Assembly: GCA_016208765.1 (NCBI GenBank)
Contig: JACQXK010000021.1
Coordinates: 8,053 to 72,052, forward strand
DNA from: Candidatus Omnitrophota bacterium
GTDB lineage: Bacteria; Omnitrophota; Gorgyraeia; Gygaellales; Profunditerraquicolaceae
Direction of reading: 5' to 3'
Length of the DNA: 64,000 bases
The notes below the pieces were generated by a model. The model was not told where the DNA came from and made no database searches. It worked only from the letters and a program-made list of their open reading frames with translations. This document shows, piece after piece, positions 1 through 64,000 of this stretch. Numbering within the stretch: the first letter of the stretch is position 1; each line of letters starts with the position of its first letter. The position numbers and the translations under genes were made by a program.

Positions 1-1382
1 ATCCCTGCCACGAATATTGCGTTAATGTTATCACGCAAGTCAAATATACGCAGCCCTAAATATTCCGGCCTCAGCAGCACAGCAGTAATGCCGAATGACA
101 GAAATATTAAAAGCATGGTCAGATTCTCCAAACGGGTCATTATATAGGCAATGGGATTAAATAAACTCTCAGGCTCAAGATGGACAGCGGTAAGAAAAGC
201 CTGTATGTGGTCATAACCAAAATAAGTTTTCATACAAACATGCGTCATCAGCATGATAAGCAGAAGGATTGCCAGTGCAAGCAATACATTGAGCTTTCTA
301 TTGATAAAAAGTTCCCTCAGTGCAATGATCCCGGAAGCCGCAACCATAAAAAACCCCGTGAAAGTAAGTATATTCATCAGTAACAGTCCGCTTATAAAAA
401 ACAATACTCCAGAGAGGCCCCTTCTGTTTTTGACCATCATTATCACTCCCGATAGAAATAAAGTACAAAAACTTATGACCACTCCGTCCAGGCTGACAGC
501 GCTGTAGATGTTATAAGCAGGAACAACGGAAAAAAGCAGAGCAAACTGCGCGGATTGCTGCTTCGGCAAGTCAAGTCCTTTCATGATTTGATAGATCAGG
601 ATCATTGAAATACTGGACAGGAAGATAAAAGAGCCGGCAATAAACATAAGATTACCATGGAACAGCCTGATAAAAAAATAGTGAAGCAGAACAGCAAACG
701 GGGGATGAGTGCGCGTGTGCGACAGCAGGTGCGCCTGCTGTAAATTGAAGCTGCGAAGCCATTCGTGCCAATCTGTGATTTTAACCGCATCGTGGTAGTA
801 CTGCTGATAATGGGGCATGTTTAAATAGTAAAACGGAGCGCTGATGGGTTTGTAAAAAGCTTCTTCCACCCCGCCCTGCGCAAGGTTTCCGAGCAAAATT
901 AAACTGAGCCCGATTATCCATATTTGGAACACATTAAAATCCCCGCTATATTTAATTGACAGAAATAGGACTGCGAGAAACATAACTGAAAAAGGCAATC
1001 CGGCGATATGGATCCTTGGTCCGTCAAGTTCAGAAAAAGGGAACAGATCAGGCGTCCCGATACTCATGCCCATTTTTTTCATCAGATAATTCACAAAGGC
1101 CATTACCAGCCAGCCGATGATCAGCATGAGCACGGCGCCGGCAGGGCGCTTCAATAAATTCCTGGCACGTTCAGGAAAAATGAAAAACAAAGATCCAGCC
1201 GCTGTCAGTAAGCTGCCGAGAAGAAAAGCGAACAGACGCAACTGCTTAATGGCCTCATATCCTTCCGCCGTAACAATGCCGTCGGAAGACAGGTGTTTCA
1301 AAACGAAATCAGGCGAAAGAACTGTTGCGCCCAGAAGGCCTGCGATGCCGGCGGATGTGAGAAGAATTTTAAGAAAACGCAT
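1..1382 (-). CDS. Polytopic integral membrane protein of unknown function. The N-terminus is in the window and the C-terminus lies beyond the window start. Possibly a GT-C or polymerase-like protein.
   Basis: The minus-strand frame stays open for 460 codons, from ATG (plus 1380-1382) down to position 3. I checked it triplet by triplet and found no tta/cta/tca on the plus strand in that frame. An in-frame stop lies upstream at 1416-1418. The translation (MRFLKILLTSAGIAGLLGAT...HTRTHPPFAVLLHYFF...) is rich in hydrophobic helices. It is missing from the ORF track because its stop is outside the window. Confidence 0.55.
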   Translation of the reverse strand, partial: MRFLKILLTSAGIAGLLGATVLSPDFVLKHLSSDGIVTAEGYEAIKQLRLFAFLLGSLLTAAGSLFFIFPERARNLLKRPAGAVLMLIIGWLVMAFVNYLMKKMGMSIGTPDLFPFSELDGPRIHIAGLPFSVMFLAVLFLSIKYSGDFNVFQIWIIGLSLILLGNLAQGGVEEAFYKPISAPFYYLNMPHYQQYYHDAVKITDWHEWLRSFNLQQAHLLSHTRTHPPFAVLLHYFFIRLFHGNLMFIAGSFIFLSSISMILIYQIMKGLDLPKQQSAQFALLFSVVPAYNIYSAVSLDGVVISFCTLFLSGVIMMVKNRRGLSGVLFFISGLLLMNILTFTGFFMVAASGIIALRELFINRKLNVLLALAILLLIMLMTHVCMKTYFGYDHIQAFLTAVHLEPESLFNPIAYIMTRLENLTMLLIFLSFGITAVLLRPEYLGLRIFDLRDNINAIFVAG

Positions 1383-1392
1383 ATATATTTGT

Positions 1393-3045
1393 CTACTTAT
1401 ACTTATCAGTGATGACTAACAGGTCCTCATTGACAGGAAGCGGTTTGGCATTATATTTAGTCACAAGGGCCTTTGTAACAGGGTGATTTTTATCCGCAAC
1501 GATAAATATGCCTGCCCTGTGCCATTCTTCTCTCATAAAAAATTGATACTTATTGCAAATGGCAGGATTTTCCTTGCAAAAGGAAATAAACTTTTCATTA
1601 ATATTGCAGGCATTGAACACAAAAACGTCAAAAGGCGCAGAAAAAGAATACTTGTAATCCGTTCTTCCGCATACCCCGCCTTCTGAAGGAGCGCAAAAAT
1701 CCTCTCCGTACTTTGCGTTGTGAATGTCTGTCAGTCCAAAAAGGTCTCTGACATAGACACTCGGGCCTGCGTAGTAGGGCAACATGCCGGCCACATCAGT
1801 AAGCAAAACTGCCGGAACATGTAATTCATTTAAAAAAGTCCCTATCTGCCGCGTGTGAAAAGAGAGAGGTTTTACCCCGCGCTTCTTTAATATTTCAACA
1901 GGCTTCAAGAAAAAGCCTGTTGATAAAACCAATATCAACACCGTTGCCGTGTATACAAGCGCTTTGACTTTTACTTCTTTATCACGAACTCTGTAAATAA
2001 AGGAATCAATGCCCCATCCAACCAGTATAAGCATTAGTGGAAGTACAGGGATCAATTGCCTGTGAAACCGGAAGAAGTCCCCTCCGCCCAATAATAGAAC
2101 AAATGCATTAACGGCTATGCCCGATGCGATCAGCCACAATAAGAAATCATTCTTGTCTCTATTCCTGAAAAGCAATATGAAAGGTATCAACACTCCTGTA
2201 TAAAGCAAAGGGGCTTCATATTTTATGCCTTCGGATATAATCCATATCAATCCCTTCACCGCCTGAAGATCGCCATTAATAATTTTTTTAAGGGAATAGG
2301 ATGCGTACCCCTTTGCCATGACCGTTGCCGGGACCCATTCCTTATAAAAGCTGTGCCTTGCCAGAAATATCATGACGGTCAAAGCAATGAATACGGATAT
2401 CGTCATAATTAATTTTTTAGGAATGTATTTATATTCCAGAAACACAAACCAGGTTAATACGGAAAGCATAAAAAGCGCGTAGAGCGGTCCTTCAGCCCTC
2501 ACGATATTTAAGAGCAACAGGGAAGGCAATACAGTCAAATAATTACCCGATGCCCTGCTCTTATAGAGACTGATTATGCAATACAATAATGCCAAGGAAG
2601 ACAATAACATGTCCGTCCATCCTGAGGCGCCGTAATGATAAACTCCGTAAGAAAGTGTGTATAACATCAAAATGACAATCGTCATAACACGAGGGCGGGA
2701 GAACCGGATAAGGGTGCAAATATAGCTCATGAGCAAAATACACCCTATTCCAATGAACAGATTCAAGACAGGGGAAAACGTAACAAGATTAAAAGACAAA
2801 AAAGATGCGGCGGCATAAATAGCTACCGACAAAAAACTCGAATACCCTTCAACATATTCACCGATGTTGAATACCGGCCCATGTCCGGCTGCCCAGTTCT
2901 CGGCATAGCGGTAGGCTATATAAGGATCGTCAACAAAAGGGGTTCCCTGAATGAAGAAGATGAATAAATAGATTGCGGTAAATAATAAAACTGCCGGAAG
3001 CGCATCCCGGAAAAATACTTCAACTTTATTCTTATTTCTTGACAT
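1393..3045 (-). CDS. Putative GT-C fold membrane glycosyltransferase of the DDxY family. It has an N-terminal multi-TM domain and a C-terminal soluble domain.
   Basis: 550 aa. The first loop motif VDDPYIAYRYAENWAAGHGPVFNIGEYVEGYSS is shared with ORF 18959..20836 (DDAYILLRYIDN...GLVYNKGEYVDGLSS). There are about ten hydrophobic segments. An acidic DD motif in the first periplasmic loop is typical of ArnT, PMT and other GT-C enzymes. Confidence 0.55.
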   Translation of the reverse strand: MSRNKNKVEVFFRDALPAVLLFTAIYLFIFFIQGTPFVDDPYIAYRYAENWAAGHGPVFNIGEYVEGYSSFLSVAIYAAASFLSFNLVTFSPVLNLFIGIGCILLMSYICTLIRFSRPRVMTIVILMLYTLSYGVYHYGASGWTDMLLSSLALLYCIISLYKSRASGNYLTVLPSLLLLNIVRAEGPLYALFMLSVLTWFVFLEYKYIPKKLIMTISVFIALTVMIFLARHSFYKEWVPATVMAKGYASYSLKKIINGDLQAVKGLIWIISEGIKYEAPLLYTGVLIPFILLFRNRDKNDFLLWLIASGIAVNAFVLLLGGGDFFRFHRQLIPVLPLMLILVGWGIDSFIYRVRDKEVKVKALVYTATVLILVLSTGFFLKPVEILKKRGVKPLSFHTRQIGTFLNELHVPAVLLTDVAGMLPYYAGPSVYVRDLFGLTDIHNAKYGEDFCAPSEGGVCGRTDYKYSFSAPFDVFVFNACNINEKFISFCKENPAICNKYQFFMREEWHRAGIFIVADKNHPVTKALVTKYNAKPLPVNEDLLVITDKYK

Positions 3046-3120
3046 TTGCCCTTCGAATAAAATTAATCATCGCATTATTAGTCATAATTTGTATTTCAAA
3101 CCTATCATAATCATATGTCC

Positions 3121-4167
3121 TTACATTGTTTTTTTCTTAAGCCAAGAATATACAGGTGCTTCAATAAAGCAGTAAAATAAAACTCCGGCAAGCACGGCCA
3201 TCGTCGTCATAATAAAGTATATTAATGTATTCGAATTAATAATTTTCAGGTAATCAATAAAAGCACCTGTGAAAGGTATTCCAACTCCATGTATGAGATA
3301 AATAGAATATGAGGCAGTCCCAAGAAACAATATAAATTGATTTTTCTTAAATAGTGATTCAACCATGTTATCCATGGAACCTAAGACAATTAGAAATGAA
3401 GCAAATCCTGCCAATAGAACCCTTGAGTGAAAAAAAGGCAGGAATTCTTTGAGGAAACCCAATAATGCCGACAAAAATATCAGGTTACCAGTTAAAAAAA
3501 ACCATATCCCCCTTTTCTTAATTAATCCTTCGAATTTTAGAGCTAAAAAACATGCAATCATTCCAAAGCCAAAAAGCAAATTATTGCATGAGAAAAGAAA
3601 GCCGAATTCATTATATATATCTTGTGAAGGAATATTAAGTGTCAGTATTATAACTTGCCAAATAATAAATACAATGCTCCCAACCTTTTTCGAAAGTATT
3701 AACAAACCAAAGAACAAATAAAAAATGATTTCATGAACAAGAGTCCATGCTATAGTTATAGGAGGTTCTCCACCGATCAACAACAGGCCAGATATTAATG
3801 GCAGAAATTCTATTTTGAGACTATTGTAATTGTCGAACATAAATAACTTAAATGAATGTACAAGAACTGCAAGCCAATACACTGGATAAATTCTCATAAA
3901 TCTCTTTTTAATAAATATACTAATTTTCTTTGACACTCCTATATCATTTTTGTGATTATAATAAACGATAAAACCACTTAGAACGAAAAAAAATTGGACA
4001 GCAAAATTTCCAAATTCAAACAGCAAAGTTAACCTATTTGTATAAAAATGGTCATCCATGTACATATTTGCATGGAAAAATACGATTAATAAAGCAGCGA
4101 AGGCCCGATAAACATGTAGGGAGTAAATCATCTTGACCGTTAATTTCCTATGAGTTTGTCCAAGCAA
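3121..4167 (-). CDS. Acyltransferase family 3 (OafA/YrhL-like) membrane O-acyltransferase.
   Basis: The motifs YRAFAALLIVFFH and FFFVLSGF are present, and the protein is multi-TM across 348 aa. The real start may be the internal Met (MIYSLHVYRAF...) near 4131. Confidence 0.75.
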   Translation of the reverse strand: MLGQTHRKLTVKMIYSLHVYRAFAALLIVFFHANMYMDDHFYTNRLTLLFEFGNFAVQFFFVLSGFIVYYNHKNDIGVSKKISIFIKKRFMRIYPVYWLAVLVHSFKLFMFDNYNSLKIEFLPLISGLLLIGGEPPITIAWTLVHEIIFYLFFGLLILSKKVGSIVFIIWQVIILTLNIPSQDIYNEFGFLFSCNNLLFGFGMIACFLALKFEGLIKKRGIWFFLTGNLIFLSALLGFLKEFLPFFHSRVLLAGFASFLIVLGSMDNMVESLFKKNQFILFLGTASYSIYLIHGVGIPFTGAFIDYLKIINSNTLIYFIMTTMAVLAGVLFYCFIEAPVYSWLKKKTM

Positions 4168-4357
4168 AAACTATTTTCGAAATTTCCTGTGATATTTTTT
4201 CATACTGTTTTATGATTATTGAAAAAAAACCTCCGAACTTGATGAACCCTCTTTACCGAAGAAAACAACGCAAGCATTAACGCATAAAATACTTCCCTGT
4301 ATTTTAAACCTTTCAATTTTCAACCTTCGAATCAGACATTGTAGCAACCAATGAGTT

Positions 4358-4423
4358 CCTGAATGAAGAAGATGAATAAATAGATTGCGGTAAATAATAA
4401 AACTGCCGGAAACGCATCCCGGA
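4358..4423. repeat. 66-bp near-identical copy (one mismatch) of 2946..3011, the 5' coding end of gene 1393..3045. Degenerate homology extends to about 4330..4460. I read it as a pseudogene remnant of a paralogous N-terminus.
   Basis: I aligned the sequences directly: cctgaatgaagaagatgaataaatagattgcggtaaataataaaactgccggaa[g/a]cgcatcccgga. Weaker similarity continues on both flanks. Confidence 0.8.
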
Positions 4424-4616
4424 TGAAGTCAATGTTTACTTTCCTGGTCTTTAACATTATAAGATTGTTACTGTCTTTTAGTATAAATATTTTGATAGTC
4501 TTTTGGAAAGATTTAACTTTGAATAAAGATCAAGACTTGATTTTTGATGGGAAAGAAAATGCCAGCTTTCAATTTTCATTGAAATCGTGATTGTTAAACA
4601 CTCCCTATTCATTAAA

Positions 4617-6389
4617 CTACCGAATACCGTTTATTTTTGCTTCATTATTTTCCATTAATTGTATTTCAAAATCCAGATAGTCCATGGTAGTTATTGTTGC
4701 TGGGACTGTGTTAAGAAATATTGCCTTCACCTTATTAGCTGGATGAATTAAATCTAACCATGTCTTAATAATATCTTCAGAGAGACACAATTTATTGGGA
4801 ACATCTACATATATCGTAGTAGTGTTATTGGGTAAGGAATAAACAATTTCAGAAAATTTTTTAAAAAAAATGAATTCGGATTTTGTTTCTGGTCGCCATC
4901 CTTTGATTTTTGTAAAAGGAGAATTAAAAAAAAGAAGTAACATCAAAATACCCATAACTAATGGAATAGCTATAGGCTTGAATAAAAATAAACGGGAAGA
5001 ACAAGCCTCTTTGATAGATTGAAAGCTTTCAAAAAGAATAAACGAGAGAAGAATACTGAAGGGTATTACAGAAAAATACATGTGCCAATTGGCTAAATAC
5101 AGCGTTAATAAATAAAGACTTAAAAGCAGTGACAACCAGATAATAAGAAAAACTATCAATTTGTTCTTATATGAGAGCGGGAAAAATATCCTTTTTTGTT
5201 CATAACTACCTACACATATTAAGCAAATGAAAAAAAAGTATAGAAAAAAATAGAATCTATTTAAAAAACTTCCCCTTTCATCATTTAAATAATTTATCCA
5301 CGATGTAATATTTTTGCCTTCAAAAAGCTGATGAGCTATGCCCAAATAGTTATTTTCTGTTAGCCGCGCTATTAATTGTTCTACAATAAGATAAACAGGA
5401 ATGCTGATTGTAGATAATATAAGCCCAATTATTAGCAGCTTCCCTACTAATTTCAATTTCCCCTGATGTAATTTACTGTAAAGCATTAAAGAAATAATGA
5501 GTGGAGGTAGAATCGTTACAAAAAGCCCTAAAGTAGATGTATTTAAATTTATTAGGTTACCGGGAGTTAGTAAGTAATAGAAATATTCAAAAATAATACT
5601 TCGGAAACCTCTTACTAATGGCTCGTGATATCCACCAAGTAAGCTTTTTAGAATATATAACCGCCAGATAAACAATATGAAAGTTACAATAAAATATGGG
5701 GCAACCTTTTTGATAGCCTGAACTGTCCTGAACTTTGGAGATGCTTCCTCTGAAAATATTATTAGATATGCGAAAACTAATACAGGAAATATAATTGCGG
5801 TCTCTTTTGACCAAAATGCAAGGATATATAAAAATATGGAGGAAAGTAAAAAAAATCTTCTATAAGATGCTACAGAAAGATGCTTCAAAAATAACAATAA
5901 AGAAAGTATTGAAAATAACGGTGACATAAGATCAGCTCTCATACCAACAGCAGTAACGCTATACATATTAACAGGGTGAGTTGTAAAGATAACTGCACTG
6001 ATCCACGCTATGAACTGTTTACCACCTGTAAGCAGCCTCGCTAAGAAGAAAACGGAGATTGAAACTAAAATATGGATGAGCAGATTTGTCAGATGGTAAC
6101 CAAAAGGATTTAGTTTCCATATAGAGTAATCTATTGAAAAAGACAATATCATCACTGGGCGATATAGAAGATGGTAAATCCCTGTTGTCTCAAGAAACCT
6201 TTCAGTGAAAATACGGGAAATATCTCCAAGGTCATGAACTCTGCCTTGATGAATACATTGCAAATCATCACCCCTAAAAAAATATTGAAGCATGTCTTTA
6301 AAGCTAAAAAAGGCAATGAGGCTTATCGATAAAAGCGCAAAGACTGTAAAAAATTGTTGGCTGGTGCAGGCCTTGTGTCCCCTCTTCAA
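4617..6389 (-). CDS. GT-C membrane glycosyltransferase, PMT_2/TMTC-like (DUF1736-type), paralog 1.
   Basis: 590 aa. The motif WKLNPFGYHLTNLLIHILVSISVFF matches the NPxGYHLxNxxLH signature of ArnT/PMT-superfamily TMTC-like O-mannosyltransferase homologs. The protein is polytopic with a C-terminal soluble domain. Confidence 0.7.
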   Translation of the reverse strand: MKRGHKACTSQQFFTVFALLSISLIAFFSFKDMLQYFFRGDDLQCIHQGRVHDLGDISRIFTERFLETTGIYHLLYRPVMILSFSIDYSIWKLNPFGYHLTNLLIHILVSISVFFLARLLTGGKQFIAWISAVIFTTHPVNMYSVTAVGMRADLMSPLFSILSLLLFLKHLSVASYRRFFLLSSIFLYILAFWSKETAIIFPVLVFAYLIIFSEEASPKFRTVQAIKKVAPYFIVTFILFIWRLYILKSLLGGYHEPLVRGFRSIIFEYFYYLLTPGNLINLNTSTLGLFVTILPPLIISLMLYSKLHQGKLKLVGKLLIIGLILSTISIPVYLIVEQLIARLTENNYLGIAHQLFEGKNITSWINYLNDERGSFLNRFYFFLYFFFICLICVGSYEQKRIFFPLSYKNKLIVFLIIWLSLLLSLYLLTLYLANWHMYFSVIPFSILLSFILFESFQSIKEACSSRLFLFKPIAIPLVMGILMLLLFFNSPFTKIKGWRPETKSEFIFFKKFSEIVYSLPNNTTTIYVDVPNKLCLSEDIIKTWLDLIHPANKVKAIFLNTVPATITTMDYLDFEIQLMENNEAKINGIR

Positions 6390-6514
6390 GAATATCCCTC
6401 CAGAAATGTCTTGTTTTATTAGTCTAAGTTTTCATATTTTATAAATTATGTTATATTAATGCAACGTTTTTTTAGCGTAAACAACAAGCAGTTACCTGTC
6501 TTAACAAAATAATT

Positions 6515-7255
6515 GTGATCCAGGAAAAAAAGAAACTATCCATAGTCTCCCCGCTTGCAAACGAATCAGAGACCTTAGAGTCCTTTTATAAGGAAATAAT
6601 CAAACATATCTCCCCGTTTGAAGACAGAATACAGATTAAGATATTTTTTGTTGTAGACAACGCAAGCAAAGATAATACCCGCAAGATCGTGGAGTCTCTT
6701 CAAAAACAGGACAGCCGGGTTCAGCTTGTGTGGGCGCCACAGAACAGATGTGTAGTGGACGCATACCTTGCCGGTTTTAAAGCCGCCATTGAAGATACCA
6801 CTGACTATATTTTGGAAATGGACGGAGGCGGCACTCATTTACCAGGTGAGATACCTCATTTCATTAACAAACTATTTGAGGGATACGATTGTGTCTTCGG
6901 CAGCAGGTTTACAAAAGACGCTGAAATGGACGCAAGTTTAAGGCGGCATTTTTTCAGCAGAGGGGGCACTATTGTTGCAAGAATTCTGCTTGGCATGAAG
7001 ATGTCGGACGCAACATCAGGTTTTGAAGCTTTTAAAAAAGATATTCTAAAAGCTATCATCTCAAAAAAACTTGTCTCTATCGGGCATTTCTACCAGACGG
7101 AAATCCGGTTCAGGGCCAAAGATTTCAACTATGCCGAAGTCCCGATCCATTACAGCAATCCCGTCAATAAAATTCCTTCAAAATATATACGCAATGCTTT
7201 TTACGGGCTGTTAGTCTGCTTCTTCGAAAGGGTCAGGGGTGTTAAGTATGGGTAA
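6515..7255 (+). CDS. GT2 family glycosyltransferase, Dpm1/GtrB-like soluble polyprenol-phosphate sugar synthase.
   Basis: GTG start. The protein has a VVDNASKDNT-type nucleotide-sugar binding region, an EMDGGGTH DxD-like segment and GSRF. No C-terminal TM helix. Confidence 0.75.
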   Translation: MIQEKKKLSIVSPLANESETLESFYKEIIKHISPFEDRIQIKIFFVVDNASKDNTRKIVESLQKQDSRVQLVWAPQNRCVVDAYLAGFKAAIEDTTDYILEMDGGGTHLPGEIPHFINKLFEGYDCVFGSRFTKDAEMDASLRRHFFSRGGTIVARILLGMKMSDATSGFEAFKKDILKAIISKKLVSIGHFYQTEIRFRAKDFNYAEVPIHYSNPVNKIPSKYIRNAFYGLLVCFFERVRGVKYG

Positions 7256-8243
7256 ACAAGCTGTTGTAATAACAACAATTCAGAAGCCTACAAAGGCTAT
7301 TTTAAAAATCGGCAGGCAATTAGGCAAGACATTTGATATTGTAATCGTGGGCGACAAGAAATCACCTCCGGATTTTTCAGCCAGGAACGTAAGCTTCTAC
7401 GGCGTTGAACAACAAGTCAATGTCGGTTCCAGGCTTGCAAAACTTCTTCCATATAATCATTACGGAAGAAAAAATATCGGCTATATTATTGCGATACGAA
7501 ATGGCGCTGAACTGATTTTAGAAACAGATGATGATAATATCCCGTATCAGGATTTCGGGACTAATCTTAATCTTGAAGTTAAAGGGGAATTAATCGCGGC
7601 TAAAGGATGGTTTAATGTTTATAACGAATTTACAGCGGAATATATCTGGCCGCGGGGATTTCCGCTGGAGAAAATAAATCAGAAGGCAAGGACCAGTAAG
7701 GCCAATCGAATAACGAACTGTCATATACAGCAATTTTTGGCAGATAAAAATCCGGATGTTGACGCTGTATACCGGTTAACAAAACCTTACAAAGACATAA
7801 TTTTCAAGAAGCGCAAACCTGTCATATTGGGAAAAGGCACATGGTGCCCCTTCAACTCCCAGAATACCGTAACCTACAAAGAGGCCTTCCCTCTCCTGTA
7901 CCTGCCTTCATATGTCTCTTTTCGCATGACCGATATCTGGAGAAGTTTTATTGCGCAAGCCGTAATGTGGTCCATGGACTGGTTATTAAGTTTCCATTCA
8001 TCGACTGTTTATCAGGAGCGGAATATCCATAATCTGCTTAAGGACTTCGATCAGGAAATCCCCGGATACCTGAAAAACCAACTGATCATCGATATCCTGA
8101 ATACAGTTCACTTTTCAGGCTCTGTGGGAAACAGGCTGTATCAAGCCTATGAGTCCCTGTCTAAGGAAAGAATTGTTGAAAGGAAAGAGTTAAAGCTGGT
8201 GGAAGGCTGGTTGAAGGATTTGAAGAAAGCTCAAAGTTACTAA
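7248..8243 (+). CDS. Putative GT-A fold glycosyltransferase of the DUF288/STELLO-like type. Function uncertain.
   Basis: The ATG at 7248 overlaps the stop of the upstream GT2 (tATGggTAA), suggesting translational coupling. The N-terminal Rossmann-like strand is VVITTIQKPT and the acidic patch is ETDDDNIP. The ORF track starts it at 7239 (GTG). Confidence 0.4.
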   Translation: MGKQAVVITTIQKPTKAILKIGRQLGKTFDIVIVGDKKSPPDFSARNVSFYGVEQQVNVGSRLAKLLPYNHYGRKNIGYIIAIRNGAELILETDDDNIPYQDFGTNLNLEVKGELIAAKGWFNVYNEFTAEYIWPRGFPLEKINQKARTSKANRITNCHIQQFLADKNPDVDAVYRLTKPYKDIIFKKRKPVILGKGTWCPFNSQNTVTYKEAFPLLYLPSYVSFRMTDIWRSFIAQAVMWSMDWLLSFHSSTVYQERNIHNLLKDFDQEIPGYLKNQLIIDILNTVHFSGSVGNRLYQAYESLSKERIVERKELKLVEGWLKDLKKAQSY

Positions 8244-8264
8244 TTTTGCCGTAGCAAAGCTCTA

Positions 8265-9737
8265 TCATTGAGAGATTGTAATTCTGTCGTTCATTAACTT
8301 TATAACTAATTCCACTATCCCCTCATCTTTCTTATCTTTAATTTCAAACTTTATGTCCGAATTCACATTTAGAGGATAGTCCGTATCAATATTCCATATT
8401 GTGTAGTGCGGCACAAGTTTGACGCGATTATCAGGATAATAATAATTCAGGAATTTTTTATAATTACCGTTTTCAAAACAACTGCCATCAGTGATGGGAG
8501 TGGTTCCTTTCGGATAGACATTGACCGGCAGATTATAAATGTGAACAGTAGTCTCCGGTGGCAAGGCCGGAACTATTTCCATCAGCTTATTCAGAACTGT
8601 TTTGCATATCTTTCCGCAATTTTCCACCTCTCTATAATTTTTTATCAATGGAGAATATATAAAAAGATACGCTATAAGACCAAGTGTTATGGCAGACGCG
8701 GTAAAATTTTTAAGTGAAGATAACGGTGTTACCCGTATTTTATTAATAGCGGATTGCAGGTTTCTAACAAAAACAACAGATATTATCCCGCTAAAAGGAA
8801 TTGATGGGATATACGCCTGACGATTATCGATGAATCCAAGTGTGAATAGAAAAATCATAAGAGGCGCCAGCATCCAGATCAGCAATAAAGTTATTAATCT
8901 TCCATAAATTGAATCTGTAAAGGAACGCTTTATCTCCCCCCAGTAAAGCAAAGAAATTAAAACTAACAACGAGAGAATGTGTCGTATGTTTATATGTAAT
9001 CTCTCAACCGGATCAAGCAAGTAAGCAAAATAATTTCTGATGTTCTCAGATACAGATACCTGCAAGCTCTTGCCGTATCCGGCAATTCCATGCAATAGGT
9101 ATGTACGCCACGCAACGTAAAGAACAGCTATTAATAGAAATGGCAGGCATACTTTAACTGCCTTGAACAGCTTTTCTTTATAAGGTTGCCCATTTGAAAA
9201 AACTATCACATACGTGAAGATTATAAGAGGCGTTATGATCGCAGTCTCCTTTGAGCCTAACGCGGAGGCAAAAGAAAGAAGAGAGAGCATAAGACACCAT
9301 TTTTTTAAAGGCCCTGCCGAGGTATATACCAAGAACAAGAAGAATGACAGAAGCATAAAGAAGGCTGGAAGAATGTCCTGTCTGTATGGGATTACCTGTA
9401 CATCATTTGCAAGGATTGGGTGAGTAGTAAAGACAATAGCGCTGAGCCATGCTATAAATAAATTCCCTTTTGTCAAAGAAAACATGATCAAGAAGAAAAG
9501 CACGGAAACCAATACATGATAAATAAGATTGGTCAAATTATAGCCGAAAGGATTTAGCCCCCATATAATATAATCAATGCTGACAGACAAGGCAGTTATG
9601 GGCCTGTAAAATCCGGTGGCCCACGGCTCCATAAATATCTTCGCTATATCATGCAGTGATCCAATGCGCCAATAAAAGATCAGGTATGTAGTATCTATAT
9701 TGCTGAAAAAATAGTTAAGTATTTCCCTGTAAGTCAA
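8265..9737 (-). CDS. GT-C membrane glycosyltransferase, PMT_2/TMTC-like, paralog 2. Candidate ArnT-equivalent of the upstream aminosugar operon.
   Basis: 490 aa. The motif WGLNPFGYNLTNLIYHVLVSVLFF matches the family signature, and the protein is polytopic. Confidence 0.7.
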   Translation of the reverse strand: MTYREILNYFFSNIDTTYLIFYWRIGSLHDIAKIFMEPWATGFYRPITALSVSIDYIIWGLNPFGYNLTNLIYHVLVSVLFFLIMFSLTKGNLFIAWLSAIVFTTHPILANDVQVIPYRQDILPAFFMLLSFFLFLVYTSAGPLKKWCLMLSLLSFASALGSKETAIITPLIIFTYVIVFSNGQPYKEKLFKAVKVCLPFLLIAVLYVAWRTYLLHGIAGYGKSLQVSVSENIRNYFAYLLDPVERLHINIRHILSLLVLISLLYWGEIKRSFTDSIYGRLITLLLIWMLAPLMIFLFTLGFIDNRQAYIPSIPFSGIISVVFVRNLQSAINKIRVTPLSSLKNFTASAITLGLIAYLFIYSPLIKNYREVENCGKICKTVLNKLMEIVPALPPETTVHIYNLPVNVYPKGTTPITDGSCFENGNYKKFLNYYYPDNRVKLVPHYTIWNIDTDYPLNVNSDIKFEIKDKKDEGIVELVIKLMNDRITISQ

Positions 9738-9814
9738 AAAAGCGATAAGGATAATTGACAGGACTGCAATACCAGTGAAAGATGTATATGTTCTCTTTGG
9801 AATTGTCCGAGCCT

Positions 9815-10741
9815 CTACTCTAAGAACTCTTTTACTATAAATATTGGCCTGCCCTGAATCTCTTTATATATCCTGAAAATATATTCACCCATTATTCCGA
9901 GAAATAACAACTGTATTGAAGCTACCAGATATATACTAAGTAAAGTTGACGACCAGCCAAATGGGGCTATTCCAGAGAATTTGCCTATAATGGTATAGAC
10001 AGTTGCCAGAAAGAAAAGTATCACTCCTGCCAGGCCGGTAAAAAGACAAATTTTAATTGGAAAGTTGGAAAACGAAAAAAATGCATCTAATCCAAGGTTG
10101 AATAATTTACCGAAATTCATTTTTGCTTCTCCGGTCATTCTGTCAGGCCTGAAATATTCTATATATCCCTGTCTAAACCCGACAAAGGACCTCAAACCCG
10201 GCAGATATCTGTTTCTTTCCTTAAACGATAAAAGGGCGTTTAAGGCTTTACGGTTAAGCATTGAAAAATTCCCGGCGTCAGAATCTGTATCTATTTTTAT
10301 AATATTTTTAAAGAAAATATGGAACACTTTAATGAACAGATTCTTTGGAAACTTTTCCTGCCGCCCGGTTCTTTTGCCGTATACAATATCGTAGTCCCCG
10401 TTAATCAGTTTTTCATACATTTCCTTTATCAATTCAGGCGGGTCCTGCATATCTCCATCCATCATTGCAATATACTCGCCTTTGGCATATTCTAAGCCTG
10501 CGGTATAAGCTGCCTGATGACCAAAATTTCTGGCAAGCATTAGAACTTTAAAGCGGTTATCTTTCTTATGGCATTCAATTAATTTGCTTAAGCTCTTATC
10601 TGAACTCCCGTCATCAACGCAAATAATTTCAAACAAATCCGTTATTTCTTTTAGAGCATTAATGCTTCTTTCAAAAATCTCTTTAATCAGATCTTCTTCA
10701 TTAAAAACAGGTATGACTAAACTGATAAGAGGTTTCGACAT
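9815..10741 (-). CDS. GT2 polyprenol-phosphate glycosyltransferase (ArnC/GtrB-like) with C-terminal TM helices.
   Basis: The N-terminus is LISLVIPVFNEE, followed by VDDGSSD and MDGDMQDPPE (DxD). There are two C-terminal hydrophobic helices. 308 aa. Confidence 0.85.
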   Translation of the reverse strand: MSKPLISLVIPVFNEEDLIKEIFERSINALKEITDLFEIICVDDGSSDKSLSKLIECHKKDNRFKVLMLARNFGHQAAYTAGLEYAKGEYIAMMDGDMQDPPELIKEMYEKLINGDYDIVYGKRTGRQEKFPKNLFIKVFHIFFKNIIKIDTDSDAGNFSMLNRKALNALLSFKERNRYLPGLRSFVGFRQGYIEYFRPDRMTGEAKMNFGKLFNLGLDAFFSFSNFPIKICLFTGLAGVILFFLATVYTIIGKFSGIAPFGWSSTLLSIYLVASIQLLFLGIMGEYIFRIYKEIQGRPIFIVKEFLE

Positions 10742-10791
10742 AGGTTATTGTCTCATTTTCTAAATTTATTTTTCAATTTCAGTGAAATTGT

Positions 10792-11508
10792 CTATAATTT
10801 CCGGGCAATCAGCAGGACCGATTTGCCTACCCTGTAACATAGCAGAGGATCAAATAATTCTGACATTCTGATTATTACCCTGTCCCAAAATAAGATCTGT
10901 TTAATTGACGGATAACTCTGCCTCAAAAACAACTTATTGGCTAATGATGCTGTCAGGCCTACTGAATCTAAATAGATAGCCTTTATGATATTAAAACCAT
11001 GTGGTACGATGGACATGAGTTGTTTTCTTGTATAACGCCTGAGATGTCCTATCGCCCTGTCAAATGGAGTATAAAGAAACTGGTGCGCAGGCACAACAAT
11101 CATCAACACACCGTTTGCATCAAGGTATTTCTCAGCTAAACCAAGCTCTGCCTTATCATCTTCAATATGTTCCATTACATCGATATAAATTATAGCGTCA
11201 AATAATTGCCCTAACGGCATGTCCTTCAGTGTGCCAACCTTACATCTGCAGCATGGGGGCAGATTGCTTTCAGCTATCTGTTTATTTATATTTTGGGCCA
11301 GATTCGGGTCAGGTTCCAAACATACCCATTCATCCTGTGAACCGTCGCATAAAGACAATGTGGTGCCGCCGATGCCGGCGCCCACTTCCAGTATTCTTCC
11401 TTTTAAATATTCCCGTAAAAACCCGCCGTAGTATCTTTTCCAGTTTACCGCTTTATCAAAGATAGTGAGTTCATCCCCTATGTACTTGTCAGGACTCTCA
11501 TTTACCAT
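10792..11508 (-). CDS. Class I SAM-dependent methyltransferase. Candidate sugar N- or O-methyltransferase.
   Basis: It carries the LEVGAGIGGTT glycine-rich SAM motif. At 238 aa it matches the size of TylM1/DesVI-type enzymes. Confidence 0.75.
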   Translation of the reverse strand: MVNESPDKYIGDELTIFDKAVNWKRYYGGFLREYLKGRILEVGAGIGGTTLSLCDGSQDEWVCLEPDPNLAQNINKQIAESNLPPCCRCKVGTLKDMPLGQLFDAIIYIDVMEHIEDDKAELGLAEKYLDANGVLMIVVPAHQFLYTPFDRAIGHLRRYTRKQLMSIVPHGFNIIKAIYLDSVGLTASLANKLFLRQSYPSIKQILFWDRVIIRMSELFDPLLCYRVGKSVLLIARKL

Positions 11509-11511
11509 ATT

Positions 11512-12249
11512 TTATTTTCTTGCAATACAAAATACGGACAATCCGAAAGGGAATCTTATTCCAGACATTATTAAAAAGTTCTCAATAGATAGCACTCCCG
11601 TAAGTATTTTATTGAACACCCCCGGCAATGGTTTCAGGTCGGATTCTATATGTTCTGCACTCATAAAAAACATCTCTAAAATTCTCTTAATAAAAGCTGC
11701 TGGAAAGAGAACTGTATTCCTGTAGGTCAATTTTTCAATGCTAAATCCGGCTTTTTCAATTTTTACTAACAGTTCTTTGCAGGTATACCTCCGCCTGGTA
11801 TGAACAGCTATATCATGCCTTCCTCTAAGAAAATTATAAGCCGGCACATTCAAGACAACTATCCCGTTCTTATTTACAACCCTGTAAAACTCCTGTAATG
11901 CTTTCAAATCGCTATAGACATTTGCATGATACAAAACATCCAGCGATATAACTACATCAAAGGAGTTGTCGCTGAACGGGATATTGCAGATTGATCCTTG
12001 TACGATATTATTTAATCCTCTCTTTTGGCAAAATTGAATTGCCTCTTCTGAGAAATCCAGTCCGCTTGCATCATATGCCTTGCAGCTTTCCAATGTCTTT
12101 CCAGTACCGCAACCGGCGTCCAGTATTTTTAAATTTCTTTCTTTTGATGCAAACTTATCAATCGAGGAAAACACCAATTTTCTTAAGCCGACGTACCACC
12201 AGTAACTATCTTCAATTTGGTACATTACTTTATACTCTTCTTTTTCCAT
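11512..12249 (-). CDS. Class I SAM-dependent methyltransferase. Candidate sugar N- or O-methyltransferase.
   Basis: SAM motif ILDAGCGTGKT. 245 aa. Confidence 0.75.
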   Translation of the reverse strand: MEKEEYKVMYQIEDSYWWYVGLRKLVFSSIDKFASKERNLKILDAGCGTGKTLESCKAYDASGLDFSEEAIQFCQKRGLNNIVQGSICNIPFSDNSFDVVISLDVLYHANVYSDLKALQEFYRVVNKNGIVVLNVPAYNFLRGRHDIAVHTRRRYTCKELLVKIEKAGFSIEKLTYRNTVLFPAAFIKRILEMFFMSAEHIESDLKPLPGVFNKILTGVLSIENFLIMSGIRFPFGLSVFCIARK

Positions 12250-12256
12250 ATACCCT

Positions 12257-13366
12257 TTAATCTATCTGAGACAAGATATCATGTAATGAATCGGCCACTG
12301 TCTTTTGCTCCTTTTCCGTTAAAGAAGGATACATAGGCAAGGAAAAAATTTCGTTTGCAGCCTTCTCTGTATGCGGCAGGTCGCCTGTTTTATAGCCTAT
12401 GAACCCGTAGCCGGTCATTGTATGGATCGGCCATGGGTAACTGATATTAACAAGAATATCTCTTTTTTTCAGCTCTGCAATAATTTGATCTCTCTTTAAA
12501 TGACGGCAAACATATAAATAATAAGCGTGACTGTTTCCGGGCGATGTTTTGGGTAGGATGAGATTTGTATCTGACAACAACTGATCATATTGTTGAGCAA
12601 GAAAATCTCTGCGTTCTATGTATTTTTCAAGATGCTTAAACTTGCTCATAAGAATAGCGGCATGAAGCTCATCAAGTCTTGAATTGTATCCGTGTTCTAC
12701 CGAGTAATAAGCTTTTTCCATGCCATAAAAACGAAGACGGAGCAGTTTCTTGTATAGCGCTTCATCATTTGTCAATACCATGCCGCCATCTCCATAGCCG
12801 CCGAGAATCTTGGTCGGATAAAACGAGAAAGACGATATATCGGACATTGAACCAGCCTTTTTCCCGTTAAAGGCGGCTCCGTGACTCTGGGCGCAGTCTT
12901 CAAGGACTTTTAATCCGTAAGCGTCAGCCGCCTGTTTAACATCATCCATATTGACGCATTGGCCGTAGAGGTGAACCGGTAAAATACATTTTGTTTTTTT
13001 TGTAATCGCTTTTTTCAGCAAAGAGGTGTCCATGAGATAGGTTTCCGGATCTATGTCAACGAATCGTGGAACTCCTCCGGTAGAAACAATAGCTGATACT
13101 GTGGGCACGGCGGTATTAGACACGGTGATCACCTCATCTCCAGATCCTATATCTAATGCCTTAAGCCCGAGAAAAATGGCATCTGTGCCGCTGTTGACTC
13201 CTACTCCATATTTTACGCCACAGTATTTTGCAAATTCCTCTTCAAATTTCTTTACGTTCTCACCGAGTATTAATACTCCGGATTTTAATACTTTTTCAAT
13301 CGCAGCATGAATTTCGTCTTTTTCATTCTCATACTCGCTGAGGTAATTCCAAACTTTTATCGTCAT
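12257..13366 (-). CDS. DegT/DnrJ/EryC1/StrS family PLP-dependent NDP-sugar aminotransferase.
   Basis: The regions GVNSGTDAIFLGLKAL and DEVITVSNTAVPTVSAI are typical of the family, as is the overall architecture. 369 aa. Confidence 0.9.
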   Translation of the reverse strand: MTIKVWNYLSEYENEKDEIHAAIEKVLKSGVLILGENVKKFEEEFAKYCGVKYGVGVNSGTDAIFLGLKALDIGSGDEVITVSNTAVPTVSAIVSTGGVPRFVDIDPETYLMDTSLLKKAITKKTKCILPVHLYGQCVNMDDVKQAADAYGLKVLEDCAQSHGAAFNGKKAGSMSDISSFSFYPTKILGGYGDGGMVLTNDEALYKKLLRLRFYGMEKAYYSVEHGYNSRLDELHAAILMSKFKHLEKYIERRDFLAQQYDQLLSDTNLILPKTSPGNSHAYYLYVCRHLKRDQIIAELKKRDILVNISYPWPIHTMTGYGFIGYKTGDLPHTEKAANEIFSLPMYPSLTEKEQKTVADSLHDILSQID

Positions 13367-13367
13367 T

Positions 13368-14330
13368 TTACTCCTTCCCTAAAGCGGTGCACCGCAGTTT
13401 ATGCAGAATGACTGCATCTGAAAGCAGATTTTCAGTGAGATATTTATAATTCCCCCCCTGCACTGCTCCTAATACTTGCTGAATATAAATTGAAAAACTG
13501 TCGGCCTTCGGAGCTTTTATAACGCCGGGAGTATTACACAGCTTAAAATGTATCTCGTTCTCCATATCTGCTGGGGTTGTGAAAACTCGTTCAACGGTAA
13601 CGGATACATCAGGGCCTAATAAACTGAGATAATTTTGATATCCCGTATCAAACCCGAAATGTCCTACCATCGCTCTTCCGCCTGGATATGATGCAAGCAT
13701 GCTGAAAGACGTATCTATGTTGTCGCTTCCGCCCCAACTGCAAATCCTGCAAAAAATTTCTTCAGGCTCTTCACCGAAAAACAATCTGCCGGCTGACACT
13801 GCATATGGGCCAAGGTCCCAAAGCGCTCCCCCGCCGAGATTTACTTTATATCTGAAATCTCCGGGGGATAACGGGGGGAAAGAAAATATAACCGTCAACC
13901 TTGTCGGGCTGCTTCTTGCTTTTAAAAAGATATCCCCGGCAGCCTGTATTTGTGGATGAAAGGCATAGACCGTGGCCTCGGACAAACATAAGCCGGATTT
14001 TTGAGCCAATTCCGATAAACGTTCCGCAGTATTAAAGCCAGTAAATGCCGGCTTGTCGACAATTACATGAAAACCTCTTACTAACGCTTTTTCAGCCCAT
14101 TTTGAGTGATCGCTGTTAACGGTTGAAATATAAACCAGATCTGCCTTACTTTTTGAAAGCGCAGTATCATAGTCGTTGTATATATCACCCTGAAATTTGT
14201 CGGGTAATGCTATCTTTGAAGCAAATGACTGTGACGCGATATCAATCCGGGTAATGGAGGGTATTTCTAACAGGGCGGGAATGACGCGCTTTTGCACTAT
14301 CCTTGAATATCCGATAATTAATATTTGCAT
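13368..14330 (-). CDS. Gfo/Idh/MocA family NAD(P)-dependent oxidoreductase. Candidate NDP-sugar 3-ketoreductase.
   Basis: It has an N-terminal Rossmann segment (MQILIIGYSRIVQKRVIPAL). It sits directly downstream of the 2,3-dehydratase, as in the KijD10/OleW-type arrangement. Confidence 0.75.
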   Translation of the reverse strand: MQILIIGYSRIVQKRVIPALLEIPSITRIDIASQSFASKIALPDKFQGDIYNDYDTALSKSKADLVYISTVNSDHSKWAEKALVRGFHVIVDKPAFTGFNTAERLSELAQKSGLCLSEATVYAFHPQIQAAGDIFLKARSSPTRLTVIFSFPPLSPGDFRYKVNLGGGALWDLGPYAVSAGRLFFGEEPEEIFCRICSWGGSDNIDTSFSMLASYPGGRAMVGHFGFDTGYQNYLSLLGPDVSVTVERVFTTPADMENEIHFKLCNTPGVIKAPKADSFSIYIQQVLGAVQGGNYKYLTENLLSDAVILHKLRCTALGKE

Positions 14331-14341
14331 TTAAACAGATC

Positions 14342-15793
14342 TCAAATAAAACTCAAACAAGAAAGTATGTTTCGTGCTTCGATATTGAAATAATTGTTAT
14401 ATCTTGTAAACTCCATAATTTGACCCAGAGTCATCCATTTATAATTTTCCGGAATATCTATTGATTCGGCATCTCCAAGCTCGACAATCATATTTTTGTT
14501 TTGCCAATGATAAAACCGCCCTCCTTCTTCGGACTGAATAGAAGAGTATCTTATCCTGTTTGGGGCGGCTTTCATAAAAAGATCCAGAAACAGCGGTTTA
14601 ATCGCGAGCTGCATTCTGTATTCGGCATCGGCGCATGATACCGTAGGGGCCATTTCCACAACGTCAAGATTACCGGGTTCCGGCTTTCCCTGAACCAGAA
14701 AATGGAGCACGCCGTTTATTTTTTTAGTTAGAAACCCTATTAGACCGTAGGAATAATGCTTCAATAGAGGCTGGGTCCAGCTTAACACCTCGCGGCTCCC
14801 TGCAATTACCGAAACCGCAATCACGGAAAAGAAATGTCCTGACTCATGATAAATCTCTCTGTCCGTATGTATCCAGCCTGATACCGCTTTTAAAGGAATG
14901 CTCCCGACCTTTATTTCATATCTCGTTTTTAATTCCGTAAACCAGCTTATTATCTCATCCGTGCTGTGAAGTGCGTGTCCTCTATCAAGCATTGAAAGAA
15001 ATATATCTTTGCAAAACCCTTTGAGTCTGTGGTCAAACAATTTTATCTCGTCGGGTTCGTTTGACAGCAGATATTCATGATCCTGCCTCAGTTCATCATC
15101 GATAAAGGGTATTCTTGATATTACCGATCTGGCATCCATGTTCACGAAATTGTCAGAGGCCAGAAGCTTCTTGATTTGTCCCAGTGTCAGCCATTGGAAG
15201 TCGTCATGCAAATAAATATCATCGTCTACCTCTATGATCATGTTCCGATTTCTTTTGCGTAAAAATCTGGAACCCTGTTCTGACTGCAGTTGGTCTATCA
15301 GTATTTTTGATTTTGATCTGTCCAAGAAATACTCGAGATAAGCAGGCAGCTTGCCTTGATGCACCTGGGTGTAATTGCTTTTGGTGGCTTGAACGGTGGG
15401 CGATAACTGATTGATATTTATATTGCCAGGCTCCATCTTGGCCTGCATGAGAAAATATCTGCAGCCGTCGAATTTCTTCGTTATTATCCCGAGAATTCCA
15501 ATCTCCGGTTGACTGATAATGGGTTGTTCCCATTCCCTGACGGACCCGCAATTAGTATGCACCCTTATTCCTTCAACCGTGAAAAATTTCCCGGAATCAT
15601 GAATAAGATTTTGCGAATCTTTCGCGAAGCGCCATTTGTCAAGCTTATCAAACGGAATCTGTTCAACTGAAAAGCGGTTTGCCGTTTCTCTGGAGTGAAA
15701 CCAAGAGATAAAGGCTTCCGACTTCCGGAAACGGTTTTCTTCCGTGAGAGCTGAAAACAAAAAACTTGATTCTTTAGATTCAGCGAAACGCAT
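14342..15793 (-). CDS. NDP-hexose 2,3-dehydratase (EvaA/TylX3/OleV family).
   Basis: 483 aa with an internal duplication. Two copies of the QAKxEPGN-type motif are present (LMQAKMEPGNINI and LVQGKPEPGNLDV), matching the two-domain Hexose_dehydrat architecture. Confidence 0.75.
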   Translation of the reverse strand: MRFAESKESSFLFSALTEENRFRKSEAFISWFHSRETANRFSVEQIPFDKLDKWRFAKDSQNLIHDSGKFFTVEGIRVHTNCGSVREWEQPIISQPEIGILGIITKKFDGCRYFLMQAKMEPGNININQLSPTVQATKSNYTQVHQGKLPAYLEYFLDRSKSKILIDQLQSEQGSRFLRKRNRNMIIEVDDDIYLHDDFQWLTLGQIKKLLASDNFVNMDARSVISRIPFIDDELRQDHEYLLSNEPDEIKLFDHRLKGFCKDIFLSMLDRGHALHSTDEIISWFTELKTRYEIKVGSIPLKAVSGWIHTDREIYHESGHFFSVIAVSVIAGSREVLSWTQPLLKHYSYGLIGFLTKKINGVLHFLVQGKPEPGNLDVVEMAPTVSCADAEYRMQLAIKPLFLDLFMKAAPNRIRYSSIQSEEGGRFYHWQNKNMIVELGDAESIDIPENYKWMTLGQIMEFTRYNNYFNIEARNILSCLSFI

Positions 15794-15827
15794 TTTTATA
15801 CAAATATTTCATCTCGGTTTTTGTCTT

Positions 15828-16256
15828 TTACGTCAAGTTTTTCTTCACGACGTTAAGGTATTCTTCCCAGCTTCTGATGGATTTTGAAATATTGTAATGA
15901 GTGTCAGCCAATACCATACACACAGCATCAGCGGAAAAATCAAAGATATTAATGAAAATCATCTTTGGAATAAATAGCCCCCGCTTAGCGTCATTCATCT
16001 CAAAAACCCTTGACTCCCTTCCATCACAGAGCTCCATTTTAAACGAGCCGGAAGAAGCTATAACGACCTGGTCAGTTTCAGTATGCGCATGGCCGCCTCT
16101 GGGCGAAACGATATGGTGCATGTAGAAAACCCTCTTTATGGTAATGGGGATATCCCTCTCACTCTCTATGGCCGTCAGGAAGCCCCTGGAATCATTTATA
16201 GAAGGCAAATCAATCCATTTTATATATTTGAAATTCGATTGTATTTCTTGCATCAT
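15828..16256 (-). CDS. FdtA/QdtA/Tyl1a-like cupin, NDP-4-keto-6-deoxyhexose 3,4-ketoisomerase.
   Basis: 142 aa. The motifs are SRGFLTAIE...IKRVFYM...PRGGHAH, and the small-cupin size fits. Confidence 0.65.
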   Translation of the reverse strand: MMQEIQSNFKYIKWIDLPSINDSRGFLTAIESERDIPITIKRVFYMHHIVSPRGGHAHTETDQVVIASSGSFKMELCDGRESRVFEMNDAKRGLFIPKMIFINIFDFSADAVCMVLADTHYNISKSIRSWEEYLNVVKKNLT

Positions 16257-16337
16257 GTTTATTATATGTCTGTTTTGATTCGTGCTGCAGCTCAGTTATC
16301 AGCCGGATAATATTAATCGTGACATTAAACGCTCTTG

Positions 16338-17300
16338 CTATAAATCGCTTTTATTCCGGCATTCAAAATATTTCTTTATGATAAATTGCGGCTTCTTATT
16401 AAGAGATAAGAAAATCCTTCCAATGTATTCACCAAGCATACCGAGCGCTATCAATTGTATACCGGAAAAAATCGAGATTGAGACGGATAGAGTTGCAAAG
16501 CCAACAGGCAGGGTTGGGTCCAGTATTTTTTCTATTATATAATAAACTCCAAGCGCCATCCCGAATAACGCAAATACAAATCCGAATATTACCGCTCCTC
16601 TTAGCGGTAATATAGAAAAGTTGGTAAACATATTAAGCCATAATGAGATCAATTTTCTCAAAGTATATCCTGAGCGTCCGTGCTGACGCGCATGGTGTTC
16701 CACTTTAACCTTTCCGATTTTATCTGTGAATTGCAATATTAATCCGTCAATATAAGGAAAGGGGGCCTGATATTGAATGATTTCGTTTATTAAAAATCTG
16801 TTTAAAATCTTGAAACTCGAAAGATACAGATCCTTTGGTTTTCTCAGCATAACATTGGCGACTTTATCATTAAACCAGCTGCCGATATTTTTAAATAGAG
16901 AATCTTTCTTCTTTTCATAATATGAGTAAACAACATCATAATCATTTTCCTGTGCTTTGTGAACAAGTTTAGTGACCTCTTCTACCGGATTCTGAAAGTC
17001 GTCGTCCATAATGACCGCATAATCACCTGTTGCTTTGTTTAAGCCTGCCATTACCGCGCTATGCTCTCCAAAGTTTTTTGACAGAGAATAAAACCTTACA
17101 ATACTGCGATATCTCTCAAACAGTGATACACAAACTTCTTCTGAGCGGTCTTTTGAATTATCATTGATAAGTACTATTTCAAGTTTATACTGTTGGTTGA
17201 GGGTATTGATCAGAACTTCTACCAGCTTACCTATGGTCTTTTCCGCATTATAAACAGGGATAATAACAGATAAAGCAATCGACGGTGTTTTAACGTTCAT
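16338..17300 (-). CDS. GT2 polyprenol-phosphate glycosyltransferase (GtrB/ArnC-like) with C-terminal TM helices.
   Basis: LSVIIPVYNAEKT, INDNSKDRS and MDDDFQNP (DxD) are present, with a C-terminal hydrophobic pair. 320 aa. Confidence 0.85.
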   Translation of the reverse strand: MNVKTPSIALSVIIPVYNAEKTIGKLVEVLINTLNQQYKLEIVLINDNSKDRSEEVCVSLFERYRSIVRFYSLSKNFGEHSAVMAGLNKATGDYAVIMDDDFQNPVEEVTKLVHKAQENDYDVVYSYYEKKKDSLFKNIGSWFNDKVANVMLRKPKDLYLSSFKILNRFLINEIIQYQAPFPYIDGLILQFTDKIGKVKVEHHARQHGRSGYTLRKLISLWLNMFTNFSILPLRGAVIFGFVFALFGMALGVYYIIEKILDPTLPVGFATLSVSISIFSGIQLIALGMLGEYIGRIFLSLNKKPQFIIKKYFECRNKSDL

Positions 17301-17369
17301 ATTATTTTATATGCAAGATGTTAAATTTATTTTAATTATTATTTTATTGAGACCACTTTGTCAAGGAAC

Positions 17370-17393
17370 TGTTTATTAAAATGTTTATTAAAA
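17370..17393. repeat. Perfect tandem direct repeat, 2 x 12 bp (tgtttattaaaa), in an AT-rich intergenic region.
   Basis: Read directly from the sequence. It lies 70-93 bp upstream of the start of GT2 gene 16338..17300 on the minus strand. Confidence 0.8.
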
Positions 17394-17414
17394 TCACGAT
17401 GTTCAGATAAACTA

Positions 17415-18962
17415 TTATTTCCGGGGGACATAAATGAATTCTGGTCTAATGGCAAGCCCTGAGACCGGCCAAAATACATTTTCATCTTCAAAAGCTGTGT
17501 CTTGTTTTATATAATATTTCTTGATATATCTTAAACCCGGCCCTCTATCCTCAGCGCCGTTATTCGAAGAAAGAACAATGGCACTGAATCTTTTTTCCTG
17601 TAAGGCATTTTCTATTTCACTTAATAATCCCTCTTTGGGTTTGCCTTCATCCCACATTAAAATATCTCGAATTGCTGCTCCATGAGCATAACTTTTTTTT
17701 CCAGCCATAATTGACAGGTAGCCTGAATCAGGAATAAAAACCTCACCTTCTATTTGTTTTATTTTCCTAACCAATTCTTTGCCGGCTTCCAAATCCCTTT
17801 GATTAGGAATGTATAAAGCGGTATTATACCTAATAGGCTCAAGACAAAACTGCATAACACAAATAAGACACAAGAAAATTTTTATTAAAGACTGTCCTCT
17901 TTCAGACACAGTATGTATAGATTCTAAGATCATATTAAATGCCATACCAAATAAGATAGCCATACTAGCGAAAACCATTAATAAAGAATTCTGCCCGCCT
18001 CCCGGATTAACCCGGGATAAACATGATATCCCTACCATATCGATGAATACAATGGAGTAAAAAAGAAAATTCTTCTTGTTTGCATTGAAGAATTGAGCAA
18101 GTATGAAGAATATGGACAAAGCCAACGCAATGGGCATCGTAGGCAATATGTCTTTTTTCCAGAAATGAGCAAACATTTGATCTTTAAAAAAAGAGGAGGT
18201 CATTAACGGCGTCTTTGCCATTGAGAAAAAGAAATAATTATACCAGCCGTCGTGAATATAATTTAAAAGAAATAGTACACTGCCACCGACAATAATTGTA
18301 GTACCAATAAAATAAATAGACCGTCGTAAGTCCCACAGAAGACAATAAAGCATTATAGGCAATGAAACCAATAATGCACTTTGTTTAGTCAGGAAAGCAA
18401 GTACCATCACTATACCGGCGAGAATATACATTATGCTTGAACTTGCAAATTTTACCAGATAAACAACCAGTAGCAAAAATAGCAAAAAAAGTACATCAAC
18501 CCTGCCCATGTCAAACCAACCACCTGTCAGAGGGTATGATGCAGCAAATAAACACGAGGCAAGAATCCCTGCATATTTACTTCTTGTTTCTTTATAGACT
18601 ATAAGGAATATAACGTAAAAACAACCAAGAGATGAAATAAAAGATACAAGTCTTTGTGCTGTGAAGGTTAAACCGATAATAGTTGAGGCAGCGGCTGAAA
18701 TATAGAAATAAAGAGGTGCATAAAGCAAAGGAACATATTCTAATGATGGACTAACATATAATTTCTGTCCCGATCTTATCCTTGTTATTTCAGTTAGTAT
18801 CCCTCCCTCCATCCACTCTAATTCAAATGGATAGTTAATACGGGAAAAAACAATATACAAATATTTTACAACATATAAGATGCCGACTAATATTAATATG
18901 TATTTTGCAAACTTAGCTGTCCAGTTTAAAATAGTTTGATTCAAAACTGTCTGTTTCATCAA
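17415..18962 (-). CDS. Polytopic membrane protein of the YPFELEW family, paralog 1. Putative GT-C-like glycosyltransferase with a C-terminal periplasmic domain.
   Basis: 515 aa. The N-terminal region INYPFELEWMEGGILTE...SPSLEYVPLLYAPLYFYISAA is strongly similar to ORF 24064..25560. It has many TM helices followed by a roughly 150-aa soluble C-terminus. Confidence 0.6.
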   Translation of the reverse strand: MMKQTVLNQTILNWTAKFAKYILILVGILYVVKYLYIVFSRINYPFELEWMEGGILTEITRIRSGQKLYVSPSLEYVPLLYAPLYFYISAAASTIIGLTFTAQRLVSFISSLGCFYVIFLIVYKETRSKYAGILASCLFAASYPLTGGWFDMGRVDVLFLLFLLLVVYLVKFASSSIMYILAGIVMVLAFLTKQSALLVSLPIMLYCLLWDLRRSIYFIGTTIIVGGSVLFLLNYIHDGWYNYFFFSMAKTPLMTSSFFKDQMFAHFWKKDILPTMPIALALSIFFILAQFFNANKKNFLFYSIVFIDMVGISCLSRVNPGGGQNSLLMVFASMAILFGMAFNMILESIHTVSERGQSLIKIFLCLICVMQFCLEPIRYNTALYIPNQRDLEAGKELVRKIKQIEGEVFIPDSGYLSIMAGKKSYAHGAAIRDILMWDEGKPKEGLLSEIENALQEKRFSAIVLSSNNGAEDRGPGLRYIKKYYIKQDTAFEDENVFWPVSGLAIRPEFIYVPRK

Positions 18963-20836
18963 GGCTTAATCCGTGGTGGAAATGTAAAGGCAAGTTTTAA
19001 GTTTTCTGATAAATCATGATTATTAAATATCTTGCGTTCAAGGATCTCGATAGTATTTATATTTCTTACTATCCACTCAGAGGCCCTGCCATCATCAACA
19101 GCTTTTCTGTACATGCCTCTGCCGATAAGGTCAGACGATTTATATAGATTTAGTATGTCTTTTGCATAAGGATATACGGGATTATGCCCTGACATTGTCT
19201 CGCTATTTATCAGCAAGCGAGCAAGAACTGCATCTGTTAAACCCCAGCCATGTATAATCCTCTTGGAAAAATGTTCATAATCAGTCTCACACCATATGCC
19301 AATTTCTATGTCATCATATTTAAATTCCGTCTTTTTATTAACTTTTTTAATCTGGTCTCTCATGTCGGTTATATACCCCAAATGGATATGCTGCCCGGCC
19401 TGCATAAGAGATGCTGCTTCCGTTATTTTGACTTTATCAAAAAGCAGTTCTCTTTTAACTTTCTCCTCGGGTATCGAGTTATTATAAGTTGAGCTGAGAA
19501 AAATCGGATGTCTCTTTAGCTGGACAGGGTAAAATGAAAAAAACAAAAGTATAATGACCATCGTTATTGAAGGCACTGCTGATCTGTATTTCGATATATT
19601 AAACTGCTGCATAAAGTTGCCCAGAATGCCTGAGAAAGAACACGTTATAAGGATAAAGGGAAAGGCAAGATAGCGGTAATGGGTCCAGTCCCCGCCGATC
19701 TTAATTACATAAAGCAAAACAGGCAACGCCGTAATGACCATCATCACTCTCTTTGAAAGCTCCAATTCAATGCTTTTCTTTTTTAGAAAATAAATAAAAA
19801 ATAAAAATAGAACTGCTACTTCATAAAAATGATAAGTCCCGAATGTGTCATGAACATAAATAAGCCCCTGCTTTATATTGATCTTATTTTTGTAGTAAAA
19901 CGTGTTAGGAAATATATCGGCATAATAATAAATTCTGAATAAAACCCATGAACCTAAAGAAGTTATCATCAGCAAGACCATCTTTAATGGAAATTTCTTG
20001 TCATGCAGCCAGGTCCACACAGAGCAAAAAACAAAAGGGATGATCAGCTCATGCCTCACTAACGGTGACATAGCCAGCATGACTTGCAGGGTTCTTGATC
20101 CTGGGTTGAGTATGTATAATGCATATGCAACTGCAAGAACCTGAACGATCGACGTCTCCATCCAGGATGAAAAATGACAAAGCACAGCATAATTAAATGT
20201 AAGATACACCAAGGGGAAATTGATGCCGATTACAGGGGGAGAAAGCCTCCTGTCAAGTTTCACCAGCATTAACCAGAATAAAATAAAACTCAGTGTAGTT
20301 ATTAAACGGAAAATATTAGCCCAGTTAGCGCCTGTAGTCCTTAAAAAAGAAGCAAGAATTACCATAAATGGACTGCTCAGCCCATCAACATATTCGCCTT
20401 TATTGTAGACAAGACCATTTCGTAGAAATAACATGTTATCAATGTATCTTAATAAAATATAGGCGTCATCCATCACCCAAAAATACCATTGAATCAGAAA
20501 TAAACCCGCCACCAGGCAACACCACTCTATTGAGTGAATTTTGAGATATTCTCCTTTTTTGTATCTTGAAATGGAAACAAGAAGAAAAATAAAAAAGAAC
20601 ATGGTAACAAACAGGTTTTTTATCACTCCATAAAGCAACCAGTGCGCCTCCTTGTGATAATCTATTACCTGGTTTTCCATCGTTTGGAAAATGCCAAGAT
20701 CATACAGCGTCTTAATAAACTGGCTGCCGTAAAACTTATAAACTGCAAATGTCACAGGAATGCTTACTAATAACACCGCAATAAACAAAAGAGGAAGCTT
20801 GTTATCCCAAATCCATTTATTATTTTTCAATCCCAT
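18959..20836 (-). CDS. Putative GT-C fold membrane glycosyltransferase of the DDxY family, paralog of 1393..3045.
   Basis: 625 aa. The motif DDAYILLRYIDNMLFLRNGLVYNKGEYVDGLSSPF is present. The protein is polytopic with a C-terminal soluble domain. Confidence 0.55.
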   Translation of the reverse strand: MGLKNNKWIWDNKLPLLFIAVLLVSIPVTFAVYKFYGSQFIKTLYDLGIFQTMENQVIDYHKEAHWLLYGVIKNLFVTMFFFIFLLVSISRYKKGEYLKIHSIEWCCLVAGLFLIQWYFWVMDDAYILLRYIDNMLFLRNGLVYNKGEYVDGLSSPFMVILASFLRTTGANWANIFRLITTLSFILFWLMLVKLDRRLSPPVIGINFPLVYLTFNYAVLCHFSSWMETSIVQVLAVAYALYILNPGSRTLQVMLAMSPLVRHELIIPFVFCSVWTWLHDKKFPLKMVLLMITSLGSWVLFRIYYYADIFPNTFYYKNKINIKQGLIYVHDTFGTYHFYEVAVLFLFFIYFLKKKSIELELSKRVMMVITALPVLLYVIKIGGDWTHYRYLAFPFILITCSFSGILGNFMQQFNISKYRSAVPSITMVIILLFFSFYPVQLKRHPIFLSSTYNNSIPEEKVKRELLFDKVKITEAASLMQAGQHIHLGYITDMRDQIKKVNKKTEFKYDDIEIGIWCETDYEHFSKRIIHGWGLTDAVLARLLINSETMSGHNPVYPYAKDILNLYKSSDLIGRGMYRKAVDDGRASEWIVRNINTIEILERKIFNNHDLSENLKLAFTFPPRIKP

Positions 20837-20887
20837 TTTTGTCGCCTACGATCCTCATTCATCGTTTATATTGATGTCAAAAATAAA

Positions 20888-22156
20888 TTAATAACCCTGA
20901 TGACAATAATTGAAGCTCTCGTTCGTCTTATTACTGTAATAGGATAAGAAAGTTTCGGCTATCAGTCTGTTACCATTTTCATTCCAATGCATGTCTCTTT
21001 CAAGAAAATATTCGTCAAGTGTCTTCAATGGGCGATCTTTATTCAACTTCAGAAAGCAAGGAAAATAATTTATAAACCCGATATTCTCTTCTGCCGCGAA
21101 TTTCTTCCAAAATAAAACTTGCCTGGAGTCAAAATCGTTATGAAATATTTGGGCAGGCCATGGATAAACAGCGATTGTCATTTTTATATTGTGTTTCCTT
21201 GCAAGCTCAGCCAGTTTTTCCATGTATAATCTTGATTTCTCTAAGCCCCTCCTGCCAAATTCTTCATACAGTTTGTCATCCAAGCTCCACATACCCCTCT
21301 TTCCTGCAATCATATATTTTGGCATATTTTCATAATCATACACAGGATGCTCTTCCTTTTGCAGTAGAACATCATGAAGCTTATTTAGAAAAAAATAGCT
21401 TATTATGGTGTTATTTTTTAAAAAATACTTCATCCCGTGCTGAGGATCAGCTTGTTGCAAGCCACGTTGCTTGAGATCCGCTTCGTTCTGTCCCAAACAC
21501 ACCTTTTCATTTAGGTAAATGACTGTTTCATCCTCTCCGGAAGTATAACAGTATGCTTCGTCATATATGTCCGACATATCTATAAACACAATGAGTTCGT
21601 TAAACTTAAGCCCTAACTCTTCTATCAAGTGTTTTGTTTTTCTCCAATAGATCATTGGAGAATATGTAGCAACACCGGCATTCAAAACTTCAATATTCTC
21701 CAATAATAATTTGTCAGAAACGATACCCACAAAAGAGTCTTCAAAATTCATACCCACTCCTTCAGTGAAAGAATCTCCAATAAATAGTATTCTATATTTA
21801 TCCGACACAAGCGATGTCTCCTTCACTGAGTTGCTCTTAAAGCCAAGAGAATCTGTAAATAGATTGTACTGCCTATTGTCCCACATCGTTGTCTTCAAAG
21901 AGACAGAAGCCCGGATCTTCAAATCATGATGGTATATCTCGGATGGAATCCTGTATGACTTTTCGGTTGCGGTCAAGTCCTCTATCCAGCGGCGTCTCTT
22001 CTCTTCATACAAAAATTTAGAAAATGGTTCTCCTTTAATGTAGTTAAATGTGATAGCACAAATTACGTCAAGTAGAATAATAATAATTACAAATATTATA
22101 AACGTAAATATCTTCCCGCGTCTTTCAAAGATATTTTTTTGCGTTCCGCTGCTCAT
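20888..22156 (-). CDS. SGNH/GDSL hydrolase-fold protein with an N-terminal TM anchor. Putative glycan O-acetyl esterase or transferase.
   Basis: GDSL block I is FIGDSFTEGVG. Block V is DMHWNENGNRLIAE. The N-terminus has a hydrophobic helix. Confidence 0.7.
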   Translation of the reverse strand: MSSGTQKNIFERRGKIFTFIIFVIIIILLDVICAITFNYIKGEPFSKFLYEEKRRRWIEDLTATEKSYRIPSEIYHHDLKIRASVSLKTTMWDNRQYNLFTDSLGFKSNSVKETSLVSDKYRILFIGDSFTEGVGMNFEDSFVGIVSDKLLLENIEVLNAGVATYSPMIYWRKTKHLIEELGLKFNELIVFIDMSDIYDEAYCYTSGEDETVIYLNEKVCLGQNEADLKQRGLQQADPQHGMKYFLKNNTIISYFFLNKLHDVLLQKEEHPVYDYENMPKYMIAGKRGMWSLDDKLYEEFGRRGLEKSRLYMEKLAELARKHNIKMTIAVYPWPAQIFHNDFDSRQVLFWKKFAAEENIGFINYFPCFLKLNKDRPLKTLDEYFLERDMHWNENGNRLIAETFLSYYSNKTNESFNYCHQGY

Positions 22157-22232
22157 TGTCTTCTTAAGCGTAACATAACTATAATTCTCTCATGATTATG
22201 GTTACGATCAATTCCTCTCATATAGGCTCTGT

Positions 22233-24029
22233 CTAATCCATCCTTAACGACTTCGTGATAACATTAAGTTTAATTTGATTATCATCTTTTATCATTACAA
22301 AATCTAATGCCTCCCTGCTGACAAAAGCAGGTGGCCCGGTATTAATATTGACTTTTTTAACATAGTTGGTTTTAGAGTTCAAGTTTAACCATGACTTAAT
22401 GCTATCAGCGTTAGGCATAACAAAGTTTTTGGGGTAATTTTCTATGTTAATGGTAACGTTATTTGATAATTCCGGCAGGACTTTCAAGATTTTCATCAGA
22501 AACAACTCCCTCTTTCTCATAGAGTCCTTTAACTGTAAGTTAAAATCGATTATGACATAAGAGCACATTAGAACACTCAGTATAAATATTCCCATACCAA
22601 ACAAACGCTTGACAGGCTTCAGATAGGGGGTCTCAAACCATTCAATAAATATGACGGAAAGAATAATACTAAGCGGAACTAATGGATTGTATAGATAGCA
22701 ATACACAAAATTGGAAATAGCTACATATATACAAAGAGGCAGCAATATCCATATAAGTAAAAAAACTTTTAATTTATTCTTGTATAAAACCGGGAAAATA
22801 GATTTACCGCTACTGCCATAGTTGGCAATCACTACCAGAAAAAGGGTAAAGAAAAAAAGCAACGAATAAAATACATTCAGCAAGAAGAGCCTGGTTATCT
22901 CTAAAAAATTGATTAATGGATGCTCCCGTCCCTGCATTAGCCACTTAAAGAACTGCAAAAGTGGTTTCGGCCCTTTACCGTAATATGCATTTTCCGATAT
23001 TTGTTCTATCAACGGGTAGGCAAAAATAGCACATGAACTTAATATAACGACTGCAATTAAAAATATTATTATTAATTTTATACCACGACCGCATAACAAT
23101 ATTTTCTTGTACAACAAAGAAGAAATCAAAAGAGGAATTAGAGGGATAAAATAAACTATTTGTTTGTTATAGAAATAAAATGATTTAAACAAACTGATAG
23201 GATCTATCAAGTAATCGAAATATTTTAGAACAATGATATCATCCGGATTAAGTTTGTACCCATAATATCCACGCGCTGCATGACCCAGAAGGTATTGACG
23301 CCATGAAAAAATTAATATAGTCAATAGAACATAAGGAGCAACTATCTTTAAAGCGCGCACTATTCTGACACCGGCAGATTCCTCATCTGAAAAAATAATT
23401 AAATATACTAAAACCAAAAATGGCAGAATAATAGCCACCTCTTTTGAACCGGACGCCAGAACATAAAAAAATAACGAGGCAATTAGCAGGCCTTTACGAT
23501 AAGTCCTTGATGGAAGATATTTAAGGAAGGATAAAAAAGAAAGCGCTAAGAACAATGTACTTAAAGTATCCTCTCTGGTATCAATCAGAAGCACAGTATA
23601 TCTGTTAGTAGGATGAACAGCAAAAACAATAGCACTGATCCACGCAATTGACCGCCGCCCACCTGTCAGCTTCATCGCGATAAAAAAAACAAGGATGGAA
23701 GTCAATATATGAATAAGCATGTCTGTTAAATGGTAACCAAATGGATTTAGTCCCCATATATAATATTCTAAACTGAAGAATATTCCAGCTACCGGGCGCA
23801 AAAATACACCCTGGAATGAAGTATCTGCTAAAAGTGGTTTGGTGAAAATATTGAAGACATCCTTTAACGACTTAATTTGGTAAAGTTCAATCAATGAAAA
23901 GATATCGGAAGATGTAAAAAAAGAGCTGAGAATGTGCCGAAAGGTAATATAAATAAGCAGGATTACAGATAAAACCATGAAGGCAGTGGTATAAGGTTTA
24001 TTGGAACTTATCTCTTTTTTATCGTTCAT
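22233..24029 (-). CDS. GT-C membrane glycosyltransferase, PMT_2/TMTC-like, paralog 3.
   Basis: 598 aa. The motif WGLNPFGYHLTDMLIHILTSILVFF is present. Confidence 0.7.
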   Translation of the reverse strand: MNDKKEISSNKPYTTAFMVLSVILLIYITFRHILSSFFTSSDIFSLIELYQIKSLKDVFNIFTKPLLADTSFQGVFLRPVAGIFFSLEYYIWGLNPFGYHLTDMLIHILTSILVFFIAMKLTGGRRSIAWISAIVFAVHPTNRYTVLLIDTREDTLSTLFLALSFLSFLKYLPSRTYRKGLLIASLFFYVLASGSKEVAIILPFLVLVYLIIFSDEESAGVRIVRALKIVAPYVLLTILIFSWRQYLLGHAARGYYGYKLNPDDIIVLKYFDYLIDPISLFKSFYFYNKQIVYFIPLIPLLISSLLYKKILLCGRGIKLIIIFLIAVVILSSCAIFAYPLIEQISENAYYGKGPKPLLQFFKWLMQGREHPLINFLEITRLFLLNVFYSLLFFFTLFLVVIANYGSSGKSIFPVLYKNKLKVFLLIWILLPLCIYVAISNFVYCYLYNPLVPLSIILSVIFIEWFETPYLKPVKRLFGMGIFILSVLMCSYVIIDFNLQLKDSMRKRELFLMKILKVLPELSNNVTINIENYPKNFVMPNADSIKSWLNLNSKTNYVKKVNINTGPPAFVSREALDFVMIKDDNQIKLNVITKSLRMD

Positions 24030-24063
24030 ATTAAAATCAGGCCTCTTAACTTAAAGACAGTAA

Positions 24064-25560
24064 TTATCTGGGCGTATAAATAATCTCCGGTCTTGTTCTC
24101 ATACCGGTAACTGAGAAGAAGATATTATCTTTGTCGAAAATGCGCTCATTTTCTATGTAATATTCCTTCATGCCACGAGGGTACCAGGGTTCTGAATCAA
24201 TAATGATAGCGCTGAATTTTCGCTCTTTCATAGCTTGCTTGATTTCTTCAATAAGCTTAGACTTAATATGCGCATGTTTTTCACTACTTGTCGTTAAGAC
24301 ATCCCTCATCCCCATCTGGTGGGCATACCCTTTTTTACCGTTGAAAGAATTCAGATAACCGTGAAATGGAATATAGATCTCACCATCTATTTTAGCCAGT
24401 TTGCCTACGAGATCCCACCCGGCTTCAAGGTCTTCTTTTGATGGAATTTGATTCATGGGATTATAAATCAGAGAACCAAACTGCAATATGCAAACAAAAT
24501 ATAAAATACATTTCATCAAATCCTGTTTTCTCGCAGGCAGTGATTGACTGATCATCGATAGTTTATTTACTCCCAAACCAAACAGGATTGACGTAAAGGC
24601 ATAAGCAGGAAGCAACACATTATAATATCCCCCGCCCCTGTAACGGGAAAACCACGATGCACCAAACATTCCAACCGCGGTCAGAAGGTAAAAGGAAAAC
24701 ATCTGTTTCTTTGATACGTTTGTCAGCGATACTATATAGAATATCGCTATGAAAATCGCAATATAGAACGGCAACACTATATCTTTTATCCAGAAATGCA
24801 TTATTGGTCTTGTATCAAGAGGGGTTGTTTTCGGCAATTCAAACACATAAAAGTTGAACCAGCCATCGGACATATAATTGAATAATACGCTCCCGATGCC
24901 GATAATAGAAGCCAACGGGATTATAAAAAATAAAGCAGAACGCCTGTCTGATAAAATAAAATAAAGCATAATCGGCAAAGAAATCACCAATGCAGTCTGC
25001 TTTGTAAAAAAAGAGATGGAAAAAAATATTGCCGCAACGACGCGCGAAGCCGGGGAAGTTCTGCATTTCAACAGGTAAATCCCAACAAGCAAGCTAAAGA
25101 GAAAAAAAGAATCAACACGTCCGATATCAAACCATGAACCGCTTAATTGGAATGTAGCAGCGAATAAACAAGATGCCAGCATCGCTGATAAATTGTCCTT
25201 TGTTTCATGATTTACCATAAGGTAAATCATAATGAATGAACCTATCGAGGACACAAAAGAAATTATTCTAAGCGGAAGAAATCCGACACCGAGGATCTTG
25301 GACATAACGGCCGAGATATAAAAGAATAATGGCGTATAAATAGACGGTACAAATTCCAATGAAGGTGCTACATAATAGTTATGATTTGAAAGGACCCATC
25401 TTACATGTTCCAAAGATGCGCCTTCCTCCCATTCCAGTTCAAACGGATATTGTATACGAAAAAACACCATAATAAGGTAAGCAGCAATATATAATATCCC
25501 CCCTGCTAATAGAGTATATTTTAAAAATTTTGCTAACCGGTCCAAGGAATTACTTTCCAT
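24064..25560 (-). CDS. Polytopic membrane protein of the YPFELEW family, paralog 2.
   Basis: 498 aa. It carries the region IQYPFELEWEEGASLE...APSLEFVPSIYTPLFFYISAV. Confidence 0.6.
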   Translation of the reverse strand: MESNSLDRLAKFLKYTLLAGGILYIAAYLIMVFFRIQYPFELEWEEGASLEHVRWVLSNHNYYVAPSLEFVPSIYTPLFFYISAVMSKILGVGFLPLRIISFVSSIGSFIMIYLMVNHETKDNLSAMLASCLFAATFQLSGSWFDIGRVDSFFLFSLLVGIYLLKCRTSPASRVVAAIFFSISFFTKQTALVISLPIMLYFILSDRRSALFFIIPLASIIGIGSVLFNYMSDGWFNFYVFELPKTTPLDTRPIMHFWIKDIVLPFYIAIFIAIFYIVSLTNVSKKQMFSFYLLTAVGMFGASWFSRYRGGGYYNVLLPAYAFTSILFGLGVNKLSMISQSLPARKQDLMKCILYFVCILQFGSLIYNPMNQIPSKEDLEAGWDLVGKLAKIDGEIYIPFHGYLNSFNGKKGYAHQMGMRDVLTTSSEKHAHIKSKLIEEIKQAMKERKFSAIIIDSEPWYPRGMKEYYIENERIFDKDNIFFSVTGMRTRPEIIYTPR

Positions 25561-25601
25561 ATCTGTATGAAATCCTTATTTGTGTTAACGGGATATTTTG
25601 A

Positions 25602-27578
25602 TCAGTATGCATTAGATCGCTTAATGCTTTTATTTGCACGGGAGAGTTCATTTTCAATTAACGCAGCGAGACGCTGCGCTATTTGAGGTTCCTCCTTCGA
25701 TATATCTCTTGTTTCATTAGTATCAGACTTGAGGTCAAAAAGAAGTGATTTATTCTTCTCCAGATAATTAACAAGCTTATAGCCTCCGTCCCAGACAGCT
25801 ATTGTGCCTTTATCGATAAAATAATTTCCAAGGATGCGGTTCTTCATCAATTGCATGGAAAATACCGGCCTCGGCTCATGCGTCTTGCCCTCAAGTACCG
25901 GAACCAATGAACGCCCTTCCATCCATTCTGGGACAGGGATATCTGCGAGCTCAAGAATAGTTGGAGCTATGTCTATTTGCTCTACAGGCATTTCTGCAGT
26001 CAGGGTCTTGGTTGTCCGTGGTGTCTTTATCACCAGAGGAACACGGACCAGAGATTCGTAAAGCTCAAACTCGCCATGGCTCACATATCCATTTGAAAAG
26101 CTCTCACCATGATCTGAAGTGAAAATAATAACCGTGTTGGACATGTCGGTTTTTTCACTGAGCCGTTCCATAAATATTTTAAATTCATTGTCTGCATCGA
26201 GAATAAACTCATCATACCGTTTTCTTAGAATATTCACCTTTCTCTGGGTGTCCGGTTTGTAATATGTCCCAATCAAGCTGCTGTTGATCTGTTTTTCGGG
26301 TGTATTCAATTCTTCTGCATCTCCGAATGCGCCCATATAAGTGGCACGGGGGTTATAAGGGAAATGAGGCGGATAAACATGTATGTATGCAAAGAACGGC
26401 TGTTCAGTCTTGCCGGCAATGACATCAAGAAAGCGGTTATACACCGTCTCAGGCCGTATTGAAGTTATATAGTAAGGGAAGCGAAAGAGCTTTATATTAA
26501 AAGGAGAAACAAGCGGGTTATCTATGAAAATCCATTTTGCTACAATAGGTCTTTTGAGATAAAATTCCACGCTCTTGTCAATCAGCCACGTCGGTGATAT
26601 CCAAAATGTGTCTACCTCATCTCTTATAATAAATGCATCTTTCATTCCCAAAGTCTTCGGATGCGCATAGTTATTTTGCGCAAAACCATATACAGCATAA
26701 CCATGCTCTCTTAAGATATCAGGCAAATTGTTTTTATAAAAACTGACGGGATGATTCTCCGCCAGATACCATACCCTGTGTGTCCATGGTCTTTGGCCCG
26801 TCAGGATGCTCATGGTTGAAGGAGTGGTCCAGTTAGATGTTGAATACGCGCGGTTAAAAACAATGGCGTCCTTTGCCCATTCAGCTATAAATGGTGTTGT
26901 AGGACGGTGGTAGCCGTATAACTGCATATCAAGTGCGGTCAAGGCATCCATTACAACAACTATAATATTAGGGCGCTTATTATTGCCGATAAATACTCCC
27001 TGAGCAGTTTTAGTTGATGGTTGAGAATGATATCCTGCCTTTGAATCAGAGGTGCTTTTTTTAATCATGGAAAAAGGGACGGCAAGAATTAACAGAACGG
27101 TAAAGATCCAGAACAGCGGGGCAATCCTTATGTCTATTCCAACAAGGGCTTTTTCAAAATTTATATACTTACTTGCCAACCAGAAGAGCACAAGAACAAG
27201 TAACCCGGATGAGATTAAAAACAAATAATAATTTATACCGATAGAATCGCTTATCGAAATATCCAGGAAAGTCTTTTTTAGGATGAACGCTATTATACCC
27301 AGTAAAAAATAAATCAGAACTTGCTCAAAACAATTTATCTTCAAATATCTTAGAGACACTTTTGACAAACCATAGGTGACTATCCAAAAAAGAAATGCAG
27401 CTATAACTCCAAGCAATGTCCATAAAATGAATGATAAAGACAAATCAGGCAGGAAATCTTTAAAGCCCATATAATAGGAATATCCGTCCCACTTGTAAAA
27501 AGCATCCCTTATAAACATCAGGGAAAATAAAATAAAAAATATCCTCAATGTTACAACTAAAGATTTTTTAGCTGACAT
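25602..27578 (-). CDS. Membrane-anchored sulfatase/alkaline-phosphatase superfamily protein (LtaS/EptA/OpgB-like), paralog 1.
   Basis: The N-terminus has about 5 TM helices. The C-terminal domain carries NIIVVVMDALTALD (metal-site motif) and TSDHGESFSNG (sulfatase DHGE motif). 658 aa. Confidence 0.8.
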   Translation of the reverse strand: MSAKKSLVVTLRIFFILFSLMFIRDAFYKWDGYSYYMGFKDFLPDLSLSFILWTLLGVIAAFLFWIVTYGLSKVSLRYLKINCFEQVLIYFLLGIIAFILKKTFLDISISDSIGINYYLFLISSGLLVLVLFWLASKYINFEKALVGIDIRIAPLFWIFTVLLILAVPFSMIKKSTSDSKAGYHSQPSTKTAQGVFIGNNKRPNIIVVVMDALTALDMQLYGYHRPTTPFIAEWAKDAIVFNRAYSTSNWTTPSTMSILTGQRPWTHRVWYLAENHPVSFYKNNLPDILREHGYAVYGFAQNNYAHPKTLGMKDAFIIRDEVDTFWISPTWLIDKSVEFYLKRPIVAKWIFIDNPLVSPFNIKLFRFPYYITSIRPETVYNRFLDVIAGKTEQPFFAYIHVYPPHFPYNPRATYMGAFGDAEELNTPEKQINSSLIGTYYKPDTQRKVNILRKRYDEFILDADNEFKIFMERLSEKTDMSNTVIIFTSDHGESFSNGYVSHGEFELYESLVRVPLVIKTPRTTKTLTAEMPVEQIDIAPTILELADIPVPEWMEGRSLVPVLEGKTHEPRPVFSMQLMKNRILGNYFIDKGTIAVWDGGYKLVNYLEKNKSLLFDLKSDTNETRDISKEEPQIAQRLAALIENELSRANKSIKRSNAY

Positions 27579-27593
27579 AATTAGAATCTCGAA

Positions 27594-28811
27594 TCAATCA
27601 ACATAAAGAAGTTTTTTAACTCTATGGAAAACGTCCTGCGGCATAATACCTTTCAGACAAGCCCCTTCCTCACAAGGAGTTATTCTATGATTAAAAACAT
27701 TAACGCAAGGAGAGCAAACCAAATTCGGAACAATAACAGTGGTATTTTGGCTTAGCGGCCCATAAAGTAAAGGAGTTTCAGGGCCAAAAAGGATTACTGA
27801 TTTAATTGATGTTAAGGTTGAAAAATGGGCTGGGCCGCTGTCATTTGTTATTAAAAGATCCCCTATACAATACAGAACAAGCAATTCCCTCAGAGATGTA
27901 TGCCCTGCTAAAGAAACGGCATTCCTTATGTGAGAAGCTATTATATCGGCTTTCTCTTTTTCTTTGTGGGCTCCCGTTATTATTATGGAGGAACCGGGGA
28001 ATTCCTCTGCCAGCATCCTGCCGAGTTCAATAAAGTTTTCTTCCTTCCATCTTCTAATGGGCAGCATATCGCTTGCGTTAGGATTTAAGATGATTATCGG
28101 TTTGCTTAATTTCGCTTTTATTAATTTTTCGATTTTTTCTATCAATAATTGCTTTTCTTCTCTGGATGGAGAAAAGGTAGGATGGGCGCTCATTTCTTCA
28201 GGCACATTGAAAATCATAGGACTGTTTCCATGCGGAACATGATTTAATGCCTCCACTAAACTCAAAAAAAATCGCGACGTATGTATGTAAGGGTTATATA
28301 ATAATTTGTGAGTTAGAAGGTCGCCTCTATATGGGCCTTCACAAGTAAATAAATGAAGGCCCACCCTTTTATATGCACCAGACAGGTAAGAAAAAATAGC
28401 TGATGCTCTCGAAAAGAATTCCATATCTATTACAGCGTCTATCTTTTCCTTCCTTATTCTGAAAATAGTTTTTATTGATGAAAAAGAGAATTTCTTTAAA
28501 TCATCGAAGTCAATCTCAAAGACATTGGATGAAGGGATAATATTCAGCACATCCAATATAAAGCGATTCTCCTTAAAAACAGCAAAGTAAACATTTTCTT
28601 TTCCCACCATTTCTACTGCCCTTTTCAGAGCTGAATAAGCCAACACAGTAGATCCCTGCTCCACTAATTTTATAAATAATATTTTAGATATTTTGTTGTT
28701 GTGAATATTATTTTTTTTGAATAAATCAAAAAATCTTTTATGCAAAGTTAGAATAAGGCATATCGGGCGTCCAAAATTTCTATCAATCCAGCAAACGACT
28801 GATGGCTTCAC
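27594..28811 (-). CDS. GT9 family glycosyltransferase (ADP-heptose:LPS heptosyltransferase-like).
   Basis: PIRRWKEENF...LAGHTSLRELLVLYCIGDLLITNDSGPAHFSTLTSIKSVILFGPETP matches the GT9 C-terminal signature. Confidence 0.85.
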   Translation of the reverse strand: MKPSVVCWIDRNFGRPICLILTLHKRFFDLFKKNNIHNNKISKILFIKLVEQGSTVLAYSALKRAVEMVGKENVYFAVFKENRFILDVLNIIPSSNVFEIDFDDLKKFSFSSIKTIFRIRKEKIDAVIDMEFFSRASAIFSYLSGAYKRVGLHLFTCEGPYRGDLLTHKLLYNPYIHTSRFFLSLVEALNHVPHGNSPMIFNVPEEMSAHPTFSPSREEKQLLIEKIEKLIKAKLSKPIIILNPNASDMLPIRRWKEENFIELGRMLAEEFPGSSIIITGAHKEKEKADIIASHIRNAVSLAGHTSLRELLVLYCIGDLLITNDSGPAHFSTLTSIKSVILFGPETPLLYGPLSQNTTVIVPNLVCSPCVNVFNHRITPCEEGACLKGIMPQDVFHRVKKLLYVD

Positions 28812-30445
28812 CTCTTCACCTCCTCTTTTTCACCCAAATCATATAGATAAACTGAAGAATCTGCACTCTTCAAGAAATCAAGTTTTGATCCGATGCTGTT
28901 TAAATAATATACAAAAAATGATTCGTCCTTAATTCCTGCACGGGGAGGCGGGATGTGAGCAAAAAGTATCCAGAGCCTCTTACTACCGCGTAGCTTGTCA
29001 AGGTCGCTGGTAAACTCATTAAGGTTATCTACTGTGAACTCAAAGAAATCATTTTTATCGCCTGCAAAAGCCCCAACAATATAGTCTTTATCTGTAAAAC
29101 CATATCTATCTGCATAATATTTAAATGCCGGCTTTGAGCCGTAGTGAAGATACAAAATATCACCTTCCTGCCAGTTCTTTCTAACATAGCTCAAAAGAGG
29201 TTTAATTTCCTCCCTGACTATCGGTTTGTTAAGTAAATGATTGGCAGCGGAAATCAATGGATAAGATAATAGTAAACAAATGAATACGGTACCCATTACA
29301 GGTAATTTTCGTGAGGTGCTGTCCCTTATCTCTTCGGTTCCTTCCGCAATAATAAGTATGAATGCTGGTGCAAGAAACAATAAGGTCCTTTCCAGAAAGG
29401 GATACAAATGAAGCCCAGATGCCAATAAGGTAACAACAGCAGGAGCTATAAGAATAAAAAAAATTTCTCTTCTCTCTCTAAAAATTGAGATACAACCCAT
29501 TATAAAAGCAAATGCCGCTATACCGCCGACAGCCATCATTGAAGTATTCTGCGAGATCGTTAATGTTGGTTTTGCAAAGATTGAAAAGAATGTGTCAATA
29601 AACCATGCGATATCAGAAGGTGAAAGTGGCGGGAAAGGCATAAAAGCGCCCTCGTCTTTCCATTGCTCTACTATTGGTGACTTGTTTATGTTACCGATAT
29701 AAATTAGATAATAAGAGATAAAAGCTACTATCCAAAGTAAATAGGCAATTGAAAGATTACGAACTCTCATCCATTCCTTTCTAATTAAAGAGAACAAGAA
29801 AAGGCTTGCACCAATACCTGCTAAGGCAAACGGAGAGGAATGCGAAAACCACACCACTATGCCCCCTATTCCAAAAACAATATAATGAAGCAGCGCCGGT
29901 TTTTTGGACTGAGTATAAGTTGTTAATATTAACAGCAGCAATACAATTGTTATATCACTTGAATAAGAATGAACTTCCGACGAGTAATAAATTAATGAAT
30001 CCGAAACTGCAAACAATGCGAGGGCGATTGGAACGGCTTTGGGCTTGATATAATGCCTGGCAACAAAGCAGAAAAGAAATAAGGAGATTATCCCGCATAT
30101 GAGAGGAAAAAGTCTTAATGCATATTCAGTATTTCCAAATACTGAAACCATTAACTTTTCAACTACAAAAAAACCCAGAGGCGAAGAAGACTTCCAATGT
30201 CCCAAATAATCCGGATCTGTGACAGTAGGATTAAAAATATCTGAAAAGCTACCAAGAATACTCCCTGTAATATTTGCTTCGTCTATCCACAGAGAACGAT
30301 TATACAGATACTGGGCGACTCTAAGGATTATTCCAAAACAAATAATAGTCCATGTAAGCTTATTTGAGCTGAAATAACTATTCTCTTTGTATTTAAATGA
30401 TTTTTCTGATAATTCTCTATTCATATCATATAAAAAATAAAACAA
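28808..30445 (-). CDS. ArnT/PMT-superfamily GT-C membrane glycosyltransferase (GT39/GT83-like).
   Basis: 545 aa. The first loop is LWIDEANITG, matching the D/E motif of the ArnT family. It has about 12 TM helices and a roughly 150-aa soluble C-terminus. It overlaps the GT9 gene by 4 nt. Confidence 0.6.
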   Translation of the reverse strand: MFYFLYDMNRELSEKSFKYKENSYFSSNKLTWTIICFGIILRVAQYLYNRSLWIDEANITGSILGSFSDIFNPTVTDPDYLGHWKSSSPLGFFVVEKLMVSVFGNTEYALRLFPLICGIISLFLFCFVARHYIKPKAVPIALALFAVSDSLIYYSSEVHSYSSDITIVLLLLILTTYTQSKKPALLHYIVFGIGGIVVWFSHSSPFALAGIGASLFLFSLIRKEWMRVRNLSIAYLLWIVAFISYYLIYIGNINKSPIVEQWKDEGAFMPFPPLSPSDIAWFIDTFFSIFAKPTLTISQNTSMMAVGGIAAFAFIMGCISIFRERREIFFILIAPAVVTLLASGLHLYPFLERTLLFLAPAFILIIAEGTEEIRDSTSRKLPVMGTVFICLLLSYPLISAANHLLNKPIVREEIKPLLSYVRKNWQEGDILYLHYGSKPAFKYYADRYGFTDKDYIVGAFAGDKNDFFEFTVDNLNEFTSDLDKLRGSKRLWILFAHIPPPRAGIKDESFFVYYLNSIGSKLDFLKSADSSVYLYDLGEKEEVKR

Positions 30446-30467
30446 GAATGGTTACGATAAATAAATT

Positions 30468-32429
30468 TTAACTCGACGTTGATTTTAGACTTCTAATATT
30501 TGCGCGGGCAAGCTCATCTTCGACCAATTTTAAAAGACGCTGTCTAACTTCGGGATTTTCATTTGAGATATCATTTCTCTCATTAGGGTCGCTTCTCAGG
30601 TTAAAAAGAAGTGCTACTTTATTCTCAAGATAATATATAAGCTTGTAGTCGCCGTCCCAAACGGCTATTGTCCCTTTAGTAATCGGATAGTCGCCGATAG
30701 TACGATTCTTAATCAGTTCCATAGAGAAAATAGGCTTTGGCTCAAGCGTTTTGCCTTCAAGTAAAGGAAATAATGAGCGCCCCTCCATCCATCCCGGTAC
30801 AGGTATACCGGCAAATTCAAGGATGGTTGGAGCTATGTCTGTTTGTTCCACGGGCATATCCGTTGCATGCGTCGTTGCTTTCCATGGCGTCTTTATTATC
30901 AAAGGGACATGAACAAGTGACTCGTAGAGCTCATAATACCCATGCCCTGCAAAGCCGTGCGAAAAACTTTCACCGTGATCCGACGATAAAATAACGATCG
31001 TGTTAGACATATCTACAGTTTTCGAAAGGCGAATAAAAAATTCCTTGAACTGCTGGTCAGAATATAGCACAAACTCATCGTAGCGTCTTCTGAGGTCATC
31101 CACGTCGTTTTGCCTCTGAGGCTGGTAATTGTCATCAATTAATTTACTTTTCAATTGCTTTTCATCTGTATTAAATTTTTCTGAATTTCCAAACGTACCC
31201 AGATAAGGTTTTGGCGGCAAATACAGGGCATGTGGCGGATAAACATGAATATATGCGAAGAATGGCTTTTCGGGTCTGCGGGAAATAGTTTCAAAAAAAC
31301 GATCATAAACAATTTCGGGACGAATTGATGAAGTCAGGATCGGATGGCGAAAAAATCTCGGATTGAATAAGCTGAGCAAAGGATTATTTTCAAAGATCCA
31401 TTCTGCGACTATGTGCCTGCTCGTAAAGAAACCCGCATACTTTTCATACCACAGATTCCGGGTTATCCAGAAAGTATGCGCCCTGTCTTTTGTAGTAAAA
31501 GCGTCTTTAATTCCTAAAGTATCGGGATGTGCATTATGATTTTGCACAAAGCCATAGACAGCATAGCCGTAATCCTTCAGTATCATAGGTAAATTATTCT
31601 GATAATTATTGACCGGGTTGGACTCTGCCCGATACCATACTTTATGTGTCCATGGCATTTGACCGGTCAATAAACTCATCGTTGCGGGGGTAGTCCAATT
31701 GGATGCTGAGTATGTCCGGTTAAAAACAGTGGCGTCCCAGGCCCATTCGGTTATGAATGGTGTTGTTGGACGGTTGTACCCGTATAACTGCATATCCTCC
31801 GCTGTCAATGCATCCATGATTACCAATATTATGTTAGGACGATTTATATAATTAGTGCTATTGACCGATGCAGAATCATCATGAGAAGATTCAACCTGGG
31901 CAGAGCTTTCTCTGATTACTGATAAGGGCACAGCAATAATTAACAATAATACAAATACCCAGAGTAAAGGCGTAATACGGACATTCACTTCCATCAGTAA
32001 CTTTTCATAATTAATGTATTTATGCATCAACCTGATAAAAATCAATGCTAATGCAAGGCCGATTATTAAAGTAAAAAAATGATCCAAACCAACCGCTTCG
32101 CTTAAGGAAATGTTCAGAAAAGTTTTTTTTATGAACAATATAATTACGATAAAAGTGAACCACGTAATTATATGTTCATAACGAATGTCCTGAAAAGGCT
32201 TGGGAAGCCACTTAGACAGTCCATTTCCGCTTAACCAGAAGGTAACCGCAAGGATAATACCGAAGACAGTCCATAATAAATAGGCCAGTGAAAGTTCGGG
32301 CAAAAAATCAATAAAGCGCATATGATAGGAATAGCCATCCCATTTATAAAAAGCATCTCTGACGAATCGGAGAGAGAAAAGAATGAAAAAAAACCTCAGG
32401 GTTATAAGGAGAGTCTTTTTAGCTGTCAA
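30468..32429 (-). CDS. Membrane-anchored sulfatase superfamily protein (LtaS/EptA-like), paralog 2.
   Basis: 653 aa. The N-terminus is near-identical to paralog 1 (MTAKKTLLITLRFFFILFSLRFVRDAFYKWDGYSY). It carries NIILVIMDALTAED and SSDHGESFSHG. Confidence 0.8.
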   Translation of the reverse strand: MTAKKTLLITLRFFFILFSLRFVRDAFYKWDGYSYHMRFIDFLPELSLAYLLWTVFGIILAVTFWLSGNGLSKWLPKPFQDIRYEHIITWFTFIVIILFIKKTFLNISLSEAVGLDHFFTLIIGLALALIFIRLMHKYINYEKLLMEVNVRITPLLWVFVLLLIIAVPLSVIRESSAQVESSHDDSASVNSTNYINRPNIILVIMDALTAEDMQLYGYNRPTTPFITEWAWDATVFNRTYSASNWTTPATMSLLTGQMPWTHKVWYRAESNPVNNYQNNLPMILKDYGYAVYGFVQNHNAHPDTLGIKDAFTTKDRAHTFWITRNLWYEKYAGFFTSRHIVAEWIFENNPLLSLFNPRFFRHPILTSSIRPEIVYDRFFETISRRPEKPFFAYIHVYPPHALYLPPKPYLGTFGNSEKFNTDEKQLKSKLIDDNYQPQRQNDVDDLRRRYDEFVLYSDQQFKEFFIRLSKTVDMSNTIVILSSDHGESFSHGFAGHGYYELYESLVHVPLIIKTPWKATTHATDMPVEQTDIAPTILEFAGIPVPGWMEGRSLFPLLEGKTLEPKPIFSMELIKNRTIGDYPITKGTIAVWDGDYKLIYYLENKVALLFNLRSDPNERNDISNENPEVRQRLLKLVEDELARANIRSLKSTSS

Positions 32430-32650
32430 TCTTTTTTCTTTGTGAATTTATTCTTAATAAAATTAACTATCCGCTTCCAGAAAATGACTACAACGCCAAG
32501 CATTCCATATACAAAAGGGAGCACCGTTGTGAAGAAAAAGCCTCCTGTATTTGGGTCAACATATGCCCAACCACTATAAGGAATAGTTAATAAAACTATT
32601 TCACAGCTTACAAACATCATAAGCAGTTGAAGTTGTTTTGATTTAAACAT
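32426..32650 (-). CDS. Small membrane protein (74 aa), hypothetical.
   Basis: The ribosome-binding site is strong: AAAGGAG sits 7 nt upstream of the ATG (the reverse complement of 32651..32670 is ctcaagaaaggagtaagaat). The protein has an N-terminal hydrophobic segment, YVDPNTGG, a second TM segment and a lysine-rich tail. Its last codons overlap the downstream sulfatase gene by 4 nt. Confidence 0.55.
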   Translation of the reverse strand: MFKSKQLQLLMMFVSCEIVLLTIPYSGWAYVDPNTGGFFFTTVLPFVYGMLGVVVIFWKRIVNFIKNKFTKKKD

Positions 32651-32826
32651 ATTCTTACTCCTTTCTTGAGTTGAATTTGATAACGGTAATAATAAAAAAT
32701 TATACCATAATTAACACATCTTTAATAAATAAATCCAAAAAAGAGACCAGTATTTATCATCGAGTCCATAATTATATGAACACAAATCTTTTTGCCAGTA
32801 GAAATATTTTATTGATAATTCAGAGC
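32651..32826 (-). promoter_or_regulatory. AT-rich 176-bp intergenic region. Likely a promoter or operon boundary for the sub-operon from 32650 down to about 25602.
   Basis: This is the longest clean intergenic gap in the central part of the island. It is very AT-rich and lies directly upstream of a small ORF with a strong ribosome-binding site. Confidence 0.35.
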
Positions 32827-33588
32827 TCAATATTTCAGCTTAGAGCCTTTGATATTAAATATTTTACTTTTTAACAGGTTTAATTTTTGAAGCTTGTATT
32901 GGAGCGAAGTGGCTATGACCCCGACACCATATTTTATGCTACGGGAGAAGTTTATTGAAGAGGCTTCTTCAAAGTATTTTGTAGGACAGGATATCTCGCC
33001 AATAGAAAAATTAAAAAAACTCACCTGTGCAAGCATTTGATTATCAAATACGAAATCATCAGAGTTTTCATTTAGTGGCAGGGTTTCAATTACTTTTCTG
33101 GAAAATGCCCGGTATCCCGTGTGATATTCTGAAAGTTTTTTGTTCAATAATAAGTTCTGAATAAAGGTAAGCACTCTGTTAGATATGTACTTGTATACAG
33201 GCATACCGCCTTTCAATGCACCTTCGGACAAAACTCTTGATCCCAATACGACATCATATTGACCTATCGCCACTAAGGAAGCCATTGCGACCAGAAGCTT
33301 GGGTGTATACTGATAGTCAGGATGTATCATAACGACAACATCCGCGCCAAGTTTTAATGCCTCTGTGTAGCAGGTTTTCTGGTTAGCTCCGTAGCCCTTG
33401 TTCTCGCTGTGTACAAATGTTTTTATGTTCAGTTCCTTAGCTATCTGAACAGTCCTGTCAATACTGTTATCGTCCACTAATATAATATCATCTATGTACT
33501 CAAGAGGTATTTCCTCATAGGTCTTCCTCAATGTTTTCTCTGCATTATAAGCAGGCATGACAACGACTACTTTTTTCCCGTGAATCAT
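32827..33588 (-). CDS. GT2 family glycosyltransferase (Dpm1-like, soluble).
   Basis: [23 protein letters not shown] and GSRV are present. 253 aa. Confidence 0.8.
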
Positions 33589-33684
33589 ATTGCTTTAGTC
33601 ACTTTCAATTTTTTGAATTTAGGACACTATCAATTTTCTCACTTATTTATTATGTCCATTTCTTATGTTATGTGAGAATCTGTT

Positions 33685-35586
33685 TCAAGCCTTTCGATAA
33701 ATAAAGAAATCACCAAATTGAACTGCCAGATTATAATCTTCCTTTAATATTTTTTGCAGCCTTGGCATTAACAAAAGACTTTTAGACGGATCGTCAGTAT
33801 TGGTATATGGATACATAATGATAAACTTGGGAGACTCCCTGATTATCTCATCAGTATCAGGATCGAGTTGATTGAATGTTAATTTATAGGATAACCACAG
33901 ATAAACATTCCTAAAACTTTCCACGCCTAATATCCCGTATAAAGATGTCCCGTGGGGGAAAACATAAATTCCTGTTCCATTTTTTAAAGAAGGGTCTGCC
34001 TCTATTTTCGGTCGGAACCACCTGACAAGTTTTTCAATCTCATTGACCATTTTGGGGTCTGCGTAAACACCGTCAAGAACAGGAATATCTTTAAATTCTA
34101 CAGATTTTACCAATCCAGTATTTTTTAAAACGGGCATCATCAGTCTTGTCACGGCTGTCTTGTACGGACTTCCTGCATATTCAAAATAAAGAATCGGCGA
34201 AACTGCGATCAATATAACAAATATCTTAGCGCCAATGAAAATGTTTTTCAAAGAATGTAAAGGCTTTTCTTTATCCTTCTGATATATAAAACCTGCAGCA
34301 AGAAGCATGATTGCAACTGTCAGCATTATTGCAAGGAAAGGTATATCTGCTACTTTTGTTCTGCCCGGAGTAGTTGCTCCCTTCAGCTTTACTATATCCG
34401 CAAAATCCGTAAGATACGTTGCAAACCACAGCAAAAATGTTGATAAGGCAATGGCCCCTGTAACTATGCAAAAGTTTGAAAGCCGTTTAGAATCCACCTT
34501 TGAATAATCTGACATTTCCTTGAATTTTGAAAGCATTGAATATAGTAATCCAAGCAATAAGGCAAATAATTCAAATGCAGGCAATGCGCCGCTCTCGCTT
34601 GTCAGATGTCCAAAATAACTCACGGTTATTAAAGAAATAATAGAAAAAATAAGAACGCGCTCTCTGAGAAGTTCTTTTAGACTTAGCCTTAGCACATATA
34701 CAAAGCCTGCAATCAATGTCGCTGCTGTTACATATACTATAAAAACTATCCTTCCCCAATCTCTCAACAGCCATTCTTTCATGGCAGCATTTGGCAATAA
34801 TACGGATAGCCTGTGAAGCATACCAGCGCTCTGGGTTATGTCGGAAAAGAAGCTGCCATTACTTTCAAAGTAAGCAATTAATAACAGTGTAGAAAATATA
34901 GTTGAAAACAGGCAAATGAGAAATACCTTCACCCTGCTGATCAACTTATCATTTTTTTCTGATGATAGAAGCAGCCAGAGTGGCGCAGTAACTGTAAACG
35001 CGGTAAGACCAATATTATGTTTTGAGAAAATAGATGCTGTCATTGACAGACCGGAAAGCGCAGACAAACAGGAGATTTTCACAGAGCTGAATCTATCTTT
35101 ATATCTATAGGCAAAACTGAAAGCGGTCAAGCTTAATATGTAAAACAAAATAGCCGGTTCATCCTTCCAGGGGTGCGCCCTCGGCATACAAAGCGTCATA
35201 GAGCTAATACCGGCAAAGACAAGTGCCGCTATGCTGCCTGTATAAAGTCTCAAAATGTAATAAACCGCAATAGTGCCGATTGCACCTATGACTGCAGAAT
35301 ATAAGGCAACTGCTTTAAATGAAAAACCTCCCAGTAAATAGAAAAAACCCGCCAGGGTATAGAACAGAGTAAAACCTGCCGGTGTATGAAAATCGCGAGA
35401 CGGCACTTGACCTGAGTAAATCCTGTACGCTCCGTCTGCCGGTAACGATATATGGGCTAAATCAATACCGTAAAGAACCCTGTTGTATGTGAATATTACT
35501 TCAAAAATAAGAATGGCAATCAATCCAACAACTTCCCAACTTAATGTCTTATTTTGATATTTTTCAGTTGCACCAGAAAAACTCAT
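33685..35586 (-). CDS. Large polytopic membrane protein (633 aa) with a C-terminal soluble domain. Putative GT-C-like or polymerase-like protein, function unknown.
   Basis: It has at least 12 hydrophobic segments and a roughly 200-aa C-terminal hydrophilic domain. It sits downstream of a soluble GT2. Confidence 0.45.
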   Translation of the reverse strand: MSFSGATEKYQNKTLSWEVVGLIAILIFEVIFTYNRVLYGIDLAHISLPADGAYRIYSGQVPSRDFHTPAGFTLFYTLAGFFYLLGGFSFKAVALYSAVIGAIGTIAVYYILRLYTGSIAALVFAGISSMTLCMPRAHPWKDEPAILFYILSLTAFSFAYRYKDRFSSVKISCLSALSGLSMTASIFSKHNIGLTAFTVTAPLWLLLSSEKNDKLISRVKVFLICLFSTIFSTLLLIAYFESNGSFFSDITQSAGMLHRLSVLLPNAAMKEWLLRDWGRIVFIVYVTAATLIAGFVYVLRLSLKELLRERVLIFSIISLITVSYFGHLTSESGALPAFELFALLLGLLYSMLSKFKEMSDYSKVDSKRLSNFCIVTGAIALSTFLLWFATYLTDFADIVKLKGATTPGRTKVADIPFLAIMLTVAIMLLAAGFIYQKDKEKPLHSLKNIFIGAKIFVILIAVSPILYFEYAGSPYKTAVTRLMMPVLKNTGLVKSVEFKDIPVLDGVYADPKMVNEIEKLVRWFRPKIEADPSLKNGTGIYVFPHGTSLYGILGVESFRNVYLWLSYKLTFNQLDPDTDEIIRESPKFIIMYPYTNTDDPSKSLLLMPRLQKILKEDYNLAVQFGDFFIYRKA

Positions 35587-35675
35587 TATGTCAATTCCTC
35601 CTCAACACAGCTCTCGCGGGATAAAATGAAGAATGCAATCCCTTGATTTGAGAAATTTGTAAGCAATCCAAAGAA

Positions 35676-36347
35676 TCAGTTTTTTATACACACATATAAT
35701 ATGTGTGGATGTAAATATCCCTTATCTATACGGACTGCAGTAACTTTAAATCCTATATGCGCCAGTTCCTCACAAAGCTCATCTTGTCCCTTGAAATAAA
35801 AAGATCTATTTGAGCGGAAACTGCTCCCCGATGTAACCTTGAAGATCTTGACTGACAGTGTCTCCTGAAAGTTATTCCAGCGAAATTTCCAGGAAGGTTC
35901 TTTATCCATTTCCTTAAGAAGAAAAATTCCGCCGTTGCTCAACAGACTATGGCATCTTTCAAAAATTATACGCCATTCTTCAAGAGGCACCAAATATAAG
36001 ACGTCTATTATAGAAATGCAATCAAAGCTCCCGTTGTCCAGACGGTCTGCGGTTCCTGTATAAAATTTCATATTCTTGTTATTCACTACAGTTTTTGCCG
36101 CCTGTGTTATTTTATCTTCTGCGGTATCGCAGGCAACTATAGTTCTTCCGGATGAGGTCAAATGCAGGTAATGCGCAAAACAACCGTATCCGCATCCGAA
36201 GTCAAGAACTACTCCCTTTTTAGGCATAAATTTTTCAATTTCTGAAAAAGGACATGTAAGCAATCTCACAATAACATGCAATTTCACTCGTAATGGGTTC
36301 TGGCGATAGATAACAAGATATTTCCTGAAAAGATCAATATTAAACAT
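35676..36347 (-). CDS. Class I SAM-dependent methyltransferase.
   Basis: VLDFGCGYGCFAHYL motif. 223 aa. It overlaps the upstream GT2 by 8 nt. Confidence 0.75.
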   Translation of the reverse strand: MFNIDLFRKYLVIYRQNPLRVKLHVIVRLLTCPFSEIEKFMPKKGVVLDFGCGYGCFAHYLHLTSSGRTIVACDTAEDKITQAAKTVVNNKNMKFYTGTADRLDNGSFDCISIIDVLYLVPLEEWRIIFERCHSLLSNGGIFLLKEMDKEPSWKFRWNNFQETLSVKIFKVTSGSSFRSNRSFYFKGQDELCEELAHIGFKVTAVRIDKGYLHPHILYVCIKN

Positions 36348-37077
36348 CAGGCCGCTCTATCTTTTTCTTTCCATTCTTCAACTCCCACCACAACCTGATC
36401 AAATCGGTAACTGCTTCCGGTACACGCTTTATAATTGACTTGGTAGGGGAAGGCCTGCCCTCTGCAATTGCCATGGGCAGCTCAATAATATTCAGGCCCT
36501 TTGTCTGACACCGGAGCACCAGCTCAGTGTCAAAGATATGCCTGCTGAATTTTGTTTCTTTAATCAATTGCTGCAGCTTCTCATCATTCCTAAATGCCTT
36601 GACCCCATGTGTATCGCTTACCTTAAGTCTGAAGAAAAAGAAAAGAAACAACCTGAACCCCTGAGAAATAATACGCCTGGGCAAGTGTCTTTCATCTTTT
36701 GAAAGAAGCATATTCTTTGATCCAATTATCACATTGTACTCAAATTCCTTCATCAGGAGAAATGTTTTTCGGAGGAACGAAACGTCCCAGTAATCGAGAT
36801 CATACTGTACTATGTAGTTACCCCGTGCCGCGATCATGCATTCTTTCAAGGCAGCTCCGTAATCCGCCTTTTCAAGGACTATCAACCTGACACTGTTGAA
36901 TTTTCCCATTAGATCCCTGGCAAGCTCCCGGGTTTTATCCGTACTGCCGTTTTCACAAAGAACAATTTCATAATCCAAGACCTTTGCCTTCTCAAGCTCT
37001 GAAGTCAATTGAGTTATATTATTCAGCAGATACTTTTCTTCGTTATGAATTGGGATGACGATAGAAATTTCCGGCAT
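36340..37077 (-). CDS. GT2 family glycosyltransferase (soluble).
   Basis: ISIVIPIHNEEKYL, CENGSTDKT and DLDYWD are present. Confidence 0.75.
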   Translation of the reverse strand: MPEISIVIPIHNEEKYLLNNITQLTSELEKAKVLDYEIVLCENGSTDKTRELARDLMGKFNSVRLIVLEKADYGAALKECMIAARGNYIVQYDLDYWDVSFLRKTFLLMKEFEYNVIIGSKNMLLSKDERHLPRRIISQGFRLFLFFFFRLKVSDTHGVKAFRNDEKLQQLIKETKFSRHIFDTELVLRCQTKGLNIIELPMAIAEGRPSPTKSIIKRVPEAVTDLIRLWWELKNGKKKIERPDV

Positions 37078-37124
37078 GGTTTTTCTTTACTTTCTCCAGG
37101 TAACACATAGGTTATGATTTACTT

Positions 37125-38777
37125 TCATTTCTGTGCTTTAAGAGAATAGATTCTAAGGCCTGACACTTTTCCGCTTAATATATCTTTATATGATATTCCC
37201 CCTGTAATTTCCCTGCACTTGGACATATACTGAGGCATTGCTGCGGCAGAATCGTTCCAGACAAGATAATAGTCAATATCATGTTTGTTCAATTCATTCT
37301 GCAGATCCTCATCGCTGATATTTTTCTTGGCTTGTCCATAATAGTTCACATTCATATCAGAATAAAACAGTATCTTCAGTGTCTCTGAAAATCTATCGTT
37401 TGAAGCGATCTTCTTCCCTGCCATCTCGCTGTACACTCGTAATGTTTTGCCAAATATTCCAAAGGCCTTATCAGCGTTTTGGGTTGCAACAACCTCCTTT
37501 ATAGGCATTAAGACAAATGATAATGCCATGAACGTCATCAATAGATTTCTTCTCGCCCCGATAAAGAATGCATTCTGAAATAATATGTTGAGTATATGTC
37601 CTCCCATTAAAAGAACCAGGATACCGTTCACCCACAGATATCTCACATTGGGAAAGACCAGAAGGTACCCTCCGCAATACAAAAGTACTGTCAGTAGCGG
37701 GTAAAGTCTGTGATCTTTGAACATCTGTAACCTGACGGGCAGAAGATAGAGCAGTATATACCCTGCAATGATAACGCCTGAAAATATCGAGAAATACGTT
37801 TCAAAGATGCCTAAAGTATAATAGACGTTTTTTGCCATAATACCTAACTGATATTTAAGATTTCCCCATGAGTCAAAGGGGCTCCATGGTTTCAGGTATG
37901 GCGTTAATAACGTAAAATCCTCCCAGATGCTTATCGCGGTATCATTAGGTGGGGGGAAAAAACCCTTGTCATAAACCGGATGCCCCATTCGTATATAATT
38001 CCTCCAACCTTCCCATCCATAATATTCATTTATCTTTGGCACCTCCGGTCCCCTGATCCGGTTGTTATAAGCTCCTGATACATCAAATGTAATTGTGTTG
38101 TATTTGCTGCTCAATGCAATCATCCACGGTGCACTAATAATGCAAAACAAAACAAATCCCAGTGCCGCATTCCGTACCACCCTTTTGTCCTTCGTTCTGT
38201 AGTAGTGAAGAATATTCAGCATTATGAAGTGCGAGATAAAGAAAGGGAACATAAAAGACTTGCCAAAATATCCGATTGCGCCTATAACACCGCACAAAAC
38301 TCCCTGGTATGCCCTTCCCGGATAATCGGCCCTGAATATAACAGCTAAATAATATATGACAGCGCATGTTATTAACAGATCTGGTATATGCTCTGTCAAT
38401 GTGAACTGCAATACAACCGGAACAGATGTAAACGAAACCACATTCCTGATATTATCGGTCATTTCAAACCTGTATGATAACAACCTCACCCCTATCAGGG
38501 TAAGCAGTCCTACAAGCAGTTTAACTATACTCAGGGAAGCTATAGCCCCGATGCCCAGCTTCAGGAACGGGATCAACAGCCAGGAGGAAAGGGGCGTAAA
38601 GCCGCCGACAACAGCATTGTGAAGATCACCCCTGATATATTTCTGGGCGATTGTGATGAAAGCGATCGTACCTGTATTTACACCGTAAACATGTATTTCA
38701 TTGTGAATTGTAAAATAGATATTCAAAACCATGTATGCGATTAAAGATAAAATGAAGTATATCTTATTTCTTTTCAT
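37125..38777 (-). CDS. Polytopic membrane protein (550 aa). Putative GT-C-like protein, function unknown.
   Basis: It has many TM helices and a C-terminal hydrophilic domain of about 130 aa. Confidence 0.45.
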   Translation of the reverse strand: MKRNKIYFILSLIAYMVLNIYFTIHNEIHVYGVNTGTIAFITIAQKYIRGDLHNAVVGGFTPLSSWLLIPFLKLGIGAIASLSIVKLLVGLLTLIGVRLLSYRFEMTDNIRNVVSFTSVPVVLQFTLTEHIPDLLITCAVIYYLAVIFRADYPGRAYQGVLCGVIGAIGYFGKSFMFPFFISHFIMLNILHYYRTKDKRVVRNAALGFVLFCIISAPWMIALSSKYNTITFDVSGAYNNRIRGPEVPKINEYYGWEGWRNYIRMGHPVYDKGFFPPPNDTAISIWEDFTLLTPYLKPWSPFDSWGNLKYQLGIMAKNVYYTLGIFETYFSIFSGVIIAGYILLYLLPVRLQMFKDHRLYPLLTVLLYCGGYLLVFPNVRYLWVNGILVLLMGGHILNILFQNAFFIGARRNLLMTFMALSFVLMPIKEVVATQNADKAFGIFGKTLRVYSEMAGKKIASNDRFSETLKILFYSDMNVNYYGQAKKNISDEDLQNELNKHDIDYYLVWNDSAAAMPQYMSKCREITGGISYKDILSGKVSGLRIYSLKAQK

Positions 38778-39555
38778 ACCTATCTCTGCCTTCCTGTTTC
38801 AGTAATGAAAAGTATTCAATATGTCTCCCCCGATAACCATCGCCGTTACCGGTCATTGTTTCCAGTCCGGGATGCACGACTATTTCAACATCTTTATCGT
38901 AGAATTTTTCTAAAATTTTTTGTAGTAACCCGGTATAATTCCCCTTACCTGCCAATGGCATTAGAATAAGGTTCTTGCAATAATTAATGTGAGCATTGTC
39001 AAGTTTCAATTTCATGACTTTTCCCATCGCATAAAGCAAAATCATTTTCGGCACTTGGGCAAAAAAGCCGAAACGCATGAGAGAGTAAAAATAGAATATC
39101 AAATATTTACCTTCCATTGTAATACAGCGTATAGAGAAAACGTCCTTTTTTTTTGCAAAAGTCACAATTGCCTTCAATATTTTGGGCACTACATGAACGT
39201 GCTGATGAGTATCAAGATGTGAAACTTTAAAACCCTTGCTTGTCAGGATGTTATATTGCCGATCGATACTATCTAATATACTACCGCTATTCATCCTCCC
39301 GGTGTAGATGAGATAAAGGAGTTTCAGTAAAGATGCCTTCTTGCTGCTTTGATTCATCCCGCCACATCCAGTCTCATGAACAAGATTTATGTGTAAGCCA
39401 GTTTCAACACGATTACTGATATCACTTGAATATCTAATTGATTCATTTGCCATCACGCTTACCTTAGACAAAATGTTTTTTTTAGATAGTTCGGATATGG
39501 CCTGATTAACTTCCGGACACATTCCATAATCATCTGCCACGATTTTACATCCCAT
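38764..39555 (-). CDS. YdjC/ChbG/HpnK-like carbohydrate deacetylase.
   Basis: The N-terminus is ADDYGMCPEVNQAI, followed by GLHINLVHETG and HLDTHQHVHV, which together are the YdjC family signature. Confidence 0.6.
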   Translation of the reverse strand: MGCKIVADDYGMCPEVNQAISELSKKNILSKVSVMANESIRYSSDISNRVETGLHINLVHETGCGGMNQSSKKASLLKLLYLIYTGRMNSGSILDSIDRQYNILTSKGFKVSHLDTHQHVHVVPKILKAIVTFAKKKDVFSIRCITMEGKYLIFYFYSLMRFGFFAQVPKMILLYAMGKVMKLKLDNAHINYCKNLILMPLAGKGNYTGLLQKILEKFYDKDVEIVVHPGLETMTGNGDGYRGRHIEYFSLLKQEGRDRYEKK

Positions 39556-39560
39556 AATAT

Positions 39561-40637
39561 TTATGGTACAAGACCAGCCTTTGTTAACTCAGAAAACAGT
39601 GTATCAGCAACTACTTGGTAACCCGCACTGTTACAATGCCCGTCTATTTTCCAGTAAAGTTTGGCTTTCTTGGAAGCCGCCTGCATCGCAGGTGTAATAT
39701 CAATAAATGGCGCCTCTTTGCTGCGGGCCCAAGCCGATAATCTTTGAGGAGGATAAGTGGAAGGCGGCGTCGCCCATGACGCATCCTGTGGAATATTAAA
39801 AAAAACTATCTTAGAGTTATTCCGGTGAGACAACTCTATCATCTTGTCGTACTCTTGTTCGATCTTTCCCCACTCCTTCTCTAAGAAACCGTTGTCTCTG
39901 TATTTTTCAGTATCGGCAACTTTTTTCAAGAAATCTTCTTTATCCCTATACCGTTGAACAACAATACGAAACAAGTGAGAATGAGAATAAAGCCAACTGC
40001 TAACCTCATTTATTTGCCCCAATTTATTCCCGGATAATAAATATCCGTCTTTTGCTACTCCTACTCCGTCAATTCCATAAAATGTATCAATTACATCATT
40101 ACGCACGAATCCGACTATAATCAGATCGGGTTTAAAGTTGAGTCCATAATGTTCAAGTAAAAGGCGCTCAGTTTCCGGATAAAAGCGGGGAATGCCCGCT
40201 TTTATAATCTCCACTTTGGGATGTTGACCACTTCTTTTATTCAACATTTGTTCTAATTTTAATAGATACGTATCTTCAAAAAAGACCCCTGCGCCGTATG
40301 TAAAACTGTCCCCCAAGCCTAAGATGCGAAAGACACCATCAGGCTTATTCACAGAATGTTCTATATCTCTGAAACCAAGGCTGTTATGCTGAAAATCAAT
40401 AGCAAATTCTCTGGAGGCGGACAGTCCTGTGAACCTGCTGAGAGGACGCGTTTTAAAACGCATGTACGGGTCCTCTACAAACCTGACCACCGGCAGAAGA
40501 GGAGCAAGATGAAGTAAACGCACAAAGCATTCAAGGGCTGCAAAGATAAAGATAACTGAAAACAGCATATAAAGAAAGAAAAACCTTATCTTACCGTGTG
40601 AGCTCTTCAACATTAAGGCTCCACTGTACAATTGCAT
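39561..40637 (-). CDS. SGNH/GDSL hydrolase-fold protein with an N-terminal TM anchor.
   Basis: Block I is ILGLGDSFTYGAGV. Block V is DGHCNSAGYQVVAD. Confidence 0.7.
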   Translation of the reverse strand: MQLYSGALMLKSSHGKIRFFFLYMLFSVIFIFAALECFVRLLHLAPLLPVVRFVEDPYMRFKTRPLSRFTGLSASREFAIDFQHNSLGFRDIEHSVNKPDGVFRILGLGDSFTYGAGVFFEDTYLLKLEQMLNKRSGQHPKVEIIKAGIPRFYPETERLLLEHYGLNFKPDLIIVGFVRNDVIDTFYGIDGVGVAKDGYLLSGNKLGQINEVSSWLYSHSHLFRIVVQRYRDKEDFLKKVADTEKYRDNGFLEKEWGKIEQEYDKMIELSHRNNSKIVFFNIPQDASWATPPSTYPPQRLSAWARSKEAPFIDITPAMQAASKKAKLYWKIDGHCNSAGYQVVADTLFSELTKAGLVP

Positions 40638-41404
40638 GTTGTTTTCATACGGTAATGCCCAGTAACTCTTTTAAAAAAAATGCGTAATAAATCAAAAGTC
40701 ATAACAAAGGTTTGTCTGATAAAATTTATAGTGCTCATCTCATGTTCATAATTAAACTCTACAGGGATGCTTGTTATTTTTTTGTTATTTACTTTTGCAC
40801 AAACTAAAACATCAACATCGAATCCAAAACCTTTAATAGTCATCTTGTCAAAAATCAGTTTAGCTGTCTCAGCGTCAAATCCTTTTAACCCGGCCTGGGT
40901 ATCCTCAATATATAAATTGGTAAATACATTTATTAGGTAGTTATAAATCCGTCCGGATGTATGTCTTATATAAATCCAAGAAAGGTTTGATGATCTTATT
41001 GTGTAAATGCTTTCCTTATGCATTCGGCTTGCTATTACAACATTGAAATTATTATTAAGCAGGTTATTAACTACATCCCTAATATTTTTAAATGAATATT
41101 GCAAATCACAATCAGTAAATACAATATACTGCCCTTCAGCAGCCTGGATACCTGTTTTGATTGCTGAACCCTTTCCGCTATTTTTGGTGTGGTTGATATA
41201 TTTTATAGAACGATTTTTATTTTCCTGTAAATAATTTTTTATTATTTTATCTGTGCTGTCAGTGCTACCGTCATTTACTATTATAATTTCACTGCTCAGA
41301 CCTGAATCAGAACAATATTCCGAAAAGCGGTTCATCGTATTACGAATAAATGACGCAGCCTGATATGTAGGCAAGATGTAAGAGATCAGAGGTTTGTTAT
41401 TCAC
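40613..41404 (-). CDS. GT2 family glycosyltransferase.
   Basis: ISYILPTYQAASF, VNDGSTDSTD and TDCDLQ (DxD) are present. 263 aa. Confidence 0.8.
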   Translation of the reverse strand: MNNKPLISYILPTYQAASFIRNTMNRFSEYCSDSGLSSEIIIVNDGSTDSTDKIIKNYLQENKNRSIKYINHTKNSGKGSAIKTGIQAAEGQYIVFTDCDLQYSFKNIRDVVNNLLNNNFNVVIASRMHKESIYTIRSSNLSWIYIRHTSGRIYNYLINVFTNLYIEDTQAGLKGFDAETAKLIFDKMTIKGFGFDVDVLVCAKVNNKKITSIPVEFNYEHEMSTINFIRQTFVMTFDLLRIFFKRVTGHYRMKTTCNCTVEP

Positions 41405-41462
41405 TCAATAACGCTCTTTAAGCAATTAAAATAAACCTTGTTGTTTCCACGGACCACATATT

Positions 41463-42578
41463 CTAACGAACTTCCAAAAACCTTTTTCTGATTTCCGGGT
41501 AAGTGAGCAATTTCTTGTAGATGGTGTCTGCTAAATAGCTGTTGCCATACTCCGAATAGTGATCTCGAAACATAACGTGCACAGGCCGTTTGACAACTTC
41601 GTCAGTTAAATCAATAAATATTATACCCCTTTTTGCCAATTCAACAGATAGAAATTTTCGCCACGGTACTTCATATGTATAATCATAGGCGGTGGGTATG
41701 TATAAGGCTACCTGGATACTCCCTTTTTCTTCTTGAGCTCTGTGCAAAGATTCGAATATTTTTAATGCGATTCGACAAATCTCTTCATCAAATCCTTTAT
41801 ATGTAATTAGTTGCAAACCTCCTTTGTTTTTTATTCTTTTCAGCAAGTCAAATACTTGCAGCTTTCTCCAGTTTCTAACAAAACGTGTTAATAGCGACAT
41901 ATTATTGCTCTGTGATTTAGGCACAGGAACATTATCAAGAACAAGGTTATTATCTACTAATCTGAAAACAGGCTTCTGATAGCTCCAGAATTTTCCTGAC
42001 ATTGCACGCCTGAAATCGTCATCTATGAACGCAAATATGTGGATGTCATGGTCCAATTTTCTGCCATCTCGCATGTACCGAAGGTAAGCCTGGTCAACAC
42101 CATAGCCCCCCTGCCCCATATTGACAGTCTCCAGCTTATTATCAATTGAAGAAAGTATCTGACACCACGTGTTGTCATTACTTACTCCATCACCCTGAGT
42201 ATGAGAATCTCCTGAACAAATAATGCGTATTTTACCCGGAGGTATATTTACAGTAAAATCTTTTGTGTTACGAAATCCCTGTGAATTAGTTTTGAAATCA
42301 CAACCGGGGCCAAACAAATCTTTAATGTTTAAATTTGGTTTACTGACCCATCCCAACATATCATCATATTGCACGTATGGCTGCTGAAAAACCTGTTGCG
42401 GGGTAAAAATATCAATAAAGAACAATGTAATGCTGGCTAAACCTTCTATAACTATGAAAATAAAAACAGTCAAAAAGAAATACGCGATAGCTGATTTAGC
42501 GATCTTTCCAACACCAAGATTCCTAAACAACCTGCTTGAAAACATACTACCTGTCACCTCCGAAAATATACTCCACAT
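41463..42578 (-). CDS. SGNH/GDSL hydrolase-fold protein with an N-terminal TM anchor.
   Basis: Block I is IICSGDSHTQGDGV. The C-terminal DHYSEYGNSYLAD is block V-like. Confidence 0.65.
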   Translation of the reverse strand: MWSIFSEVTGSMFSSRLFRNLGVGKIAKSAIAYFFLTVFIFIVIEGLASITLFFIDIFTPQQVFQQPYVQYDDMLGWVSKPNLNIKDLFGPGCDFKTNSQGFRNTKDFTVNIPPGKIRIICSGDSHTQGDGVSNDNTWCQILSSIDNKLETVNMGQGGYGVDQAYLRYMRDGRKLDHDIHIFAFIDDDFRRAMSGKFWSYQKPVFRLVDNNLVLDNVPVPKSQSNNMSLLTRFVRNWRKLQVFDLLKRIKNKGGLQLITYKGFDEEICRIALKIFESLHRAQEEKGSIQVALYIPTAYDYTYEVPWRKFLSVELAKRGIIFIDLTDEVVKRPVHVMFRDHYSEYGNSYLADTIYKKLLTYPEIRKRFLEVR

Positions 42579-43200
42579 TTTCTCCAGGGAATGCCATACT
42601 CATTGTATTGATAAAATCTTCGGCGATCGCCATGGCATCCTTGACCTTCGCTTCTGTGGTTGGTACATCAATTCTGACCATAAGCCCTACCCTTTTTTTG
42701 TTAAATAAAGAAAAATACAGCTGTTTGAATTTTTGTTCTATCCACTCATGCGCAACATTTTTATCAATAACTATCCAGTAAAAGCTCAAAAAACTTTCTC
42801 CCTCTTTTTCGGTGAAGAGAGCGTGGGCCTTTATAGTCCTACCCATAACATTAAACTCTTTGTCCTCAAGCTCTTTAATAGTATAACCTGCACTTGTAAA
42901 GCATACCTTGGGGTGATGGAAGTTCCCGGCATCCAAAATAATAAACAAAAGTTTATTCCCATGCTTATTAATATATTGATAAGCCAGGACATCGCTGATA
43001 AAATCGAAATTGCCTTCACCAGGCTGAATGTTTAATTCCCTGCTTATATCTGCTCCTGCCCAATCAGCCAGCGAAATGGGGATCCTTAACTTTGGAATAA
43101 ATCCGGCGCCTTCGTATGTTATCTTTGGAAAAGCAAAGCTTAGCGTTACAGTCAATATAAGCAGTATAACAACAATCCATTCCCTCAATTTATAATTCAT
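42547..43200 (-). CDS. EpsI-like exosortase-associated protein (N-terminal TM plus periplasmic domain).
   Basis: 217 aa with a single N-terminal TM helix. It lies immediately downstream of, and 4-nt overlapping, the exosortase gene. This arrangement is typical of the separate-EpsI form of XrtA-type systems. Confidence 0.55.
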   Translation of the reverse strand: MNYKLREWIVVILLILTVTLSFAFPKITYEGAGFIPKLRIPISLADWAGADISRELNIQPGEGNFDFISDVLAYQYINKHGNKLLFIILDAGNFHHPKVCFTSAGYTIKELEDKEFNVMGRTIKAHALFTEKEGESFLSFYWIVIDKNVAHEWIEQKFKQLYFSLFNKKRVGLMVRIDVPTTEAKVKDAMAIAEDFINTMSMAFPGENVEYIFGGDR

Positions 43201-44063
43201 ACACCCTTGCTTTTCCCCTCCAGTAAAGACTCTAATCCTATTATCCCCAATATGGTAATTACAAACACCATAATTCCGCTAAAATTATGAAAAAAACCCT
43301 GACCGGTTTCTTCGCCAAAATAAAAAGTGACCAGGCAGAGAGTTATTACCCGGATAAGATTTCCAAGCAGTGCAAAAGGGATTATAAATAAAGTAAGTAT
43401 TATTTTTTTATTTAAACTGCTTTTATTAATATATACATAGACAAGAACCAATGAAAACATAGTAATTAACGAACGAAAACCGCTGCATGGCTGTCCCATA
43501 AAAATATCATTATACCCTATAGTCAGAAGAAGCCCTTCTCTGGTAATCGGATAGTCTAAGAACCTCAGAATTTTTTCAGCTAAGAATGAAATGCCGTGAC
43601 GCATTGGCAATGTTATACTGTCTAAGATGCCCATAGGCGGTGGCACAAGAAGTAAAAGATAAAGAATAGGAAAAGATAATACCTTGACCACGTTCCATCC
43701 GTAAATATAGCTTATCAAGCCAACCAGCATAGGCACAAGAGAAAGAGTAGCAATAAATAAATAATCCTGACGCCATCCAAAGATAAACATCGATATGCCT
43801 GCAAAAAGTGTTAAAAAAGCACTAAGGCTTTTTTCCGATGTTTTTTTACCGGCAAGTTCTCTTATCTTGATACGATTGCGCCATGCCAGCCACAGAGATA
43901 TTGGAAATATGAAATACGCATGTGTGTAATCAACTGTTTCCCAACGGTTATGATAAAGTTGCCAGAGTATCGGAGAATACAGTACCGCTACCAAAATCCA
44001 TATAAAAGGATGCAGTATTTTCAGGCCAGAATGAAATGGATTGAACGTAGTTAGCTTATTCAT
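43197..44063 (-). CDS. Exosortase (Xrt family; EpsH-like transpeptidase).
   Basis: 288 aa with 8 TM helices. The active-site-type motif GQPCSGFRSL is present; its Cys codon is at 43485..43487. A conserved Arg lies in the N-terminal region (DYTHAYFIFPISLWLAWRNR). Confidence 0.75.
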   Translation of the reverse strand: MNKLTTFNPFHSGLKILHPFIWILVAVLYSPILWQLYHNRWETVDYTHAYFIFPISLWLAWRNRIKIRELAGKKTSEKSLSAFLTLFAGISMFIFGWRQDYLFIATLSLVPMLVGLISYIYGWNVVKVLSFPILYLLLLVPPPMGILDSITLPMRHGISFLAEKILRFLDYPITREGLLLTIGYNDIFMGQPCSGFRSLITMFSLVLVYVYINKSSLNKKIILTLFIIPFALLGNLIRVITLCLVTFYFGEETGQGFFHNFSGIMVFVITILGIIGLESLLEGKSKGV

Positions 44064-44962
44064 AGTTTCTTTCTAATGATGAAAAGAGCGGTCCTTGTCA
44101 GCAAGTCTTCCCGCGTATATCCTTTATTTGTTAATTCATCCTCAATCTCTCTGGTTAAAAATCTCTCCCCCTCGGTAACAGTCTGCTCCTCAATAACATT
44201 TGTATGCGTCCTGAATATTTCCCGGTATTGATTTATTGTCATTTTATTCAGGTGTATGTTTACAGGATAGTTATTCTCTCGCAAATGGTCCCAAGGCGGC
44301 ACCTTTGCTGAAGGAGACTGTTCAGGATGAAGCCATTCAAGGCAGATTCCGCCTGAGAGGCTCGGGAACAAATGTATATTAATTGTCGCGATTCCTGCAG
44401 GTTTTAATACTCGATTCACTTCCCTGACGGCTTCCTCCACATTATCTATATGCTGAAAAACGACATTTGAATAGATAAAATCAAAACTATCTGATTGAAA
44501 TGCCGTACGGGTAGCGTCCATTATCCTGGTATCAAGTTTGTCAAATGTAACTTTCTGTCCGTATTCCCTTGATAAATCCCTGAAGTATTTTTTATCAAAC
44601 AGGAAATGTCTTATCAAAGATTTTACTGCTCGTTCAAAACCATTTGTCCTGATAATCTTTAAGAATATAGGAACTGTTATTCTATAAGTAGGCACATCAA
44701 TGTCTATCCCAATAATATTAGCGCCCTCTTTATGAAAAAGAGCAACTTGTTTCGGAATCTGCCCGCATCCAATCTCAAGGATGTCCGCTGTGTTAACAGG
44801 TATGCCTACATACTTAGTTAAGTAACCCATTAATCGCTTGTGGTGAAGAATGGTGCGGGTGGCATCTGCGAATCCTTTGTTTTTATATGCGTCATACAAA
44901 TATAAAGCCGATTTAAGCTTACTGCTTATCGAAACACCTTTTTCACTCATGACTGTTTTCAT
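44060..44962 (-). CDS. Class I SAM-dependent methyltransferase.
   Basis: ILEIGCGQIP and IDIDVP motifs. 300 aa. Confidence 0.75.
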   Translation of the reverse strand: MKTVMSEKGVSISSKLKSALYLYDAYKNKGFADATRTILHHKRLMGYLTKYVGIPVNTADILEIGCGQIPKQVALFHKEGANIIGIDIDVPTYRITVPIFLKIIRTNGFERAVKSLIRHFLFDKKYFRDLSREYGQKVTFDKLDTRIMDATRTAFQSDSFDFIYSNVVFQHIDNVEEAVREVNRVLKPAGIATINIHLFPSLSGGICLEWLHPEQSPSAKVPPWDHLRENNYPVNIHLNKMTINQYREIFRTHTNVIEEQTVTEGERFLTREIEDELTNKGYTREDLLTRTALFIIRKKL

Positions 44963-45009
44963 TATTGTTGATCCTTAAACCCGTTGTTATATTAGTATCA
45001 AATATGTCA

Positions 45010-45399
45010 TTAGAACATCACGTATATATAAGGCGGGATATCCTCTGCTCCCTGCTTCGTGCTGTGCAGTTTCCACCCCAAGCGGGCAAGTCCCTCAGCA
45101 TAAGATGCGATATCACTATCTCCCCTCTCCTGCCAAAACATTATTAATACAGATTGTAACTGCTCCGGCGTTTCATAATGCGGCAGCTCAAAATCTTGCC
45201 GCGTCAAACTGCTCTGCTTACACTGATTAAAATAAGATACTTCATCCGGTTCCGGTTTAAGAGGAAACCACTTGTTCCCCATATTGTTTATGCCGCAAAC
45301 AATTTTCTCACGAAAGAACCGGCCTGCTGCTTCTTCGTTTTCATCATCCGGACGATTTTTATCAGTCAAGTTCATATTGCTTCCTCCAATCATGATCAT
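45010..45399 (-). CDS. Hypothetical protein (129 aa).
   Basis: The ORF is open and co-directional between the methyltransferase and the carbamoyltransferase. I recognise no motif. The start is ambiguous (M1, M3 or M9). Confidence 0.4.
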   Translation of the reverse strand: MIMIGGSNMNLTDKNRPDDENEEAAGRFFREKIVCGINNMGNKWFPLKPEPDEVSYFNQCKQSSLTRQDFELPHYETPEQLQSVLIMFWQERGDSDIASYAEGLARLGWKLHSTKQGAEDIPPYIYVMF

Positions 45400-47206
45400 C
45401 TTTAAATCTGGGCTGATCCTCTTTCACAAGTATATAGCTTTCAAGCATTAACAAATCCATATCTGTCCTCATAAAACATCTATACGCATCCTGCGGAGAG
45501 CACACGATCGGCTCGCCGCGAACATTAAAAGACGTATTAACAACCAGGCCAATACCGGTCAGTTCTTTGAAAAAGCTGATCACGCGATAGAAGAAGGGAT
45601 TGTCATCCGTGCTTACGGTCTGTATGCGCGCACTGTAATCAACATGTGTGACAGCGGGAATATCGGAGCGCGGCATATTTACTACCTGAATCATATCTTC
45701 GCCAGCCTGCAAGATCTCATTTTCGTCCATCTGAATCTGATGTTCCTTCTTTACCGGAGCCACAAGAAGCATATACGGGCTCTCTGTATTTAGTTCAAAA
45801 TATTTGGATGTTTCTTCGACAATGCAGGACGGGGCGAAAGGCCGGAAGGATTCACGATATTTGATCTTGAGATTCATTACCGATTGGGTTTCCTTGCGTC
45901 GCGGATCACCAAGAATGGACCGTGCCCCCAAGGCCCTGGGTCCGTATTCCATGCGGCCGGAAAAGAAACCGACTATCTTCCCCTGAGCAAGAGCATCTGC
46001 AATAGCAGACGCTCTCTCATTAAAATCCTGAAGCTGTCTGAATGGATATCCGTGACGTTCAAGAAAAGCGCCAATCTCTGCGTCACTGTAAGCCGGACCC
46101 AGATAGCTGCCTTTTTGGCGGTCACGGTTATTTGTGCCCTTCGCCCTATGGTCATTAAAATAAACATGTGATCCCATAAGGGCCGCTCCAAGAGCTCCGC
46201 CAGCATCACCTGCGGCGGGCTGTATCCACATGTGTTCGAAAATATCTTCCGAGAGGATCTTTCCGTTGGCTACGCAATTCAGGGCGACACCTCCAGCCAG
46301 ACAGAGATTTTTCATTCCGATTTCCTTGCGGGCATAGCGGGCAATCCTGAGCATCACATCCTCGGTAACACGCTGTATTGACGCGGCAAGATTCATTTCA
46401 CGTTTTGTAATCCTGGATTCCGGCGTTCTTGGAGGTCCAAGCAAGGTATGCATCTTGTCGTTAGTCATAGCAAGACTGTCAAGGTATCCAAAATACTCAG
46501 TGTTTAGTCGGTAAGACCCGTCTTGTTTAATATCTATGAGATGCTCTCTGATAAGAGATTCAAAAACTGGCTCCCCGTATGGGGCAAGTCCCATTAATTT
46601 ATATTCCCCGGAGTTTACTTTAAATCCACAGAGATAAGTAAAAGCGCTATAAAGAAGGCCAAGGGAATGAGGATAATTGATCTCCTGCAGAAGTCCAATA
46701 TTGTTGTCGCGGCCGAAACCGATTGTAGTTGTTTGCCATTCTCCAACACCATCAACAGTAATTATGGCCGCTTCATCAAACGGCGACGGGAAAAAAGCCG
46801 ACGCCGCATGGGACATATGATGTTTTGAATACAACAGGCGGCCTCTCTTGCCTAACGACCCAATACACTTCCGCACCTCATCCTCGACCCAGAGCTTCGT
46901 GCCAAGGGTCGACCGCGCGGCCTTTTTAAACTGAACCTCACCATGTGGGCCTGCAGCTATGCAGTTTTTGATCACTCTGTCCAGTGTAAGGAGCGGATGA
47001 TCATAAAAAATGACAGCATCTATATCCTGAGGCTCAATAAGAGCTTCTTCCAGACAATAGTTGATTGCCGACTTCGGAAACCTCGGATCATGTTTCTTCC
47101 GCGAAAACCTCTCTTCCTGTGCGGCGGCAATAATCTCCCCCCCACGCACCAGAGCAGCGGCTGAATCGTGATAATAAGCGGATATTCCAAGAACTGTATG
47201 ACTCAC
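45362..47206 (-). CDS. NodU/CmcH/TobZ-family carbamoyltransferase.
   Basis: The N-terminus is VLGISAYYHDSAAALVRGGEIIAAAQEERFSRKKHDPRFP. The 614-aa two-domain architecture fits. Confidence 0.85.
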   Translation of the reverse strand: MSHTVLGISAYYHDSAAALVRGGEIIAAAQEERFSRKKHDPRFPKSAINYCLEEALIEPQDIDAVIFYDHPLLTLDRVIKNCIAAGPHGEVQFKKAARSTLGTKLWVEDEVRKCIGSLGKRGRLLYSKHHMSHAASAFFPSPFDEAAIITVDGVGEWQTTTIGFGRDNNIGLLQEINYPHSLGLLYSAFTYLCGFKVNSGEYKLMGLAPYGEPVFESLIREHLIDIKQDGSYRLNTEYFGYLDSLAMTNDKMHTLLGPPRTPESRITKREMNLAASIQRVTEDVMLRIARYARKEIGMKNLCLAGGVALNCVANGKILSEDIFEHMWIQPAAGDAGGALGAALMGSHVYFNDHRAKGTNNRDRQKGSYLGPAYSDAEIGAFLERHGYPFRQLQDFNERASAIADALAQGKIVGFFSGRMEYGPRALGARSILGDPRRKETQSVMNLKIKYRESFRPFAPSCIVEETSKYFELNTESPYMLLVAPVKKEHQIQMDENEILQAGEDMIQVVNMPRSDIPAVTHVDYSARIQTVSTDDNPFFYRVISFFKELTGIGLVVNTSFNVRGEPIVCSPQDAYRCFMRTDMDLLMLESYILVKEDQPRFKDDHDWRKQYELD

Positions 47207-48216
47207 GTCTTCAGCCCCCCAGTTTTTCCGTCTATCATAAGTTTTTCAATAGCCGGCCTCAATGAATCAGCAAGCGCCTCATGTCCCTGGGGTGTTGGAT
47301 GCACGTCGTTCTTAAATCGGAAGCCGCGCCTTTTTTCTGGTGAATAAGCCGTTAAATCAGGCAACGGATCGTGAAGAATGCATCCTGCTTCTTCTGCCAG
47401 TTCGCGGAAACGGGCCTGATAATGTCTGGGATCGCTCATACATTCAACGTAGTGATAAATCGGAATGGGCATCAGGACCACAGGTTTTGCACAACTTCGG
47501 ATCCATTCCAGCAGAATGGCCCTCATCACGCGCCATGACGAATTTTGCGGATCTTTGTATTCCGGCATCGGCTGATAACGACTCAGTCGCCGCGCCATAT
47601 TAAGAAATCCAAGCTGGTCGGCAACATTACGCAAGGTCAGAAACCTTCCGCCCCAATCTACCAGTCGTTCATCTTCCTTGGAAAGTTCAGATTCAGGAAT
47701 CGGCTCCCGCGGAACTGGGGTATTACGTAAAACCAGTTGTCCGTTATCAAATTCAAAGTACGGTTTCGCATACAACACGTCCCGCCCCTGATCGTCCTGA
47801 TAAAGACGATATCTGGAGCCAACCCTGCGAACATTTTCAACCCACACGGCGATAACCGCAGCGTTGTATTCAATATGCGCTGCGTATTCTTTAAAAATCA
47901 GATAATGCTGATCAGTCCCCGTCCCTGGGAGGGCGAAATTGAGAAACTCTAATTGTGGAATACGTTGTTCCAGTAGATCGCTGTAACGGAATTGATTGGA
48001 AACGCCGTCTCCGGCAGTGAAAGAGTCGCCGAACAAAATAACGCGGAATACGGACTCCCTCTTTTTTTCCGTAACATCATGCGTACAACGAAAGCCTTTG
48101 TTATTTGTTTGAATCAAATATCCTCCACCCTCATGCGGAACTCGAGCCTTGATTACCGGGATAAAGCGGTAACCAATAACCGGGTGATATTCAAATATCT
48201 GGCGCATTCCCAGCAT
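47203..48216 (-). CDS. SGNH/GDSL hydrolase-fold protein (no obvious TM anchor).
   Basis: Block I is ILFGDSFTAGDGV. Block V is DVHPTPQGHEALAD. Confidence 0.7.
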   Translation of the reverse strand: MLGMRQIFEYHPVIGYRFIPVIKARVPHEGGGYLIQTNNKGFRCTHDVTEKKRESVFRVILFGDSFTAGDGVSNQFRYSDLLEQRIPQLEFLNFALPGTGTDQHYLIFKEYAAHIEYNAAVIAVWVENVRRVGSRYRLYQDDQGRDVLYAKPYFEFDNGQLVLRNTPVPREPIPESELSKEDERLVDWGGRFLTLRNVADQLGFLNMARRLSRYQPMPEYKDPQNSSWRVMRAILLEWIRSCAKPVVLMPIPIYHYVECMSDPRHYQARFRELAEEAGCILHDPLPDLTAYSPEKRRGFRFKNDVHPTPQGHEALADSLRPAIEKLMIDGKTGGLKT

Positions 48217-48337
48217 ATTTAGCCCTTGGGCATCCTGCCGACATCTTGTGTGCCATCAATTGACACCGTAACCGAATGAAAAGACCAGCCACCGGGGTTC
48301 CTTCTTCCAGCCTTGATCCAAACAGATTTGAAATAAT

Positions 48338-49783
48338 TCATTTTGCTCCCCTTGCTAACAATACAACCGGAACGGTCTTTAATAAAATTTTAAAGTCAAG
48401 CCAGAGAGACCAATTATCAATATACTCCAAATCAAGCTTCATCCATTCAGTAAAATCAGCAATATCGCTCCTTCCGCTGATCTGCCATAAACACGTAATA
48501 CCGGGGCGCATGCTCAATTTCCTCCTCTGCCAATTATCATATTTCTCCACCTCTGATGGCAATGGGGGCCTTGGGCCGACAAGGCTCATATCCCCTTTGA
48601 ACACATTCCATAATTGCGGCAATTCATCGAGGCTGTATTTCCTTAGTAACTTCCCAATGGTTGTTATTCTTGGGTCATTAGTCATTTTAAAAACTGGCCC
48701 GTCCATTTCATTGAATTCCAAAATTTCTTTAAGTCTTGACTCCGCATCGATGACCATTGTCCTGAATTTATAAAAAGTAAATTGTCTGCCGTACACACTG
48801 CATCTTTTCTGCTTGAATAAAACCGGGCCTTCAGATGTCGACTTGATAAGAACAGCCACGAGCAGAAAAACCGGGGCAAACAATATAAGTGCAATTGAGG
48901 AGGCGGTGAAATCAAAAATCCTTTTGATGAATAAATGCTCTAACTTGTATGTCGCGCCTTCAAACGTGAGCAGCGGAAATCCATGAAGGTCTGTCTGCTT
49001 GGCCTTTAACATCTTTAACTCGAAGAAGTCAGTCGCAAGATGTATGGCCAGCCCCTCGCTTTCGCAAAAATGCATTATATCATCTATCTTGTTAAGCCAG
49101 GACCGCGGGACAATAAACACAATCTCATCAACAATGTTGTTATGGATTATGTCCGGAATATCATCAAAAACACCGAGCACCCTATACCCGTCAATTTCTT
49201 TTCCTTTTTTATTCTTATCGATATCTATGAGGCCGATAATCTTTATCCCCCACTGGGGGTTATTATCTATCAAATCAATAAATGTAGCTGCTCTTTTGCC
49301 GGTTCCAACAATTAAAATGCTCCGGAATGTGAATAATGCGCCTTTGAAACTTATGCCCATTTTACTGACATGCCTGAATATTGCAATGAAAACGATCTTC
49401 TCCGAAATTATTAAGACGGTAGAAAGAGTGAATATAATGCCTATCATTAGTCTCGTGACTTGCTCTTGCAAATGAAGTACAAACACATAGCTGCCAAATA
49501 AGACAAATCCTAAAAGAGCTGTTTTGATTGTTATGATCACGACTTCAGAGATTTGTCTCAGTCCGACTCTTTTGTACATGCCGAAGTAATACAAAAGAAG
49601 GCCCCATATAAACAGCAGGACAGGTAAAAGCCCTATATAAACATTGAGCGACAATACCTTGTAGAATCCGGTGCTTTCTATCCCGGCTCTTATAACATAG
49701 CCAATAAAAAACGAAATAGTTACTATACACAAATCGGCCGACAACAAGAATTTTCTCAATGTCCTGCTCTGCTCTTTTACCAT
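48338..49783 (-). CDS. Polyprenyl-phosphate hexose-1-phosphate transferase (WbaP/WcaJ-like bacterial sugar transferase), initiating enzyme.
   Basis: The N-terminus has 4-5 TM helices. The C-terminal region is FKFRTM...DPRIT.IGKLLRKYSLDELPQLWNVFKGDMSLVGPRP. Confidence 0.9.
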   Translation of the reverse strand: MVKEQSRTLRKFLLSADLCIVTISFFIGYVIRAGIESTGFYKVLSLNVYIGLLPVLLFIWGLLLYYFGMYKRVGLRQISEVVIITIKTALLGFVLFGSYVFVLHLQEQVTRLMIGIIFTLSTVLIISEKIVFIAIFRHVSKMGISFKGALFTFRSILIVGTGKRAATFIDLIDNNPQWGIKIIGLIDIDKNKKGKEIDGYRVLGVFDDIPDIIHNNIVDEIVFIVPRSWLNKIDDIMHFCESEGLAIHLATDFFELKMLKAKQTDLHGFPLLTFEGATYKLEHLFIKRIFDFTASSIALILFAPVFLLVAVLIKSTSEGPVLFKQKRCSVYGRQFTFYKFRTMVIDAESRLKEILEFNEMDGPVFKMTNDPRITTIGKLLRKYSLDELPQLWNVFKGDMSLVGPRPPLPSEVEKYDNWQRRKLSMRPGITCLWQISGRSDIADFTEWMKLDLEYIDNWSLWLDFKILLKTVPVVLLARGAK

Positions 49784-49831
49784 AATTTACTTACAATTTT
49801 AATAAAAACCGAGTTATGTTCTTATCATCGA

Positions 49832-50947
49832 TCAAACCGGATATAATTCTCCATATAGTTTGTATATTGATCGGGCGATTTCGTCCCAATTATAATGCTT
49901 CTTCAACATTTCCAATCGGTTTATTTTTTCCTTCTCCGGAGTATCAGTTTTCAGGTAGAACAGCATCTTCTTGCTTAGCTCTTCAATATCTCCCAGCTTA
50001 AAATAGCTATCTTCACTCAAATCAATCTGAAGGTTTGCTTCAATATTGCTTGCAAGCACCTCAATCTTGAAGCTTACTGCTTCCAGAAGTACGTGCGGCA
50101 GCCCTTCAAATTTTGAAGGCAACACAAAAAGCTTCGCATTTGCAAATAAAGTCTGTAACTCTTTACCTGTCAAAAAACCAGTTAAGATGATGTTGTTAAC
50201 TTTTTTTGCCATTGATTTTATCATCTTACTGTAACTGTCTTCATGGTCAGCATCACCTGTCAAAACGAGTTTCCATCTATCGTCCCTCATGCGCTCATAT
50301 GCGCGAATAAGATCTTCTATTGCCTTTTCTGGCGTAAAACGCCCTGCGAAAAAAATATAGCCCTTCCTTTTCAGCCCATAGTTATTAAGACACTGCTCCA
50401 TTTCCTTCTCCGAAACTTCCGAATGATTGAACTCAACCCCATTTGGTATCCGAACCACCTTGTCAGTATACTGTTTCAAATATTCAAGATGTGCATTTGA
50501 AACCGCTATTATCAGATCGGCTTTAATAGCGGCTTTCTCGGAGAGTCTCCAGACGCTTTTTGCAAGCTTGCCCCATTTAGGGTATAAATAATCACGAGAT
50601 TGAAAAGTCAAAATGACCTTTATGCCAAACAGCCTGACCAGCGGTATATACAAGCCGCAGCTTAATCCATGAAAATGCGCAATATCGGGTCTCTTCAGAA
50701 TCGTGATGAGAGAGGCTATAAATCCATAGAATATTTTTTCGAGGTTTTTGGACTTCAGGGATTTAATATATATATATTTGATGTTTTCCCAGTTTTTTAT
50801 TTTTTCCTTATAATATGCAGTGATGACCAAGGCGGTGATTTCAATATTATTACGTTTAGACAGTCTACGGTATAATTCTTCACAATATTTTTCTATCCCC
50901 CCCTGAACGTTCGGAAAGCCGCGAGCCCCAATCACAAAAACTCTCAT
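49832..50947 (-). CDS. GT4 family (GT-B fold) glycosyltransferase.
   Basis: The C-terminal region FAGRFTPEKAIEDL...LPSKFEGLPHVLLEAVSFKIEVLASN is typical of GT4 enzymes. Confidence 0.85.
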   Translation of the reverse strand: MRVFVIGARGFPNVQGGIEKYCEELYRRLSKRNNIEITALVITAYYKEKIKNWENIKYIYIKSLKSKNLEKIFYGFIASLITILKRPDIAHFHGLSCGLYIPLVRLFGIKVILTFQSRDYLYPKWGKLAKSVWRLSEKAAIKADLIIAVSNAHLEYLKQYTDKVVRIPNGVEFNHSEVSEKEMEQCLNNYGLKRKGYIFFAGRFTPEKAIEDLIRAYERMRDDRWKLVLTGDADHEDSYSKMIKSMAKKVNNIILTGFLTGKELQTLFANAKLFVLPSKFEGLPHVLLEAVSFKIEVLASNIEANLQIDLSEDSYFKLGDIEELSKKMLFYLKTDTPEKEKINRLEMLKKHYNWDEIARSIYKLYGELYPV

Positions 50948-50992
50948 CTGGATTTATCGCCCGTCATCATTGAAATCTATCCACAGGTGAAA

Positions 50993-51838
50993 TTAATTAA
51001 TATGTAAAACATCCCTCAAGATCCGGATCCATTTATTTTCAAATATCCCGGAAACACGCACTTTAAATACAAACATTGGGAAGTTCCTGACCCCCACTCT
51101 TTCCAGAGCAAAAATATCGCTATCACTGGTAATGCATCCATTATTTGTTGAAAAGGCAGCAGAATATCCTGTCTCCTTTACTATATTCACTGATGTATCA
51201 TTGAAATCAAGTCCCCTTTTACCATATGGATAAGCAAAATATTTAACTTTCTTTTGAAGAATATTTTCTATTTTCAGCTTTGAACTCTCAATTTCAAATT
51301 TTGTGTTTTCATAATCAATTTCTGATAATGCCTTATGAGATACTGTATGAGCTCCGAAAGCAACTTTGTTCTCGCGCATTATTCTAATTTCCTCTTCTGT
51401 TAGTCCATAATCTTTTCCAACAAAATCTGTAGCTATAAATATCGTAACTGGGAAACCATACACTTTTATTATCTGAAATGCGCTAGTATAGTTGTCTTTC
51501 CAGCCATCATCAAAAGTAATCGCAATAACATCATTTCTTAAACAAGCTCTGTTTCTCAATATATCAATAAGATCATCCAGCGACACAACATCAAAGTTTT
51601 TCCTTAAGTAAGCCATTTGGTTTTTAAAGGTTTCTAATTTGACTGATATAGGCGCATCCTCATTGCCGTCATGAATACGATGGTATGTCAGTACAAGGAT
51701 GATATAGCGTTTTAAAAGATGTTTGCGCAGATAACTATAGAGCGGAACCGTGCCGGAACAATACAATAATAATGAAAGCAGCGCACCAATATTCCACGCT
51801 ATCTTATATCTTATTTCTGTGTACTTTCTGCTTCTCAA
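50993..51838 (-). CDS. CE4 polysaccharide deacetylase (NodB homology domain).
   Basis: AITFDDGWKDNY and an HTVSH-like region are present. There is an N-terminal TM anchor. Confidence 0.8.
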   Translation of the reverse strand: MRSRKYTEIRYKIAWNIGALLSLLLYCSGTVPLYSYLRKHLLKRYIILVLTYHRIHDGNEDAPISVKLETFKNQMAYLRKNFDVVSLDDLIDILRNRACLRNDVIAITFDDGWKDNYTSAFQIIKVYGFPVTIFIATDFVGKDYGLTEEEIRIMRENKVAFGAHTVSHKALSEIDYENTKFEIESSKLKIENILQKKVKYFAYPYGKRGLDFNDTSVNIVKETGYSAAFSTNNGCITSDSDIFALERVGVRNFPMFVFKVRVSGIFENKWIRILRDVLHIN

Positions 51839-51891
51839 GTCTCTTGGTTATTCAAATCATCAAACCTAAATTTCAGATCGATCGAAGCTGG

Positions 51892-52854
51892 CTAATACCC
51901 TTTGTAATGTGCTATGACATCTTTAATAATGTCGTCAAGCGAGTATTTGGGACTGAACCCGATCAGCCTTTTTATTTTTGTAAGGTCAGGAGCCCGTCTC
52001 ATCATATCTTCAAAGCCTTCTTCGTAAGCTTCATCATACGAGATATACTGTATCTCAGATTTACTGCCCGTAACTTTTTTGATTTTTCTTGCAAGATCTT
52101 CAATAGATACTTCCTCGTCATTTCCGAGATTAATAACTTCCCCTACAACGTCTTTTATCTGATTAATCTTAACGAGTGCTTCAACCGCATCTTTAACATG
52201 AGTGAAACACCTTGATTGTTTTCCGTCGCCGAAAATCGTTATCGGCTTGTTCTGCAGCGCCTGTTTGACAAAACGTGGAATAACCATACCATACCTGCCC
52301 GTCTGCTTCGGCCCTACAATATTAAAAAACCTTACCACCACCACCGGAAGCTCTTTCTCCTTCCAGTAAGCTAATCCCAAAAATTCATCCAACGCCTTTG
52401 AACACGCATAGCTCCATCTGCCTTTTGTAGTAGAGCCCAAAACAAGATCGCCGTCTTCACTAAATAATTTCTGTGAGCTTTTGCCATAAACTTCAGATGT
52501 TGACGCTATAATAACTTTTTTATTTTTCTTGTTCGCATGTTTAAGAACCTCCTCCGTGCCTTTTACATTAGTCTCGATAGTACGGACGGGGCTTTCGACA
52601 ATAAGCATAACGCCTACAGCAGCTGCAAGATGAAACACGGTATCACATTTATCGATAAGCTCTGCAAGAACAGGTGAGTTCATTATGGTATCGATTACAT
52701 AATGAAAACCTTTGCGTTTTTTTAAATGTTCTATATTCTCAATACTGCCGGTTGAGAGGTCATCAATGACATAGACTTGATGTCCCTCTTCAAGCAGTTT
52801 CTCTGCAAGATGAGAGCCTATAAATCCGGCCCCGCCTGTAATGAGTATTTTCAC
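51892..52854 (-). CDS. NAD-dependent epimerase/dehydratase (extended SDR; UXS/ArnA-C-terminus-like or 4-epimerase).
   Basis: KILITGGAGFIGSHL, STSEVYGK and YACSKALDE (YxxxK) are present. Confidence 0.85.
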   Translation of the reverse strand: MKILITGGAGFIGSHLAEKLLEEGHQVYVIDDLSTGSIENIEHLKKRKGFHYVIDTIMNSPVLAELIDKCDTVFHLAAAVGVMLIVESPVRTIETNVKGTEEVLKHANKKNKKVIIASTSEVYGKSSQKLFSEDGDLVLGSTTKGRWSYACSKALDEFLGLAYWKEKELPVVVVRFFNIVGPKQTGRYGMVIPRFVKQALQNKPITIFGDGKQSRCFTHVKDAVEALVKINQIKDVVGEVINLGNDEEVSIEDLARKIKKVTGSKSEIQYISYDEAYEEGFEDMMRRAPDLTKIKRLIGFSPKYSLDDIIKDVIAHYKGY

Positions 52855-54173
52855 GTTGTTCCCCTTTCCAATTTTGAGCTTTCAGATATTTGTTTATATA
52901 TTACCATTAATCTCTGATAATGCCTTTCCTGATTCAGTTCTTCCTCATAAAATTCTCTGGCTTTTTTACCCATTTCGCCGGCCATGCCAGGATGATCCAT
53001 AAAATATTCAATTACTGAGCTCAATTCATTTGCATCTCCTGGTTGAAAGAGCAAGCCTCTTTCATGATCTCTAACAAGTTCCGGAATGCCACCAATTCTT
53101 GAACCGATCACGGGCCTGCCCAATGCGAATGCCTCTATCACTGACATGGGATTATTTTCATACCACTCCGATGGAAGTACAACTGCAAGGCTATTTCTAA
53201 TCTCCCGGTATACATCCTTACGCTTTAAGTATCCTGCAAAGTTAACATTATTGATCTGTTCCGCTTTGACTTTTTCCTGAAGCTTTTCCATCAAGGGGCC
53301 GTCCCCTATAATATTGATCCGCACCTTACTGCCCCTGTCCAAGAGGGATTTTGCAGCATCGAGAAGAGTAATCAGTCCTTTTTCCTGAGATAGTCTTCCA
53401 ATATAGGAGATTGCGTTTTTCATATTATCGCTGCAACTTTCTCCAGCAATATCATCCTGCTCATTAATATCCAAAAAATTATATAGCTGCACTATATTTT
53501 TGTTAAAGCCAGCTCCTTCAAGTTTTTCTTTAAGAAAAAGACTTGGTGTAATAAAGACATCCACGCTGTCGTATATACCAAGGATTCCATGATGAAGATA
53601 CATTTCCAGGAATGCAATAGCGCTTTTGGCAAGTGAATCTTTCACGCATCTTTTTTTAATTGCCATATAATAACTTCCTTGACGACAGGCCTCGCAAATC
53701 TTCCCTTCAGCAAACATGTAATATGAAGTGCAAACCATCTTAAAATCATGAAGCGTCATAACAACAGGTATTGCTCTTTTCTTTAATTCATGGAGAATCG
53801 AAGGGGAAATATGATAACAAATATCATGAAGATGGGCTATATCTACGGGATATCTGTCTAATAATTTGGATAGGTTTCTCCTTGCCTTTAACGAATAAAG
53901 GATTCTCCATGCGATTCTGAACTGGTTTAATATGCTGTGCTGATCAGTTAATTCCACATAAGGCACAAAATACTCTTCTGTACTACAGGAGAGGTTTTCG
54001 GGATGATGCATTGAGAAAAACAAAACATTATGACCGTGTTTTCTTAAAAGTTCTGCAGACTTTAAATACACTGTTTCCGGCCCAGCCCTGTAATAATGAT
54101 ATTTGTTAATCAGAAGAACGTTCATTTTTATGTTATCGTTATCTAAATAATCTATGCATTGGTTCCATTTCAA
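52851..54173 (-). CDS. GT4 family glycosyltransferase.
   Basis: The C-terminal region is VLPSEWYENNPMSVIEAFALGRPVIGSRIGGIPELV. The probable true start is the internal Met (MNVLLINKYHYY). Confidence 0.85.
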   Translation of the reverse strand: MKWNQCIDYLDNDNIKMNVLLINKYHYYRAGPETVYLKSAELLRKHGHNVLFFSMHHPENLSCSTEEYFVPYVELTDQHSILNQFRIAWRILYSLKARRNLSKLLDRYPVDIAHLHDICYHISPSILHELKKRAIPVVMTLHDFKMVCTSYYMFAEGKICEACRQGSYYMAIKKRCVKDSLAKSAIAFLEMYLHHGILGIYDSVDVFITPSLFLKEKLEGAGFNKNIVQLYNFLDINEQDDIAGESCSDNMKNAISYIGRLSQEKGLITLLDAAKSLLDRGSKVRINIIGDGPLMEKLQEKVKAEQINNVNFAGYLKRKDVYREIRNSLAVVLPSEWYENNPMSVIEAFALGRPVIGSRIGGIPELVRDHERGLLFQPGDANELSSVIEYFMDHPGMAGEMGKKAREFYEEELNQERHYQRLMVIYKQISESSKLERGTT

Positions 54174-54211
54174 TTAATGAAAAACCAGGTTGAAGAGATT
54201 GACTGACATGA

Positions 54212-55489
54212 TTACAACCGAAGATCAGGGGTATTAGCTGCAATGGTTGCGACTTTTTTCAATGCATTTGCGCATTGCCGAATATACTTTTCAGATACTT
54301 TTGTGAATGCCGGAAGACTCAATAATCTGTCAGCGACCTTCTCTGCAACCGGGAACGTACCAGCACTGTAGTTTTTTTGTCGAGTGCTGTTTACTCGCCC
54401 AACGCATCCGCCAAACCGGGAATAGTCCAGGTCCGCAAACAATGCGGCTTGAGGTAAAATCCTTCCAGGCGTTCCGCCAATTGAACTATAACGGTCAACA
54501 GCCACAGGCACACCTTCCGCCTGCGCAGCTTTAGCAAACGCCGCATGATTCCATCCTCCTGCGTGTTCAGGATAATAACACAGTATAAATTCCAGAAAGC
54601 CGCCACGTTCGGCTTCAGGATACGATTCGATTAAATGCACAGCCTTGCATCCTTTTAGTTCATCATTGAGTATTTGGTAATTGCGCTTCCTTCTCTCGTT
54701 AAGCTCTTGCAAACGGTCTAATGAGCCGAGCGCAAGCAAAACACCGAAAAGATGAGGACGATACTTCAATCCAAGGCAAAGCCCGTCTGTTTGAAAAGAT
54801 TTCTCTTTCTGATCAGTATCGATCCTGCCATAGTGGCCCAGAATAAGCATCCGGTCATATAATTTCGGATCATTAGTCACGGCAATTCCAAGCTCTCCGC
54901 CACTGACTGGCTTATCGCCCTGCATGCTGAAACAACCGATATCCCCCCAACTGCCAACCGGTTTCCCTTTATAGACGGCCCCGTGAGCATGCGACGCATC
55001 CTCAATCAGCGCTACCTTATGCTTTCTTGCAATCTCGACAAATCTGTCCATTTTTGCCGGATTGCCCCATACGTGTACAACACAAATTGCCCGTGTCCGT
55101 TCCGTGATCCTCCGCTCCACATCATCCGGGTCAGCAGTCAAAGTACGTTCGTCAATATCGCAAAATACAGGAGTACCGCCCAATTGCAAAACCGGCGCAG
55201 CCGAAGCAAAAAACGTGTAAGCAGGCACAATCACTTCATCCCCGGGCTGAACTCCGACAGCAAAGAAAGCACTGTGGAGCGTCGCGGTCCCACTATTCAT
55301 TACCAGAGCATATTCAGTACCGGTAAGACGGCAAAAGCCTTCTTCAAGCCTGGAAACCGGGCCGCCTGACTCTGCCTGCGTGGTTTTCCCCAAAGCAGCA
55401 TATATCGCAATTTTTAGAATATCTTTAACTCCAACCTTGCGCCAACGATCAAGGGACATTCCCCTTACAAGCCGCTGTCCGCCAAACAT
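54212..55489 (-). CDS. DegT/DnrJ/EryC1/StrS family aminotransferase. The start is assigned to the internal Met.
   Basis: MNSGTATLHSAFFAVGVQPGDEVIVPAYTF and DASHAHGAVYKGKPVGSWGDIGCFS are present. The longest ORF (to 55738) overlaps the upstream gene by 200 bp. I prefer Met84, whose codon is at 55487..55489. Confidence 0.8.
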   Translation of the reverse strand: MFGGQRLVRGMSLDRWRKVGVKDILKIAIYAALGKTTQAESGGPVSRLEEGFCRLTGTEYALVMNSGTATLHSAFFAVGVQPGDEVIVPAYTFFASAAPVLQLGGTPVFCDIDERTLTADPDDVERRITERTRAICVVHVWGNPAKMDRFVEIARKHKVALIEDASHAHGAVYKGKPVGSWGDIGCFSMQGDKPVSGGELGIAVTNDPKLYDRMLILGHYGRIDTDQKEKSFQTDGLCLGLKYRPHLFGVLLALGSLDRLQELNERRKRNYQILNDELKGCKAVHLIESYPEAERGGFLEFILCYYPEHAGGWNHAAFAKAAQAEGVPVAVDRYSSIGGTPGRILPQAALFADLDYSRFGGCVGRVNSTRQKNYSAGTFPVAEKVADRLLSLPAFTKVSEKYIRQCANALKKVATIAANTPDLRL

Positions 55490-55538
55490 AGCTAATTGTC
55501 TGGCACTGTAAGCAGCTCCGTTTTTCTGCTCCGTTGAT

Positions 55539-56732
55539 TTAGTATGATTTACGTTTTTGGTATTCACTGGCAGTAATCCCTTTATAAAATGGAGTAGATT
55601 TCTGAAGAGGCAACGATACGCTCTCTCCCATAATTGCTGATGTGTATATAGCTGTGCATAATTCCAGCGACCTGCGCGCATCTTCCGCAGAAACAGGCAC
55701 TTCACCGTCTTCATCCAACGCATCCAGGAAAGCCTCAATTAAAGTTTTGTGCAGTGGGGGTTCTCCAACTATTTGAAAATTGATTCCTAATTTCGGCAAA
55801 ATCTTTCTCAGCACTTTTGCTGGAATGCCGTCAGCGCCGAACTGACTTCTTATTTTTCCGGTCAAAGAGGACACCAATCCCTGATTCTGGAATCCAGAAA
55901 TCAGCTTCGCCTCAACCATTGCTCTTGTCATTGCGCGCAAATGCCTGCTGTCCTTGGAGCAGAGCGTCCATGGAAAGTGCGCAGAAGCCATGTCTCCAAT
56001 CACATCAAACTGGGTCTTAAGCCTGTGAGCATTAATCGTGGCAGAACAATTTACAAGAGCTCCGTTTTCAAATTCAACTGTAGCAACAAAAGAGTCCTCT
56101 GATTCGATGTTCTGTTGAAATGTGTCCATCCTTGCATAAACTGATACCGGTTTGCCAAAGATGTTAAGCATGATATCCAACTGATGGATAAACTGTGTCA
56201 TTACCACGCCGCCTCCGGCAATGTCCCATTTACCCCACCAGTCACTTACGGCGCTCATCGGCGTCACGCGCAGGAAATTGCCGCTCTGCAGTTTACCCAT
56301 CATGCCCCTGTCACGCAGCCATATAACCCGTTGAACCGCCGGCATATACCGGACCTGATAACATACCGCAAGTTTATTCGGGCGCTTCGCCGCGTACTCG
56401 ATTATCCGGTCTGCCGACTCCAGTGTGTGCGCAAGCGGTTTCTCACAGATGACGTGCTTGCCGGCATTAAGCGACTCAAAGACTAATTCTTCATGTGTTG
56501 AAGGAGGAGTAGCGACCACTATAATGTCAATGTCAGACCTCTTAAGCAACTCCTTATAATCAGTATATGTAAATGGCACGAAAAAACGGTTGCTCGCACG
56601 CTTCAGTCTGGCACTGTCAATATCCGACAGACCAATAAACCTGGCACGGCTTTTCAAAGCTTGAAGTGACAGCGCGTGATCGCTCAGTATCTCTCCGGCG
56701 CCGATGATACCAAATCCATATACTTTTTTCAT
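55539..56732 (-). CDS. Gfo/Idh/MocA family NAD-dependent oxidoreductase (WbpB/GnnA-like sugar 3-dehydrogenase candidate).
   Basis: FGIIGAGEI and EKPLA are present. 397 aa. Confidence 0.8.
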   Translation of the reverse strand: MKKVYGFGIIGAGEILSDHALSLQALKSRARFIGLSDIDSARLKRASNRFFVPFTYTDYKELLKRSDIDIIVVATPPSTHEELVFESLNAGKHVICEKPLAHTLESADRIIEYAAKRPNKLAVCYQVRYMPAVQRVIWLRDRGMMGKLQSGNFLRVTPMSAVSDWWGKWDIAGGGVVMTQFIHQLDIMLNIFGKPVSVYARMDTFQQNIESEDSFVATVEFENGALVNCSATINAHRLKTQFDVIGDMASAHFPWTLCSKDSRHLRAMTRAMVEAKLISGFQNQGLVSSLTGKIRSQFGADGIPAKVLRKILPKLGINFQIVGEPPLHKTLIEAFLDALDEDGEVPVSAEDARRSLELCTAIYTSAIMGESVSLPLQKSTPFYKGITASEYQKRKSY

Positions 56733-56776
56733 TGTCTTCCTTTCAATAAGATTTCCACCAAACTTACTTTATGTGA

Positions 56777-57661
56777 TTATGCACAGTTACAGCGTCCAAA
56801 AATTCGCTGCTTCAAGGCTCCTGCATTGGCGCGAGCCTTAACAGGCAATCCTGCAAACCAGCGCTTTAGTCTTAATGATAGACCTGCCTCGTCAGGCTGT
56901 TCTGTGTCTATCTTCCTCCATACGCCTTTGTCGGTCCTCCATTCAGGAAACCAGCGGTCCATATCCGCTCCGCAAATCAGCTCAAAAGATTTTCTCATTT
57001 CCTCATCCCATCCCTCCCAGTACCTTACCGGCTGATAGGCGATATTCAGTTTCTCGACCAACACCTTGCGTTCACCCCGCAGATCGAGGAACTTCGCAAT
57101 CTGCGGCATTGTTGTCTTTAACCTGTCGAGCCGCACCTTCATCCATCGCCCGCTGTCAAGGCTATGTATATGCGTCTCTATAACAAGGTTATATTTCTTC
57201 CAAAGCCAGCAGCATTTTTCAAAACGATTCATCTGTTCCCATTCCTGAAGGGGAAAATCTCCGGTCCGGTCGCCTTGAAGACGGCCTTTTTTCCATTCCT
57301 CCGGGACCTTTGGATCATCGGGATCGAACCAGCCGCGATAATACATTGATGCCACCACATCACGTCCGTCACGTATAAGCCATATGTATTTAGCAGACGG
57401 AAATACCTTCTCAATAACAGGGACAAGCAAACTCAATTGAAGATTTACTTCGCCGTATATTTTATTGATTGATTTCTTAACCCGGGTTGAACGAAGCACT
57501 TCGGCGACTTGTTCTTCAGGGTATTCGCCATAATAGTACTGTGTCGCTTCAATAACAAGTTCAGGTTCAGGATGATGGAAACATGTACAATTACTGAAGC
57601 TGTTAAGAGCAGTGGCAATTGTCCTGCTGCCGCTCCGTCCGGAACTTAGTACAAAAAACAT
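56777..57661 (-). CDS. Stf0-like sulfotransferase (P-loop sulfotransferase domain).
   Basis: The N-terminus is FFVLSSGRSGSRTIATAL (5'-PSB-like). The RDGRDVVASMYYRGW region is 3'-PB-like. Confidence 0.55.
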   Translation of the reverse strand: MFFVLSSGRSGSRTIATALNSFSNCTCFHHPEPELVIEATQYYYGEYPEEQVAEVLRSTRVKKSINKIYGEVNLQLSLLVPVIEKVFPSAKYIWLIRDGRDVVASMYYRGWFDPDDPKVPEEWKKGRLQGDRTGDFPLQEWEQMNRFEKCCWLWKKYNLVIETHIHSLDSGRWMKVRLDRLKTTMPQIAKFLDLRGERKVLVEKLNIAYQPVRYWEGWDEEMRKSFELICGADMDRWFPEWRTDKGVWRKIDTEQPDEAGLSLRLKRWFAGLPVKARANAGALKQRIFGRCNCA

Positions 57662-57787
57662 GCATGCCTCTCTTTGGTCAGATATATTTTGAATGGCAAT
57701 AAATTGTTATAGAGCATATGTAAGAATACCAGTCCCAGGAAACAATTTCAGCCCATCTGTCACTTTCACATTAAGAGTGTTCAACGG

Positions 57788-59350
57788 TCACTTCCTTACA
57801 AGCAACGTAAAGCTGCCTATTTTTTGTGTCGGCCCATAATGTTCCATTATATACTGGTCTAAAACAGGGGCCCATAATGTGCGTTTCCCTGTTTCGGAGA
57901 GATCTGATATTATCAGTCTTACATTTTTTTCTTCCAGTAATCTCATCACTTCTTCCTGACGCTTCGTCGATTTCATATATTCAGGAATGGATGCATATTT
58001 CTCCAGGGCCCTCCTGCCGGTCACAAAATTAAACATCTGGGAATTATTCGGAAAAGTAAAGACATATTCGCCTTCTTGTGTTGTCTTCTTAATTGCGTCG
58101 ACCACTTTGTTAAATTCGTCCGCGTATTTCTCTTTAGTATAAACTTTCAATTTCGGGTCTGATAAAAATGTTCTGTTAAAAACCCGCATGAATATGGAAC
58201 CATTTATATAGGGATCGGAGATTGAGCAGCTTGCAATGATGTTTACTGCAAGCAACAGGTTCAACCCTATGAGACCCGCCCTGTAAGCAAGTCCGGTTTT
58301 GGGAGAAGGTTTTCCAATTGAATTGCTGAAATATCTTGAAATCAGGTACACGTCGGCAATCAAAACAGGAGGCAGTATTTGATTAATACGGCTTATTCCA
58401 GGATACGATATGGCCTGATTTAACGTTAAGCATCCAAACAGAAACACTATGAAGAGCTTAATGTCTTTATCATTAATCTCTCTTTTAATGATAATTAAAG
58501 CAAGCAGGATAAAAACAAGAAGGTAAAATATGAAAGGAAGGGTCAACCCTATGAATTTATATATTGCCAATAAATCAAAGGACAGCAGTTGTTTCATTGG
58601 TAAAAGGTAAAACCAAACGCTTTTCATGGCCGCTGTATAATCCATTGTTTGACGGAAAGCCTCAGCAAGTGCATCATGAAATAAAAGATACAGCAGTAAT
58701 GGGGCAACACTCACGGCAGAGCCACATATAAAAATCAAAATGTTCTTCAAAGAAACATTAATTTCAGTGCTGTCAAAAACTGCTTTGGCATATTTTGTCG
58801 TCCTTGCCATCTGAACTATAAAGAAGCCTGTAACAAAGAACCCGCAAATGTCGACTCTGAACAGCAAAATAACACCAACAGCCAGCCCGGCGAGAAAATA
58901 AAACCGGTTACTCTGAAGGTATCTTAGTTTGACCAATATTAAGATGCTCAGGAGAACGCAAAAGACAAAAAAACCTTTGTGCGGGTCACCGGGAATCAGC
59001 CAAAGTAATAACGGCAATACAAATGCCGCCCTCCGGGATACGAATTCAATACCTACAAGATAAATGAGAAGACAATTGAGCGCCCGGATTACGCTCCAGC
59101 TGATTGTGGCAGCATAGAGGGAGACACCAAAAAGCTTAAAAGCCAAAGCAGTGTAAACATATATCCCCGGCGTGTACAATATGCTGAAATCCTTATAGAA
59201 AACACCTCCATACAGAAACCGCTCGGTTGCTACCAGTATCATTCCCCAATCGCTTATTATAAAACCATAATTAGCATAACTCAGATAATAAAGAAGTGAT
59301 ATAAAAAATACTACGACAGGGGTATAAAATTGACTGTTCTTAACCGACAA
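57788..59350 (-). CDS. Polytopic membrane protein (520 aa). Candidate Wzy-like polymerase or GT-C.
   Basis: It has at least 12 TM helices. It sits directly downstream of the Wzx-like flippase gene. Confidence 0.4.
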   Translation of the reverse strand: MSVKNSQFYTPVVVFFISLLYYLSYANYGFIISDWGMILVATERFLYGGVFYKDFSILYTPGIYVYTALAFKLFGVSLYAATISWSVIRALNCLLIYLVGIEFVSRRAAFVLPLLLWLIPGDPHKGFFVFCVLLSILILVKLRYLQSNRFYFLAGLAVGVILLFRVDICGFFVTGFFIVQMARTTKYAKAVFDSTEINVSLKNILIFICGSAVSVAPLLLYLLFHDALAEAFRQTMDYTAAMKSVWFYLLPMKQLLSFDLLAIYKFIGLTLPFIFYLLVFILLALIIIKREINDKDIKLFIVFLFGCLTLNQAISYPGISRINQILPPVLIADVYLISRYFSNSIGKPSPKTGLAYRAGLIGLNLLLAVNIIASCSISDPYINGSIFMRVFNRTFLSDPKLKVYTKEKYADEFNKVVDAIKKTTQEGEYVFTFPNNSQMFNFVTGRRALEKYASIPEYMKSTKRQEEVMRLLEEKNVRLIISDLSETGKRTLWAPVLDQYIMEHYGPTQKIGSFTLLVRK

Positions 59351-59413
59351 GTTTAAAGTTTATTTGCTTTTTAATGATTTTTTAGCCCTTCGTGTACGCG
59401 ACAACTAAAGTGG

Positions 59414-60937
59414 CTATGCTTTTGAAACATTCAGAAGCTTCCGGTAGATTAGTTGCAGAATGTAGGTGTCATCTTTATCCAATTTAAACAGATATATAAA
59501 AATACTGTATAAGACTACGAACAGTAAAGCGAGGAACGCTGTTGCAACCAGGTGGATAGACGCAAGGTTATAAATTATCGGAGCAACTATCAGAGATGAT
59601 AAAAGACCGGCTATACAGGGTTTCAGGTAGTCCAATTTATAAGGATGAAATCCTAAAAAAAGGTAGACTTCTATTAATCTTAAAATATTTATTGCAGCCA
59701 GCGAGAGACCTGTTGCCGTTGCCGCGCCAATGATACCGTATTGGGGAATCAATACATAATTAAGACCAATATTCGAAAAACAAAATATGATGGAATTCAG
59801 AAGCACAATCCTTGATCTTCCGGTCATCATGAGCATATATCCCACTGAACCGGAACCGGCATTAACCAATTCGCCTCCGCCAAGGATCATTAGAGCAACA
59901 GCTCCAGCGGCAAAACCCTGGCCGAATATTCCCATGATCGGTTCAGCAAGCAAAATACACAAAAGAAAGACCGGAAAGCTCAGTATAAAAACCCACTTTG
60001 TTGTGGTCTTAAACAATTCTTCCAATTTCCCCATCTCGTTCTTACTGTAAATTTCAGAAATCATAGGCGCAAAAATGGTGTTGAAAGAACTTAGCGGCAG
60101 CAAGATCAAAATCGCCACCCTGCCGACTGCATTGTATATTCCAACATCGCTTGCCGTCTTGAAATATCCCAACATTAAAGAGTCAATATAAAATGTTAGA
60201 ACTCCGAAAAATTGGTTTAAGGACAACGGGAGTGAAAAAGCTATTATCTCTTTTTTTTCATAAACAGGCTCTGGCAGTTTTTTGTGAACAGGGAATATTT
60301 TGACAAGGTAAAACAGTGAAAAGAAAAAGCCGGTCAGAATGGAAATAATGCTTGCTATCAAAATACCGCCCAGTTTCATTCCGATCAGAAACAAAGATAT
60401 TAGAACGACAAGTTTTACCACCGGTTGATAAAACTTCTGTATGTATATTTGATATTTTATAACCTGGAACGACTGTATGACTCTCAACCAAAGCTCTCCA
60501 AGTGTCAGGAAGGGCAGTGATATAATTAAAACCTTTAATGGCAATTCTAAACTGCTGTCATGGAAAAATCGCACTGCTATATAATCAGCGTAAAAAAATA
60601 TTATTCCCGTTAATAAAAGACTCAGGGATAGTGTTATCTTTGTGCCAAATATTATCGTGCCCTTCAACCTCTGAGTGTCCCCCTTGGCCTTGTAAAAAGC
60701 AACAAATCTAAGCAAGCCATCATTCAACCCGAAACTTGAAAATATCTGTGCAATCCATGTGATAATATTTGCGAGATTGAAGATCCCGAATATGGCAGGT
60801 CCAACATGCCTCGTCATAACAATGTTTGTTATGTATCCAAATACATTAAAAACAACCTCGCCTATCCCGCTGATGCTGGCGTTTTTTGCTATCTTGGACA
60901 AATCTGCATCATATGTCTGATCTTCTTTCATCTCCAA
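59414..60937 (-). CDS. Wzx-like oligosaccharide flippase (MOP/PST family polysaccharide biosynthesis protein).
   Basis: 507 aa with about 14 TM helices. The N-terminus (KNASISGIGEVVFNVFGYITNIVMTRHVGPAIFG) is typical of the PST family. Confidence 0.65.
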   Translation of the reverse strand: MEMKEDQTYDADLSKIAKNASISGIGEVVFNVFGYITNIVMTRHVGPAIFGIFNLANIITWIAQIFSSFGLNDGLLRFVAFYKAKGDTQRLKGTIIFGTKITLSLSLLLTGIIFFYADYIAVRFFHDSSLELPLKVLIISLPFLTLGELWLRVIQSFQVIKYQIYIQKFYQPVVKLVVLISLFLIGMKLGGILIASIISILTGFFFSLFYLVKIFPVHKKLPEPVYEKKEIIAFSLPLSLNQFFGVLTFYIDSLMLGYFKTASDVGIYNAVGRVAILILLPLSSFNTIFAPMISEIYSKNEMGKLEELFKTTTKWVFILSFPVFLLCILLAEPIMGIFGQGFAAGAVALMILGGGELVNAGSGSVGYMLMMTGRSRIVLLNSIIFCFSNIGLNYVLIPQYGIIGAATATGLSLAAINILRLIEVYLFLGFHPYKLDYLKPCIAGLLSSLIVAPIIYNLASIHLVATAFLALLFVVLYSIFIYLFKLDKDDTYILQLIYRKLLNVSKA

Positions 60938-61014
60938 TATATCCTGATCATTGCCAGCTTACTTCCTCTCAGATCTTATGCCACTCCTAAGCATATAATT
61001 CTCTCAGATTGTCG

Positions 61015-61938
61015 CTAACCTTCTTTATTCATTTGCATGATGTGCCGTATTCCGTCTAATATGCCAAGTATCGGCCGGGCGTCCAGGGCTTTAATGCTTT
61101 TAATCGTATTCAATATTACTTCGCCAACAACACTCCAGCAATATGCAATATGGTTCTTCAGCTTTCCCGGCGTATGCTTTCTGTGAAGATTATATGCATT
61201 AATTAGCATCTTCCTGTTAAAGTCTCTGGCAGGCAAATGAGTGCTTTCAGAATGGTTGTGAGTAAGCAGTGCAAACGGCGTTTGATATAATTTATAGTTT
61301 CTTGATACACGATAGGATATCTCAAGGTCGGTACACCTGTCAAAGTCCTCATCGAATTTAAATTTATTAAATACCTTTTTGTAAAAACTGCATAAACCCG
61401 CCGGCATAGCCTCAACTTCTATAATCCCTTTTGGCTCAAGGATATATACATATCCTAAAGAAGGCAGGAACCTGCCCTTTTCATTTTTGGAAGCTCGGGT
61501 CATGAAGAAGAATTTTTTAAAGACTCCGTTTATCCAATTTGGATTGTAATAATTAAAGAGGCTCCCCTGAACACCACCCAATTTCGCGTCATCTTTCAAT
61601 TTATAAACTTCGAGTATCTTCTCAATGTAGTCTGCGTGAAGAACAACATCATCATCAAGAAATAAAATTATCTCGCCACTTGCTTTTTCCGCTCCGAGAT
61701 TACGCTGTTTATTAACACCAGGTGAACTTCTCAAATAAATCAGCCCAATCTTATCCCCAACAATATTTTCGCAATTTATCTGATTTTCACTGCTGATACC
61801 AGTGGAACTCGAATCAACTATTATCAACTCATCCGGTAAAACTGTTTGGACAATAATGGAACCTACACACTTTTGGATATCCGCAGGCCTGTCTTTAGTA
61901 GGGATAACAACAGAGCTTGTCATCTTACTTATCTGCAC
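61015..61938 (-). CDS. GT2 family glycosyltransferase.
   Basis: SVVIPTKDRPADIQKCVGSI and FLDDDV (DxD) are present. 307 aa. Confidence 0.75.
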   Translation of the reverse strand: MQISKMTSSVVIPTKDRPADIQKCVGSIIVQTVLPDELIIVDSSSTGISSENQINCENIVGDKIGLIYLRSSPGVNKQRNLGAEKASGEIILFLDDDVVLHADYIEKILEVYKLKDDAKLGGVQGSLFNYYNPNWINGVFKKFFFMTRASKNEKGRFLPSLGYVYILEPKGIIEVEAMPAGLCSFYKKVFNKFKFDEDFDRCTDLEISYRVSRNYKLYQTPFALLTHNHSESTHLPARDFNRKMLINAYNLHRKHTPGKLKNHIAYCWSVVGEVILNTIKSIKALDARPILGILDGIRHIMQMNKEG

Positions 61939-62026
61939 TCTTTAAATAGGACTTCTCTAAGGATGGAGATAGGTCAGTGGTTGATGTCCCGGCACTAATC
62001 CGTGGAACCCTGACGACCGTATGGAG

Positions 62027-62719
62027 CTACTTAAAAATTCCGTACTTAAAGATAACATATAATGCTCTAACACCATCTTTCCAGCCAATCTTTTTACCCT
62101 CAAAATATGTACGGCCATAGTAAGATACGCCCGTTTCGAATATTCTGCACCTGAGCTTACTGATTTTGGCGGTGAATTCCGGTTCAAATCCGAACCTGTC
62201 TTCCTTCAATTCTATTTTACTCAATATCTCTTTCCGGAAGACTTTATAGCATACCTCCATATCAGTCAGGTTCAGATTTGTAAACATATTTGAAACCAGG
62301 GTCAGAAATCTGTTCCCGAGGTAATGCCAGAAAAATAATACACGATGCGACTCGCCGCCAATAAATCTGGAGCCATATACTACATCAGCTTTATCCTCAA
62401 TAATTGGCTTTATAAGCTTAGGATATTCTTGTGGGTCATATTCAAGGTCTGCATCCTGAATTATTATAATGTCCCCGGTAGCAGCTCTAAACCCGCTTTT
62501 AAGAGCAGCTCCCTTACCCATGTTGTTAGCATGATATACAACTTTTGTACCATTACGGCCATCTATGGATTTTAAATATTCCCTTGTCCCATCAACAGAA
62601 CAATCATCAACAACAATAATCTCCCGCTCAAATTCTAAAGGAACACTCTGGACCTTTTCTAAAATTGTTCCAATAGTTTTATTTTCATTGAAGCATGGCA
62701 CTACAATAGAAATTTTCAA
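62027..62719 (-). CDS. GT2 family glycosyltransferase, Dpm1-like soluble polyprenol-phosphate sugar synthase.
   Basis: ISIVVPCFNENKTI, VDDCSVDGT and QDADLEYDP are present. 230 aa. Confidence 0.8.
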   Translation of the reverse strand: MKISIVVPCFNENKTIGTILEKVQSVPLEFEREIIVVDDCSVDGTREYLKSIDGRNGTKVVYHANNMGKGAALKSGFRAATGDIIIIQDADLEYDPQEYPKLIKPIIEDKADVVYGSRFIGGESHRVLFFWHYLGNRFLTLVSNMFTNLNLTDMEVCYKVFRKEILSKIELKEDRFGFEPEFTAKISKLRCRIFETGVSYYGRTYFEGKKIGWKDGVRALYVIFKYGIFK

Positions 62720-62836
62720 TTCCTCACCTCGTCCGGGAATTTATGACGCACCGCCTTCAGTTTTGATTTAATTCTAAAATGATTCAGTCTGGGCGACTGA
62801 GCTCTTTTGTAAAACAAAATGTCCCTGAAATATACT

Positions 62837-64000
62837 TCAGTCATTTTCCTTTACTTCTATTATTTGATCAGCATTAATATTTGTTAACACCGACCGCTTA
62901 CTGCTTGGCCAAACAATTTCTATTTTATCTACAACGATTGACTTGGCAAGTCCGAAATGGATAATGCTACTGTGCTGGCTGTACCCTTCCATTCCTCCTG
63001 TACTCTGCCGATATTGCATCATGTTCCCGGCATATAGTCTTATTTGAGCGCCGATTGCGTCTCTGTTACTCGTTGTTCCGAATAATTTTAATTTAAGCCA
63101 GTGGTTCATGTTACCCTTGTTTTCATACAATACGTTTGAACCCGCTTTAGCTTCATATTTATCGTCCCAAATCCTTCTACCGTTAGTTAAAAACAAATCC
63201 AGAAAACCATCATTATTGTAATCAGCATTTGTAACACTGCATCCCTTGCCGTTAAAGTCCTGTATCAAGCCTATTTTTTTAACAACATTCGTAAACGTTT
63301 TATCTCCATTGTTTTCAAAGATGATATCATTAAGATTAGCGCCCGACGGGTCATCAACAAGGAGGTAAATATCCAAGTCTCCGTCGTTATCATAATCAAA
63401 AAAAACCGCTTTATTCCCGCCCATTTCTATTCTGAATCCGGTTTTGTCTGATACGTCTATAAACTGTCCACCTCCTGTATTTTCATATAGTTTATCGAAC
63501 CCTCTGAAAATGTACGGGAATACGCTGAAGTCGTATTTCCCAATATACATCCTTGGCGGAGCAGTGATAAACAAATCATAGTCACCATCGTTGTCATAAT
63601 CACCCCATGCATACCTCAGGCCATTAAATGTCATAACCTTTTTGAACGTACCATCGCGCATGTTTCTGAAAATAGAAATCTCCCATGTATCCCTGTGCCC
63701 CCGGTTAAAAGATACTGTCAAATCCATATATCCATCATTGTCATAATCTGTCCAGCTTGCCTCGACAGGTTCATCCACAAAATCTAATCCGGCTTTAACT
63801 GTGACATCAGAAAACGTGCCATCTCCGTTATTTCTGAATAAGACGGAAGGGGCATCACTGCGTTTGCCGTTTGCCATAAATAAATCTAAAAATCCATCGT
63901 TGTCATAGTCGACCCATGAAACGGACCTTCCCCTGCCCTTCGGGTTTGTAACGCCTGCTTTTACAACAACGTTAACAAATCTACCTGTTCCGTCATTCTG
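62837..64000 (-). CDS. FG-GAP/VCBS (ASPIC-UnbV-like) repeat protein. The C-terminus is in the window; the N-terminus lies beyond the window end.
   Basis: It carries repeated NNGDGTFSDVT, DYDNDGYMDL and DYDNDGDLDI beta-propeller calcium-binding-type motifs. The frame stays open upstream of the listed Met to position 64000 (…SWVDYDNDGFLDLFMANGK…). Confidence 0.7.
   Translation of the reverse strand, partial: QNDGTGRFVNVVVKAGVTNPKGRGRSVSWVDYDNDGFLDLFMANGKRSDAPSVLFRNNGDGTFSDVTVKAGLDFVDEPVEASWTDYDNDGYMDLTVSFNRGHRDTWEISIFRNMRDGTFKKVMTFNGLRYAWGDYDNDGDYDLFITAPPRMYIGKYDFSVFPYIFRGFDKLYENTGGGQFIDVSDKTGFRIEMGGNKAVFFDYDNDGDLDIYLLVDDPSGANLNDIIFENNGDKTFTNVVKKIGLIQDFNGKGCSVTNADYNNDGFLDLFLTNGRRIWDDKYEAKAGSNVLYENKGNMNHWLKLKLFGTTSNRDAIGAQIRLYAGNMMQYRQSTGGMEGYSQHSSIIHFGLAKSIVVDKIEIVWPSSKRSVLTNINADQIIEVKEND

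Follow-up and report, generated by a model that had tools for sequence, protein, structure and literature searches.

The window, by which we mean the whole 64-kb stretch of DNA analysed here, comes from a metagenome-assembled genome (MAG) of an uncultured groundwater member of the Omnitrophota. ORF calling gives 52 non-nested ORFs, two of them truncated by the window ends, and 50 lie on the minus strand; only those at 6515-7255 and 7239-8243 (g4 and g5; Table 1) are on the plus strand. With a further 74-aa ORF the totals become 53 and 51; the co-directionality described in a sequence-only reading of the same DNA thus holds, with a count there of 54 genes out of 56. Going by their NCBI locus tags, HY761_04755 and HY761_04915 are 32 genes apart, against 31 in our own count. 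The ORFs are all intact and close-packed, with a coding share of about 96%, a median intergenic gap of 41 nt and only two gaps above 130 nt. Twelve genuine overlaps, 4-38 nt long, were counted, and half of them measure exactly 4 nt. The gap sizes are compatible with a few very long transcription units, and promoter and terminator scans of the window gave a signal no better than background. GC skew is negative across the entire window, which places the genes on the G-rich strand. G+C content varies along the window between 0.31 and 0.48, and a copy of the 5' coding end of g1 in the g2-g3 gap represents a recombination scar. This G+C spread and the duplication suggest that the locus may be a mosaic, with modules that do not all serve one product. 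Three groups of paralogues are present (g15/g19, g20/g23 and g3/g6/g18), and the FG-GAP/ASPIC protein at the window edge may lie outside the system.

Table 1. Features of the window, with predicted assignments and the matches or observations on which they rest.
Feature	Position	Strand	Predicted assignment	Match or observation
g0	3..1382	-	polytopic membrane protein, C-terminus outside window; possible GT-C	PMT_2 E=3.3e-3, profile positions 2-155 of 160
g1	1393..3045	-	AftB-like GT-C, VDDPY motif after TM1	AftB-like family profile E=1e-17
g2	3121..4167	-	acyltransferase-3 family membrane O-acyltransferase	PF01757 E=2.6e-23
66-nt duplicate	4358..4423		copy of g1 5' coding end (2946-3011)	98% identical; in 449-nt g2-g3 gap
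g3	4617..6389	-	TMTC-like GT-C, GDD motif after TM1, without TPR repeats	36% identical to g18; family homologues PMT_2+TPR
g4	6515..7255	+	soluble Dpm1-like GT2	PF00535; 17-nt overlap with g5
g5	7239..8243	+	GT75 (RGP/STELLO-type) NDP-pyranose mutase homologue	PDB MtdL 7xpr/7yua E=5e-30
g6	8265..9737	-	TMTC-like GT-C	N-terminal 250 aa 39-40% identical to g3 and g18
g7	9815..10741	-	GtrB/PgfS-type polyprenyl-phosphate sugar synthase	full-length PgfS 2.8e-69, ArnC 3.3e-42
g8, g9	10792..12249	-	two SAM-dependent methyltransferases	
g10-g13	12257..16256	-	NDP-deoxy-aminosugar pathway	PF01041 5e-114, PF01408, PF03559 2.8e-154, PF05523 7.8e-36
g14	16338..17300	-	ArnC-type polyprenyl-phosphate sugar synthase	full-length ArnC 5.4e-53, PgfS 3.3e-48
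g15	17415..18962	-	PMT_2 GT-C, YPFELEW type	PF13231 35.8 bits; 43% identical to g19
g16	18959..20836	-	AftB-like GT-C, MDDAY motif	family profile to PDB AftB 9dlf, E=5.8e-26
g17	20888..22156	-	SGNH/GDSL-like, N-terminal anchor, weak support	weak GDSL_2/ALGX; LA_2486 SGNH family 3.5e-5
g18	22233..24029	-	TMTC-like GT-C	homologues with PF13231 + TPR domains
g19	24064..25560	-	PMT_2 GT-C, YPFELEW type	PF13231 34.2 bits
g20	25602..27578	-	five TM helices + periplasmic alkaline-phosphatase/sulfatase-fold domain	PF00884 2.6e-50
g21	27594..28811	-	GT9 (heptosyltransferase family)	PF01075 6.5e-22; 4-nt overlap with g22
g22	28808..30445	-	GT-C candidate, WIDEA motif after TM1	PMT_2 E=3e-4; Agl23 TIGR03663 E=8e-8
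g23	30468..32429	-	g20 paralogue	57% identical to g20
74-aa ORF	32426..32650	-	two TM helices, YVDPNTGG	4-nt overlap with g23 start
g24	32827..33588	-	soluble Dpm1-like GT2	sole PDB match Pyrococcus Dol-P-Man synthase 5mlz, 6e-10
g25	33685..35586	-	PMT_2 GT-C	PF13231 30.9 bits
g26, g27	35676..37077	-	methyltransferase, GT2	
g28	37125..38777	-	GT-C candidate	PMT_2 E=1.4e-4; 14-nt overlap with g29
g29	38764..39555	-	YdjC-family carbohydrate deacetylase, NaxD/LgmC-like	PF04794 6.4e-33
g30	39561..40637	-	anchored SGNH/GDSL esterase or acyltransferase	PF13472 2.4e-11
g31	40613..41404	-	GT2, ambiguous	full catalytic domain covered only by Dol-P-Man synthase, PpgS and AglJ alignments
g32	41463..42578	-	anchored SGNH-like, weak support	
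g33, g34	42547..44063	-	EpsI-family protein, exosortase	PF11984; PF09721 2e-58
g35-g38	44060..48216	-	methyltransferase, 129-aa protein, NodU/CmcH-type carbamoyltransferase, SGNH/GDSL	
g39	48338..49783	-	polyprenyl glycosylphosphotransferase (priming enzyme)	TIGR03025 1.1e-126, over cutoff; PF02397
g40-g43	part of 49832..57661	-	GT4, polysaccharide deacetylase, NDP-sugar epimerase/dehydratase, GT4	
g44-g46	part of 49832..57661	-	DegT aminotransferase, GFO oxidoreductase, sulfotransferase-like	
g47	57788..59350	-	GT-C-fold protein adjoining Wzx	predicted fold
g48	59414..60937	-	Wzx/MOP-family flippase	PF01943 5e-27, PF01554
g49	61015..61938	-	ordinary GT2, HpsN/EpsD-like	
g50	62027..62719	-	soluble Dpm1-like GT2	Dol-P-Man synthase 5mlz 1.8e-22, residues 1-223
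FG-GAP/VCBS + UnbV_ASPIC protein	62840..64000	-	N-terminus outside window	PF13517 2.7e-27, PF07593 3.9e-16

Twelve polytopic proteins are GT-C-like as judged from profiles, predicted folds and homologues, in agreement with the earlier estimate of about 12; the pairs that had been set apart by the motifs YPFELEW (g15, g19) and DDxY (g1, g16), and the three TMTC-like proteins (g3, g6, g18), are likewise real. The case is strong for the AftB-like g1 and g16, for g15, g19 and g25, which exceed the Pfam threshold for PMT_2 (PF13231; 26.1 bits), and for g47, on its predicted fold. It is good for g3, g6 and g18, whose homologues are PMT_2+TPR proteins, and weaker for g28, g22 and g0, all with sub-threshold PMT_2 matches. 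The profile that detects g1 was built with g1 and g16 left out, and the match spans DD...RY...G.V.N.GEYVEG.SS. An AF2 model of g16 (pLDDT 85) finds AftB as its best Foldseek match (1e-9), followed by ALG9, ALG12 and ArnT; moreover, D62, R221 and R372 of AftB align with the invariant D124, R261 and R388 of the g16 family, in which these AftB residues are thus conserved. For g47 (pLDDT 84.9), the 34 best Foldseek PDB matches are GT-C enzymes without exception, including STT3/AglB/PglB, AftA, DPY19, ALG12, ArnT, Emb and Pmt4, and the protein also matches the LA_3751/2 family weakly. A Wzy or an STT3-type oligosaccharyltransferase was considered for g47 and rejected, given these matches and the absence of a WWDYG motif from the protein. 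Structure prediction thus shows the GT-C fold in two families, and we conclude that the polytopic proteins are GT-Cs rather than transporters or Wzy-type polymerases. The protein identical to g18 is named "glycosyltransferase family 39 protein" at NCBI, and g6 has an orthologue, 63% identical, in L002, a locus of a second MAG. Both g22, whose L002 orthologue (74% identical) also matches PMT_2 weakly, and g28, from a family of 1,917 cluster representatives with a PMT_2 match in 11 of 42 sampled members (best 6e-8), are probable GT-Cs. The weakest of the twelve, g0, is a possible one, with an orthologue (57% identical) in the related island L001. At least six families without obvious relationship are represented among the twelve, which implies different donors.

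All eight PF00535 (GT2) proteins had been read as Dpm1/GtrB-like. Most do resemble polyprenyl-phosphate sugar synthases, but only five or six look like true members of that type: two are full-length GtrB/ArnC-type proteins and three resemble Dpm1, AglJ and PpgS, which leaves one ambiguous and two ordinary proteins, a sorting in which soluble Dpm1-like and ordinary GT2s are not separated with certainty by sequence alone. The two full-length proteins each carry two C-terminal TM helices (at about 231 and 267 in g7, and at about 238 and 271 in g14). The best four NCBIfam matches of g4 (PgfS, ArnC, AglJ and Dol-P-hexose transferase) are all polyprenyl-phosphate sugar synthases; those of g24 are AglJ, PpgS and Dol-P-hexose transferase, and g50 matches ArnC and GtrB next in the PDB, and AglJ at 7.7e-31. 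The highest scores of g31 are to generic GT2 models and it is possibly Dpm1-like, while g27 looks ordinary or unassignable. No GtrA-type or SMR-type flippase was found among the window genes, so that a single MOP-family protein, g48, the sole flippase candidate, stands against five or six predicted donors.

The remaining genes supply or modify sugars, or add other groups. The pathway genes g10-g13 (DegT aminotransferase, GFO/IDH/MocA oxidoreductase, NDP-hexose 2,3-dehydratase and FdtA-like isomerase) have orthologues in L001 at 71-84% identity. The GT75 homologue g5, which shares a predicted operon with g4, keeps DDD109-111, R159, D195, S228, Q229, R257 and D260 of MtdL (function from PMC9937993). 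The SGNH-like g17 is related in sequence to g30 and g32. We regard g20 and g23 as putative EptA/LtaS-like phospho-substituent transferases; in g20, NWTTPST occupies the site of the sulfatase C/S-x-P-x-R, so the nucleophile would be Thr and not formylglycine, and a Thr nucleophile is predicted for g23 as well. The right-hand 20 kb has the composition of a conventional cytoplasmic Und-PP-glycan module together with an exosortase/EpsI pair. The exosortase passes the generic model TIGR02602, and its nearest types are XrtV (1.8e-61) and XrtB (6.6e-60), both under type-specific cutoffs. Within the 64-kb window we recognised no Wzy, chain-length regulator, outer-membrane exporter or O-antigen ligase. 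The sequence-only reading had mentioned neither the exosortase/EpsI pair and the priming-transferase/GT4/Wzx module nor g20/g23, the YdjC, the GT9 and the GT75 homologue.

The island is conserved in a second genome: L002 is collinear with 7239-30445, at 55-80% amino-acid identity, and L088, from the same MAG, with 51892-60937. Comparable gene mixes occur in L001, L003 and L004, and similar loci in Nitrospirae MAGs, one of which is L003. Of 87 loci with AftB-like genes, 24 have a sulfatase-fold partner no more than 10 kb away, which in 12 directly adjoins the AftB-like gene; fusions of an AftB-like GT-C with a sulfatase-fold protein occur too.

On the strength of homology and gene order, from which all functions are assigned, we consider it likely that the window represents a composite locus for cell-envelope glycans, in which several Arn/Gtr/Lgm/Gac-type periplasmic modules are combined with a single Und-PP-glycan pathway. 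From their families, g39, the GT4s g40 and g43, the GT2 g49 and the sugar-nucleotide enzymes would make an Und-PP-linked oligosaccharide, exported by the Wzx-type flippase g48; the exosortase/EpsI pair lies in the same gene string. Cytoplasmic GT2s (GtrB/ArnC-type g7 and g14, Dpm1-type g4, g24 and g50, and possibly g31) would use nucleotide sugars to charge polyprenyl phosphate with single sugar residues. The donor derived from g8-g13 is probably a methylated 3-amino-2,3,6-trideoxyhexose, that processed by the YdjC protein g29 probably an N-deacetylated aminosugar, as with NaxD and LgmC, and that formed through g5 possibly a furanose. Once flipped, the sugars would be transferred to an exported acceptor by the twelve GT-Cs at the periplasmic face. 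Periplasmic non-sugar decorators (g20, g23, four SGNH proteins and the acyltransferase-3) would complete the product, and carbamoyl-, sulfo- and methyltransferases would introduce other substituents, probably from the cytoplasmic side. Since twelve lipid-donor GT-Cs accompany five or six donor synthases, most of the assembly or decoration of a surface glycan probably takes place outside the cytoplasm. The proposal that most transfers are periplasmic, as in arn and gtr systems multiplied, therefore keeps its core, but some transfers would be cytoplasmic, because a cytoplasmic Und-PP module (priming transferase, two GT4s and Wzx) and a GT9 are present. The acceptor could be an exported polysaccharide, LPS core or lipid A, or protein.

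It is possible, but in our view doubtful, that the GT-C block at about 1-42 kb serves mainly LPS core and lipid A decoration, as a multiplied Arn/Lgm/Flm/Rgt system independent of the exosortase-linked polysaccharide genes, which, from the periplasmic side, would furnish lipid A and inner core with phospho-substituents and with sugars, whether aminosugars, uronic sugars or others. The ArnC-like g14 adjoins a DegT aminotransferase in an arn-like manner, and the GT2-YdjC-GT-C module of the window matches the lipid A-modifying Francisella NaxD pathway (NaxD belongs to the YdjC superfamily and its substrate is Und-P-GalNAc; PMC11279074). The heptosyltransferase-family g21 overlaps a GT-C gene, but falls under the curated cutoffs of every LPS heptosyltransferase model (1.5e-21 for heptosyltransferase II). 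The EptA-like g20 and g23, with 5 TM helices, match the pEtN-lipid A transferase domain (5e-12 for the N-terminal part of g20); their catalytic domains, however, score far higher with arylsulfatase/choline-sulfatase models than with EptA models. Moreover, lipid A and Kdo genes are absent from the window, and known LPS-modification sets are all far smaller than twelve GT-Cs.

That many of the GT-Cs are PMT/TMTC-type O-glycosyltransferases, acting with polyprenyl-phosphate sugars on secreted or exosortase-sorted (PEP-CTERM) proteins, seems to us improbable. Eight of the twelve have a full or sub-threshold PMT_2 match and three more belong to the TMTC-like PMT_2+TPR family, but PMT_2 also takes in transferases of the ArnT and Rgt types that act on lipids and glycans, so the match is no guide to the acceptor, and the TMTC-like proteins of the window (490-598 aa) are without TPR domains. 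The exosortase/EpsI pair is in the same gene string, yet the window has no PEP-CTERM substrate gene; the FG-GAP/ASPIC protein at the edge of the window is of a secreted type, but similar proteins adjoin AftB-like genes in only 4 of the 87 loci. Nor do we favour, holding it unlikely, a periplasmic assembly line that grows a polymer sugar by sugar, as Emb/Aft enzymes do for mycobacterial arabinan, in place of Wzy-type polymerisation. The conserved catalytic residues of the two AftB-type enzymes, the operon of a furanose-forming mutase homologue and a Dpm1-like GT2, the lack of a recognisable Wzy and the position of g47 beside Wzx in two genomes are consistent with it, as is L003, where an AftB-like gene stands in an unbroken run with a GT2, an RGP/GT75 gene and genes for sugar activation. 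However, GT75 is close to AftB-like genes in only 3 of the 87 loci, the Mn ligand His287 of MtdL is Gln in g5, and the donors implied by at least six GT-C families fit side-chain decoration equally. Finally, it is very unlikely that the density is an accident of assembly or of a recombination-prone, hypervariable surface-glycan region in which serotype modules, many redundant or inactive, have piled up, as the G+C range, the duplicated gene fragment, the paralogues and the hypervariable loci with LPS/capsule glycosyltransferases reported for Omnitrophota (bioRxiv 10.64898/2026.06.07.730766) might suggest, because collinearity of both halves with independently assembled contigs of the second MAG favours a conserved, selected arrangement over misassembly, and the ORFs are intact and tightly packed.

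We thus return to a composite locus of periplasmic modules and one Und-PP-glycan pathway. The three-component scheme is a general one (PMC11127046), and its principle is known; such a density of GT-Cs and donor synthases is undescribed in the literature searched. To that extent the view that no such locus had been described is correct, but the locus is not unique, given its collinear and similar counterparts in other MAGs. The analogy with gtrABC extends to donor synthases that feed GT-Cs, and is incomplete because the window is without a GtrA- or SMR-type flippase. The combination of DegT, a GT2 with TM helices and a GT-C resembles Arn; GT2, YdjC and GT-C resemble FlmF2/NaxD/FlmK (PMC11279074); and GT2, GT-C and an LtaS-like phosphotransferase resemble SccN/SccM/SccH and GacI/GacL/GacH (PMC11754754).

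The window encodes 12 polytopic proteins assignable to the GT-C glycosyltransferases, enzymes that use lipid-linked donors; the number agrees with the "about 12" of the sequence-only reading, with nine assignments well supported and three (g0, g22 and g28; ORFs are numbered g0 to g50 from left to right) provisional. The proteins were sorted into families by all-against-all BLAST. A GT-C fold is predicted for g16 and g47, whose AlphaFold (AF2) models have a pLDDT of about 85 and whose top Foldseek matches are GT-C enzymes only, whereas the assignment of the other ten is sequence-based: g15, g19 and g25 exceed the PMT_2 threshold, g1, g3, g6 and g18 are placed by their families, and g0, g22 and g28 have sub-threshold matches. 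The pair g15 and g19 are 43% identical to one another. The TMTC-like family formed by g3, g6 and g18 has bacterial PMT_2+TPR proteins ("protein O-mannosyltransferase", TMTC-like) as homologues, and g18 carries the NCBI name GT39-family protein; g3, g6 and g18 themselves have no Pfam match. As to the provisional members, g22 matches PMT_2 at E=3e-4 and Agl23 at E=8e-8, g28 (PMT_2 E=1.4e-4) belongs to a large family with PMT_2 matches in 11 of 42 sampled members, and the sole support for the edge ORF g0 is a PMT_2 match at E=3e-3. Profile searches of PDB sequences with the TMTC-like, g47 and g28 families, and a single-sequence search with g22, gave no matches; hhalign between the GT-C families, and of g0 against these, gave probabilities below 20% and was uninformative. 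An acidic motif follows TM1, in the first extracytoplasmic loop, as VDDPY in g1, MDDAY in g16, GDD in g3, WIDEA in g22 and FELEWxEG in g15 and g19; E43 and D54 are invariant at this position in the g47 family, and the motif is less clear in g6 (NID), g18 (SSD), g25, g28 and g0. From family membership and the neighbouring donor-synthase genes, we infer that the GT-C donors are linked to polyprenyl phosphate or diphosphate and are used at the extracytoplasmic face.

We had initially expected g47 to be a Wzy polymerase. Its predicted GT-C_A fold (pLDDT 84.9; the best 34 PDB matches all GT-C enzymes) led us to reject this, and an O-antigen ligase as well. The best Foldseek matches are STT3 and AglB, with a TM-score of about 0.5; an oligosaccharyltransferase of the STT3/PglB/AglB kind was also rejected, on account of the lack of a WWDYG/WWD-type motif and of a PF02516 match.

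The closest link to an enzyme of known function is that of g16 and g1 to the mycobacterial arabinofuranosyltransferase AftB. The model of g16 (pLDDT 85, pTM 0.87) retrieves, in this order, AftB (E=1e-9, TM-score 0.55), ALG9, ALG12 and ArnT, and a profile of 41 homologues matches AftB (PDB 9dlf) at E=5.8e-26. The residues essential in AftB, D62 of the DD motif, R221 and R372 (PMC12041299), correspond to g16 D124, R261 and R388, positions with little or no variation among the 41 sequences. A profile from which g1 and g16 had been left out matches g1 at E=1e-17, over the same motifs. The Pfam results of the window ORFs include no UbiA-type phosphoribose synthase and no DprE1/E2; we therefore file g1 and g16 as distant AftB homologues and not as AftB orthologues. 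The family has 413 matches in species-representative genomes; the best 80 of the 413 are all from MAGs, and among these are Planctomycetota, Myxococcota, Krumholzibacteriota, Binatia, Nitrospirae, Acidobacteriota and other phyla. At one Nitrospirae locus (L004; Table), four consecutive membrane proteins of 340–620 aa have no Pfam match; three of the four are weakly similar to g1/g16, and the set is flanked by a carbamoyltransferase gene and then by SxtJ and DUF5989 genes.

The commonest neighbour of the AftB-like genes is a sulfatase-fold membrane protein, found at 24 of 87 loci and directly adjacent in 12. AftB-like and sulfatase-fold (alkaline-phosphatase superfamily) proteins thus form a conserved two-gene module. 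Fused or directly adjacent cases were noted in the proteins P0016 (1010 aa) and P0087 (732 aa) and at loci L001, L006, L017, L024, L039, L057, L064, L066, L073, L074, L082 and L087, the hosts being uncultured lineages. In the window, the sulfatase-fold proteins are the paralogues g20 and g23, with five predicted TM helices and matches to PF00884 and to a pEtN-transferase domain. They have TTP(S/A)T at the position of the sulfatase motif C/S-x-P-x-R, and hence a Thr nucleophile instead of formylglycine. Since Thr replaces the formylglycine-forming Cys/Ser, we reject true sulfatases and regard g20 and g23 as putative EptA/LtaS-like phosphotransferases. Genes for FG-GAP/VCBS (+UnbV_ASPIC) proteins also lie beside or close to AftB-like genes of several distant genomes, at L005, L006, L007, L035 and L070, and one lies at the window edge. 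That they are conserved partners or possible acceptors of the AftB-like enzymes was considered, as they occur at three of three hand-picked loci; yet systematically they are near AftB-like genes in just 4 of 87 loci, which reduces the idea to a weak lead.

Eight proteins of the window match PF00535, all of which had been taken for Dpm1/GtrB-like donor synthases; five or six are defensible as such, whereas g27 and g49 resemble ordinary glycan-elongating GT2s. Only g7 and g14 are of GtrB/ArnC type, combining a GT2 domain, a C-terminal hairpin of two predicted TM helices and a full-length match; both can be aligned with PgfS and ArnC over their entire length. Their scores fall below the equivalog cutoffs, indicating that the sugar specificity differs. 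The best PDB match of g50 is the Pyrococcus dolichol-phosphate mannose synthase 5mlz (1.8e-22, spanning the entire catalytic domain), with ArnC and GtrB next, and g50 matches AglJ at 7.7e-31; 5mlz is the only PDB match of g24, and the top four NCBIfam matches of g4 are all polyprenyl-phosphate sugar synthases. We consider g4, g24 and g50 to be putative soluble synthases of Dpm1/AglJ/PpgS type, sequence alone being no proof of a lipid-phosphate acceptor; g31 is ambiguous with respect to this type, to which g27 and g49 do not conform. No GtrA (PF04138) or SMR flippase is encoded in the window, which, apart from a 74-aa ORF, has no space for unannotated genes. The sole flippase candidate for the five to six predicted donors is the MOP-family protein g48, which may alternatively be the Wzx of an Und-PP-glycan.

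The sequence-only reading saw a mostly periplasmic system, and missed a conventional Und-PP-glycan module in the right-hand third of the window. Here, the priming glycosylphosphotransferase g39 passes the TIGR03025 cutoff, the exosortase passes TIGR02602 and its EpsI-like partner TIGR02914. With g39 and g48 (Wzx) present, no family match in the window was found for Wzy, a chain-length regulator (PCP) or an outer-membrane exporter (OPX), the genes for which could lie outside the window; no PEP-CTERM protein is encoded within it. The left part is rich in GT-Cs, as described, but also has a GT9, the EptA/LtaS-like pair, SGNH proteins and a YdjC-family deacetylase, all of which had been overlooked. 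The GT9 gene and a GT-C gene share 4 nt, the YdjC gene overlaps that of the GT-C g28, an N-terminal TM helix is predicted for three of the four SGNH-type proteins, and there is also an acyltransferase-3.

Coordinates of the features discussed (positions in the window unless another contig is given)
Feature	Sequence	Coordinates	Strand	Content or context
AftB-like GT-C g1	window	1393-3045	-	
Direct repeat, 66 nt, first copy	window	2946-3011		98% identical to the second copy
Direct repeat, 66 nt, second copy	window	4358-4423		fragment of the g1 5' coding end, in the 449-nt gap between g2 and g3
GT2 g4	window	6515-7255	+	overlaps g5 by 17 nt
GT75 homologue g5	window	7239-8243	+	overlaps g4 by 17 nt
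Segment collinear with L002	window	7239-30445		55-80% amino-acid identity
Best sigma-70-like site	window	17364-17335	-	TTGACA-18-AATAAT, 11/12 matches; 114-nt g15-g14 gap, upstream of ArnC-like g14
AftB-like GT-C g16	window	18959-20836	-	
74-aa ORF	window	32426-32650	-	two hydrophobic segments, YVDPNTGG motif; stop overlaps g23 start by 4 nt
Und-PP module	window	42.5-62.7 kb		exosortase and EpsI partner, priming glycosylphosphotransferase, two GT4s, Wzx/MOP flippase
Und-PP module, further genes	window	42.5-62.7 kb		polysaccharide deacetylase, carbamoyltransferase, sulfotransferase-like protein, sugar-nucleotide enzymes
g36	window	45010-45399	-	129 aa, no TM helix; overlaps the carbamoyltransferase gene by 38 nt
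Segment collinear with L088	window	51892-60937		includes the Wzx-g47 adjacency
DegT ORF	window	54212-55738	-	Pfam domain starts at residue 118
GFO ORF	window	55539-56732	-	apparent 200-nt overlap with DegT
GT-C g47	window	57788-59350	-	
FG-GAP/VCBS (+UnbV_ASPIC) protein	window	62840-64000	-	window edge
Furanose gene set of L003	JACQZG010000045 (Nitrospirae MAG)	4309-9903		AftB-like gene adjoining a 240-aa GT2, RGP/GT75, epimerase, GHMP kinase, second epimerase, nucleotidyltransferase
Membrane-protein genes of L004	JACQZG010000008 (Nitrospirae MAG)	11922-18174		

The genes are tightly packed and almost uniformly oriented. We count 52 non-nested ORFs in the window; its edges truncate two, and 50 of the 52 lie on the minus strand, the exceptions being the overlapping pair g4/g5; coding sequence occupies about 96%, the median gap between genes is 41 nt with only two gaps above 130 nt, and 12 genuine overlaps span 4–38 nt. 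The near-uniform strand thus stands much as first described (54 of 56 genes), but the few very long transcription units that went with it are not defined by promoter and terminator scans, in which consensus matches were as numerous as in the shuffle background. Furthermore, GC skew is negative over the whole window and the genes lie on the G-rich strand, so that part of the co-directionality is ordinary leading-strand bias. G+C ranges from 0.31 to 0.48 along the window, in which a tRNA scan found none. An internal promoter of the aminosugar block may lie at the best sigma-70-like site of the gene strand. The 66-nt direct repeat looks like an insertion or recombination scar; beside its second copy is g2, the acyltransferase-3 gene, with a G+C of about 0.31–0.36. 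The product of the 74-aa ORF, for which a family search gave no match, may be a small membrane partner, and g36 has no Pfam or NCBIfam match. The overlap of the DegT and GFO ORFs is probably an artefact of choosing the most upstream TTG as the DegT start.

Gene order is shared with other genomes. Contigs L002 and L088, from one "candidate division WS5" MAG (GCA_003598115.1; shared C4544 locus-tag prefix), are each collinear with a segment of the window (Table), and similar gene mixes, with 6–7 GT-C genes per 20 kb, occur in the JGI contig L001 and in L003 and L004, both from one Nitrospirae MAG. The island is thus real and conserved and not an assembly artefact. Other GT-Cs of the window types are near AftB-like genes at only six of the 87 loci (L003 and L011, which are one region, both counted), which confines the multi-GT-C architecture to a few groundwater lineages. 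Some close homologues of window proteins (P0243, P0060, L012 and L041) bear the names Levybacteria (CPR), Altiarchaeota or "uncultured archaeon" in public records, names that could reflect mis-binning or lateral transfer of envelope genes.

The plus-strand pair g4/g5 provides a lead to the donor. g5 matches Pfam STELLO and, at E=5e-30, MtdL, a Mn-dependent GT75 NDP-pyranose mutase that forms GDP-L-galactofuranose and GDP-L-fucofuranose (PMC9937993). g5 keeps the DDD (DXD) motif of MtdL, the catalytic, autoglycosylated Arg159, and D195, S228, Q229, R257 and D260, but has Gln in place of the Mn ligand His287; as His287 is also lost, together with Arg257, in the inactive AtRGP5 (PMC9937993), the activity of g5 is uncertain. 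The L003 gene set, whose RGP/GT75 gene is 32% identical to g5, appears to encode a full pathway from salvage to the lipid-linked donor of a furanose. Together with g4/g5, it suggests a route from NDP-furanose to polyprenyl-P-furanose and on to an AftB-like transferase, which would differ from the PRPP-based donor routes of mycobacteria and of the Citrobacter system (PMC11127046). Only 3 of 87 loci, however, have a GT75 gene close to an AftB-like gene, and the furanose route is for this reason still hypothetical. It can be extended to a Gram-negative phylum with a mycobacterium-like periplasmic line, in which a furanoside-containing glycan would be assembled or capped by AftB-type enzymes (possibly retaining) and further GT-Cs, furanose donors would come by an undescribed route from GT75 mutase to Dpm1-like GT2 and not by PRPP and decaprenyl-phosphoribose, and the AftB-like/sulfatase-fold pair, put at hundreds of uncultured species, would serve as a common module adding a sugar and then a phospho group; we think it rather unlikely that this picture holds.

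The best-supported reading is that of a composite locus, in which one Und-PP-glycan pathway would be joined to several modules of Arn, Gtr, Lgm and Gac type. In these modules, sugars would be attached to polyprenyl phosphate in the cytoplasm and the GT-Cs would pass them on outside it, with phospho-, acyl- and other decorations as the last stage. The main gap in the composite locus is that of the flippases, with one MOP-family protein for five to six donors. As to the acceptor, the window gives hints of three kinds: the GT9, the NaxD-like module and the EptA-like proteins point to the LPS core or lipid A; homology to PMT/TMTC proteins, together with the exosortase, points to a protein; and the priming transferase and Wzx point to the exported polysaccharide itself. 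An arabinan-like periplasmic elongation line is possible.

The principle of periplasmic glycosylation from lipid-linked sugars is textbook knowledge; what stands out is the scale, with 12 GT-Cs from at least six families, five to six donor synthases and two phosphotransferases. As far as it could be searched, the literature on Omnitrophota and glycosyltransferases, including recent Omnitrophota genome surveys, describes no locus of such scale, so that the earlier view of an undescribed architecture holds for the literature but not for genomes, similar islands being present in other MAGs. Most original are the non-actinobacterial AftB-type enzymes with conserved catalytic residues, the recurrent sulfatase-fold partner and the GT75-plus-Dpm1 pair. 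The first extend AftB-type enzymes far beyond Actinobacteria with the catalytic residues kept and, if true, the passage from GT75 mutase to Dpm1-like GT2 would be a new route to lipid-linked furanose donors. Omnitrophota are ultra-small and probably host-dependent; to our knowledge they have no isolates and their surface chemistry is wholly undescribed. From the roughly 40 kb of conserved locus given over to periplasmic glycosylation, one would expect an envelope glycan of unusual complexity and with heavy substitution, which could mediate host attachment. While the organism is uncultured, the AftB-type enzymes, their pairing with sulfatase-fold proteins and the GT75 route are open to heterologous expression.

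The locus shares features with several characterized systems. Among AftA-D and EmbA-C of mycobacteria (AftB 9dlf; PMC12041299), AftB is homologous in sequence and fold to g16 and g1, which keep its catalytic Asp and two phosphate-binding Arg residues, and, as in the arabinogalactan/LAM system, several GT-Cs are clustered and the donors are (here, predicted to be) polyprenyl-P-linked. Structural identity to the mycobacterial enzyme is only about 16%, however, the host is not an actinobacterium, and a GT75 mutase homologue and a Dpm1-like GT2 stand in place of the PRPP-dependent decaprenyl-phosphoribose synthase and DprE1/E2. As in EpsH/EpsI exopolysaccharide loci, the exosortase and EpsI-family protein lie among a priming glycosylphosphotransferase, GT4s, a deacetylase and Wzx; unlike in those loci, genes for a PEP-CTERM protein, a Wza-type exporter, Wzy and a chain-length regulator/tyrosine kinase were not seen in the window, and its exosortase is above the cutoff of no defined Xrt subtype. 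The three-component systems, GtrA/B/C of Shigella and Salmonella phages and the Citrobacter O-antigen pentofuranose system with GT136 (PMC11127046), likewise combine a cytoplasmic polyprenyl-phosphate monosaccharide synthase, which in g7 and g14 has the GtrB architecture, with a GT-C that adds the sugar, on the periplasmic side, to a glycan already exported. They have one synthase and one GT-C each, against five to six and 12 in this locus, where there is no GtrA/SMR flippase and only a single one of the MOP family, and where some of the putative synthases belong to the soluble Dpm1 type.

The block from g15 to g6 is arn-like: after an ArnC-like GT2 come FdtA-like, 2,3-dehydratase, oxidoreductase, DegT aminotransferase, two methyltransferase and GtrB-like GT2 genes, with GT-C genes at either end. 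The combination of DegT aminotransferase, ArnC-like GT2 and GT-C (g10, g14, g15) is that of Arn, but equivalents of ArnA, ArnD and ArnE/F are lacking in the window and, given the 2,3-dehydratase, the FdtA-like isomerase and the two methyltransferases in the sugar pathway, the donor is not L-Ara4N. A GT2 (g27 or g31), the YdjC deacetylase g29 and the GT-C g28 recall LgmABC of Bordetella and FlmF2-NaxD-FlmK of Francisella; NaxD, of the YdjC superfamily, deacetylates Und-P-GalNAc prior to its transfer to lipid A (PMC11279074). In the side chains of streptococcal rhamnopolysaccharides (GacH-L, SccN/P, SccM/Q, SccH), at least two Und-P-sugar synthases are paired with GT-Cs, and an LtaS-like sulfatase-fold phosphotransferase decorates the newly added sugar (PMC11754754). 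The pairing of AftB-like and sulfatase-fold proteins would follow the same logic, in a Gram-negative candidate phylum, with different GT-C families, six times as many GT-Cs and a backbone pathway of the Wzx type and not the ABC-transporter type. By analogy, SccN, SccM and SccH (PMC11754754) are the closest worked example of a synthase, a GT-C and then an LtaS-like phosphotransferase.

Follow-up and report, generated by a model that had tools for sequence, protein, structure and literature searches.

Remnants of wzy are found between wbaV and wbaU in Salmonella groups B1 and D1 (PMC3715488). The locus described here resembles such O-antigen and capsule remnants in that a truncated piece of a membrane glycan-assembly gene lies in an intergenic gap of a surface-polysaccharide locus, where it is a record of gene gain, loss or recombination that can be recognised against related clusters. 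It differs from them in that the 5' end found in the gap duplicates a gene which is still intact 1.4 kb away and to which it is 98% identical, in that insertion-sequence fragments are absent, and in that the host belongs to the uncultured Omnitrophota.

Displaced 'orphan' gene ends have been described in Rhs, CDI and T6SS effector-immunity arrays as well, for which homology-facilitated illegitimate recombination was proposed (PMC5361080). As in these arrays, a module would have entered our locus by one short homologous anchor and an illegitimate join at the other end, and a piece of the resident gene would have been left, with gene ends repeated around the new module; the arrays, however, hold 3' toxin ends with functional immunity genes, which can be re-expressed, whereas here a 5' end was displaced and it has no evident function. 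De Vries & Wackernagel 2002, Prudhomme et al. 2002 and Meier & Wackernagel 2003 are among the references of that array paper. Campbell-type single-crossover integration of circular DNA duplicates the homologous segment, and the present locus shares with its products the sharply bounded, near-identical direct repeats flanking an insert and the two hybrid gene ends that are both in frame. It differs from them since neither a circular form nor a plasmid function nor an integrase was seen, and 66 bp is a very short homology. Direct repeats around an inserted gene are also typical of the target-site duplications of IS elements and transposons, nevertheless an insertion of this kind was ruled out: the repeat measures 66 bp and not 2-14 bp, and there is no transposase and no terminal inverted repeat, acyltransferase-3 being the only gene between the repeats and their borders being free of inverted repeats.

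The present case is a further example of displaced gene ends and remnants, in an uncultured lineage, and it is ordinary in kind; unusual in it are the duplicated 5' end that stays in frame and the presence of scars of three genes. The DNA analysed, referred to as the window, is a 64-kb stretch of a Candidatus Omnitrophica metagenome-assembled genome. We consider it likely that the gap in question is a recombination scar, and that the relic within it stems from the insertion of an acyltransferase gene at a gene pair which formerly overlapped.

The duplicated start of the GT-C gene

Every gene at this end of the window is encoded by the minus strand. The gene for a 590-aa membrane protein (4617..6389), called PMT-like in the first-pass annotation, is the upstream member of the gene pair that overlapped ancestrally, and it is collinear with a 589-aa gene of the related locus L001. 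It is followed by an acyltransferase-3 gene (3121..4131, 336 aa, MBI4707201.1; Pfam PF01757, E = 2.6e-23), the closest homologue of which has 54% identity and stands in another gene context, while no homologue was found in any fetched GT-C locus. The third gene (1393..3045, MBI4707200.1, locus tag HY761_04680) encodes the intact 550-aa DDxY GT-C protein, is the source of the relic core, and is collinear with the GT-C gene of L001 at 72% nucleotide identity. Its residues 38-51 hold the DDxY-type motif VDDPYIAYRYAENW, located after the first transmembrane helix. The 550-aa family has no whole-protein match in Pfam or NCBIfam; a profile built from 24 members of the family matched the N-terminal DDxY region, residues 55-132, of the mycobacterial arabinosyltransferase AftB (PDB 9dlf) with E = 1.8e-7, and the match of the 625-aa family to the NCBIfam model of terminal beta-(1->2)-arabinofuranosyltransferase was far below the cut-off. 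The label 'DDxY GT-C' is fair, for a distant relationship only.

The GC content is about 31% in the 590-aa gene and the acyltransferase gene and 41% in the GT-C gene. Base composition was discarded as a sign of foreign origin because it is uninformative: L001 has the same contrast between its 590-type and GT-C genes, GC3 being 29% versus 46% in the window (4617-6389 versus 1393-3045) and 28% versus 40% in L001 (8245-10014 versus 10001-11653).

The core of the relic (4358..4423, minus strand) and the corresponding part of the intact GT-C gene (2946..3011, minus strand) share 65 of 66 bases, exactly as it had been reported from the first reading of the sequence. This core corresponds to nucleotides 35-100 of the GT-C coding sequence, that is to codons 13-33 with parts of codons 12 and 34, in good agreement with the earlier placement of the source at residues around 10-35, and it codes for the first transmembrane segment of the protein. 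The exact part of 54 nt occurs twice in the window and not once in 100 shuffles. When the whole window was searched for repeats, the pair was recovered as the sole near-identical repeat of the 64 kb, all other repeat families being paralogs of 63-77% identity; moreover, the gap that contains it is the only intergenic gap of the window with fragments of window genes. The copy does lie between the acyltransferase-3 and the PMT-like (590-aa) genes as first described, but the gap measures 485 nt, and 449 nt only if an ORF with a TTG start is counted. The degraded similarity that was believed to continue for 30-40 bp on each side did not hold: beyond the core 13 of 40 positions match on the 3' side of the gene (P about 0.2) and 16 of 37 on its 5' side (P about 0.035), the latter mostly around the ATG. 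At both ends the repeat breaks off sharply.

The identity of the core to the intact gene, 98% (98.5%) at the nucleotide level, stands against 57-72% to all other members of the family. The residues RDA are common to the relic and the intact GT-C and occur in no other family member, which places the origin of the copied core in this lineage.

The relic can be read as an ORF (4332..4457, minus strand) consisting of an ATG, 12 diverged codons, 21 core codons, 8 unrelated codons and a stop: MLKTRKVNIDFIRDAFPAVLLFTAIYLFIFFIQELIGCYNV. It opens MLKTRKVNIDFI-RDAFPAVLLFTAIYLFIFFIQ-ELIGCYNV, while the intact GT-C opens MSRNKNKVEVFF-RDALPAVLLFTAIYLFIFFIQ-GTPFVDD..., and one residue differs between them in the 21 core codons. 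Its ATG at 4457 is exactly 1412 nt from the GT-C ATG at 3045, and both have the same offset to the core. Homology to the GT-C ends at 4358, after which the ORF stops 8 unrelated codons further on; in a blastx comparison with P0001 the relic gave E = 3e-7. The first 12 codons (4424..4457, minus strand), designated N12', are of a different kind. Their nucleotide identity is 41-58% to any 550-type 5' end and 47% to the first 36 nt of the intact gene, thus they are as distant from it as the remotest members of the family, whereas the first 36 nt of the intact gene are 72-77% identical to those of its orthologues. The length and the residue pattern of N12', with basic residues and an F at position 11, are nevertheless typical of the 550-type family; an origin from a 515-type gene was rejected, N12' having no resemblance to 515-type starts. 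The relic is accordingly chimeric: its N-terminus is old or foreign, whereas the part that follows was copied very recently from codons 13-33 of the resident gene.

No gene is on record with the product of this ORF, and no 3' end of a 550-type gene was detectable in the gap. The relic is homologous to a functional gene, truncated, and absent from the orthologous loci L001, L006 and L052, and we read it as probably a non-functional remnant. The designation as a pseudogene relic was appropriate, since it is a truncated copy of the 5' end of the GT-C gene in a non-coding gap. It should be emphasized that the relic has kept its ATG and a frame that stays open across the core, as is expected of a young copy and equally of a functional element. 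In annotation, the 41-codon ORF does not merit the status of a gene, and the 485-nt gap should be regarded as a scar and not as a regulatory region.

Related loci and the proposed formation of the scar

The closest full locus is L001, from candidate division WS5, the GT-C of which has 69% protein identity to that of the window. Window 9833..4646 aligns to L001 4856..9967 and window 3100..1465 to L001 9943..11581, the junction region of L001 aligning to both sides of the about 1.5 kb that the window has in addition. The 589-aa gene of L001 overlaps the start of the GT-C gene by 14 nt and no acyltransferase is present; in L006 and L052 the 590-type 3' end lies 30-34 nt upstream of the GT-C ATG, again without acyltransferase. 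All three loci have a single GT-C, which abuts or overlaps the 590-type 3' end, and no extra GT-C at the junction. On the basis of this synteny about 1.5 kb (roughly 4616..3113) was inserted at the ancestral junction. Since the relatives are distant, with about 70% nucleotide identity, they constrain the timing of the events loosely.

The ancestral junction has left traces on either side of the insert. An open 27-codon relic of a 590-type 3' end, X2 (3032..3112, minus strand), stands directly ahead of the intact GT-C gene; it reads DYDRFEIQIMTNNAMINFIRRANVKK and can be compared with DYLDFEIQIVDNTNTVIKVTPRMNVKK in L001 and DYLDFEIQIMDNNTMINVVPRTNVKK* in L052. Like the 589-aa gene of L001, X2 shares 14 nt with the GT-C start, and it begins 9 nt past the stop codon of the acyltransferase; the position of X2 shows that an insertion which carried the acyltransferase has separated the two parts of the ancestral 590/GT-C junction. 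An attC-like site was also considered and discarded, as the 9 nt between the acyltransferase stop and X2 leave no room for it. The functional 3' end of the 590-aa gene, X1 (4617..4682, minus strand), is homologous to X2; over 35-37 nt it agrees with L001 at 92% and with L006 at 91%. An estimate by eye puts the identity of X1 and X2 at about 70%, and the computed value for a 28-nt stretch is 82%. X1 has lost the ancestral last ~6 codons, which are replaced at the junction with a further relic.

That relic is the 3' end, including the stop, of a DDxY GT-C gene of the 625-aa type (4530..4601, minus strand), reading VFNNHDFNEN*KLAFSFPSKIKS* with an in-frame TGA at 4569-4571. A weaker similarity extends to 4616, directly after the stop codon of the 590-aa gene. 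Dozens of family members share the conserved C-terminus IYNNHDFxENLKLAFTFPPKIKP*, which the relic matches, and the relic has 68% amino-acid identity to the window's own gene at 18959-20836; by an estimate made by eye, which gave about 74% nucleotide identity, it is not a recent copy of this 625-aa gene. The arrangement of a 625-type end followed by a 550-type start was found in no locus searched. The gene after the 625-type gene in L087 was examined as a candidate 550-type GT-C, which could have supplied both relics together, and ruled out, for it belongs to another family, like the 515-aa gene of the window. Between the relic core and the start of the acyltransferase there are 226 nt (4132..4357, minus strand), segment J, for which no similarity was found in the window, in the 95 fetched loci or in the 276 collected proteins, and no match in Rfam; one frame of J contains a short FNNH-like string, which we attribute to chance.

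The scar is a mosaic in which four or more junctions can be told apart: that of the 590 gene with the 625-type 3' fragment, that of the diverged 12 codons with the core, that of the core with J and the acyltransferase, and that of the acyltransferase with X2. It holds scars from three different genes within 1.6 kb. Upstream of the insert lie X1, which is the real 590 3' end, and a 5' fragment of the GT-C gene; downstream lie X2, the dead counterpart of X1, and the real start of the GT-C gene. Neither flanking gene was broken, since each side of the insert retained junction sequence.

The pieces of this mosaic differ greatly in age. The core has 1 difference in 66 nt, and the adjoining homologous pieces are diverged by 30-55%; under a uniform divergence of about 25% the probability of at most 1 difference in 66 nt is, according to our calculation, about 1e-7. 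The core is too similar for uniform divergence, which points to its separate, recent origin. We suggest that about 1.5 kb with the acyltransferase-3 gene was placed at the junction of the 590-aa and 550-aa GT-C genes, and that the last event may have been a single-crossover (Campbell-type) or a homology-facilitated illegitimate recombination in which the core was the only homology; either of these routes would duplicate the core around the acyltransferase. The sharp homology borders fit a homology-facilitated illegitimate or single-crossover model, and neither a donor nor a pre-insertion ancestral allele was found among the loci searched. The mechanism, the order of the events and the donors are what we infer, and whichever model is chosen, two events or more are required. 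For RecA-dependent recombination, 66 nt is a short anchor. Gene conversion acting on an old relic was discarded as an explanation by itself, since the flanks lack the homology from which it would have to start.

If this history is correct, the locus provides a base-resolved example of the splicing of an accessory modification gene, an O-acyltransferase, into a giant glycan-synthesis island of uncultured groundwater bacteria (Omnitrophota and relatives), by which the overlapping neighbours were not inactivated.

The junction has been rearranged in a relative too. In L052 (1148-1410) an internal deletion of about 1.5 kb has reduced the 590-type gene to 43 codons at its 5' end and 42 at its 3' end, ahead of the GT-C gene, and the GT-C has an in-frame stop (NIGE*VEGYSS); L052 appears to be decaying at the same junction. 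The internal deletion at the same place marks the junction as a recurrent rearrangement site. As a separate observation, the 590-type end (…DYLDFEIQ…) shows 86-92% nucleotide identity between loci for which about 70% is usual elsewhere (window 4646-4682, L001 9931-9967, L006 360-394, L052 1279-1365, a small sample), and the dead copy X2 is only about 74% identical.

Alternative origins of the repeat

The first-pass annotation took the relic as the record of a past event which removed a paralog. On this model a complete second 550-type gene would have stood between the 590-aa gene and the acyltransferase and would have been deleted save for its first ~34 codons. We regard such a loss as unlikely. 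The genuine 550-type length and pattern of N12', diverged like a distant paralog, speak for it, as do the fragment of another GT-C (625-type) in the same gap, by which paralogous material has evidently passed through, and the internal deletion at the junction in a relative, where two ends of the L052 590-type gene are left. Related genomes were to show whether an intact extra GT-C occupies this position, however none does, either in L001, L006 and L052 or among the 80 loci that the family profile retrieved, and downstream of the relic there is no 550-type 3' end. Furthermore, the divergence of the relic from the surviving GT-C is not uniform, and the 47% identity over 36 nt beside 98% over 66 nt could be accounted for only by further recombination; the X2 relic upstream of the intact gene would be left unexplained by a paralog loss. 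The removal of a paralog was thus not borne out, and an insertion at the ancestral junction remains the preferred reading.

It is less probable still that the repeats are functional, either because in-frame repeats let the acyltransferase cassette be deleted or because the relic is a gene for a 41-aa peptide or an attenuator. The function could be an excision which switches glycan acylation, a 41-aa membrane peptide, or an attenuator made of a hairpin and a U-run ahead of the acyltransferase. As regards excision, the two copies have the same frame and the same distance to their ATG. Recombination between the repeats would fuse the relic start codon and the 12-codon N-terminus to the GT-C body, giving a full-length hybrid ORF of 550 aa, and the loop-shaped assembly graph (see below) is compatible with a mixed population. 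The acyltransferase might then be deletable, perhaps even re-insertable through a 1412-bp circle, so that glycan acylation is toggled without loss of the GT-C, an idea to which we give little credence; with just as little confidence, the relic start could be taken for the native N-terminus of the pre-insertion allele, kept as both states are used. Against these proposals, the hybrid protein is on record nowhere: the product of deletion, or of the pre-insertion allele, is absent from a collection of 15 billion sequences, although an exact-sequence comparison is a weak test. There is also no relative with this arrangement, hence nothing that would show conservation, and near-identity of nucleotides is what a young duplication gives. 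No new biological question is opened by the locus unless the repeats mediate ongoing excision.

The peptide variant is favoured by the ATG of the relic ORF and its complete transmembrane segment, and the attenuator variant by a terminator-like hairpin with a U-run in the core, the single mismatch between the copies being in the loop. This hairpin, CCGGGAUGCG(U/C)UUCCGG followed by the U-run, is present in both copies (4406-4422 and 2994-3010, minus strand) at GT-C codons 13-18. Its minimum free energy of -6.9 to -8 kcal/mol is no more stable than that of shuffles (z = -0.5 and +0.3), the U-run is T-rich coding sequence of the transmembrane helix, promoter-like sites are not enriched (12 against 8.9 expected), and there was no match in Rfam. 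The orthologues can form a similar stem (TGGAA…TTCCA).

The arrangement was also followed in independent Logan assemblies (k=31) of the runs SRR12113406 and SRR12113402, which match the window at 99.99-100% identity. Contigs L092 (SRR12113406, window 11915..4382) and L093 (SRR12113402, window 8050..4382) end in the relic core, L090 (SRR12113406, 1418 nt) covers window 4387..2970 and thus reaches from the relic core into the second copy, and L094 and L095 start at window 2975; these breakpoints lie exactly k-1 = 30 nt into the common 54-mer. The graph around the repeat is a simple loop, which is consistent with the window and compatible with a mixed population too. All three edges of the loop were recovered at 100% identity in SRR12113406 and the two outer ones also in SRR12113402, and at the mismatch position each copy keeps its own base, linked to its own flank. 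Exact-protein look-ups in the indexed assemblies gave no match for the full GT-C, the relic ORF or the acyltransferase; they matched the 590-aa protein, in two Logan contigs, and the GT-C body from codon 25, the GT-C gene being split at the repeat in these assemblies. That misjoined strain variants made the duplication during metagenome assembly is hardly credible, even though the sequence comes from a metagenome-assembled genome and the repeat is a branching node in the k=31 assemblies, since the loop edges are recovered at 100% identity with the variants linked to their own flanks, a 66-nt repeat is shorter than typical Illumina reads and is assumed to be resolvable by them, and a misjoin would collapse the repeat instead of adding a second copy with unique sequence on both sides.

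Other repeats and gene pairs of the window

The repeat search and the locus comparison brought further features of the island to light. Two paralogous genes (25602-27578 and 30468-32429) stand 4866 nt apart and are 66-71% identical over several hundred nucleotides; the syntenic loci carry sulfatase-domain genes similar in size to this pair. At 63189-63918 there are five copies of a 43-nt unit, with 63-77% identity to the reference copy and a spacing of 147-204 nt. Four of these are within the gene 62837-63877 and the fifth extends beyond the gene on the 5' side. Translated from the coding strand, the unit resembles D-x-D-N-D-G-type repeats, and the gene probably encodes a repeat-domain protein. 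In the window (17415-20836) and in L087, L088 and L089 a 625-type GT-C gene is always followed by a gene for a membrane protein of ~500-530 aa, which matches PMT_2 in some of the pairs, the spacing ranging from a 4-nt overlap to 66 nt. The 625-type GT-C gene and its ~500-530-aa partner are a second conserved gene pair of the island.

Follow-up and report, generated by a model that had tools for sequence, protein, structure and literature searches.

Gene content of the locus

The window, i.e., the whole 64-kb stretch of DNA analysed here, contains three related genes, A, B, and C, surrounded by genes of glycan metabolism (Table 1). Their translations share the motif W-x-L-N-P-F-G-Y-H-L-T-N (WKLNPFGYHLTNLLIHIL in A, WGLNPFGYNLTNLIYHVL in B, and WGLNPFGYHLTDMLIHIL in C), and the homology extends beyond it to the whole length of the proteins, with BLASTP identities of 36% between A and C (E 3e-96), 39% between A and B (E 6e-47), and 40% between B and C (E 2e-52). 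When the family HMM was run against the 86 ORFs of the window, it retrieved A, B, and C and no others. The original prediction of three paralogous ORFs with a common motif is thus upheld, coordinates included, and, judging by their sequences, the three are genuine paralogues. In the database A is present as MBI4707202.1, 'hypothetical protein HY761_04690'; its closest relatives are P0137 and P0135 (48% identity).

Shine-Dalgarno (SD)-like sequences are found 5' of each of the three starts. The TTG start of B at 9737 would remove the first transmembrane helix. Upstream of this TTG, the reading frame continues without a stop for 42 codons, and their translation, ...KRTYTSFTGIAVLSIILIAF, shows homology to the TM1 segments of A and C; no ATG, GTG, or TTG codon occurs within this extension, and the start of B is probably ATT at 9803, with AGAGG 8 nt upstream. 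The DNA of the B region is identical in an independent assembly, where the gene caller shortened B to 455 aa. The extended B is aligned over 100% by its closest full-length relative (P0182).

Table 1. Features of the locus (positions in the window)
Feature	Position	Strand	Remarks
Paralogue A	4617-6389	minus	590 aa, TTG start; long form, 13 predicted TM
Short DPMS/ArnC-like GT2	6515..7255	plus	Divergently adjacent to A
STELLO-like glycosyltransferase	7239..8243	plus	Pfam STELLO, E 5.8e-12
Paralogue B	8265..9803	minus	Probable ATT start (ORF of the original prediction 8265-9737, 490 aa, TTG start); short form, 11 predicted TM
GtrB-like GT2	9815..10741	minus	Two C-terminal TM; directly upstream of B
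NDP-deoxy-aminosugar cassette	10792..16256	minus	Two methyltransferases, DegT aminotransferase, GFO/MocA reductase, NDP-hexose 2,3-dehydratase, FdtA-like isomerase
ArnC-like GT2	16338..17300	minus	Two TM; further predicted polyprenyl-phosphate sugar synthase, same gene string
GT-C of another family	17415..18962	minus	PMT_2-positive, E 1.2e-8
Paralogue C	22233-24029	minus	598 aa, ATG start; long form, 13 predicted TM
GT-C of another family	24064..25560	minus	PMT_2-positive, E 3.5e-8; immediately upstream of C
EpsI and exosortase (EpsH) pair	42547..44063	minus	Pfam Exosortase_EpsH, E 2e-58; DUF3485
Wzx/MATE-type protein	59414-60937		Probably the repeat-unit flippase

Seven GT2 genes were found in the window, and all seven have polyprenyl-phosphate sugar synthases as their best matches. 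The GT2 upstream of B matches Synechocystis GtrB (5EKP, E 5.8e-71) over its full length, as well as ArnC (E 1.4e-37), and its best NCBIfam matches are PgfS (E 2.8e-69, below the equivalog cut-off) and ArnC; it is a predicted polyprenyl-phosphate hexose synthase and the probable donor supplier for B. The GT2 next to A has as its best PDB match the Dol-P-Man synthase 5MLZ (E 3.6e-13), followed by ArnC, and matches PgfS, ArnC, AglJ, and Dol-P-hexose transferase in NCBIfam; it is a predicted polyprenyl-phosphate sugar synthase that probably serves A, and it forms an operon with the STELLO-like gene situated between A and B. The third synthase listed in Table 1 is similar to ArnC (9HWJ, E 3.1e-43) and GtrB (E 7.5e-37). 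No GT2 is directly adjacent to C. Among ten full-length relatives, a small GT2 lies beside or near the family gene in five: directly adjacent in L004, L007, and L009, and adjoining or at most 3 kb away in L011 and L012.

The sugar cassette following the B-linked synthase may provide one of the lipid-linked donors with an unusual sugar. The exosortase/EpsI pair scores above the cut-offs of TIGR02602 and TIGR02914, while this exosortase stays below the cut-offs of all named Xrt types; EpsH is known from exopolysaccharide loci of this kind (PMC1569441), and the presence of the pair identifies the wider locus as an EPS locus of the type associated with an exosortase. A Bac_transf priming enzyme, GT4s, a deacetylase, and a carbamoyltransferase are also encoded here, and the locus as a whole looks like a polysaccharide locus.

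Family assignment

Searches of A, B, and C against Pfam and NCBIfam gave no matches even at E ≤ 1, and none of the three reached the gathering threshold of PMT_2 (PF13231) or PMT (PF02366); the match to the PMT_2 or DUF1736 HMM on which the original prediction had staked the assignment was therefore not obtained. A sequence-profile search of the PDB also found no match, even with 105 sequences in the profile. This absence of Pfam and NCBIfam matches is all that would speak for a chance or compositional likeness, or for ORFs that are not genes, and such an explanation can be dismissed with near certainty in view of the pairwise E values given above, the SD-like sequences, the high-confidence structural model (see below), and the size of the family, whose profile collects 3,441 representatives at E ≤ 1e-30, with at least 150 cluster representatives below E 1e-86.

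Of 80 family members tested, PMT_2 matches seven (E ≤ 0.01; best E 3.4e-9) and PMT three (E ≤ 0.01), and one member has a faint TMEM260-like match. The motif region is the part covered by the PMT/PMT_2 HMMs in relatives such as P0032, P0036, and P0054. Outside the family, the closest sequences are those of bacterial TM+TPR (TMTC-like) proteins, which pass the gathering score for PMT_2 or PMT across the motif region. At 28-43% identity (E 1e-10 to 1e-22), they align with the family over the N-terminal module, which runs from TM1 up to where loop 4 begins, and they have in common with it Y-R-P, G-L-N-P-x-G-Y-H-x-x-N-x3-H, FAVHP, R-x-D, S-K-E, and W-x3-LLP ... RxxY-x-P. Since relatives match PMT_2 and PMT directly and the TM+TPR proteins are the nearest outsiders, A, B, and C can be placed among GT-C enzymes; their putative membership in PMT_2/PMT is only transitive and at the clan level, and the profile-profile similarity of the family to PMT_2-positive neighbours is weak (7% and 31% probability, the latter for the protein encoded at 17415..18962, a paralogue of that encoded at 24064..25560, E 1e-125). 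On balance, the family appears to be an unnamed sister group, without TPRs, to the bacterial TMTC-like/PMT_2 proteins, a useful rather than surprising addition to a known enzyme class.

Fold, topology and conserved residues

The predicted structure of C, a high-confidence model, is that of a polytopic membrane protein and superposes on solved GT-C enzymes, although structural alignment with Pmt4 (9E61) and Pmt1-Pmt2 (6P25/6P2R) gives only 10-13% identity and, as noted, A, B, and C score nothing against the PMT and PMT_2 HMMs. All three have the GT-C fold and are regarded here as putative inner-membrane glycosyltransferases. With its 11 predicted TM helices, the short form B resembles TMTC; A and C, the long forms, carry in addition an insert of about 100 aa with two helices, which both TMTC and B lack. 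The N-terminus is predicted to be cytoplasmic, and a C-terminal alpha/beta domain of about 90 residues (beta-alpha-beta-beta-beta, residues 525-592 in the C model) is predicted to be periplasmic. An extramembrane C-terminal domain on the periplasmic (lumenal) side is a feature of TMTC as well, but there it consists of TPRs, for which no Pfam match was found in A, B, or C. GT136 also has a C-terminal module, in that case substrate-binding (PMC11127046). Unlike PMT/POMT, the family has no MIR domain.

Residue counts refer to an alignment of 156 family members. The eukaryotic TMTC1-4 are GT-C enzymes of family GT105, whose motifs M1, M2, M3, M4, and M7, all with corresponding positions in our family, were defined and rationalised as metal and Dol-P-Man binding sites (PMC7801869). 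Almost no variation is seen in M3 (RxD), M4 (KE), and the YRP of M2: R78 is present in 154 and P79 in 155 of the 156 members, R152 in 150, D154 in 143 (with Glu in ten more), K196 in 149, and E197 in all; R244 is found in 150 and Y447 in 142. D42, six residues after TM1 in the first extracytoplasmic loop, is kept in 144 of the 150 members aligned there, in agreement with the conserved acidic residue (catalytic or acceptor-binding Asp) that GT-C enzymes have in this loop. Several features differ from TMTC. First, the DD of M1 is a single Asp in most members (D-T), preceded by T, S, I, or P; an acidic pair (DD) in periplasmic loop 1 marks the subfamily of A and otherwise occurs in only a few members, and in the comparison with PMT/POMT a DE/DD pair is confined to that subfamily. 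Second, the SHK of M2 is absent and the final Thr of M4 (KE(T/Q)xxT) is not conserved. Third, the Asp of the metal-binding motif DW (M5), which lies in the DUF1736 loop between TM7 and TM8, has no counterpart: C has 'SF' opposite the 'DY' of P0020, and neither A nor B is acidic there. Together with the lack of TPRs and with the DUF1736 HMM (PF08409), which matches none of the 80 members nor A, B, or C, this means that the DUF1736-type label given originally does not hold. The broader attribution to a PMT/TMTC-like branch is retained in part: the HMM coverage of the motif region in relatives, the TM+TPR neighbours, and the nearly invariant M3, M4, and YRP favour it, whereas the missing HMM matches of A, B, and C themselves and the mostly single Asp do not.

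In TMTC, STT3, and PglB, the Arg of M7 (ERxxY, loop EL5) binds the donor phosphate. The consensus of the family here reads H-R-x-x-Y, the R being present in 99 of 144 members, and the residue varies among the subfamilies: B has NRQAY (Arg), A has NWHMY (Trp), and C has YCYLY (Cys). The replacements in A and C could mean a different mode of donor binding or impairment. Together with the absence of DW, the lack of a GT2 adjacent to C, and the presence of PIGU and GAB1, GT-C-fold proteins without transferase activity, among the matches, they leave a small chance that at least one of the copies, A and C in particular, is non-catalytic or has a role other than that of a transferase, acting as a scaffold or heteromeric GT-C partner (cf. 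Pmt1-Pmt2) or in a polymerase- or ligase-like way on polyprenyl-diphosphate-linked oligosaccharides instead of monosaccharide donors. However, D42, R78-P79, R152-x-D154, K196-E197, and R244 are kept in A, C, and their subfamilies, which argues for a conserved active site, and the Trp is conserved across the subfamily of A, which argues for a selected variant rather than decay. Moreover, the M7 Arg is listed only for the STT3, AglB, and PglB structures, and ArnT and PMT are likewise without it (PMC7801869).

On sequence grounds, A, B, and C represent ancient, distinct subfamilies. As these are old, differ at the donor-contact position, and in two cases lie beside different donor synthases, the proposal of distinct sugar or acceptor specificities fits, and the three copies probably use different donors and/or acceptors.

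Proposed function

The adjacent DPMS/GtrB-type synthases imply a polyprenyl-monophosphate sugar donor, a point of likeness to PMT/POMT (GT39), along with the few PMT and PMT_2 matches in the family and the NCBI name of C, 'glycosyltransferase family 39 protein' (Candidatus Omnitrophica). A, B, and C are predicted to act outside the cytoplasm, probably adding single sugars that lipid-linked donors supply, and it is rather likely that they form the GT-C arm of a GtrB/ArnC-type periplasmic glycosylation. On the cytoplasmic side of the membrane, the neighbouring GtrB/ArnC/DPMS-type GT2s would use a nucleotide sugar to charge polyprenyl phosphate with one sugar; the lipid-linked sugar would be flipped across; and on the periplasmic side each GT-C paralogue would pass it to an acceptor. 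The putative active site would comprise Asp42 (loop 1), Tyr-Arg78-Pro79, Arg152-x-Asp154 (loop 2), Lys196-Glu197 (loop 3), Arg244, and the [Arg/Trp/Cys]444-x-x-Tyr447 loop.

A GT2 polyprenyl-phosphate sugar synthase beside a GT-C in a surface-glycan locus is also the arrangement of GtrA/GtrB/GtrC, ArnC/ArnEF/ArnT, CsbB/GtcA/YfhO, and PPPRS/MATE/GT136 (PMC11127046). Unlike these three-component systems, the A/B/C locus has no detectable GtrA- or ArnE/F-type flippase, nor any small 4-TM ORF near A, B, or C; A, B, and C belong to a different, unnamed sequence family; and the density of seven GT2s and at least eight GT-Cs in 64 kb is unusual. In the streptococcal GtrB/PgtC2 and Pgf (PgfS/PgfM1/PgfM2) systems of protein O-glycosylation (PMC12041528) a GT-C partner uses an Und-P-sugar, as is proposed here, and the GT2 beside B has its best matches in PgfS (NCBIfam) and GtrB (PDB); the likeness to A, B, and C is thus drawn from the logic of the systems. 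Those systems are Gram-positive, and the locus described here is of the polysaccharide type.

GtrB-type synthases coupled to GT-C enzymes have precedents with glycan (PMC11127046) and with protein acceptors (PMC12041528). Because A, B, and C lie in a Wzx-type, exosortase-associated polysaccharide locus, we favour a surface glycan, which would be decorated after polymerisation in the manner of GtrABC, ArnC/ArnT, and the three-component systems described by Kelly et al. (2024). The original prediction suggested protein O-glycosyltransferases. As bacterial counterparts of PMT/TMTC, they would modify Ser/Thr of proteins that are secreted or reside in the membrane, among them perhaps the PEP-CTERM cargo of the exosortase, and the small periplasmic domain would handle the substrate in place of TPR or MIR. 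We consider this tentative and rather unlikely, although the closest TM+TPR relatives are labelled 'protein O-mannosyl-transferase' by JGI, in P0007 TPRs follow a body and C-terminal domain that are the same as those of the family, the TMEM260-like match and the exosortase/EpsI pair point the same way, and the streptococcal GT-C enzymes glycosylate Ser/Thr-rich regions. Against it, A, B, and C lack TPR and MIR domains and any other domain known to bind proteins, neither a PEP-CTERM-tailed ORF nor another candidate glycoprotein substrate was found in the 64-kb window, and the genes are situated amid those for polysaccharide assembly and modification. The GT-C complement of the window also includes at least five proteins of families other than that of A, B, and C, additional to those listed in the original prediction.

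Three Diverged Paralogs in the Window

The ORFs A, B and C were found where the original prediction had placed them, and ORF positions and translations confirmed the shared motif in all three (Table). By BLASTP, the similarity extends beyond the motif: A and C share 36% identity over 607 columns (E 3e-96), A and B 39% (E 6e-47), and B and C 40% (E 2e-52). A family HMM compared with 86 ORFs of the window matched only A, B and C. The closest relatives of each are found elsewhere, namely P0137 and P0135 for A (both 48% identity), P0180 (56%) and P0182 (47%) for B, and P0002 (52%) for C. Recent tandem duplication is ruled out, because each copy is closer to proteins of other organisms (48-56% identity) than to its paralogs in the same genome (36-40%); judging from these identities, A, B and C represent three old subfamilies. 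As for copy number elsewhere, the locus of a Nitrospirae relative has one family copy, and another Nitrospirae contig has two, 40 kb apart (loci L007 and L011).

The start of B required correction. The TTG codon at 9737, from which B was first called, corresponds in the alignment to residue 28 of A and C; a start there would remove the first transmembrane segment (TM1). Upstream of it 42 in-frame codons are open, encoding ...KRTYTSFTGIAVLSIILIAF, which is homologous to TM1 of A and C; no ATG, GTG or TTG occurs within these codons (window 9738-9866, minus strand). An ATT codon in the frame of B, at 9803, lies 8 nt after AGAGG and just past the TAG stop (9817-9815) of the GtrB-like gene upstream. 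Probably, B starts at a non-canonical codon or by translational coupling. An independent assembly, in which B was called short, at 455 aa, has identical DNA in this region, and P0182, the closest full-length relative, has a normal TM1 and covers 100% of the extended B. A 5'-truncated pseudogene is ruled out because TM1 is in frame, conserved and preceded by a Shine-Dalgarno-like site and the ATT; the independent assembly also counts against it.

Features of the window and predicted layout of the family protein
Feature	Position	Strand	Remarks
A	4617-6389	minus	translation carries WKLNPFGYHLTNLLIHIL
B	8265-9737 (as first called)	minus	translation carries WGLNPFGYNLTNLIYHVL
C	22233-24029	minus	translation carries WGLNPFGYHLTDMLIHIL
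Short GT2	6515-7255		divergent from A; best PDB match Dol-P-Man synthase (E 3.6e-13), then ArnC
GtrB-like GT2	9815-10741		directly upstream of B; GtrB 5EKP, full-length (E 5.8e-71); ArnC (E 1.4e-37)
NDP-deoxy-aminosugar cassette	10792-16256	minus	NDP-hexose 2,3-dehydratase, FdtA-like isomerase, GFO/MocA reductase, DegT aminotransferase, two SAM methyltransferases
ArnC-like GT2	16338-17300		ArnC (E 3.1e-43)
Exosortase (EpsH) and EpsI-family pair	42547-44063	minus	pass generic NCBIfam models
Seven GT2s	starts 6515, 9815, 16338, 32827, 36340, 40613, 62027		
GT-C proteins, at least eight	A, B, C, 17415, 24064, 28808, 33685, 37125		
TM1	residues 12-35		model and hydropathy
First periplasmic loop	residues 36-95		long, with short helices; TM2-TM7 follow; model and hydropathy
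Variable loop, counterpart of EL4	residues about 249-296		further helices follow; model and hydropathy
Beta-alpha-beta-beta-beta domain	residues 525-592		model and hydropathy

Database Recognition and Family Size

No Pfam-A or NCBIfam model matched A, B or C at E<=1, and their motif region, for which an alignment to PMT_2 or DUF1736 had been expected, matched neither HMM; because of this literal failure, more sensitive evidence was sought rather than the assignment being dismissed. Family profiles of 9 and 105 sequences found no GT-C enzyme among PDB sequences, giving chance matches only (SNF4, NarI, claudin). Since Pfam and NCBIfam miss the family, its members carry the annotation "hypothetical" or a loose "GT39": C is identical to the NCBI protein [quoted passage not shown] on a 106-kb contig, and A is on record as MBI4707202.1, "hypothetical protein HY761_04690".

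A word-indexed search returned few full-length matches, followed by about 270 proteins that match over the N-terminal 20-45% only and carry C-terminal TPR repeats. The latter have the bacterial TMTC-like architecture, and several were named "protein O-mannosyl-transferase" by JGI. The impression of a very rare family, given by about eight full-length relatives, was a word-index artefact and was overturned by an exhaustive profile search against 1.84 billion representatives, which yielded 89,874 proteins at E<=1e-3, 57,263 at E<=1e-10 and 3,441 at E<=1e-30; the best 150 representatives all had E<1e-86 with end-to-end coverage. Two forms occur among these 150: the long one (about 600-660 aa) resembles A and C, and the short one (about 500-570 aa), which the profile matches in two stretches, resembles B. 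The family is coherent and substantial.

Several of the TPR-bearing relatives outside the family are recognized over the motif region above the gathering score, by PMT_2 (P0013, 29.0 bits; P0020, 34.7; P0032, 33.6) or by PMT (P0036, 37.7 bits; P0054, 25.6). When 80 full-length members were scanned one by one against Pfam, PMT_2 matched seven (best E 3.4e-9), PMT three, and a TMEM260-like model, faintly, one. The DUF1736 HMM matched none of the 80, nor A, B or C; the TMTC_DUF1736 match of P0020 was sub-threshold (22.8 bits vs. a cut-off of 27). The earlier description of A, B and C as PMT/TMTC-like GT-C enzymes with three diverged specificities is reasonable; the label "DUF1736-type" is not supported. 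Profile-profile comparison of the family with the five PMT_2-type GT-Cs of the window gave probabilities of 7% and then 31%; the alignment is topologically sensible (TM3-TM6 span, KE opposite Kq) but is no evidence of close kinship. No relationship to the unannotated polytopic ORFs 1393-3045 and 18959-20836 was detected by hhalign.

Comparison with the TMTC Active Site

The motifs described for TMTC are DD in the first extracytoplasmic loop, EL1 (M1), SHKSYRP (M2), RxD (M3), KE(T/Q)xxT (M4), DW in the DUF1736 loop (M5) and ERxxY (M7) (PMC7801869); these were scored across 156 family members. First, at M1 a single Asp (D42) is present in 144 members, followed by Thr and preceded by T, S, I or P; A and the other members of its subfamily have an acidic pair. 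Second, Y-R78-P79 of M2 is near-invariant (Arg in 154 members, Pro in 155), and SHK is absent. Third, M3 retains R152 in 150 members and D154 in 143, plus Glu in 10, and M4 retains K196 in 149 and E197 in all 156. M5 has no counterpart in the family, C having "SF" where P0020 has "DY". Finally, the M7 consensus is H-R-x-x-Y, the Arg being present in 99 of 144 and kept in B; at this position A has Trp, found in 20 members and conserved throughout the A subfamily, and C has Cys. Across the family, the motif block of the original prediction is near-invariant, as is the FAVHP segment that follows it. Overall, these proteins have a TMTC/PMT-like N-terminal catalytic module and, unlike TMTC, neither the defining DUF1736 loop nor the TPR domain.

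In the A subfamily (A, P0137, P0135, P0126) the Trp occupies alignment position C444, that of the donor-phosphate Arg in TMTC, STT3 and PglB, and loop 1 keeps two acidic residues side by side (DD, ED or DE). Trp and the acidic pair together make a coherent signature of this subfamily.

Fold and Topology

The fold is GT-C, because the best 20 structural matches of the model were all GT-C enzymes or GT-C-derived subunits, and a shallower model gave the same families. The PMT family was marginally closest among the PDB structures compared, in which TMTC is not represented. Short loops rich in Lys and Arg sit on the side assigned as cytoplasmic, which would place the N-terminus inside and the C-terminal domain in the periplasm, on the side that bears the TPRs in TMTC. 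About 100 residues of A and C, comprising two helices and a loop, are missing from B and P0005, so that A and C have 13 helices and B has 11. In this respect B, but not A and C, is like TMTC, with its 11 helices (PMC7801869). One relative, P0007, combines the family-type body and C-terminal domain with TPRs after them, and so links the TPR-less and TPR-bearing architectures.

Gene Neighborhood

For all seven GT2 proteins of the window the best NCBIfam models were polyprenyl-P-sugar synthases (PgfS, ArnC, AglJ, PpgS, Dol-P-hexose transferase), all scores being below the equivalog cut-offs. GtrB is a polyprenyl-phosphate glucosyltransferase; the GtrB-like protein encoded upstream of B has two C-terminal TM segments. 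Besides A, B and C, five window GT-C proteins have a PMT_2 signal, which exceeds the gathering score in three, and three unannotated polytopic ORFs (1393-3045, 18959-20836 and 57788-59350) may add to this number. Such a density of periplasmic-glycosylation genes (window 1-45000) is unusual. The window also encodes two EptA/sulfatase-type membrane enzymes, one GT9, a priming phosphoglycosyl transferase (TIGR03025, 424 bits), GT4s, a deacetylase, a carbamoyltransferase, a sulfotransferase and a Wzx-type flippase; no GtrA-like small flippase was found near A, B or C. Exosortases are known in such EPS loci (PMC1569441), and the exosortase/EpsI pair here fell far short of the cut-off for each named Xrt type, the nearest being XrtV and XrtB.

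About 10 loci matching at full length were found in species-representative genomes, in Nitrospirota, Acidobacteriota, Desulfomonile, an actinomycete MAG and Ca. Tritonobacter. In five of them (L004, L007, L009, L011 and L012) a small GT2 gene is adjacent to, or within 3 kb of, the family gene. L007 shares the GT2, GT-C, YdjC, GT9 and carbamoyltransferase neighborhood of the window, and comparison of L007 and L011 with the window suggests that the locus has been exchanged laterally between phyla.

L007, on the Nitrospirae groundwater MAG contig JACQZF010000004.1 (2874-14340), encodes, around its own family copy, a GT2 like that at 36340 (E 4e-107), a GT-C like that at 37125 (E 3e-109), YdjC, GT9 and a carbamoyltransferase (E 2e-233). 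L011 contains, at 15648-17354, a close homolog of ORF 1393-3045 (E 7e-137).

Possible Mechanism and Acceptor

The most economical mechanism would follow the three-component logic established for GtrABC, ArnC/ArnT and the systems of Kelly et al. 2024 (PMC11127046): the GT2 would make a polyprenyl-P-monosaccharide, the lipid-linked sugar would be flipped, and the GT-C would transfer the sugar in the periplasm. The locus favors a glycan acceptor. A protein acceptor, proposed originally, is the minority reading, kept alive by the streptococcal GtrB/PgtC2 precedent for protein acceptors (PMC12041528) as well as by the ranking of folds, the TM+TPR relatives and the exosortase. In its broadest form, which we consider unlikely, the family would comprise widespread, unrecognized bacterial protein O-glycosyltransferases, TMTC/PMT relatives with a compact periplasmic recognition domain in place of the TPR array; in exosortase-type loci they would modify secreted/PEP-CTERM cargo with unusual polyprenyl-phosphate sugars (e.g., methylated deoxy-aminosugars), the Arg, Trp and Cys subfamilies reading different lipid-linked donors. 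A search of all six frames of the window found no PEP-CTERM-like C-terminal tails, the one hit, inside the carbamoyltransferase gene, being spurious.

Bacterial surface glycosylation depends on GT-C enzymes for its extracytoplasmic steps, and most bacterial branches of these enzymes are unnamed. The family, now defined by at least 150 cluster representatives at E<1e-86 and about 3,400 at E<1e-30, is an unnamed TPR-less variant that extends a well-known enzyme class and changes no concept; it is a moderate annotation and experimental lead. The confident structural model, the residue-level motif map tied to TMTC/PMT active sites, with subfamily-specific changes flagged at the donor-contact residue, and the recurring partner, a small polyprenyl-P-sugar synthase, suffice for designing donor and acceptor assays. 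The unusually dense synthase and GT-C pairs of this Omnitrophota exosortase/EPS locus bear on surface building by ultra-small, possibly host-dependent bacteria.

Other Features of the Locus

The pathway of the NDP-deoxy-aminosugar cassette is better known from antibiotic deoxy-aminosugars; here the cassette lies within a surface-glycan locus, adjoining the ArnC- and GtrB-like synthases. A 450-bp AT-rich gap (4168-4616, about 31% GC locally, no ORF >55 aa) separates an Acyl_transf_3 gene from the end of A. Two paralog pairs are interleaved with the GT-Cs: membrane-anchored sulfatase/EptA-like proteins (25602-27578 and 30468-32429; phmmer E about 1e-256) and PMT_2-type GT-Cs (17415-18962 and 24064-25560; E about 1e-125). 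Four mutually related SGNH/GDSL-type proteins are encoded at 20888-22156, 39561-40637, 41463-42578 and 47203-48216, one of them directly downstream of C; some faintly match the Leptospira "LA_2486/LA_2490" esterase families, and the four may be glycan O-acyl esterases or transferases.

Follow-up and report, generated by a model that had tools for sequence, protein, structure and literature searches.

We identified two genes in a 64,000-nucleotide stretch of a Candidatus Omnitrophota genome (hereafter the window) whose products appear to be diverged paralogs from one large clade of the ArnT/PMT_2 branch of GT-C glycosyltransferases (GT-C_A). We put the probability of this reading, including the mechanism proposed below, at roughly 70%. 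The two ORFs are:

17415..18962, minus strand: paralog A, a putative ArnT-like GT-C membrane glycosyltransferase of the YPFELEW family, 515 aa when read from TTG
24064..25560, minus strand: paralog B, a putative ArnT-like GT-C membrane glycosyltransferase of the YPFELEW family, 498 aa

The start of paralog A is likely the ATG at 18959 (514 aa) rather than the TTG at 18962. BLASTP aligns the two proteins along their full lengths (514 columns, 43% identity, 63% positives, E value 6e-133). The similarity is far beyond chance and upholds the paralogy proposed from the sequence alone, with an identity slightly above the 35–40% given there. Both proteins exceed the 26.1-bit gathering threshold of Pfam PF13231 (PMT_2), A with 35.8 bits over residues 82–225 and B with 34.2 bits over residues 76–217, and the same domain occurs in 120 of 120 homologs among the matches listed. 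NCBI has a protein 100% identical to B under the name "glycosyltransferase family 39 protein", and JGI labels homologs "Ara4N transferase-like". Given the PMT_2 match and these names, the family is not previously unclassified, as the sequence-only reading had stated. Its suggestion of a novel GT-C subfamily is likewise too strong for members of PMT_2 and holds only below the superfamily level, where NCBIfam has no subfamily model.

The AF2 model of B (pLDDT 94.8) has a GT-C fold with approximately 11–13 transmembrane (TM) helices and a C-terminal soluble domain, and its top structural match is ArnT. This polytopic architecture falls within the range of GT-C_A enzymes (7–13 TM helices with a GT-C module and a similar fold), and the proposed relationship to GT-C therefore survives structure prediction. 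The soluble domain predicted from the sequence exists, but comprises about 135 aa rather than about 150 aa. It was located as follows:

24067..24474, minus strand: C-terminal soluble alpha/beta domain of B (residues 363–498), presumed periplasmic and well predicted
17418..17843, minus strand: C-terminal soluble domain of A (approximately residues 374–515), placed by alignment to B

The hallmark of the family is an acidic first-loop motif, which in both ORFs immediately follows TM1, as had been noted:

18804..18833, minus strand: YPFELEWMEG of A, residues 44–53 in the 515-aa numbering, from translation and alignment to B
25420..25449, minus strand: YPFELEWEEG of B, residues 38–47, between TM1 and the first juxtamembrane helix

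In an alignment of 119 family members, E46 (B numbering, used for the family throughout) is found in all 117 sequences that have a residue at this position. The other motif positions are also well conserved (G47 in 115 members, P39 in 113, W44 in 111, E41 in 100 and E43 in 96). Among another 145 sequences, each representing a 50%-identity cluster, 127 keep WxEG; 17 of the 18 exceptions have xE[GS] at the equivalent site, and the last has a long N-terminal extension, its motif region lying outside the displayed alignment. Conservation across homologs had been proposed as one of the points on which the idea could fail, and the motif is conserved. Residues invariant across the 119 members are E46, Y75, P77, R98, D150, K187, Q188 and N314.

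In the model of B, E46 sits at the onset of a helix (residues 44–57) that follows the TM1 helix (residues 4–37), and thus provides the conserved acidic residue of the first extracytoplasmic loop that is expected of GT-C_A enzymes. The sequence-only reading had placed the motif where GT-C enzymes carry their catalytic D/E residues. Topologically this is correct, as the position corresponds to the catalytic D55/E56 of ArnT and D77/E78 of Pmt1 at the start of the first extracytoplasmic helix (PMC7801869).

ArnT (CAZy GT83; Cupriavidus metallidurans structures 5EZM/5F15) is an undecaprenyl-phosphate-L-Ara4N:lipid A transferase that shares approximately 11% identity with the family and lacks its YPFELEWxEG motif. 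The family genes, in turn, lack the context of an Arn operon. An hhalign comparison of the family profile with an ArnT profile is colinear over 335 columns but not significant (E 0.39), so that the residue register may be off by one or two positions. This weak alignment pairs E46-G47 with ArnT E56-G57, P77 with P86, D150 with D158 and K187 with K203; the roles of the aligned ArnT residues, including the D158-K203 salt-bridge pair, have been described (PMC7801869). E46 is a glutamate rather than the usual aspartate and is paired with E56, not D55. In the same alignment D55, the acceptor/base residue of ArnT, lies opposite a gap beside the variable position 45 (M/L/Q/E/I), K85 faces T, P or A at position 76, and R270 faces a variable position with no conserved arginine near 245. 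Petrou et al. reportedly identified K85 and R270 of ArnT as undecaprenyl-phosphate ligands in 2016. Together, the aligned positions suggest that the clade retains the equivalents of ArnT E56-G57, D158 and K203 and lacks those of D55, K85 and R270.

Direct sequence comparisons did not recover the relationship. Neither phmmer with ORF A nor a 71-sequence family profile gave a meaningful match in the PDB, hhalign returned nothing when the family profile was compared with E. coli ArnT by itself, and no NCBIfam model, including ArnT, matched A or B at E≤0.1. Orthology to ArnT (GT83) is thus not seen at the sequence level by NCBIfam, PDB sequence searches or hhalign. The ArnT profile itself is shallow, because a homolog search with E. 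coli ArnT yielded, among the matches listed, only enterobacterial sequences at ≥76% identity.

The two genes belong to a tight co-directional array within a surface-glycan island. The relevant neighbors are:

9815..10741, minus strand: second GtrB-type GT2, same gene array, Pfam GT2 118 bits
10792..16256, minus strand: nucleotide-sugar modification genes downstream of A, same array, from Pfam matches
16338..17300, minus strand: GtrB/ArnC-type GT2, putative polyprenyl-phosphate sugar synthase immediately downstream of A, Pfam Glycos_transf_2 105 bits
18959..20836, minus strand: AftB-like GT-C membrane protein, 625 aa, upstream of A
20888..22156, minus strand: SGNH/GDSL-like protein with an N-terminal TM helix, between the paralogs, weak Pfam and NCBIfam SGNH matches
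22233..24029, minus strand: TMTC/PMT-like GT-C membrane protein, 598 aa, immediately downstream of B
25602-27578: sulfatase-family membrane protein directly upstream of B

The GT2 after A and the TMTC/PMT-like gene after B confirm the genes of these types that had been reported beside each ORF. The GT2 at 16338..17300 matches the NCBIfam models ArnC (180 bits) and PgfS (164 bits), each below the equivalog cutoff, and both GT2 proteins have two C-terminal TM helices. The second GT2 (9815..10741) is the nearest relative in the window of GT2s adjoining family genes in other phyla. It is the best match (219–236 bits) of a GT2 directly upstream of a family gene at three loci from three different lineages (L012, L016 and L033), and related GT2 genes lie nearby at two more (L018 and L082). 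The nucleotide-sugar genes encode an FdtA-like isomerase, an NDP-hexose 2,3-dehydratase, a GFO/IDH/MocA oxidoreductase, a DegT aminotransferase and two methyltransferases, separated by gaps of 1–81 bp, and may supply the sugar donor.

Upstream of A, the stop codon of the AftB-like gene overlaps the likely ATG of A in the sequence TGATG. The AftB-like protein matches AftB in the PDB (9dlf_C, E 1.6e-4) over residues 110–345, a region that includes a W-x-DD-x-x-I-x-LR motif, and scores 22.5 bits against the NCBIfam AftB model. Homologs of the SGNH/GDSL-like protein (353 and 288 bits) are present at another locus with paired paralogs (L001). The TMTC/PMT-like protein has no match in Pfam, NCBIfam or PDB sequences. 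However, its N-terminal 35–45% shows homology to bacterial 'protein O-mannosyl-transferase' proteins that have TPRs together with PF13231 or PF02366, and its NCBI name is 'glycosyltransferase family 39 protein'. The 64-kb island also contains GT9, sulfatase-family (EptA/LtaS-like), Bac_transf, Wzx-like flippase and GT4 genes, which are typical of LPS or exopolysaccharide assembly. An exosortase, the sorter of PEP-CTERM proteins, is encoded in the same island. A scan of the window against Rfam gave no family, the DNA of 16000–27000 contains no meaningful repeats, and promoter- and terminator-like sites in 9000–28000 stay within chance expectation.

The clade is large and widespread. At E≤1e-30 it comprises 2,554 clusters at 50% identity, and species-representative genomes contribute at least 521 loci, in both cases from many phyla. 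Its cultured carriers include Polyangium fumosum DSM 14668 and Oscillochloris trichoides DG6. We found no characterized or solved member, no NCBIfam model and no relative detectable by sequence in the PDB. Members also occur in Chloroflexota, a phylum that generally lacks LPS, and lipid A therefore cannot be the acceptor for all of them; ArnT differs in this respect as well. All-against-all clustering of ORFs from 83 loci revealed no universal conserved neighbor, the commonest families being present in at most 12 loci.

Most likely, A and B work in the periplasm, where they would move a sugar from a polyprenyl-phosphate donor, supplied by the GtrB-like GT2 enzymes encoded nearby, to an envelope glycan. 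One or both of the GT2 enzymes (16338–17300 and 9815–10741) would attach the sugar to undecaprenyl phosphate at the cytoplasmic face of the membrane. This sugar may be an amino-deoxyhexose made by the enzymes of the neighboring genes (dehydratase, isomerase, reductase, aminotransferase and methyltransferases). Once flipped across the membrane, it would be transferred by A and B to hydroxyls of an envelope glycan, either LPS core/lipid A or the island's own polysaccharide. E46 may act as the catalytic base or as an acid that positions the acceptor, and the D150-K187 pair may be equivalent in role to D158-K203 of ArnT. The GT2 genes provide circumstantial evidence that A and B use a lipid-phosphate-linked sugar.

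A similar arrangement, with a GtrB-type GT2 beside a GT-C protein in a surface-glycan locus, is found in the Gtr (GtrA/GtrB/GtrC) and GT136 pentofuranose systems. Gtr and Arn systems are known to follow a three-component logic of GT2 synthase, flippase and GT-C enzyme (PMC11127046). However, Gtr systems have a GtrA-type flippase, and no small GtrA-like ORF was found near A or B. GtrC-type enzymes are a heterogeneous set from other sequence families than this one, and most family members have no GT2 within 10 kb, a GtrB-like GT2 being present at this distance in only about 5 of 81 distinct loci. The oligosaccharyltransferases AglB, PglB and STT3 (GT66) differ in using diphosphate-linked oligosaccharide donors and in having a far larger C-terminal domain that contains a WWDYG motif; no feature of this type was seen in A or B.

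A less likely possibility is that the YPFELEW clade is a distinct and very widespread GT-C family with a rewired active site and an acceptor other than lipid A, which would become a new CAZy family once characterized. Compared with ArnT, PMT and OST enzymes, the glutamate of the E-L-E-W-x-E-G loop would then replace the near-universal first-loop aspartate, and lysine and arginine phosphate ligands of the ArnT type would be absent. The acceptor would have to be present in diderms and monoderms alike, for instance a protein or a generic glycan of the wall or linked to lipid.

Going by the NCBI label 'family 39', A and B would be protein O-glycosyltransferases and would move mannose or another sugar from polyprenyl phosphate to serine or threonine of secreted (e.g. 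PEP-CTERM) proteins. We consider this improbable. Neither Pfam PF02366 (PMT) nor MIR matches A or B at E≤0.1, which makes the label a loose one, although a few homologs have precomputed PF02366 matches. Unlike PMT/POMT (GT39) and TMTC (GT105) proteins, A and B lack a TPR domain as well, and their motif has Glu-Gly in place of Asp-Glu or Asp-Asp. The closest structure is ArnT, and the immediate neighbors are of LPS or polysaccharide type (GT9, sulfatase family and nucleotide-sugar modification). In addition, a structural search of the PDB gave no significant match of any kind for the C-terminal domain, and so lends no support to a PMT-type acceptor domain.

Slightly less probable is transfer of a pentofuranose (arabinofuranose or ribofuranose) from a polyprenyl-phospho-pentofuranose donor, as in mycobacterial arabinan and GT136 systems. 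This reading draws on the translational coupling of A to the AftB-like gene and on AftB-like proteins adjoining family members at five loci (L001, L021, L029, L053 and L080), those at the last three being relatives of the 18959..20836 protein. At L001, from Nitrospirae, the family gene lies approximately 7–10 kb downstream of UbiA, FAD_binding_4 (DprE1-like), adh_short (DprE2-like) and HAD genes, a set that resembles the decaprenyl-phospho-arabinose pathway (PMC11127046). However, UbiA and DprE1/DprE2-like genes were not found among the annotated ORFs of the window, and the GT2 adjoining A, like those beside the members at L012, L016 and L033, is of the GtrB type that makes polyprenyl-phospho-hexoses. 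If a pentofuranose donor is used here, the AftB-like neighbor may be the enzyme that uses it.

It is very unlikely that A and B are non-catalytic proteins with a GT-C fold that, for example, serve as scaffolds or bind lipid in the manner of PIG-U/GAB1 in the GPI transamidase. Least credible of all is that they are true ArnT orthologs adding 4-amino-4-deoxy-L-arabinose to lipid A phosphates: the structural match, the JGI name, the ArnC-like GT2 and the DegT (ArnB-like) aminotransferase of the array are in its favor, but besides the missing sequence-level match, the lack of K85 and R270 equivalents in the weak alignment and the members in Chloroflexota, no ArnA or ArnD homologs were found, and the 2,3-dehydratase and FdtA indicate that the sugar is not Ara4N but a derivative of a 6-deoxyhexose.

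GT-C enzymes decorate bacterial envelopes, with ArnT-type modification leading to polymyxin resistance and Gtr-type modification to serotype conversion. Fold and Pfam family are already known, as is the three-component logic that probably applies, and A and B do not represent a novel type of system. The novelty lies at a finer level, in a large clade that lacks a subfamily model and has an apparently altered pattern of ArnT residues. As the clade has no studied member, a single biochemical characterization would provide an annotation for thousands of genes. That the first-loop aspartate and the ArnT phosphate ligands are apparently lost also makes the clade a reasonable test of flexibility in the GT-C active site.

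The occurrence of two paralogs is not typical of the clade. An obligate pair comparable to the Pmt1-Pmt2 and EmbA-EmbB heterodimers was considered and rejected, as the gene is present in a single copy at 78 of 83 loci (10 kb on each side). A neighbor-joining tree contains some shared and several lineage-specific duplications. Most likely, A and B differ in donor or acceptor specificity. A retains the family-conserved residues E46, D145, R148, D150, K187, Q188 and N314, and is unique among the 119 sequences in having serine at H400 and methionine at P318.

The minus-strand genes A (17415-18962) and B (24064-25560) encode members of the YPFELEW family, proteins with the YPFELEWxEG motif. The sequence-only reading had placed both genes correctly and had described them as paralogs with 35-40% identity. 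End-to-end protein alignment bears out the paralogy, but the identity is 43% (63% positives, E 6e-133). The decapeptide YPFELEW-x-EG is found in both proteins a few residues past the first hydrophobic helix. Because no DNA-level repeat was found between A and B and no RNA family was found in the window, the pair is an old protein-level duplication. The codon after the listed TTG start of A is an ATG that shares bases with the stop of the gene upstream (TGATG). Given this overlap, the real start of A is probably 18959, and A and the upstream gene are probably translationally coupled.

An AlphaFold2 model of B, for which the alignment input consisted of 71 homologs, was very confident (pLDDT 94.8, pTM 0.94). 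In the model, TM1 is long (residues 4-37) and is followed by the motif on a short loop, a juxtamembrane helix (44-57) and approximately ten further helices in the membrane; the alpha/beta domain begins at about residue 363. In a Foldseek comparison with the PDB, ArnT (5F15/5EZM) was the top match, followed by STT3, PglB, ALG9 and others. As the sequence-only reading had proposed, the fold is clearly related to that of the GT-C membrane glycosyltransferases, and the assignment of A and B to GT-C is correct and well supported. Sequence searches of the PDB detected no relative of the family, even with a 71-sequence profile. Both proteins match Pfam PF13231 (PMT_2) across roughly TM2 to TM6 (A 35.8 bits, B 34.2 bits; gathering threshold 26.1), and the protein that matches B with 100% identity at NCBI, from a Candidatus Omnitrophica MAG, bears the name "glycosyltransferase family 39 protein". 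Contrary to the sequence-only reading, the family is thus classified at the superfamily level; below that level, where neither A nor B has an NCBIfam match, it is unclassified. PMT_2 and generic annotations already cover the family, and it does not constitute a novel protein type.

The motif is conserved across homologs, as the proposal in the sequence-only reading required. Among 119 aligned members (39-62% identity to B), E46 is present in 117/117 of those having a residue at that position (B numbering), and G47, P39, W44, E41 and E43 are conserved in 115, 113, 111, 100 and 96 members, respectively. Position 45, the "x" of the motif, is variable (M 63, L 17, Q 12, E 7, I 7). WxEG is retained in 127/145 further representatives of 50%-identity clusters, and xE[GS] is visible in 17 of the other 18; a long N-terminal extension hid the motif region of the last. 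Also invariant, or nearly so, are Y75, P77, R98, D145, R148, D150, K187, Q188, W234, W257, D260, N314 and Q360, together with D377, G381, G393, H400 and K409 in the C-terminal domain. A alone among the 119 members has a serine at the otherwise conserved H400 and a methionine at P318, which suggests an altered specificity; it retains all putative catalytic residues. That the two proteins are non-catalytic is a minor alternative.

In published alignments the active-site motif is D55/E56 in ArnT (5EZM), D77/E78 in Pmt1 and D281/D282 in EmbA, with at least the first Asp present in all transferases found (PMC7801869). ArnT D158 contacts the acceptor and forms a salt bridge to K203 (PMC7801869). The C. 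metallidurans ArnT chain was recovered from a PDB alignment over residues 36-414; given an offset of 3, the published D55, E84, K85, D158, K203, R270 and Y345 all coincide with conserved motifs of this chain. Aligning the family with a small ArnT alignment (hhalign) gave a colinear match of 335 columns that is not significant (E 0.39). Its register, which we infer and which may be one or two residues off, pairs E46-G47 with ArnT E56-G57, Y75-T76-P77 with E84-K85-P86, R98 with R108, D150 with D158 and K187 (TKQ) with K203 (TKG), and places N314 beside Y345. Should this register be correct, the second of the two acidic residues and the D-K pair are retained in the family, whereas the first Asp is missing, at a point where the ArnT loop is two residues longer, and so are K85 and R270. 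The latter two are reported as undecaprenyl-phosphate ligands of ArnT. That A and B are true ArnT enzymes is accordingly a minor alternative, despite the first rank of ArnT in the structural comparison. Their interest lies in representing a very large, uncharacterised ArnT-like clade in which the first-loop and phosphate-binding signature is apparently altered.

When 1.84 billion cluster representatives were searched with a family profile, 2,554 proteins matched at E<=1e-30; at E<=1e-3 the number was 8,029, with other PMT_2 proteins probably among the weaker matches. At least 521 loci were confirmed by pattern scanning in species-representative genomes. The matches listed include Omnitrophota, Nitrospirota, Zixibacteria, Planctomycetota, Acidobacteriota, Myxococcota, Chlorobiota/Ignavibacteria, Calditrichota and many Chloroflexota; cultured carriers among them are Polyangium strains (Myxococcota) and Oscillochloris trichoides DG6 (Chloroflexota). 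Of 83 loci compared, only 5 have two family genes within 10 kb. In a neighbor-joining tree A branches outside the clade containing B; one older duplication is common to several Nitrospirae-type contigs, and several others are lineage-specific.

Between 8 kb and at least 47 kb of the window, envelope-glycan genes form a single tight array on the minus strand; those around A and B are listed here in transcription order.

Genes of the array around A and B
25602-27578, minus, sulfatase-family membrane protein
24064-25560, minus, B
22233-24029, minus, TMTC/PMT-like GT-C
20888-22156, minus, SGNH-like protein
18959-20836, minus, AftB-like GT-C (PDB AftB match, E 1.6e-4)
17415-18962, minus, A
16338-17300, minus, GtrB/ArnC-type GT2 with two C-terminal TM helices
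minus, FdtA-like isomerase
minus, NDP-hexose 2,3-dehydratase
minus, GFO/IDH/MocA oxidoreductase
minus, DegT aminotransferase
minus, two methyltransferases
9815-10741, minus, second GtrB-type GT2

The array resembles the three-component layout of Arn- or Gtr-like systems, in which genes for sugar synthesis accompany a polyprenyl-phosphate sugar synthase and GT-C transferases. Among the ORFs near A and B, none resembled a GtrA-type flippase. We consider it likely (probability about 0.7) that A and B glycosylate an envelope glycan on the periplasmic side, with a polyprenyl-phosphate sugar as donor; a protein acceptor is a minor alternative.

Comparison of 83 loci (81 distinct) revealed no universal neighbour of the family gene. 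A GtrB-type GT2 lies directly upstream in three (L012, L016, L033) and nearby in two (L018, L082), its closest relative in the window being 9815-10741. An AftB-like GT-C directly adjoins the family gene in L001, L021, L029, L053 and L080, among others. L001, from a Nitrospirae MAG (JACRMS010000021.1), has two family copies with SGNH and AftB-like genes between them, as in the window, and its upstream UbiA, FAD_binding_4, adh_short and HAD genes resemble the polyprenyl-phospho-arabinofuranose pathway (PMC11127046). A pentofuranose donor, with which these neighbours would agree, is a minor alternative to the sugar of a GtrB-type synthase. The UbiA-type set is followed by sulfatase-family, PP-binding carrier protein, MBOAT and DUF1574 genes, resembling a Dlt-like acylation set; both sets lie within 1-9988 of L001. 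The window has two AftB-like proteins, 1393-3045 and 18959-20836 (minus); orthologs of the former (671 and 508 bits) lie directly downstream of the family gene in L001 (11631-13268) and L021 (11565-13256), whereas in the window the coupling of A is to the latter.

GT-C-type proteins are unusually dense in the window, with eight supported (at 1393, 17415, 18959, 22233, 24064, 28808, 33685 and 37125); three further multi-TM proteins, 4617-6389, 8265-9737 and 57788-59350, have no family match. Protein 22233-24029 (598 aa, 11 TM) is less classified than the YPFELEW family: it has no Pfam, NCBIfam or PDB sequence match, and only three full-length homologs (33-52% identity) were found. Over its N-terminal third it is similar to TMTC/PMT-like proteins of bacteria that bear a TPR domain, which it lacks itself. 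The sulfatase-family proteins 25602-27578 and 30468-32429 are membrane-anchored paralogs of EptA/LtaS-like architecture with about six N-terminal TM helices; a small ORF (32426-32650; 74 aa, hydrophobic) overlaps the start of the latter's gene by 4 nt. The window also holds approximately ten GT2 genes as well as GT4, GT9, carbamoyltransferase, sulfotransferase and several SGNH genes. The same co-directional array also encodes an EpsH exosortase (198 bits) and an EpsI-like DUF3485 protein (42547-44063, minus), so the island may be a PEP-CTERM/exosortase-associated polysaccharide locus.

Three further genes of the window are adjacent.

A GT2, PMT_2 and YdjC-like trio
36340-37077, minus, GT2, beside the weak PMT_2 GT-C
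37125-38777, minus, weak PMT_2 GT-C, between the GT2 and the YdjC-like gene
38764-39555, minus, YdjC-like protein, beside the PMT_2 GT-C

The trio is similar to the Francisella FlmF2/FlmK/NaxD and Bordetella LgmA/B/C modules, by which deacetylated hexosamine is added to lipid A. In L021 (Nitrospiraceae; 38-3316) a YdjC-like gene again adjoins a PMT_2 gene, and ahead of them lies a relative of GT2 40613-41404, which in the window is near the trio; these relatives match the window genes at 282-583 bits.
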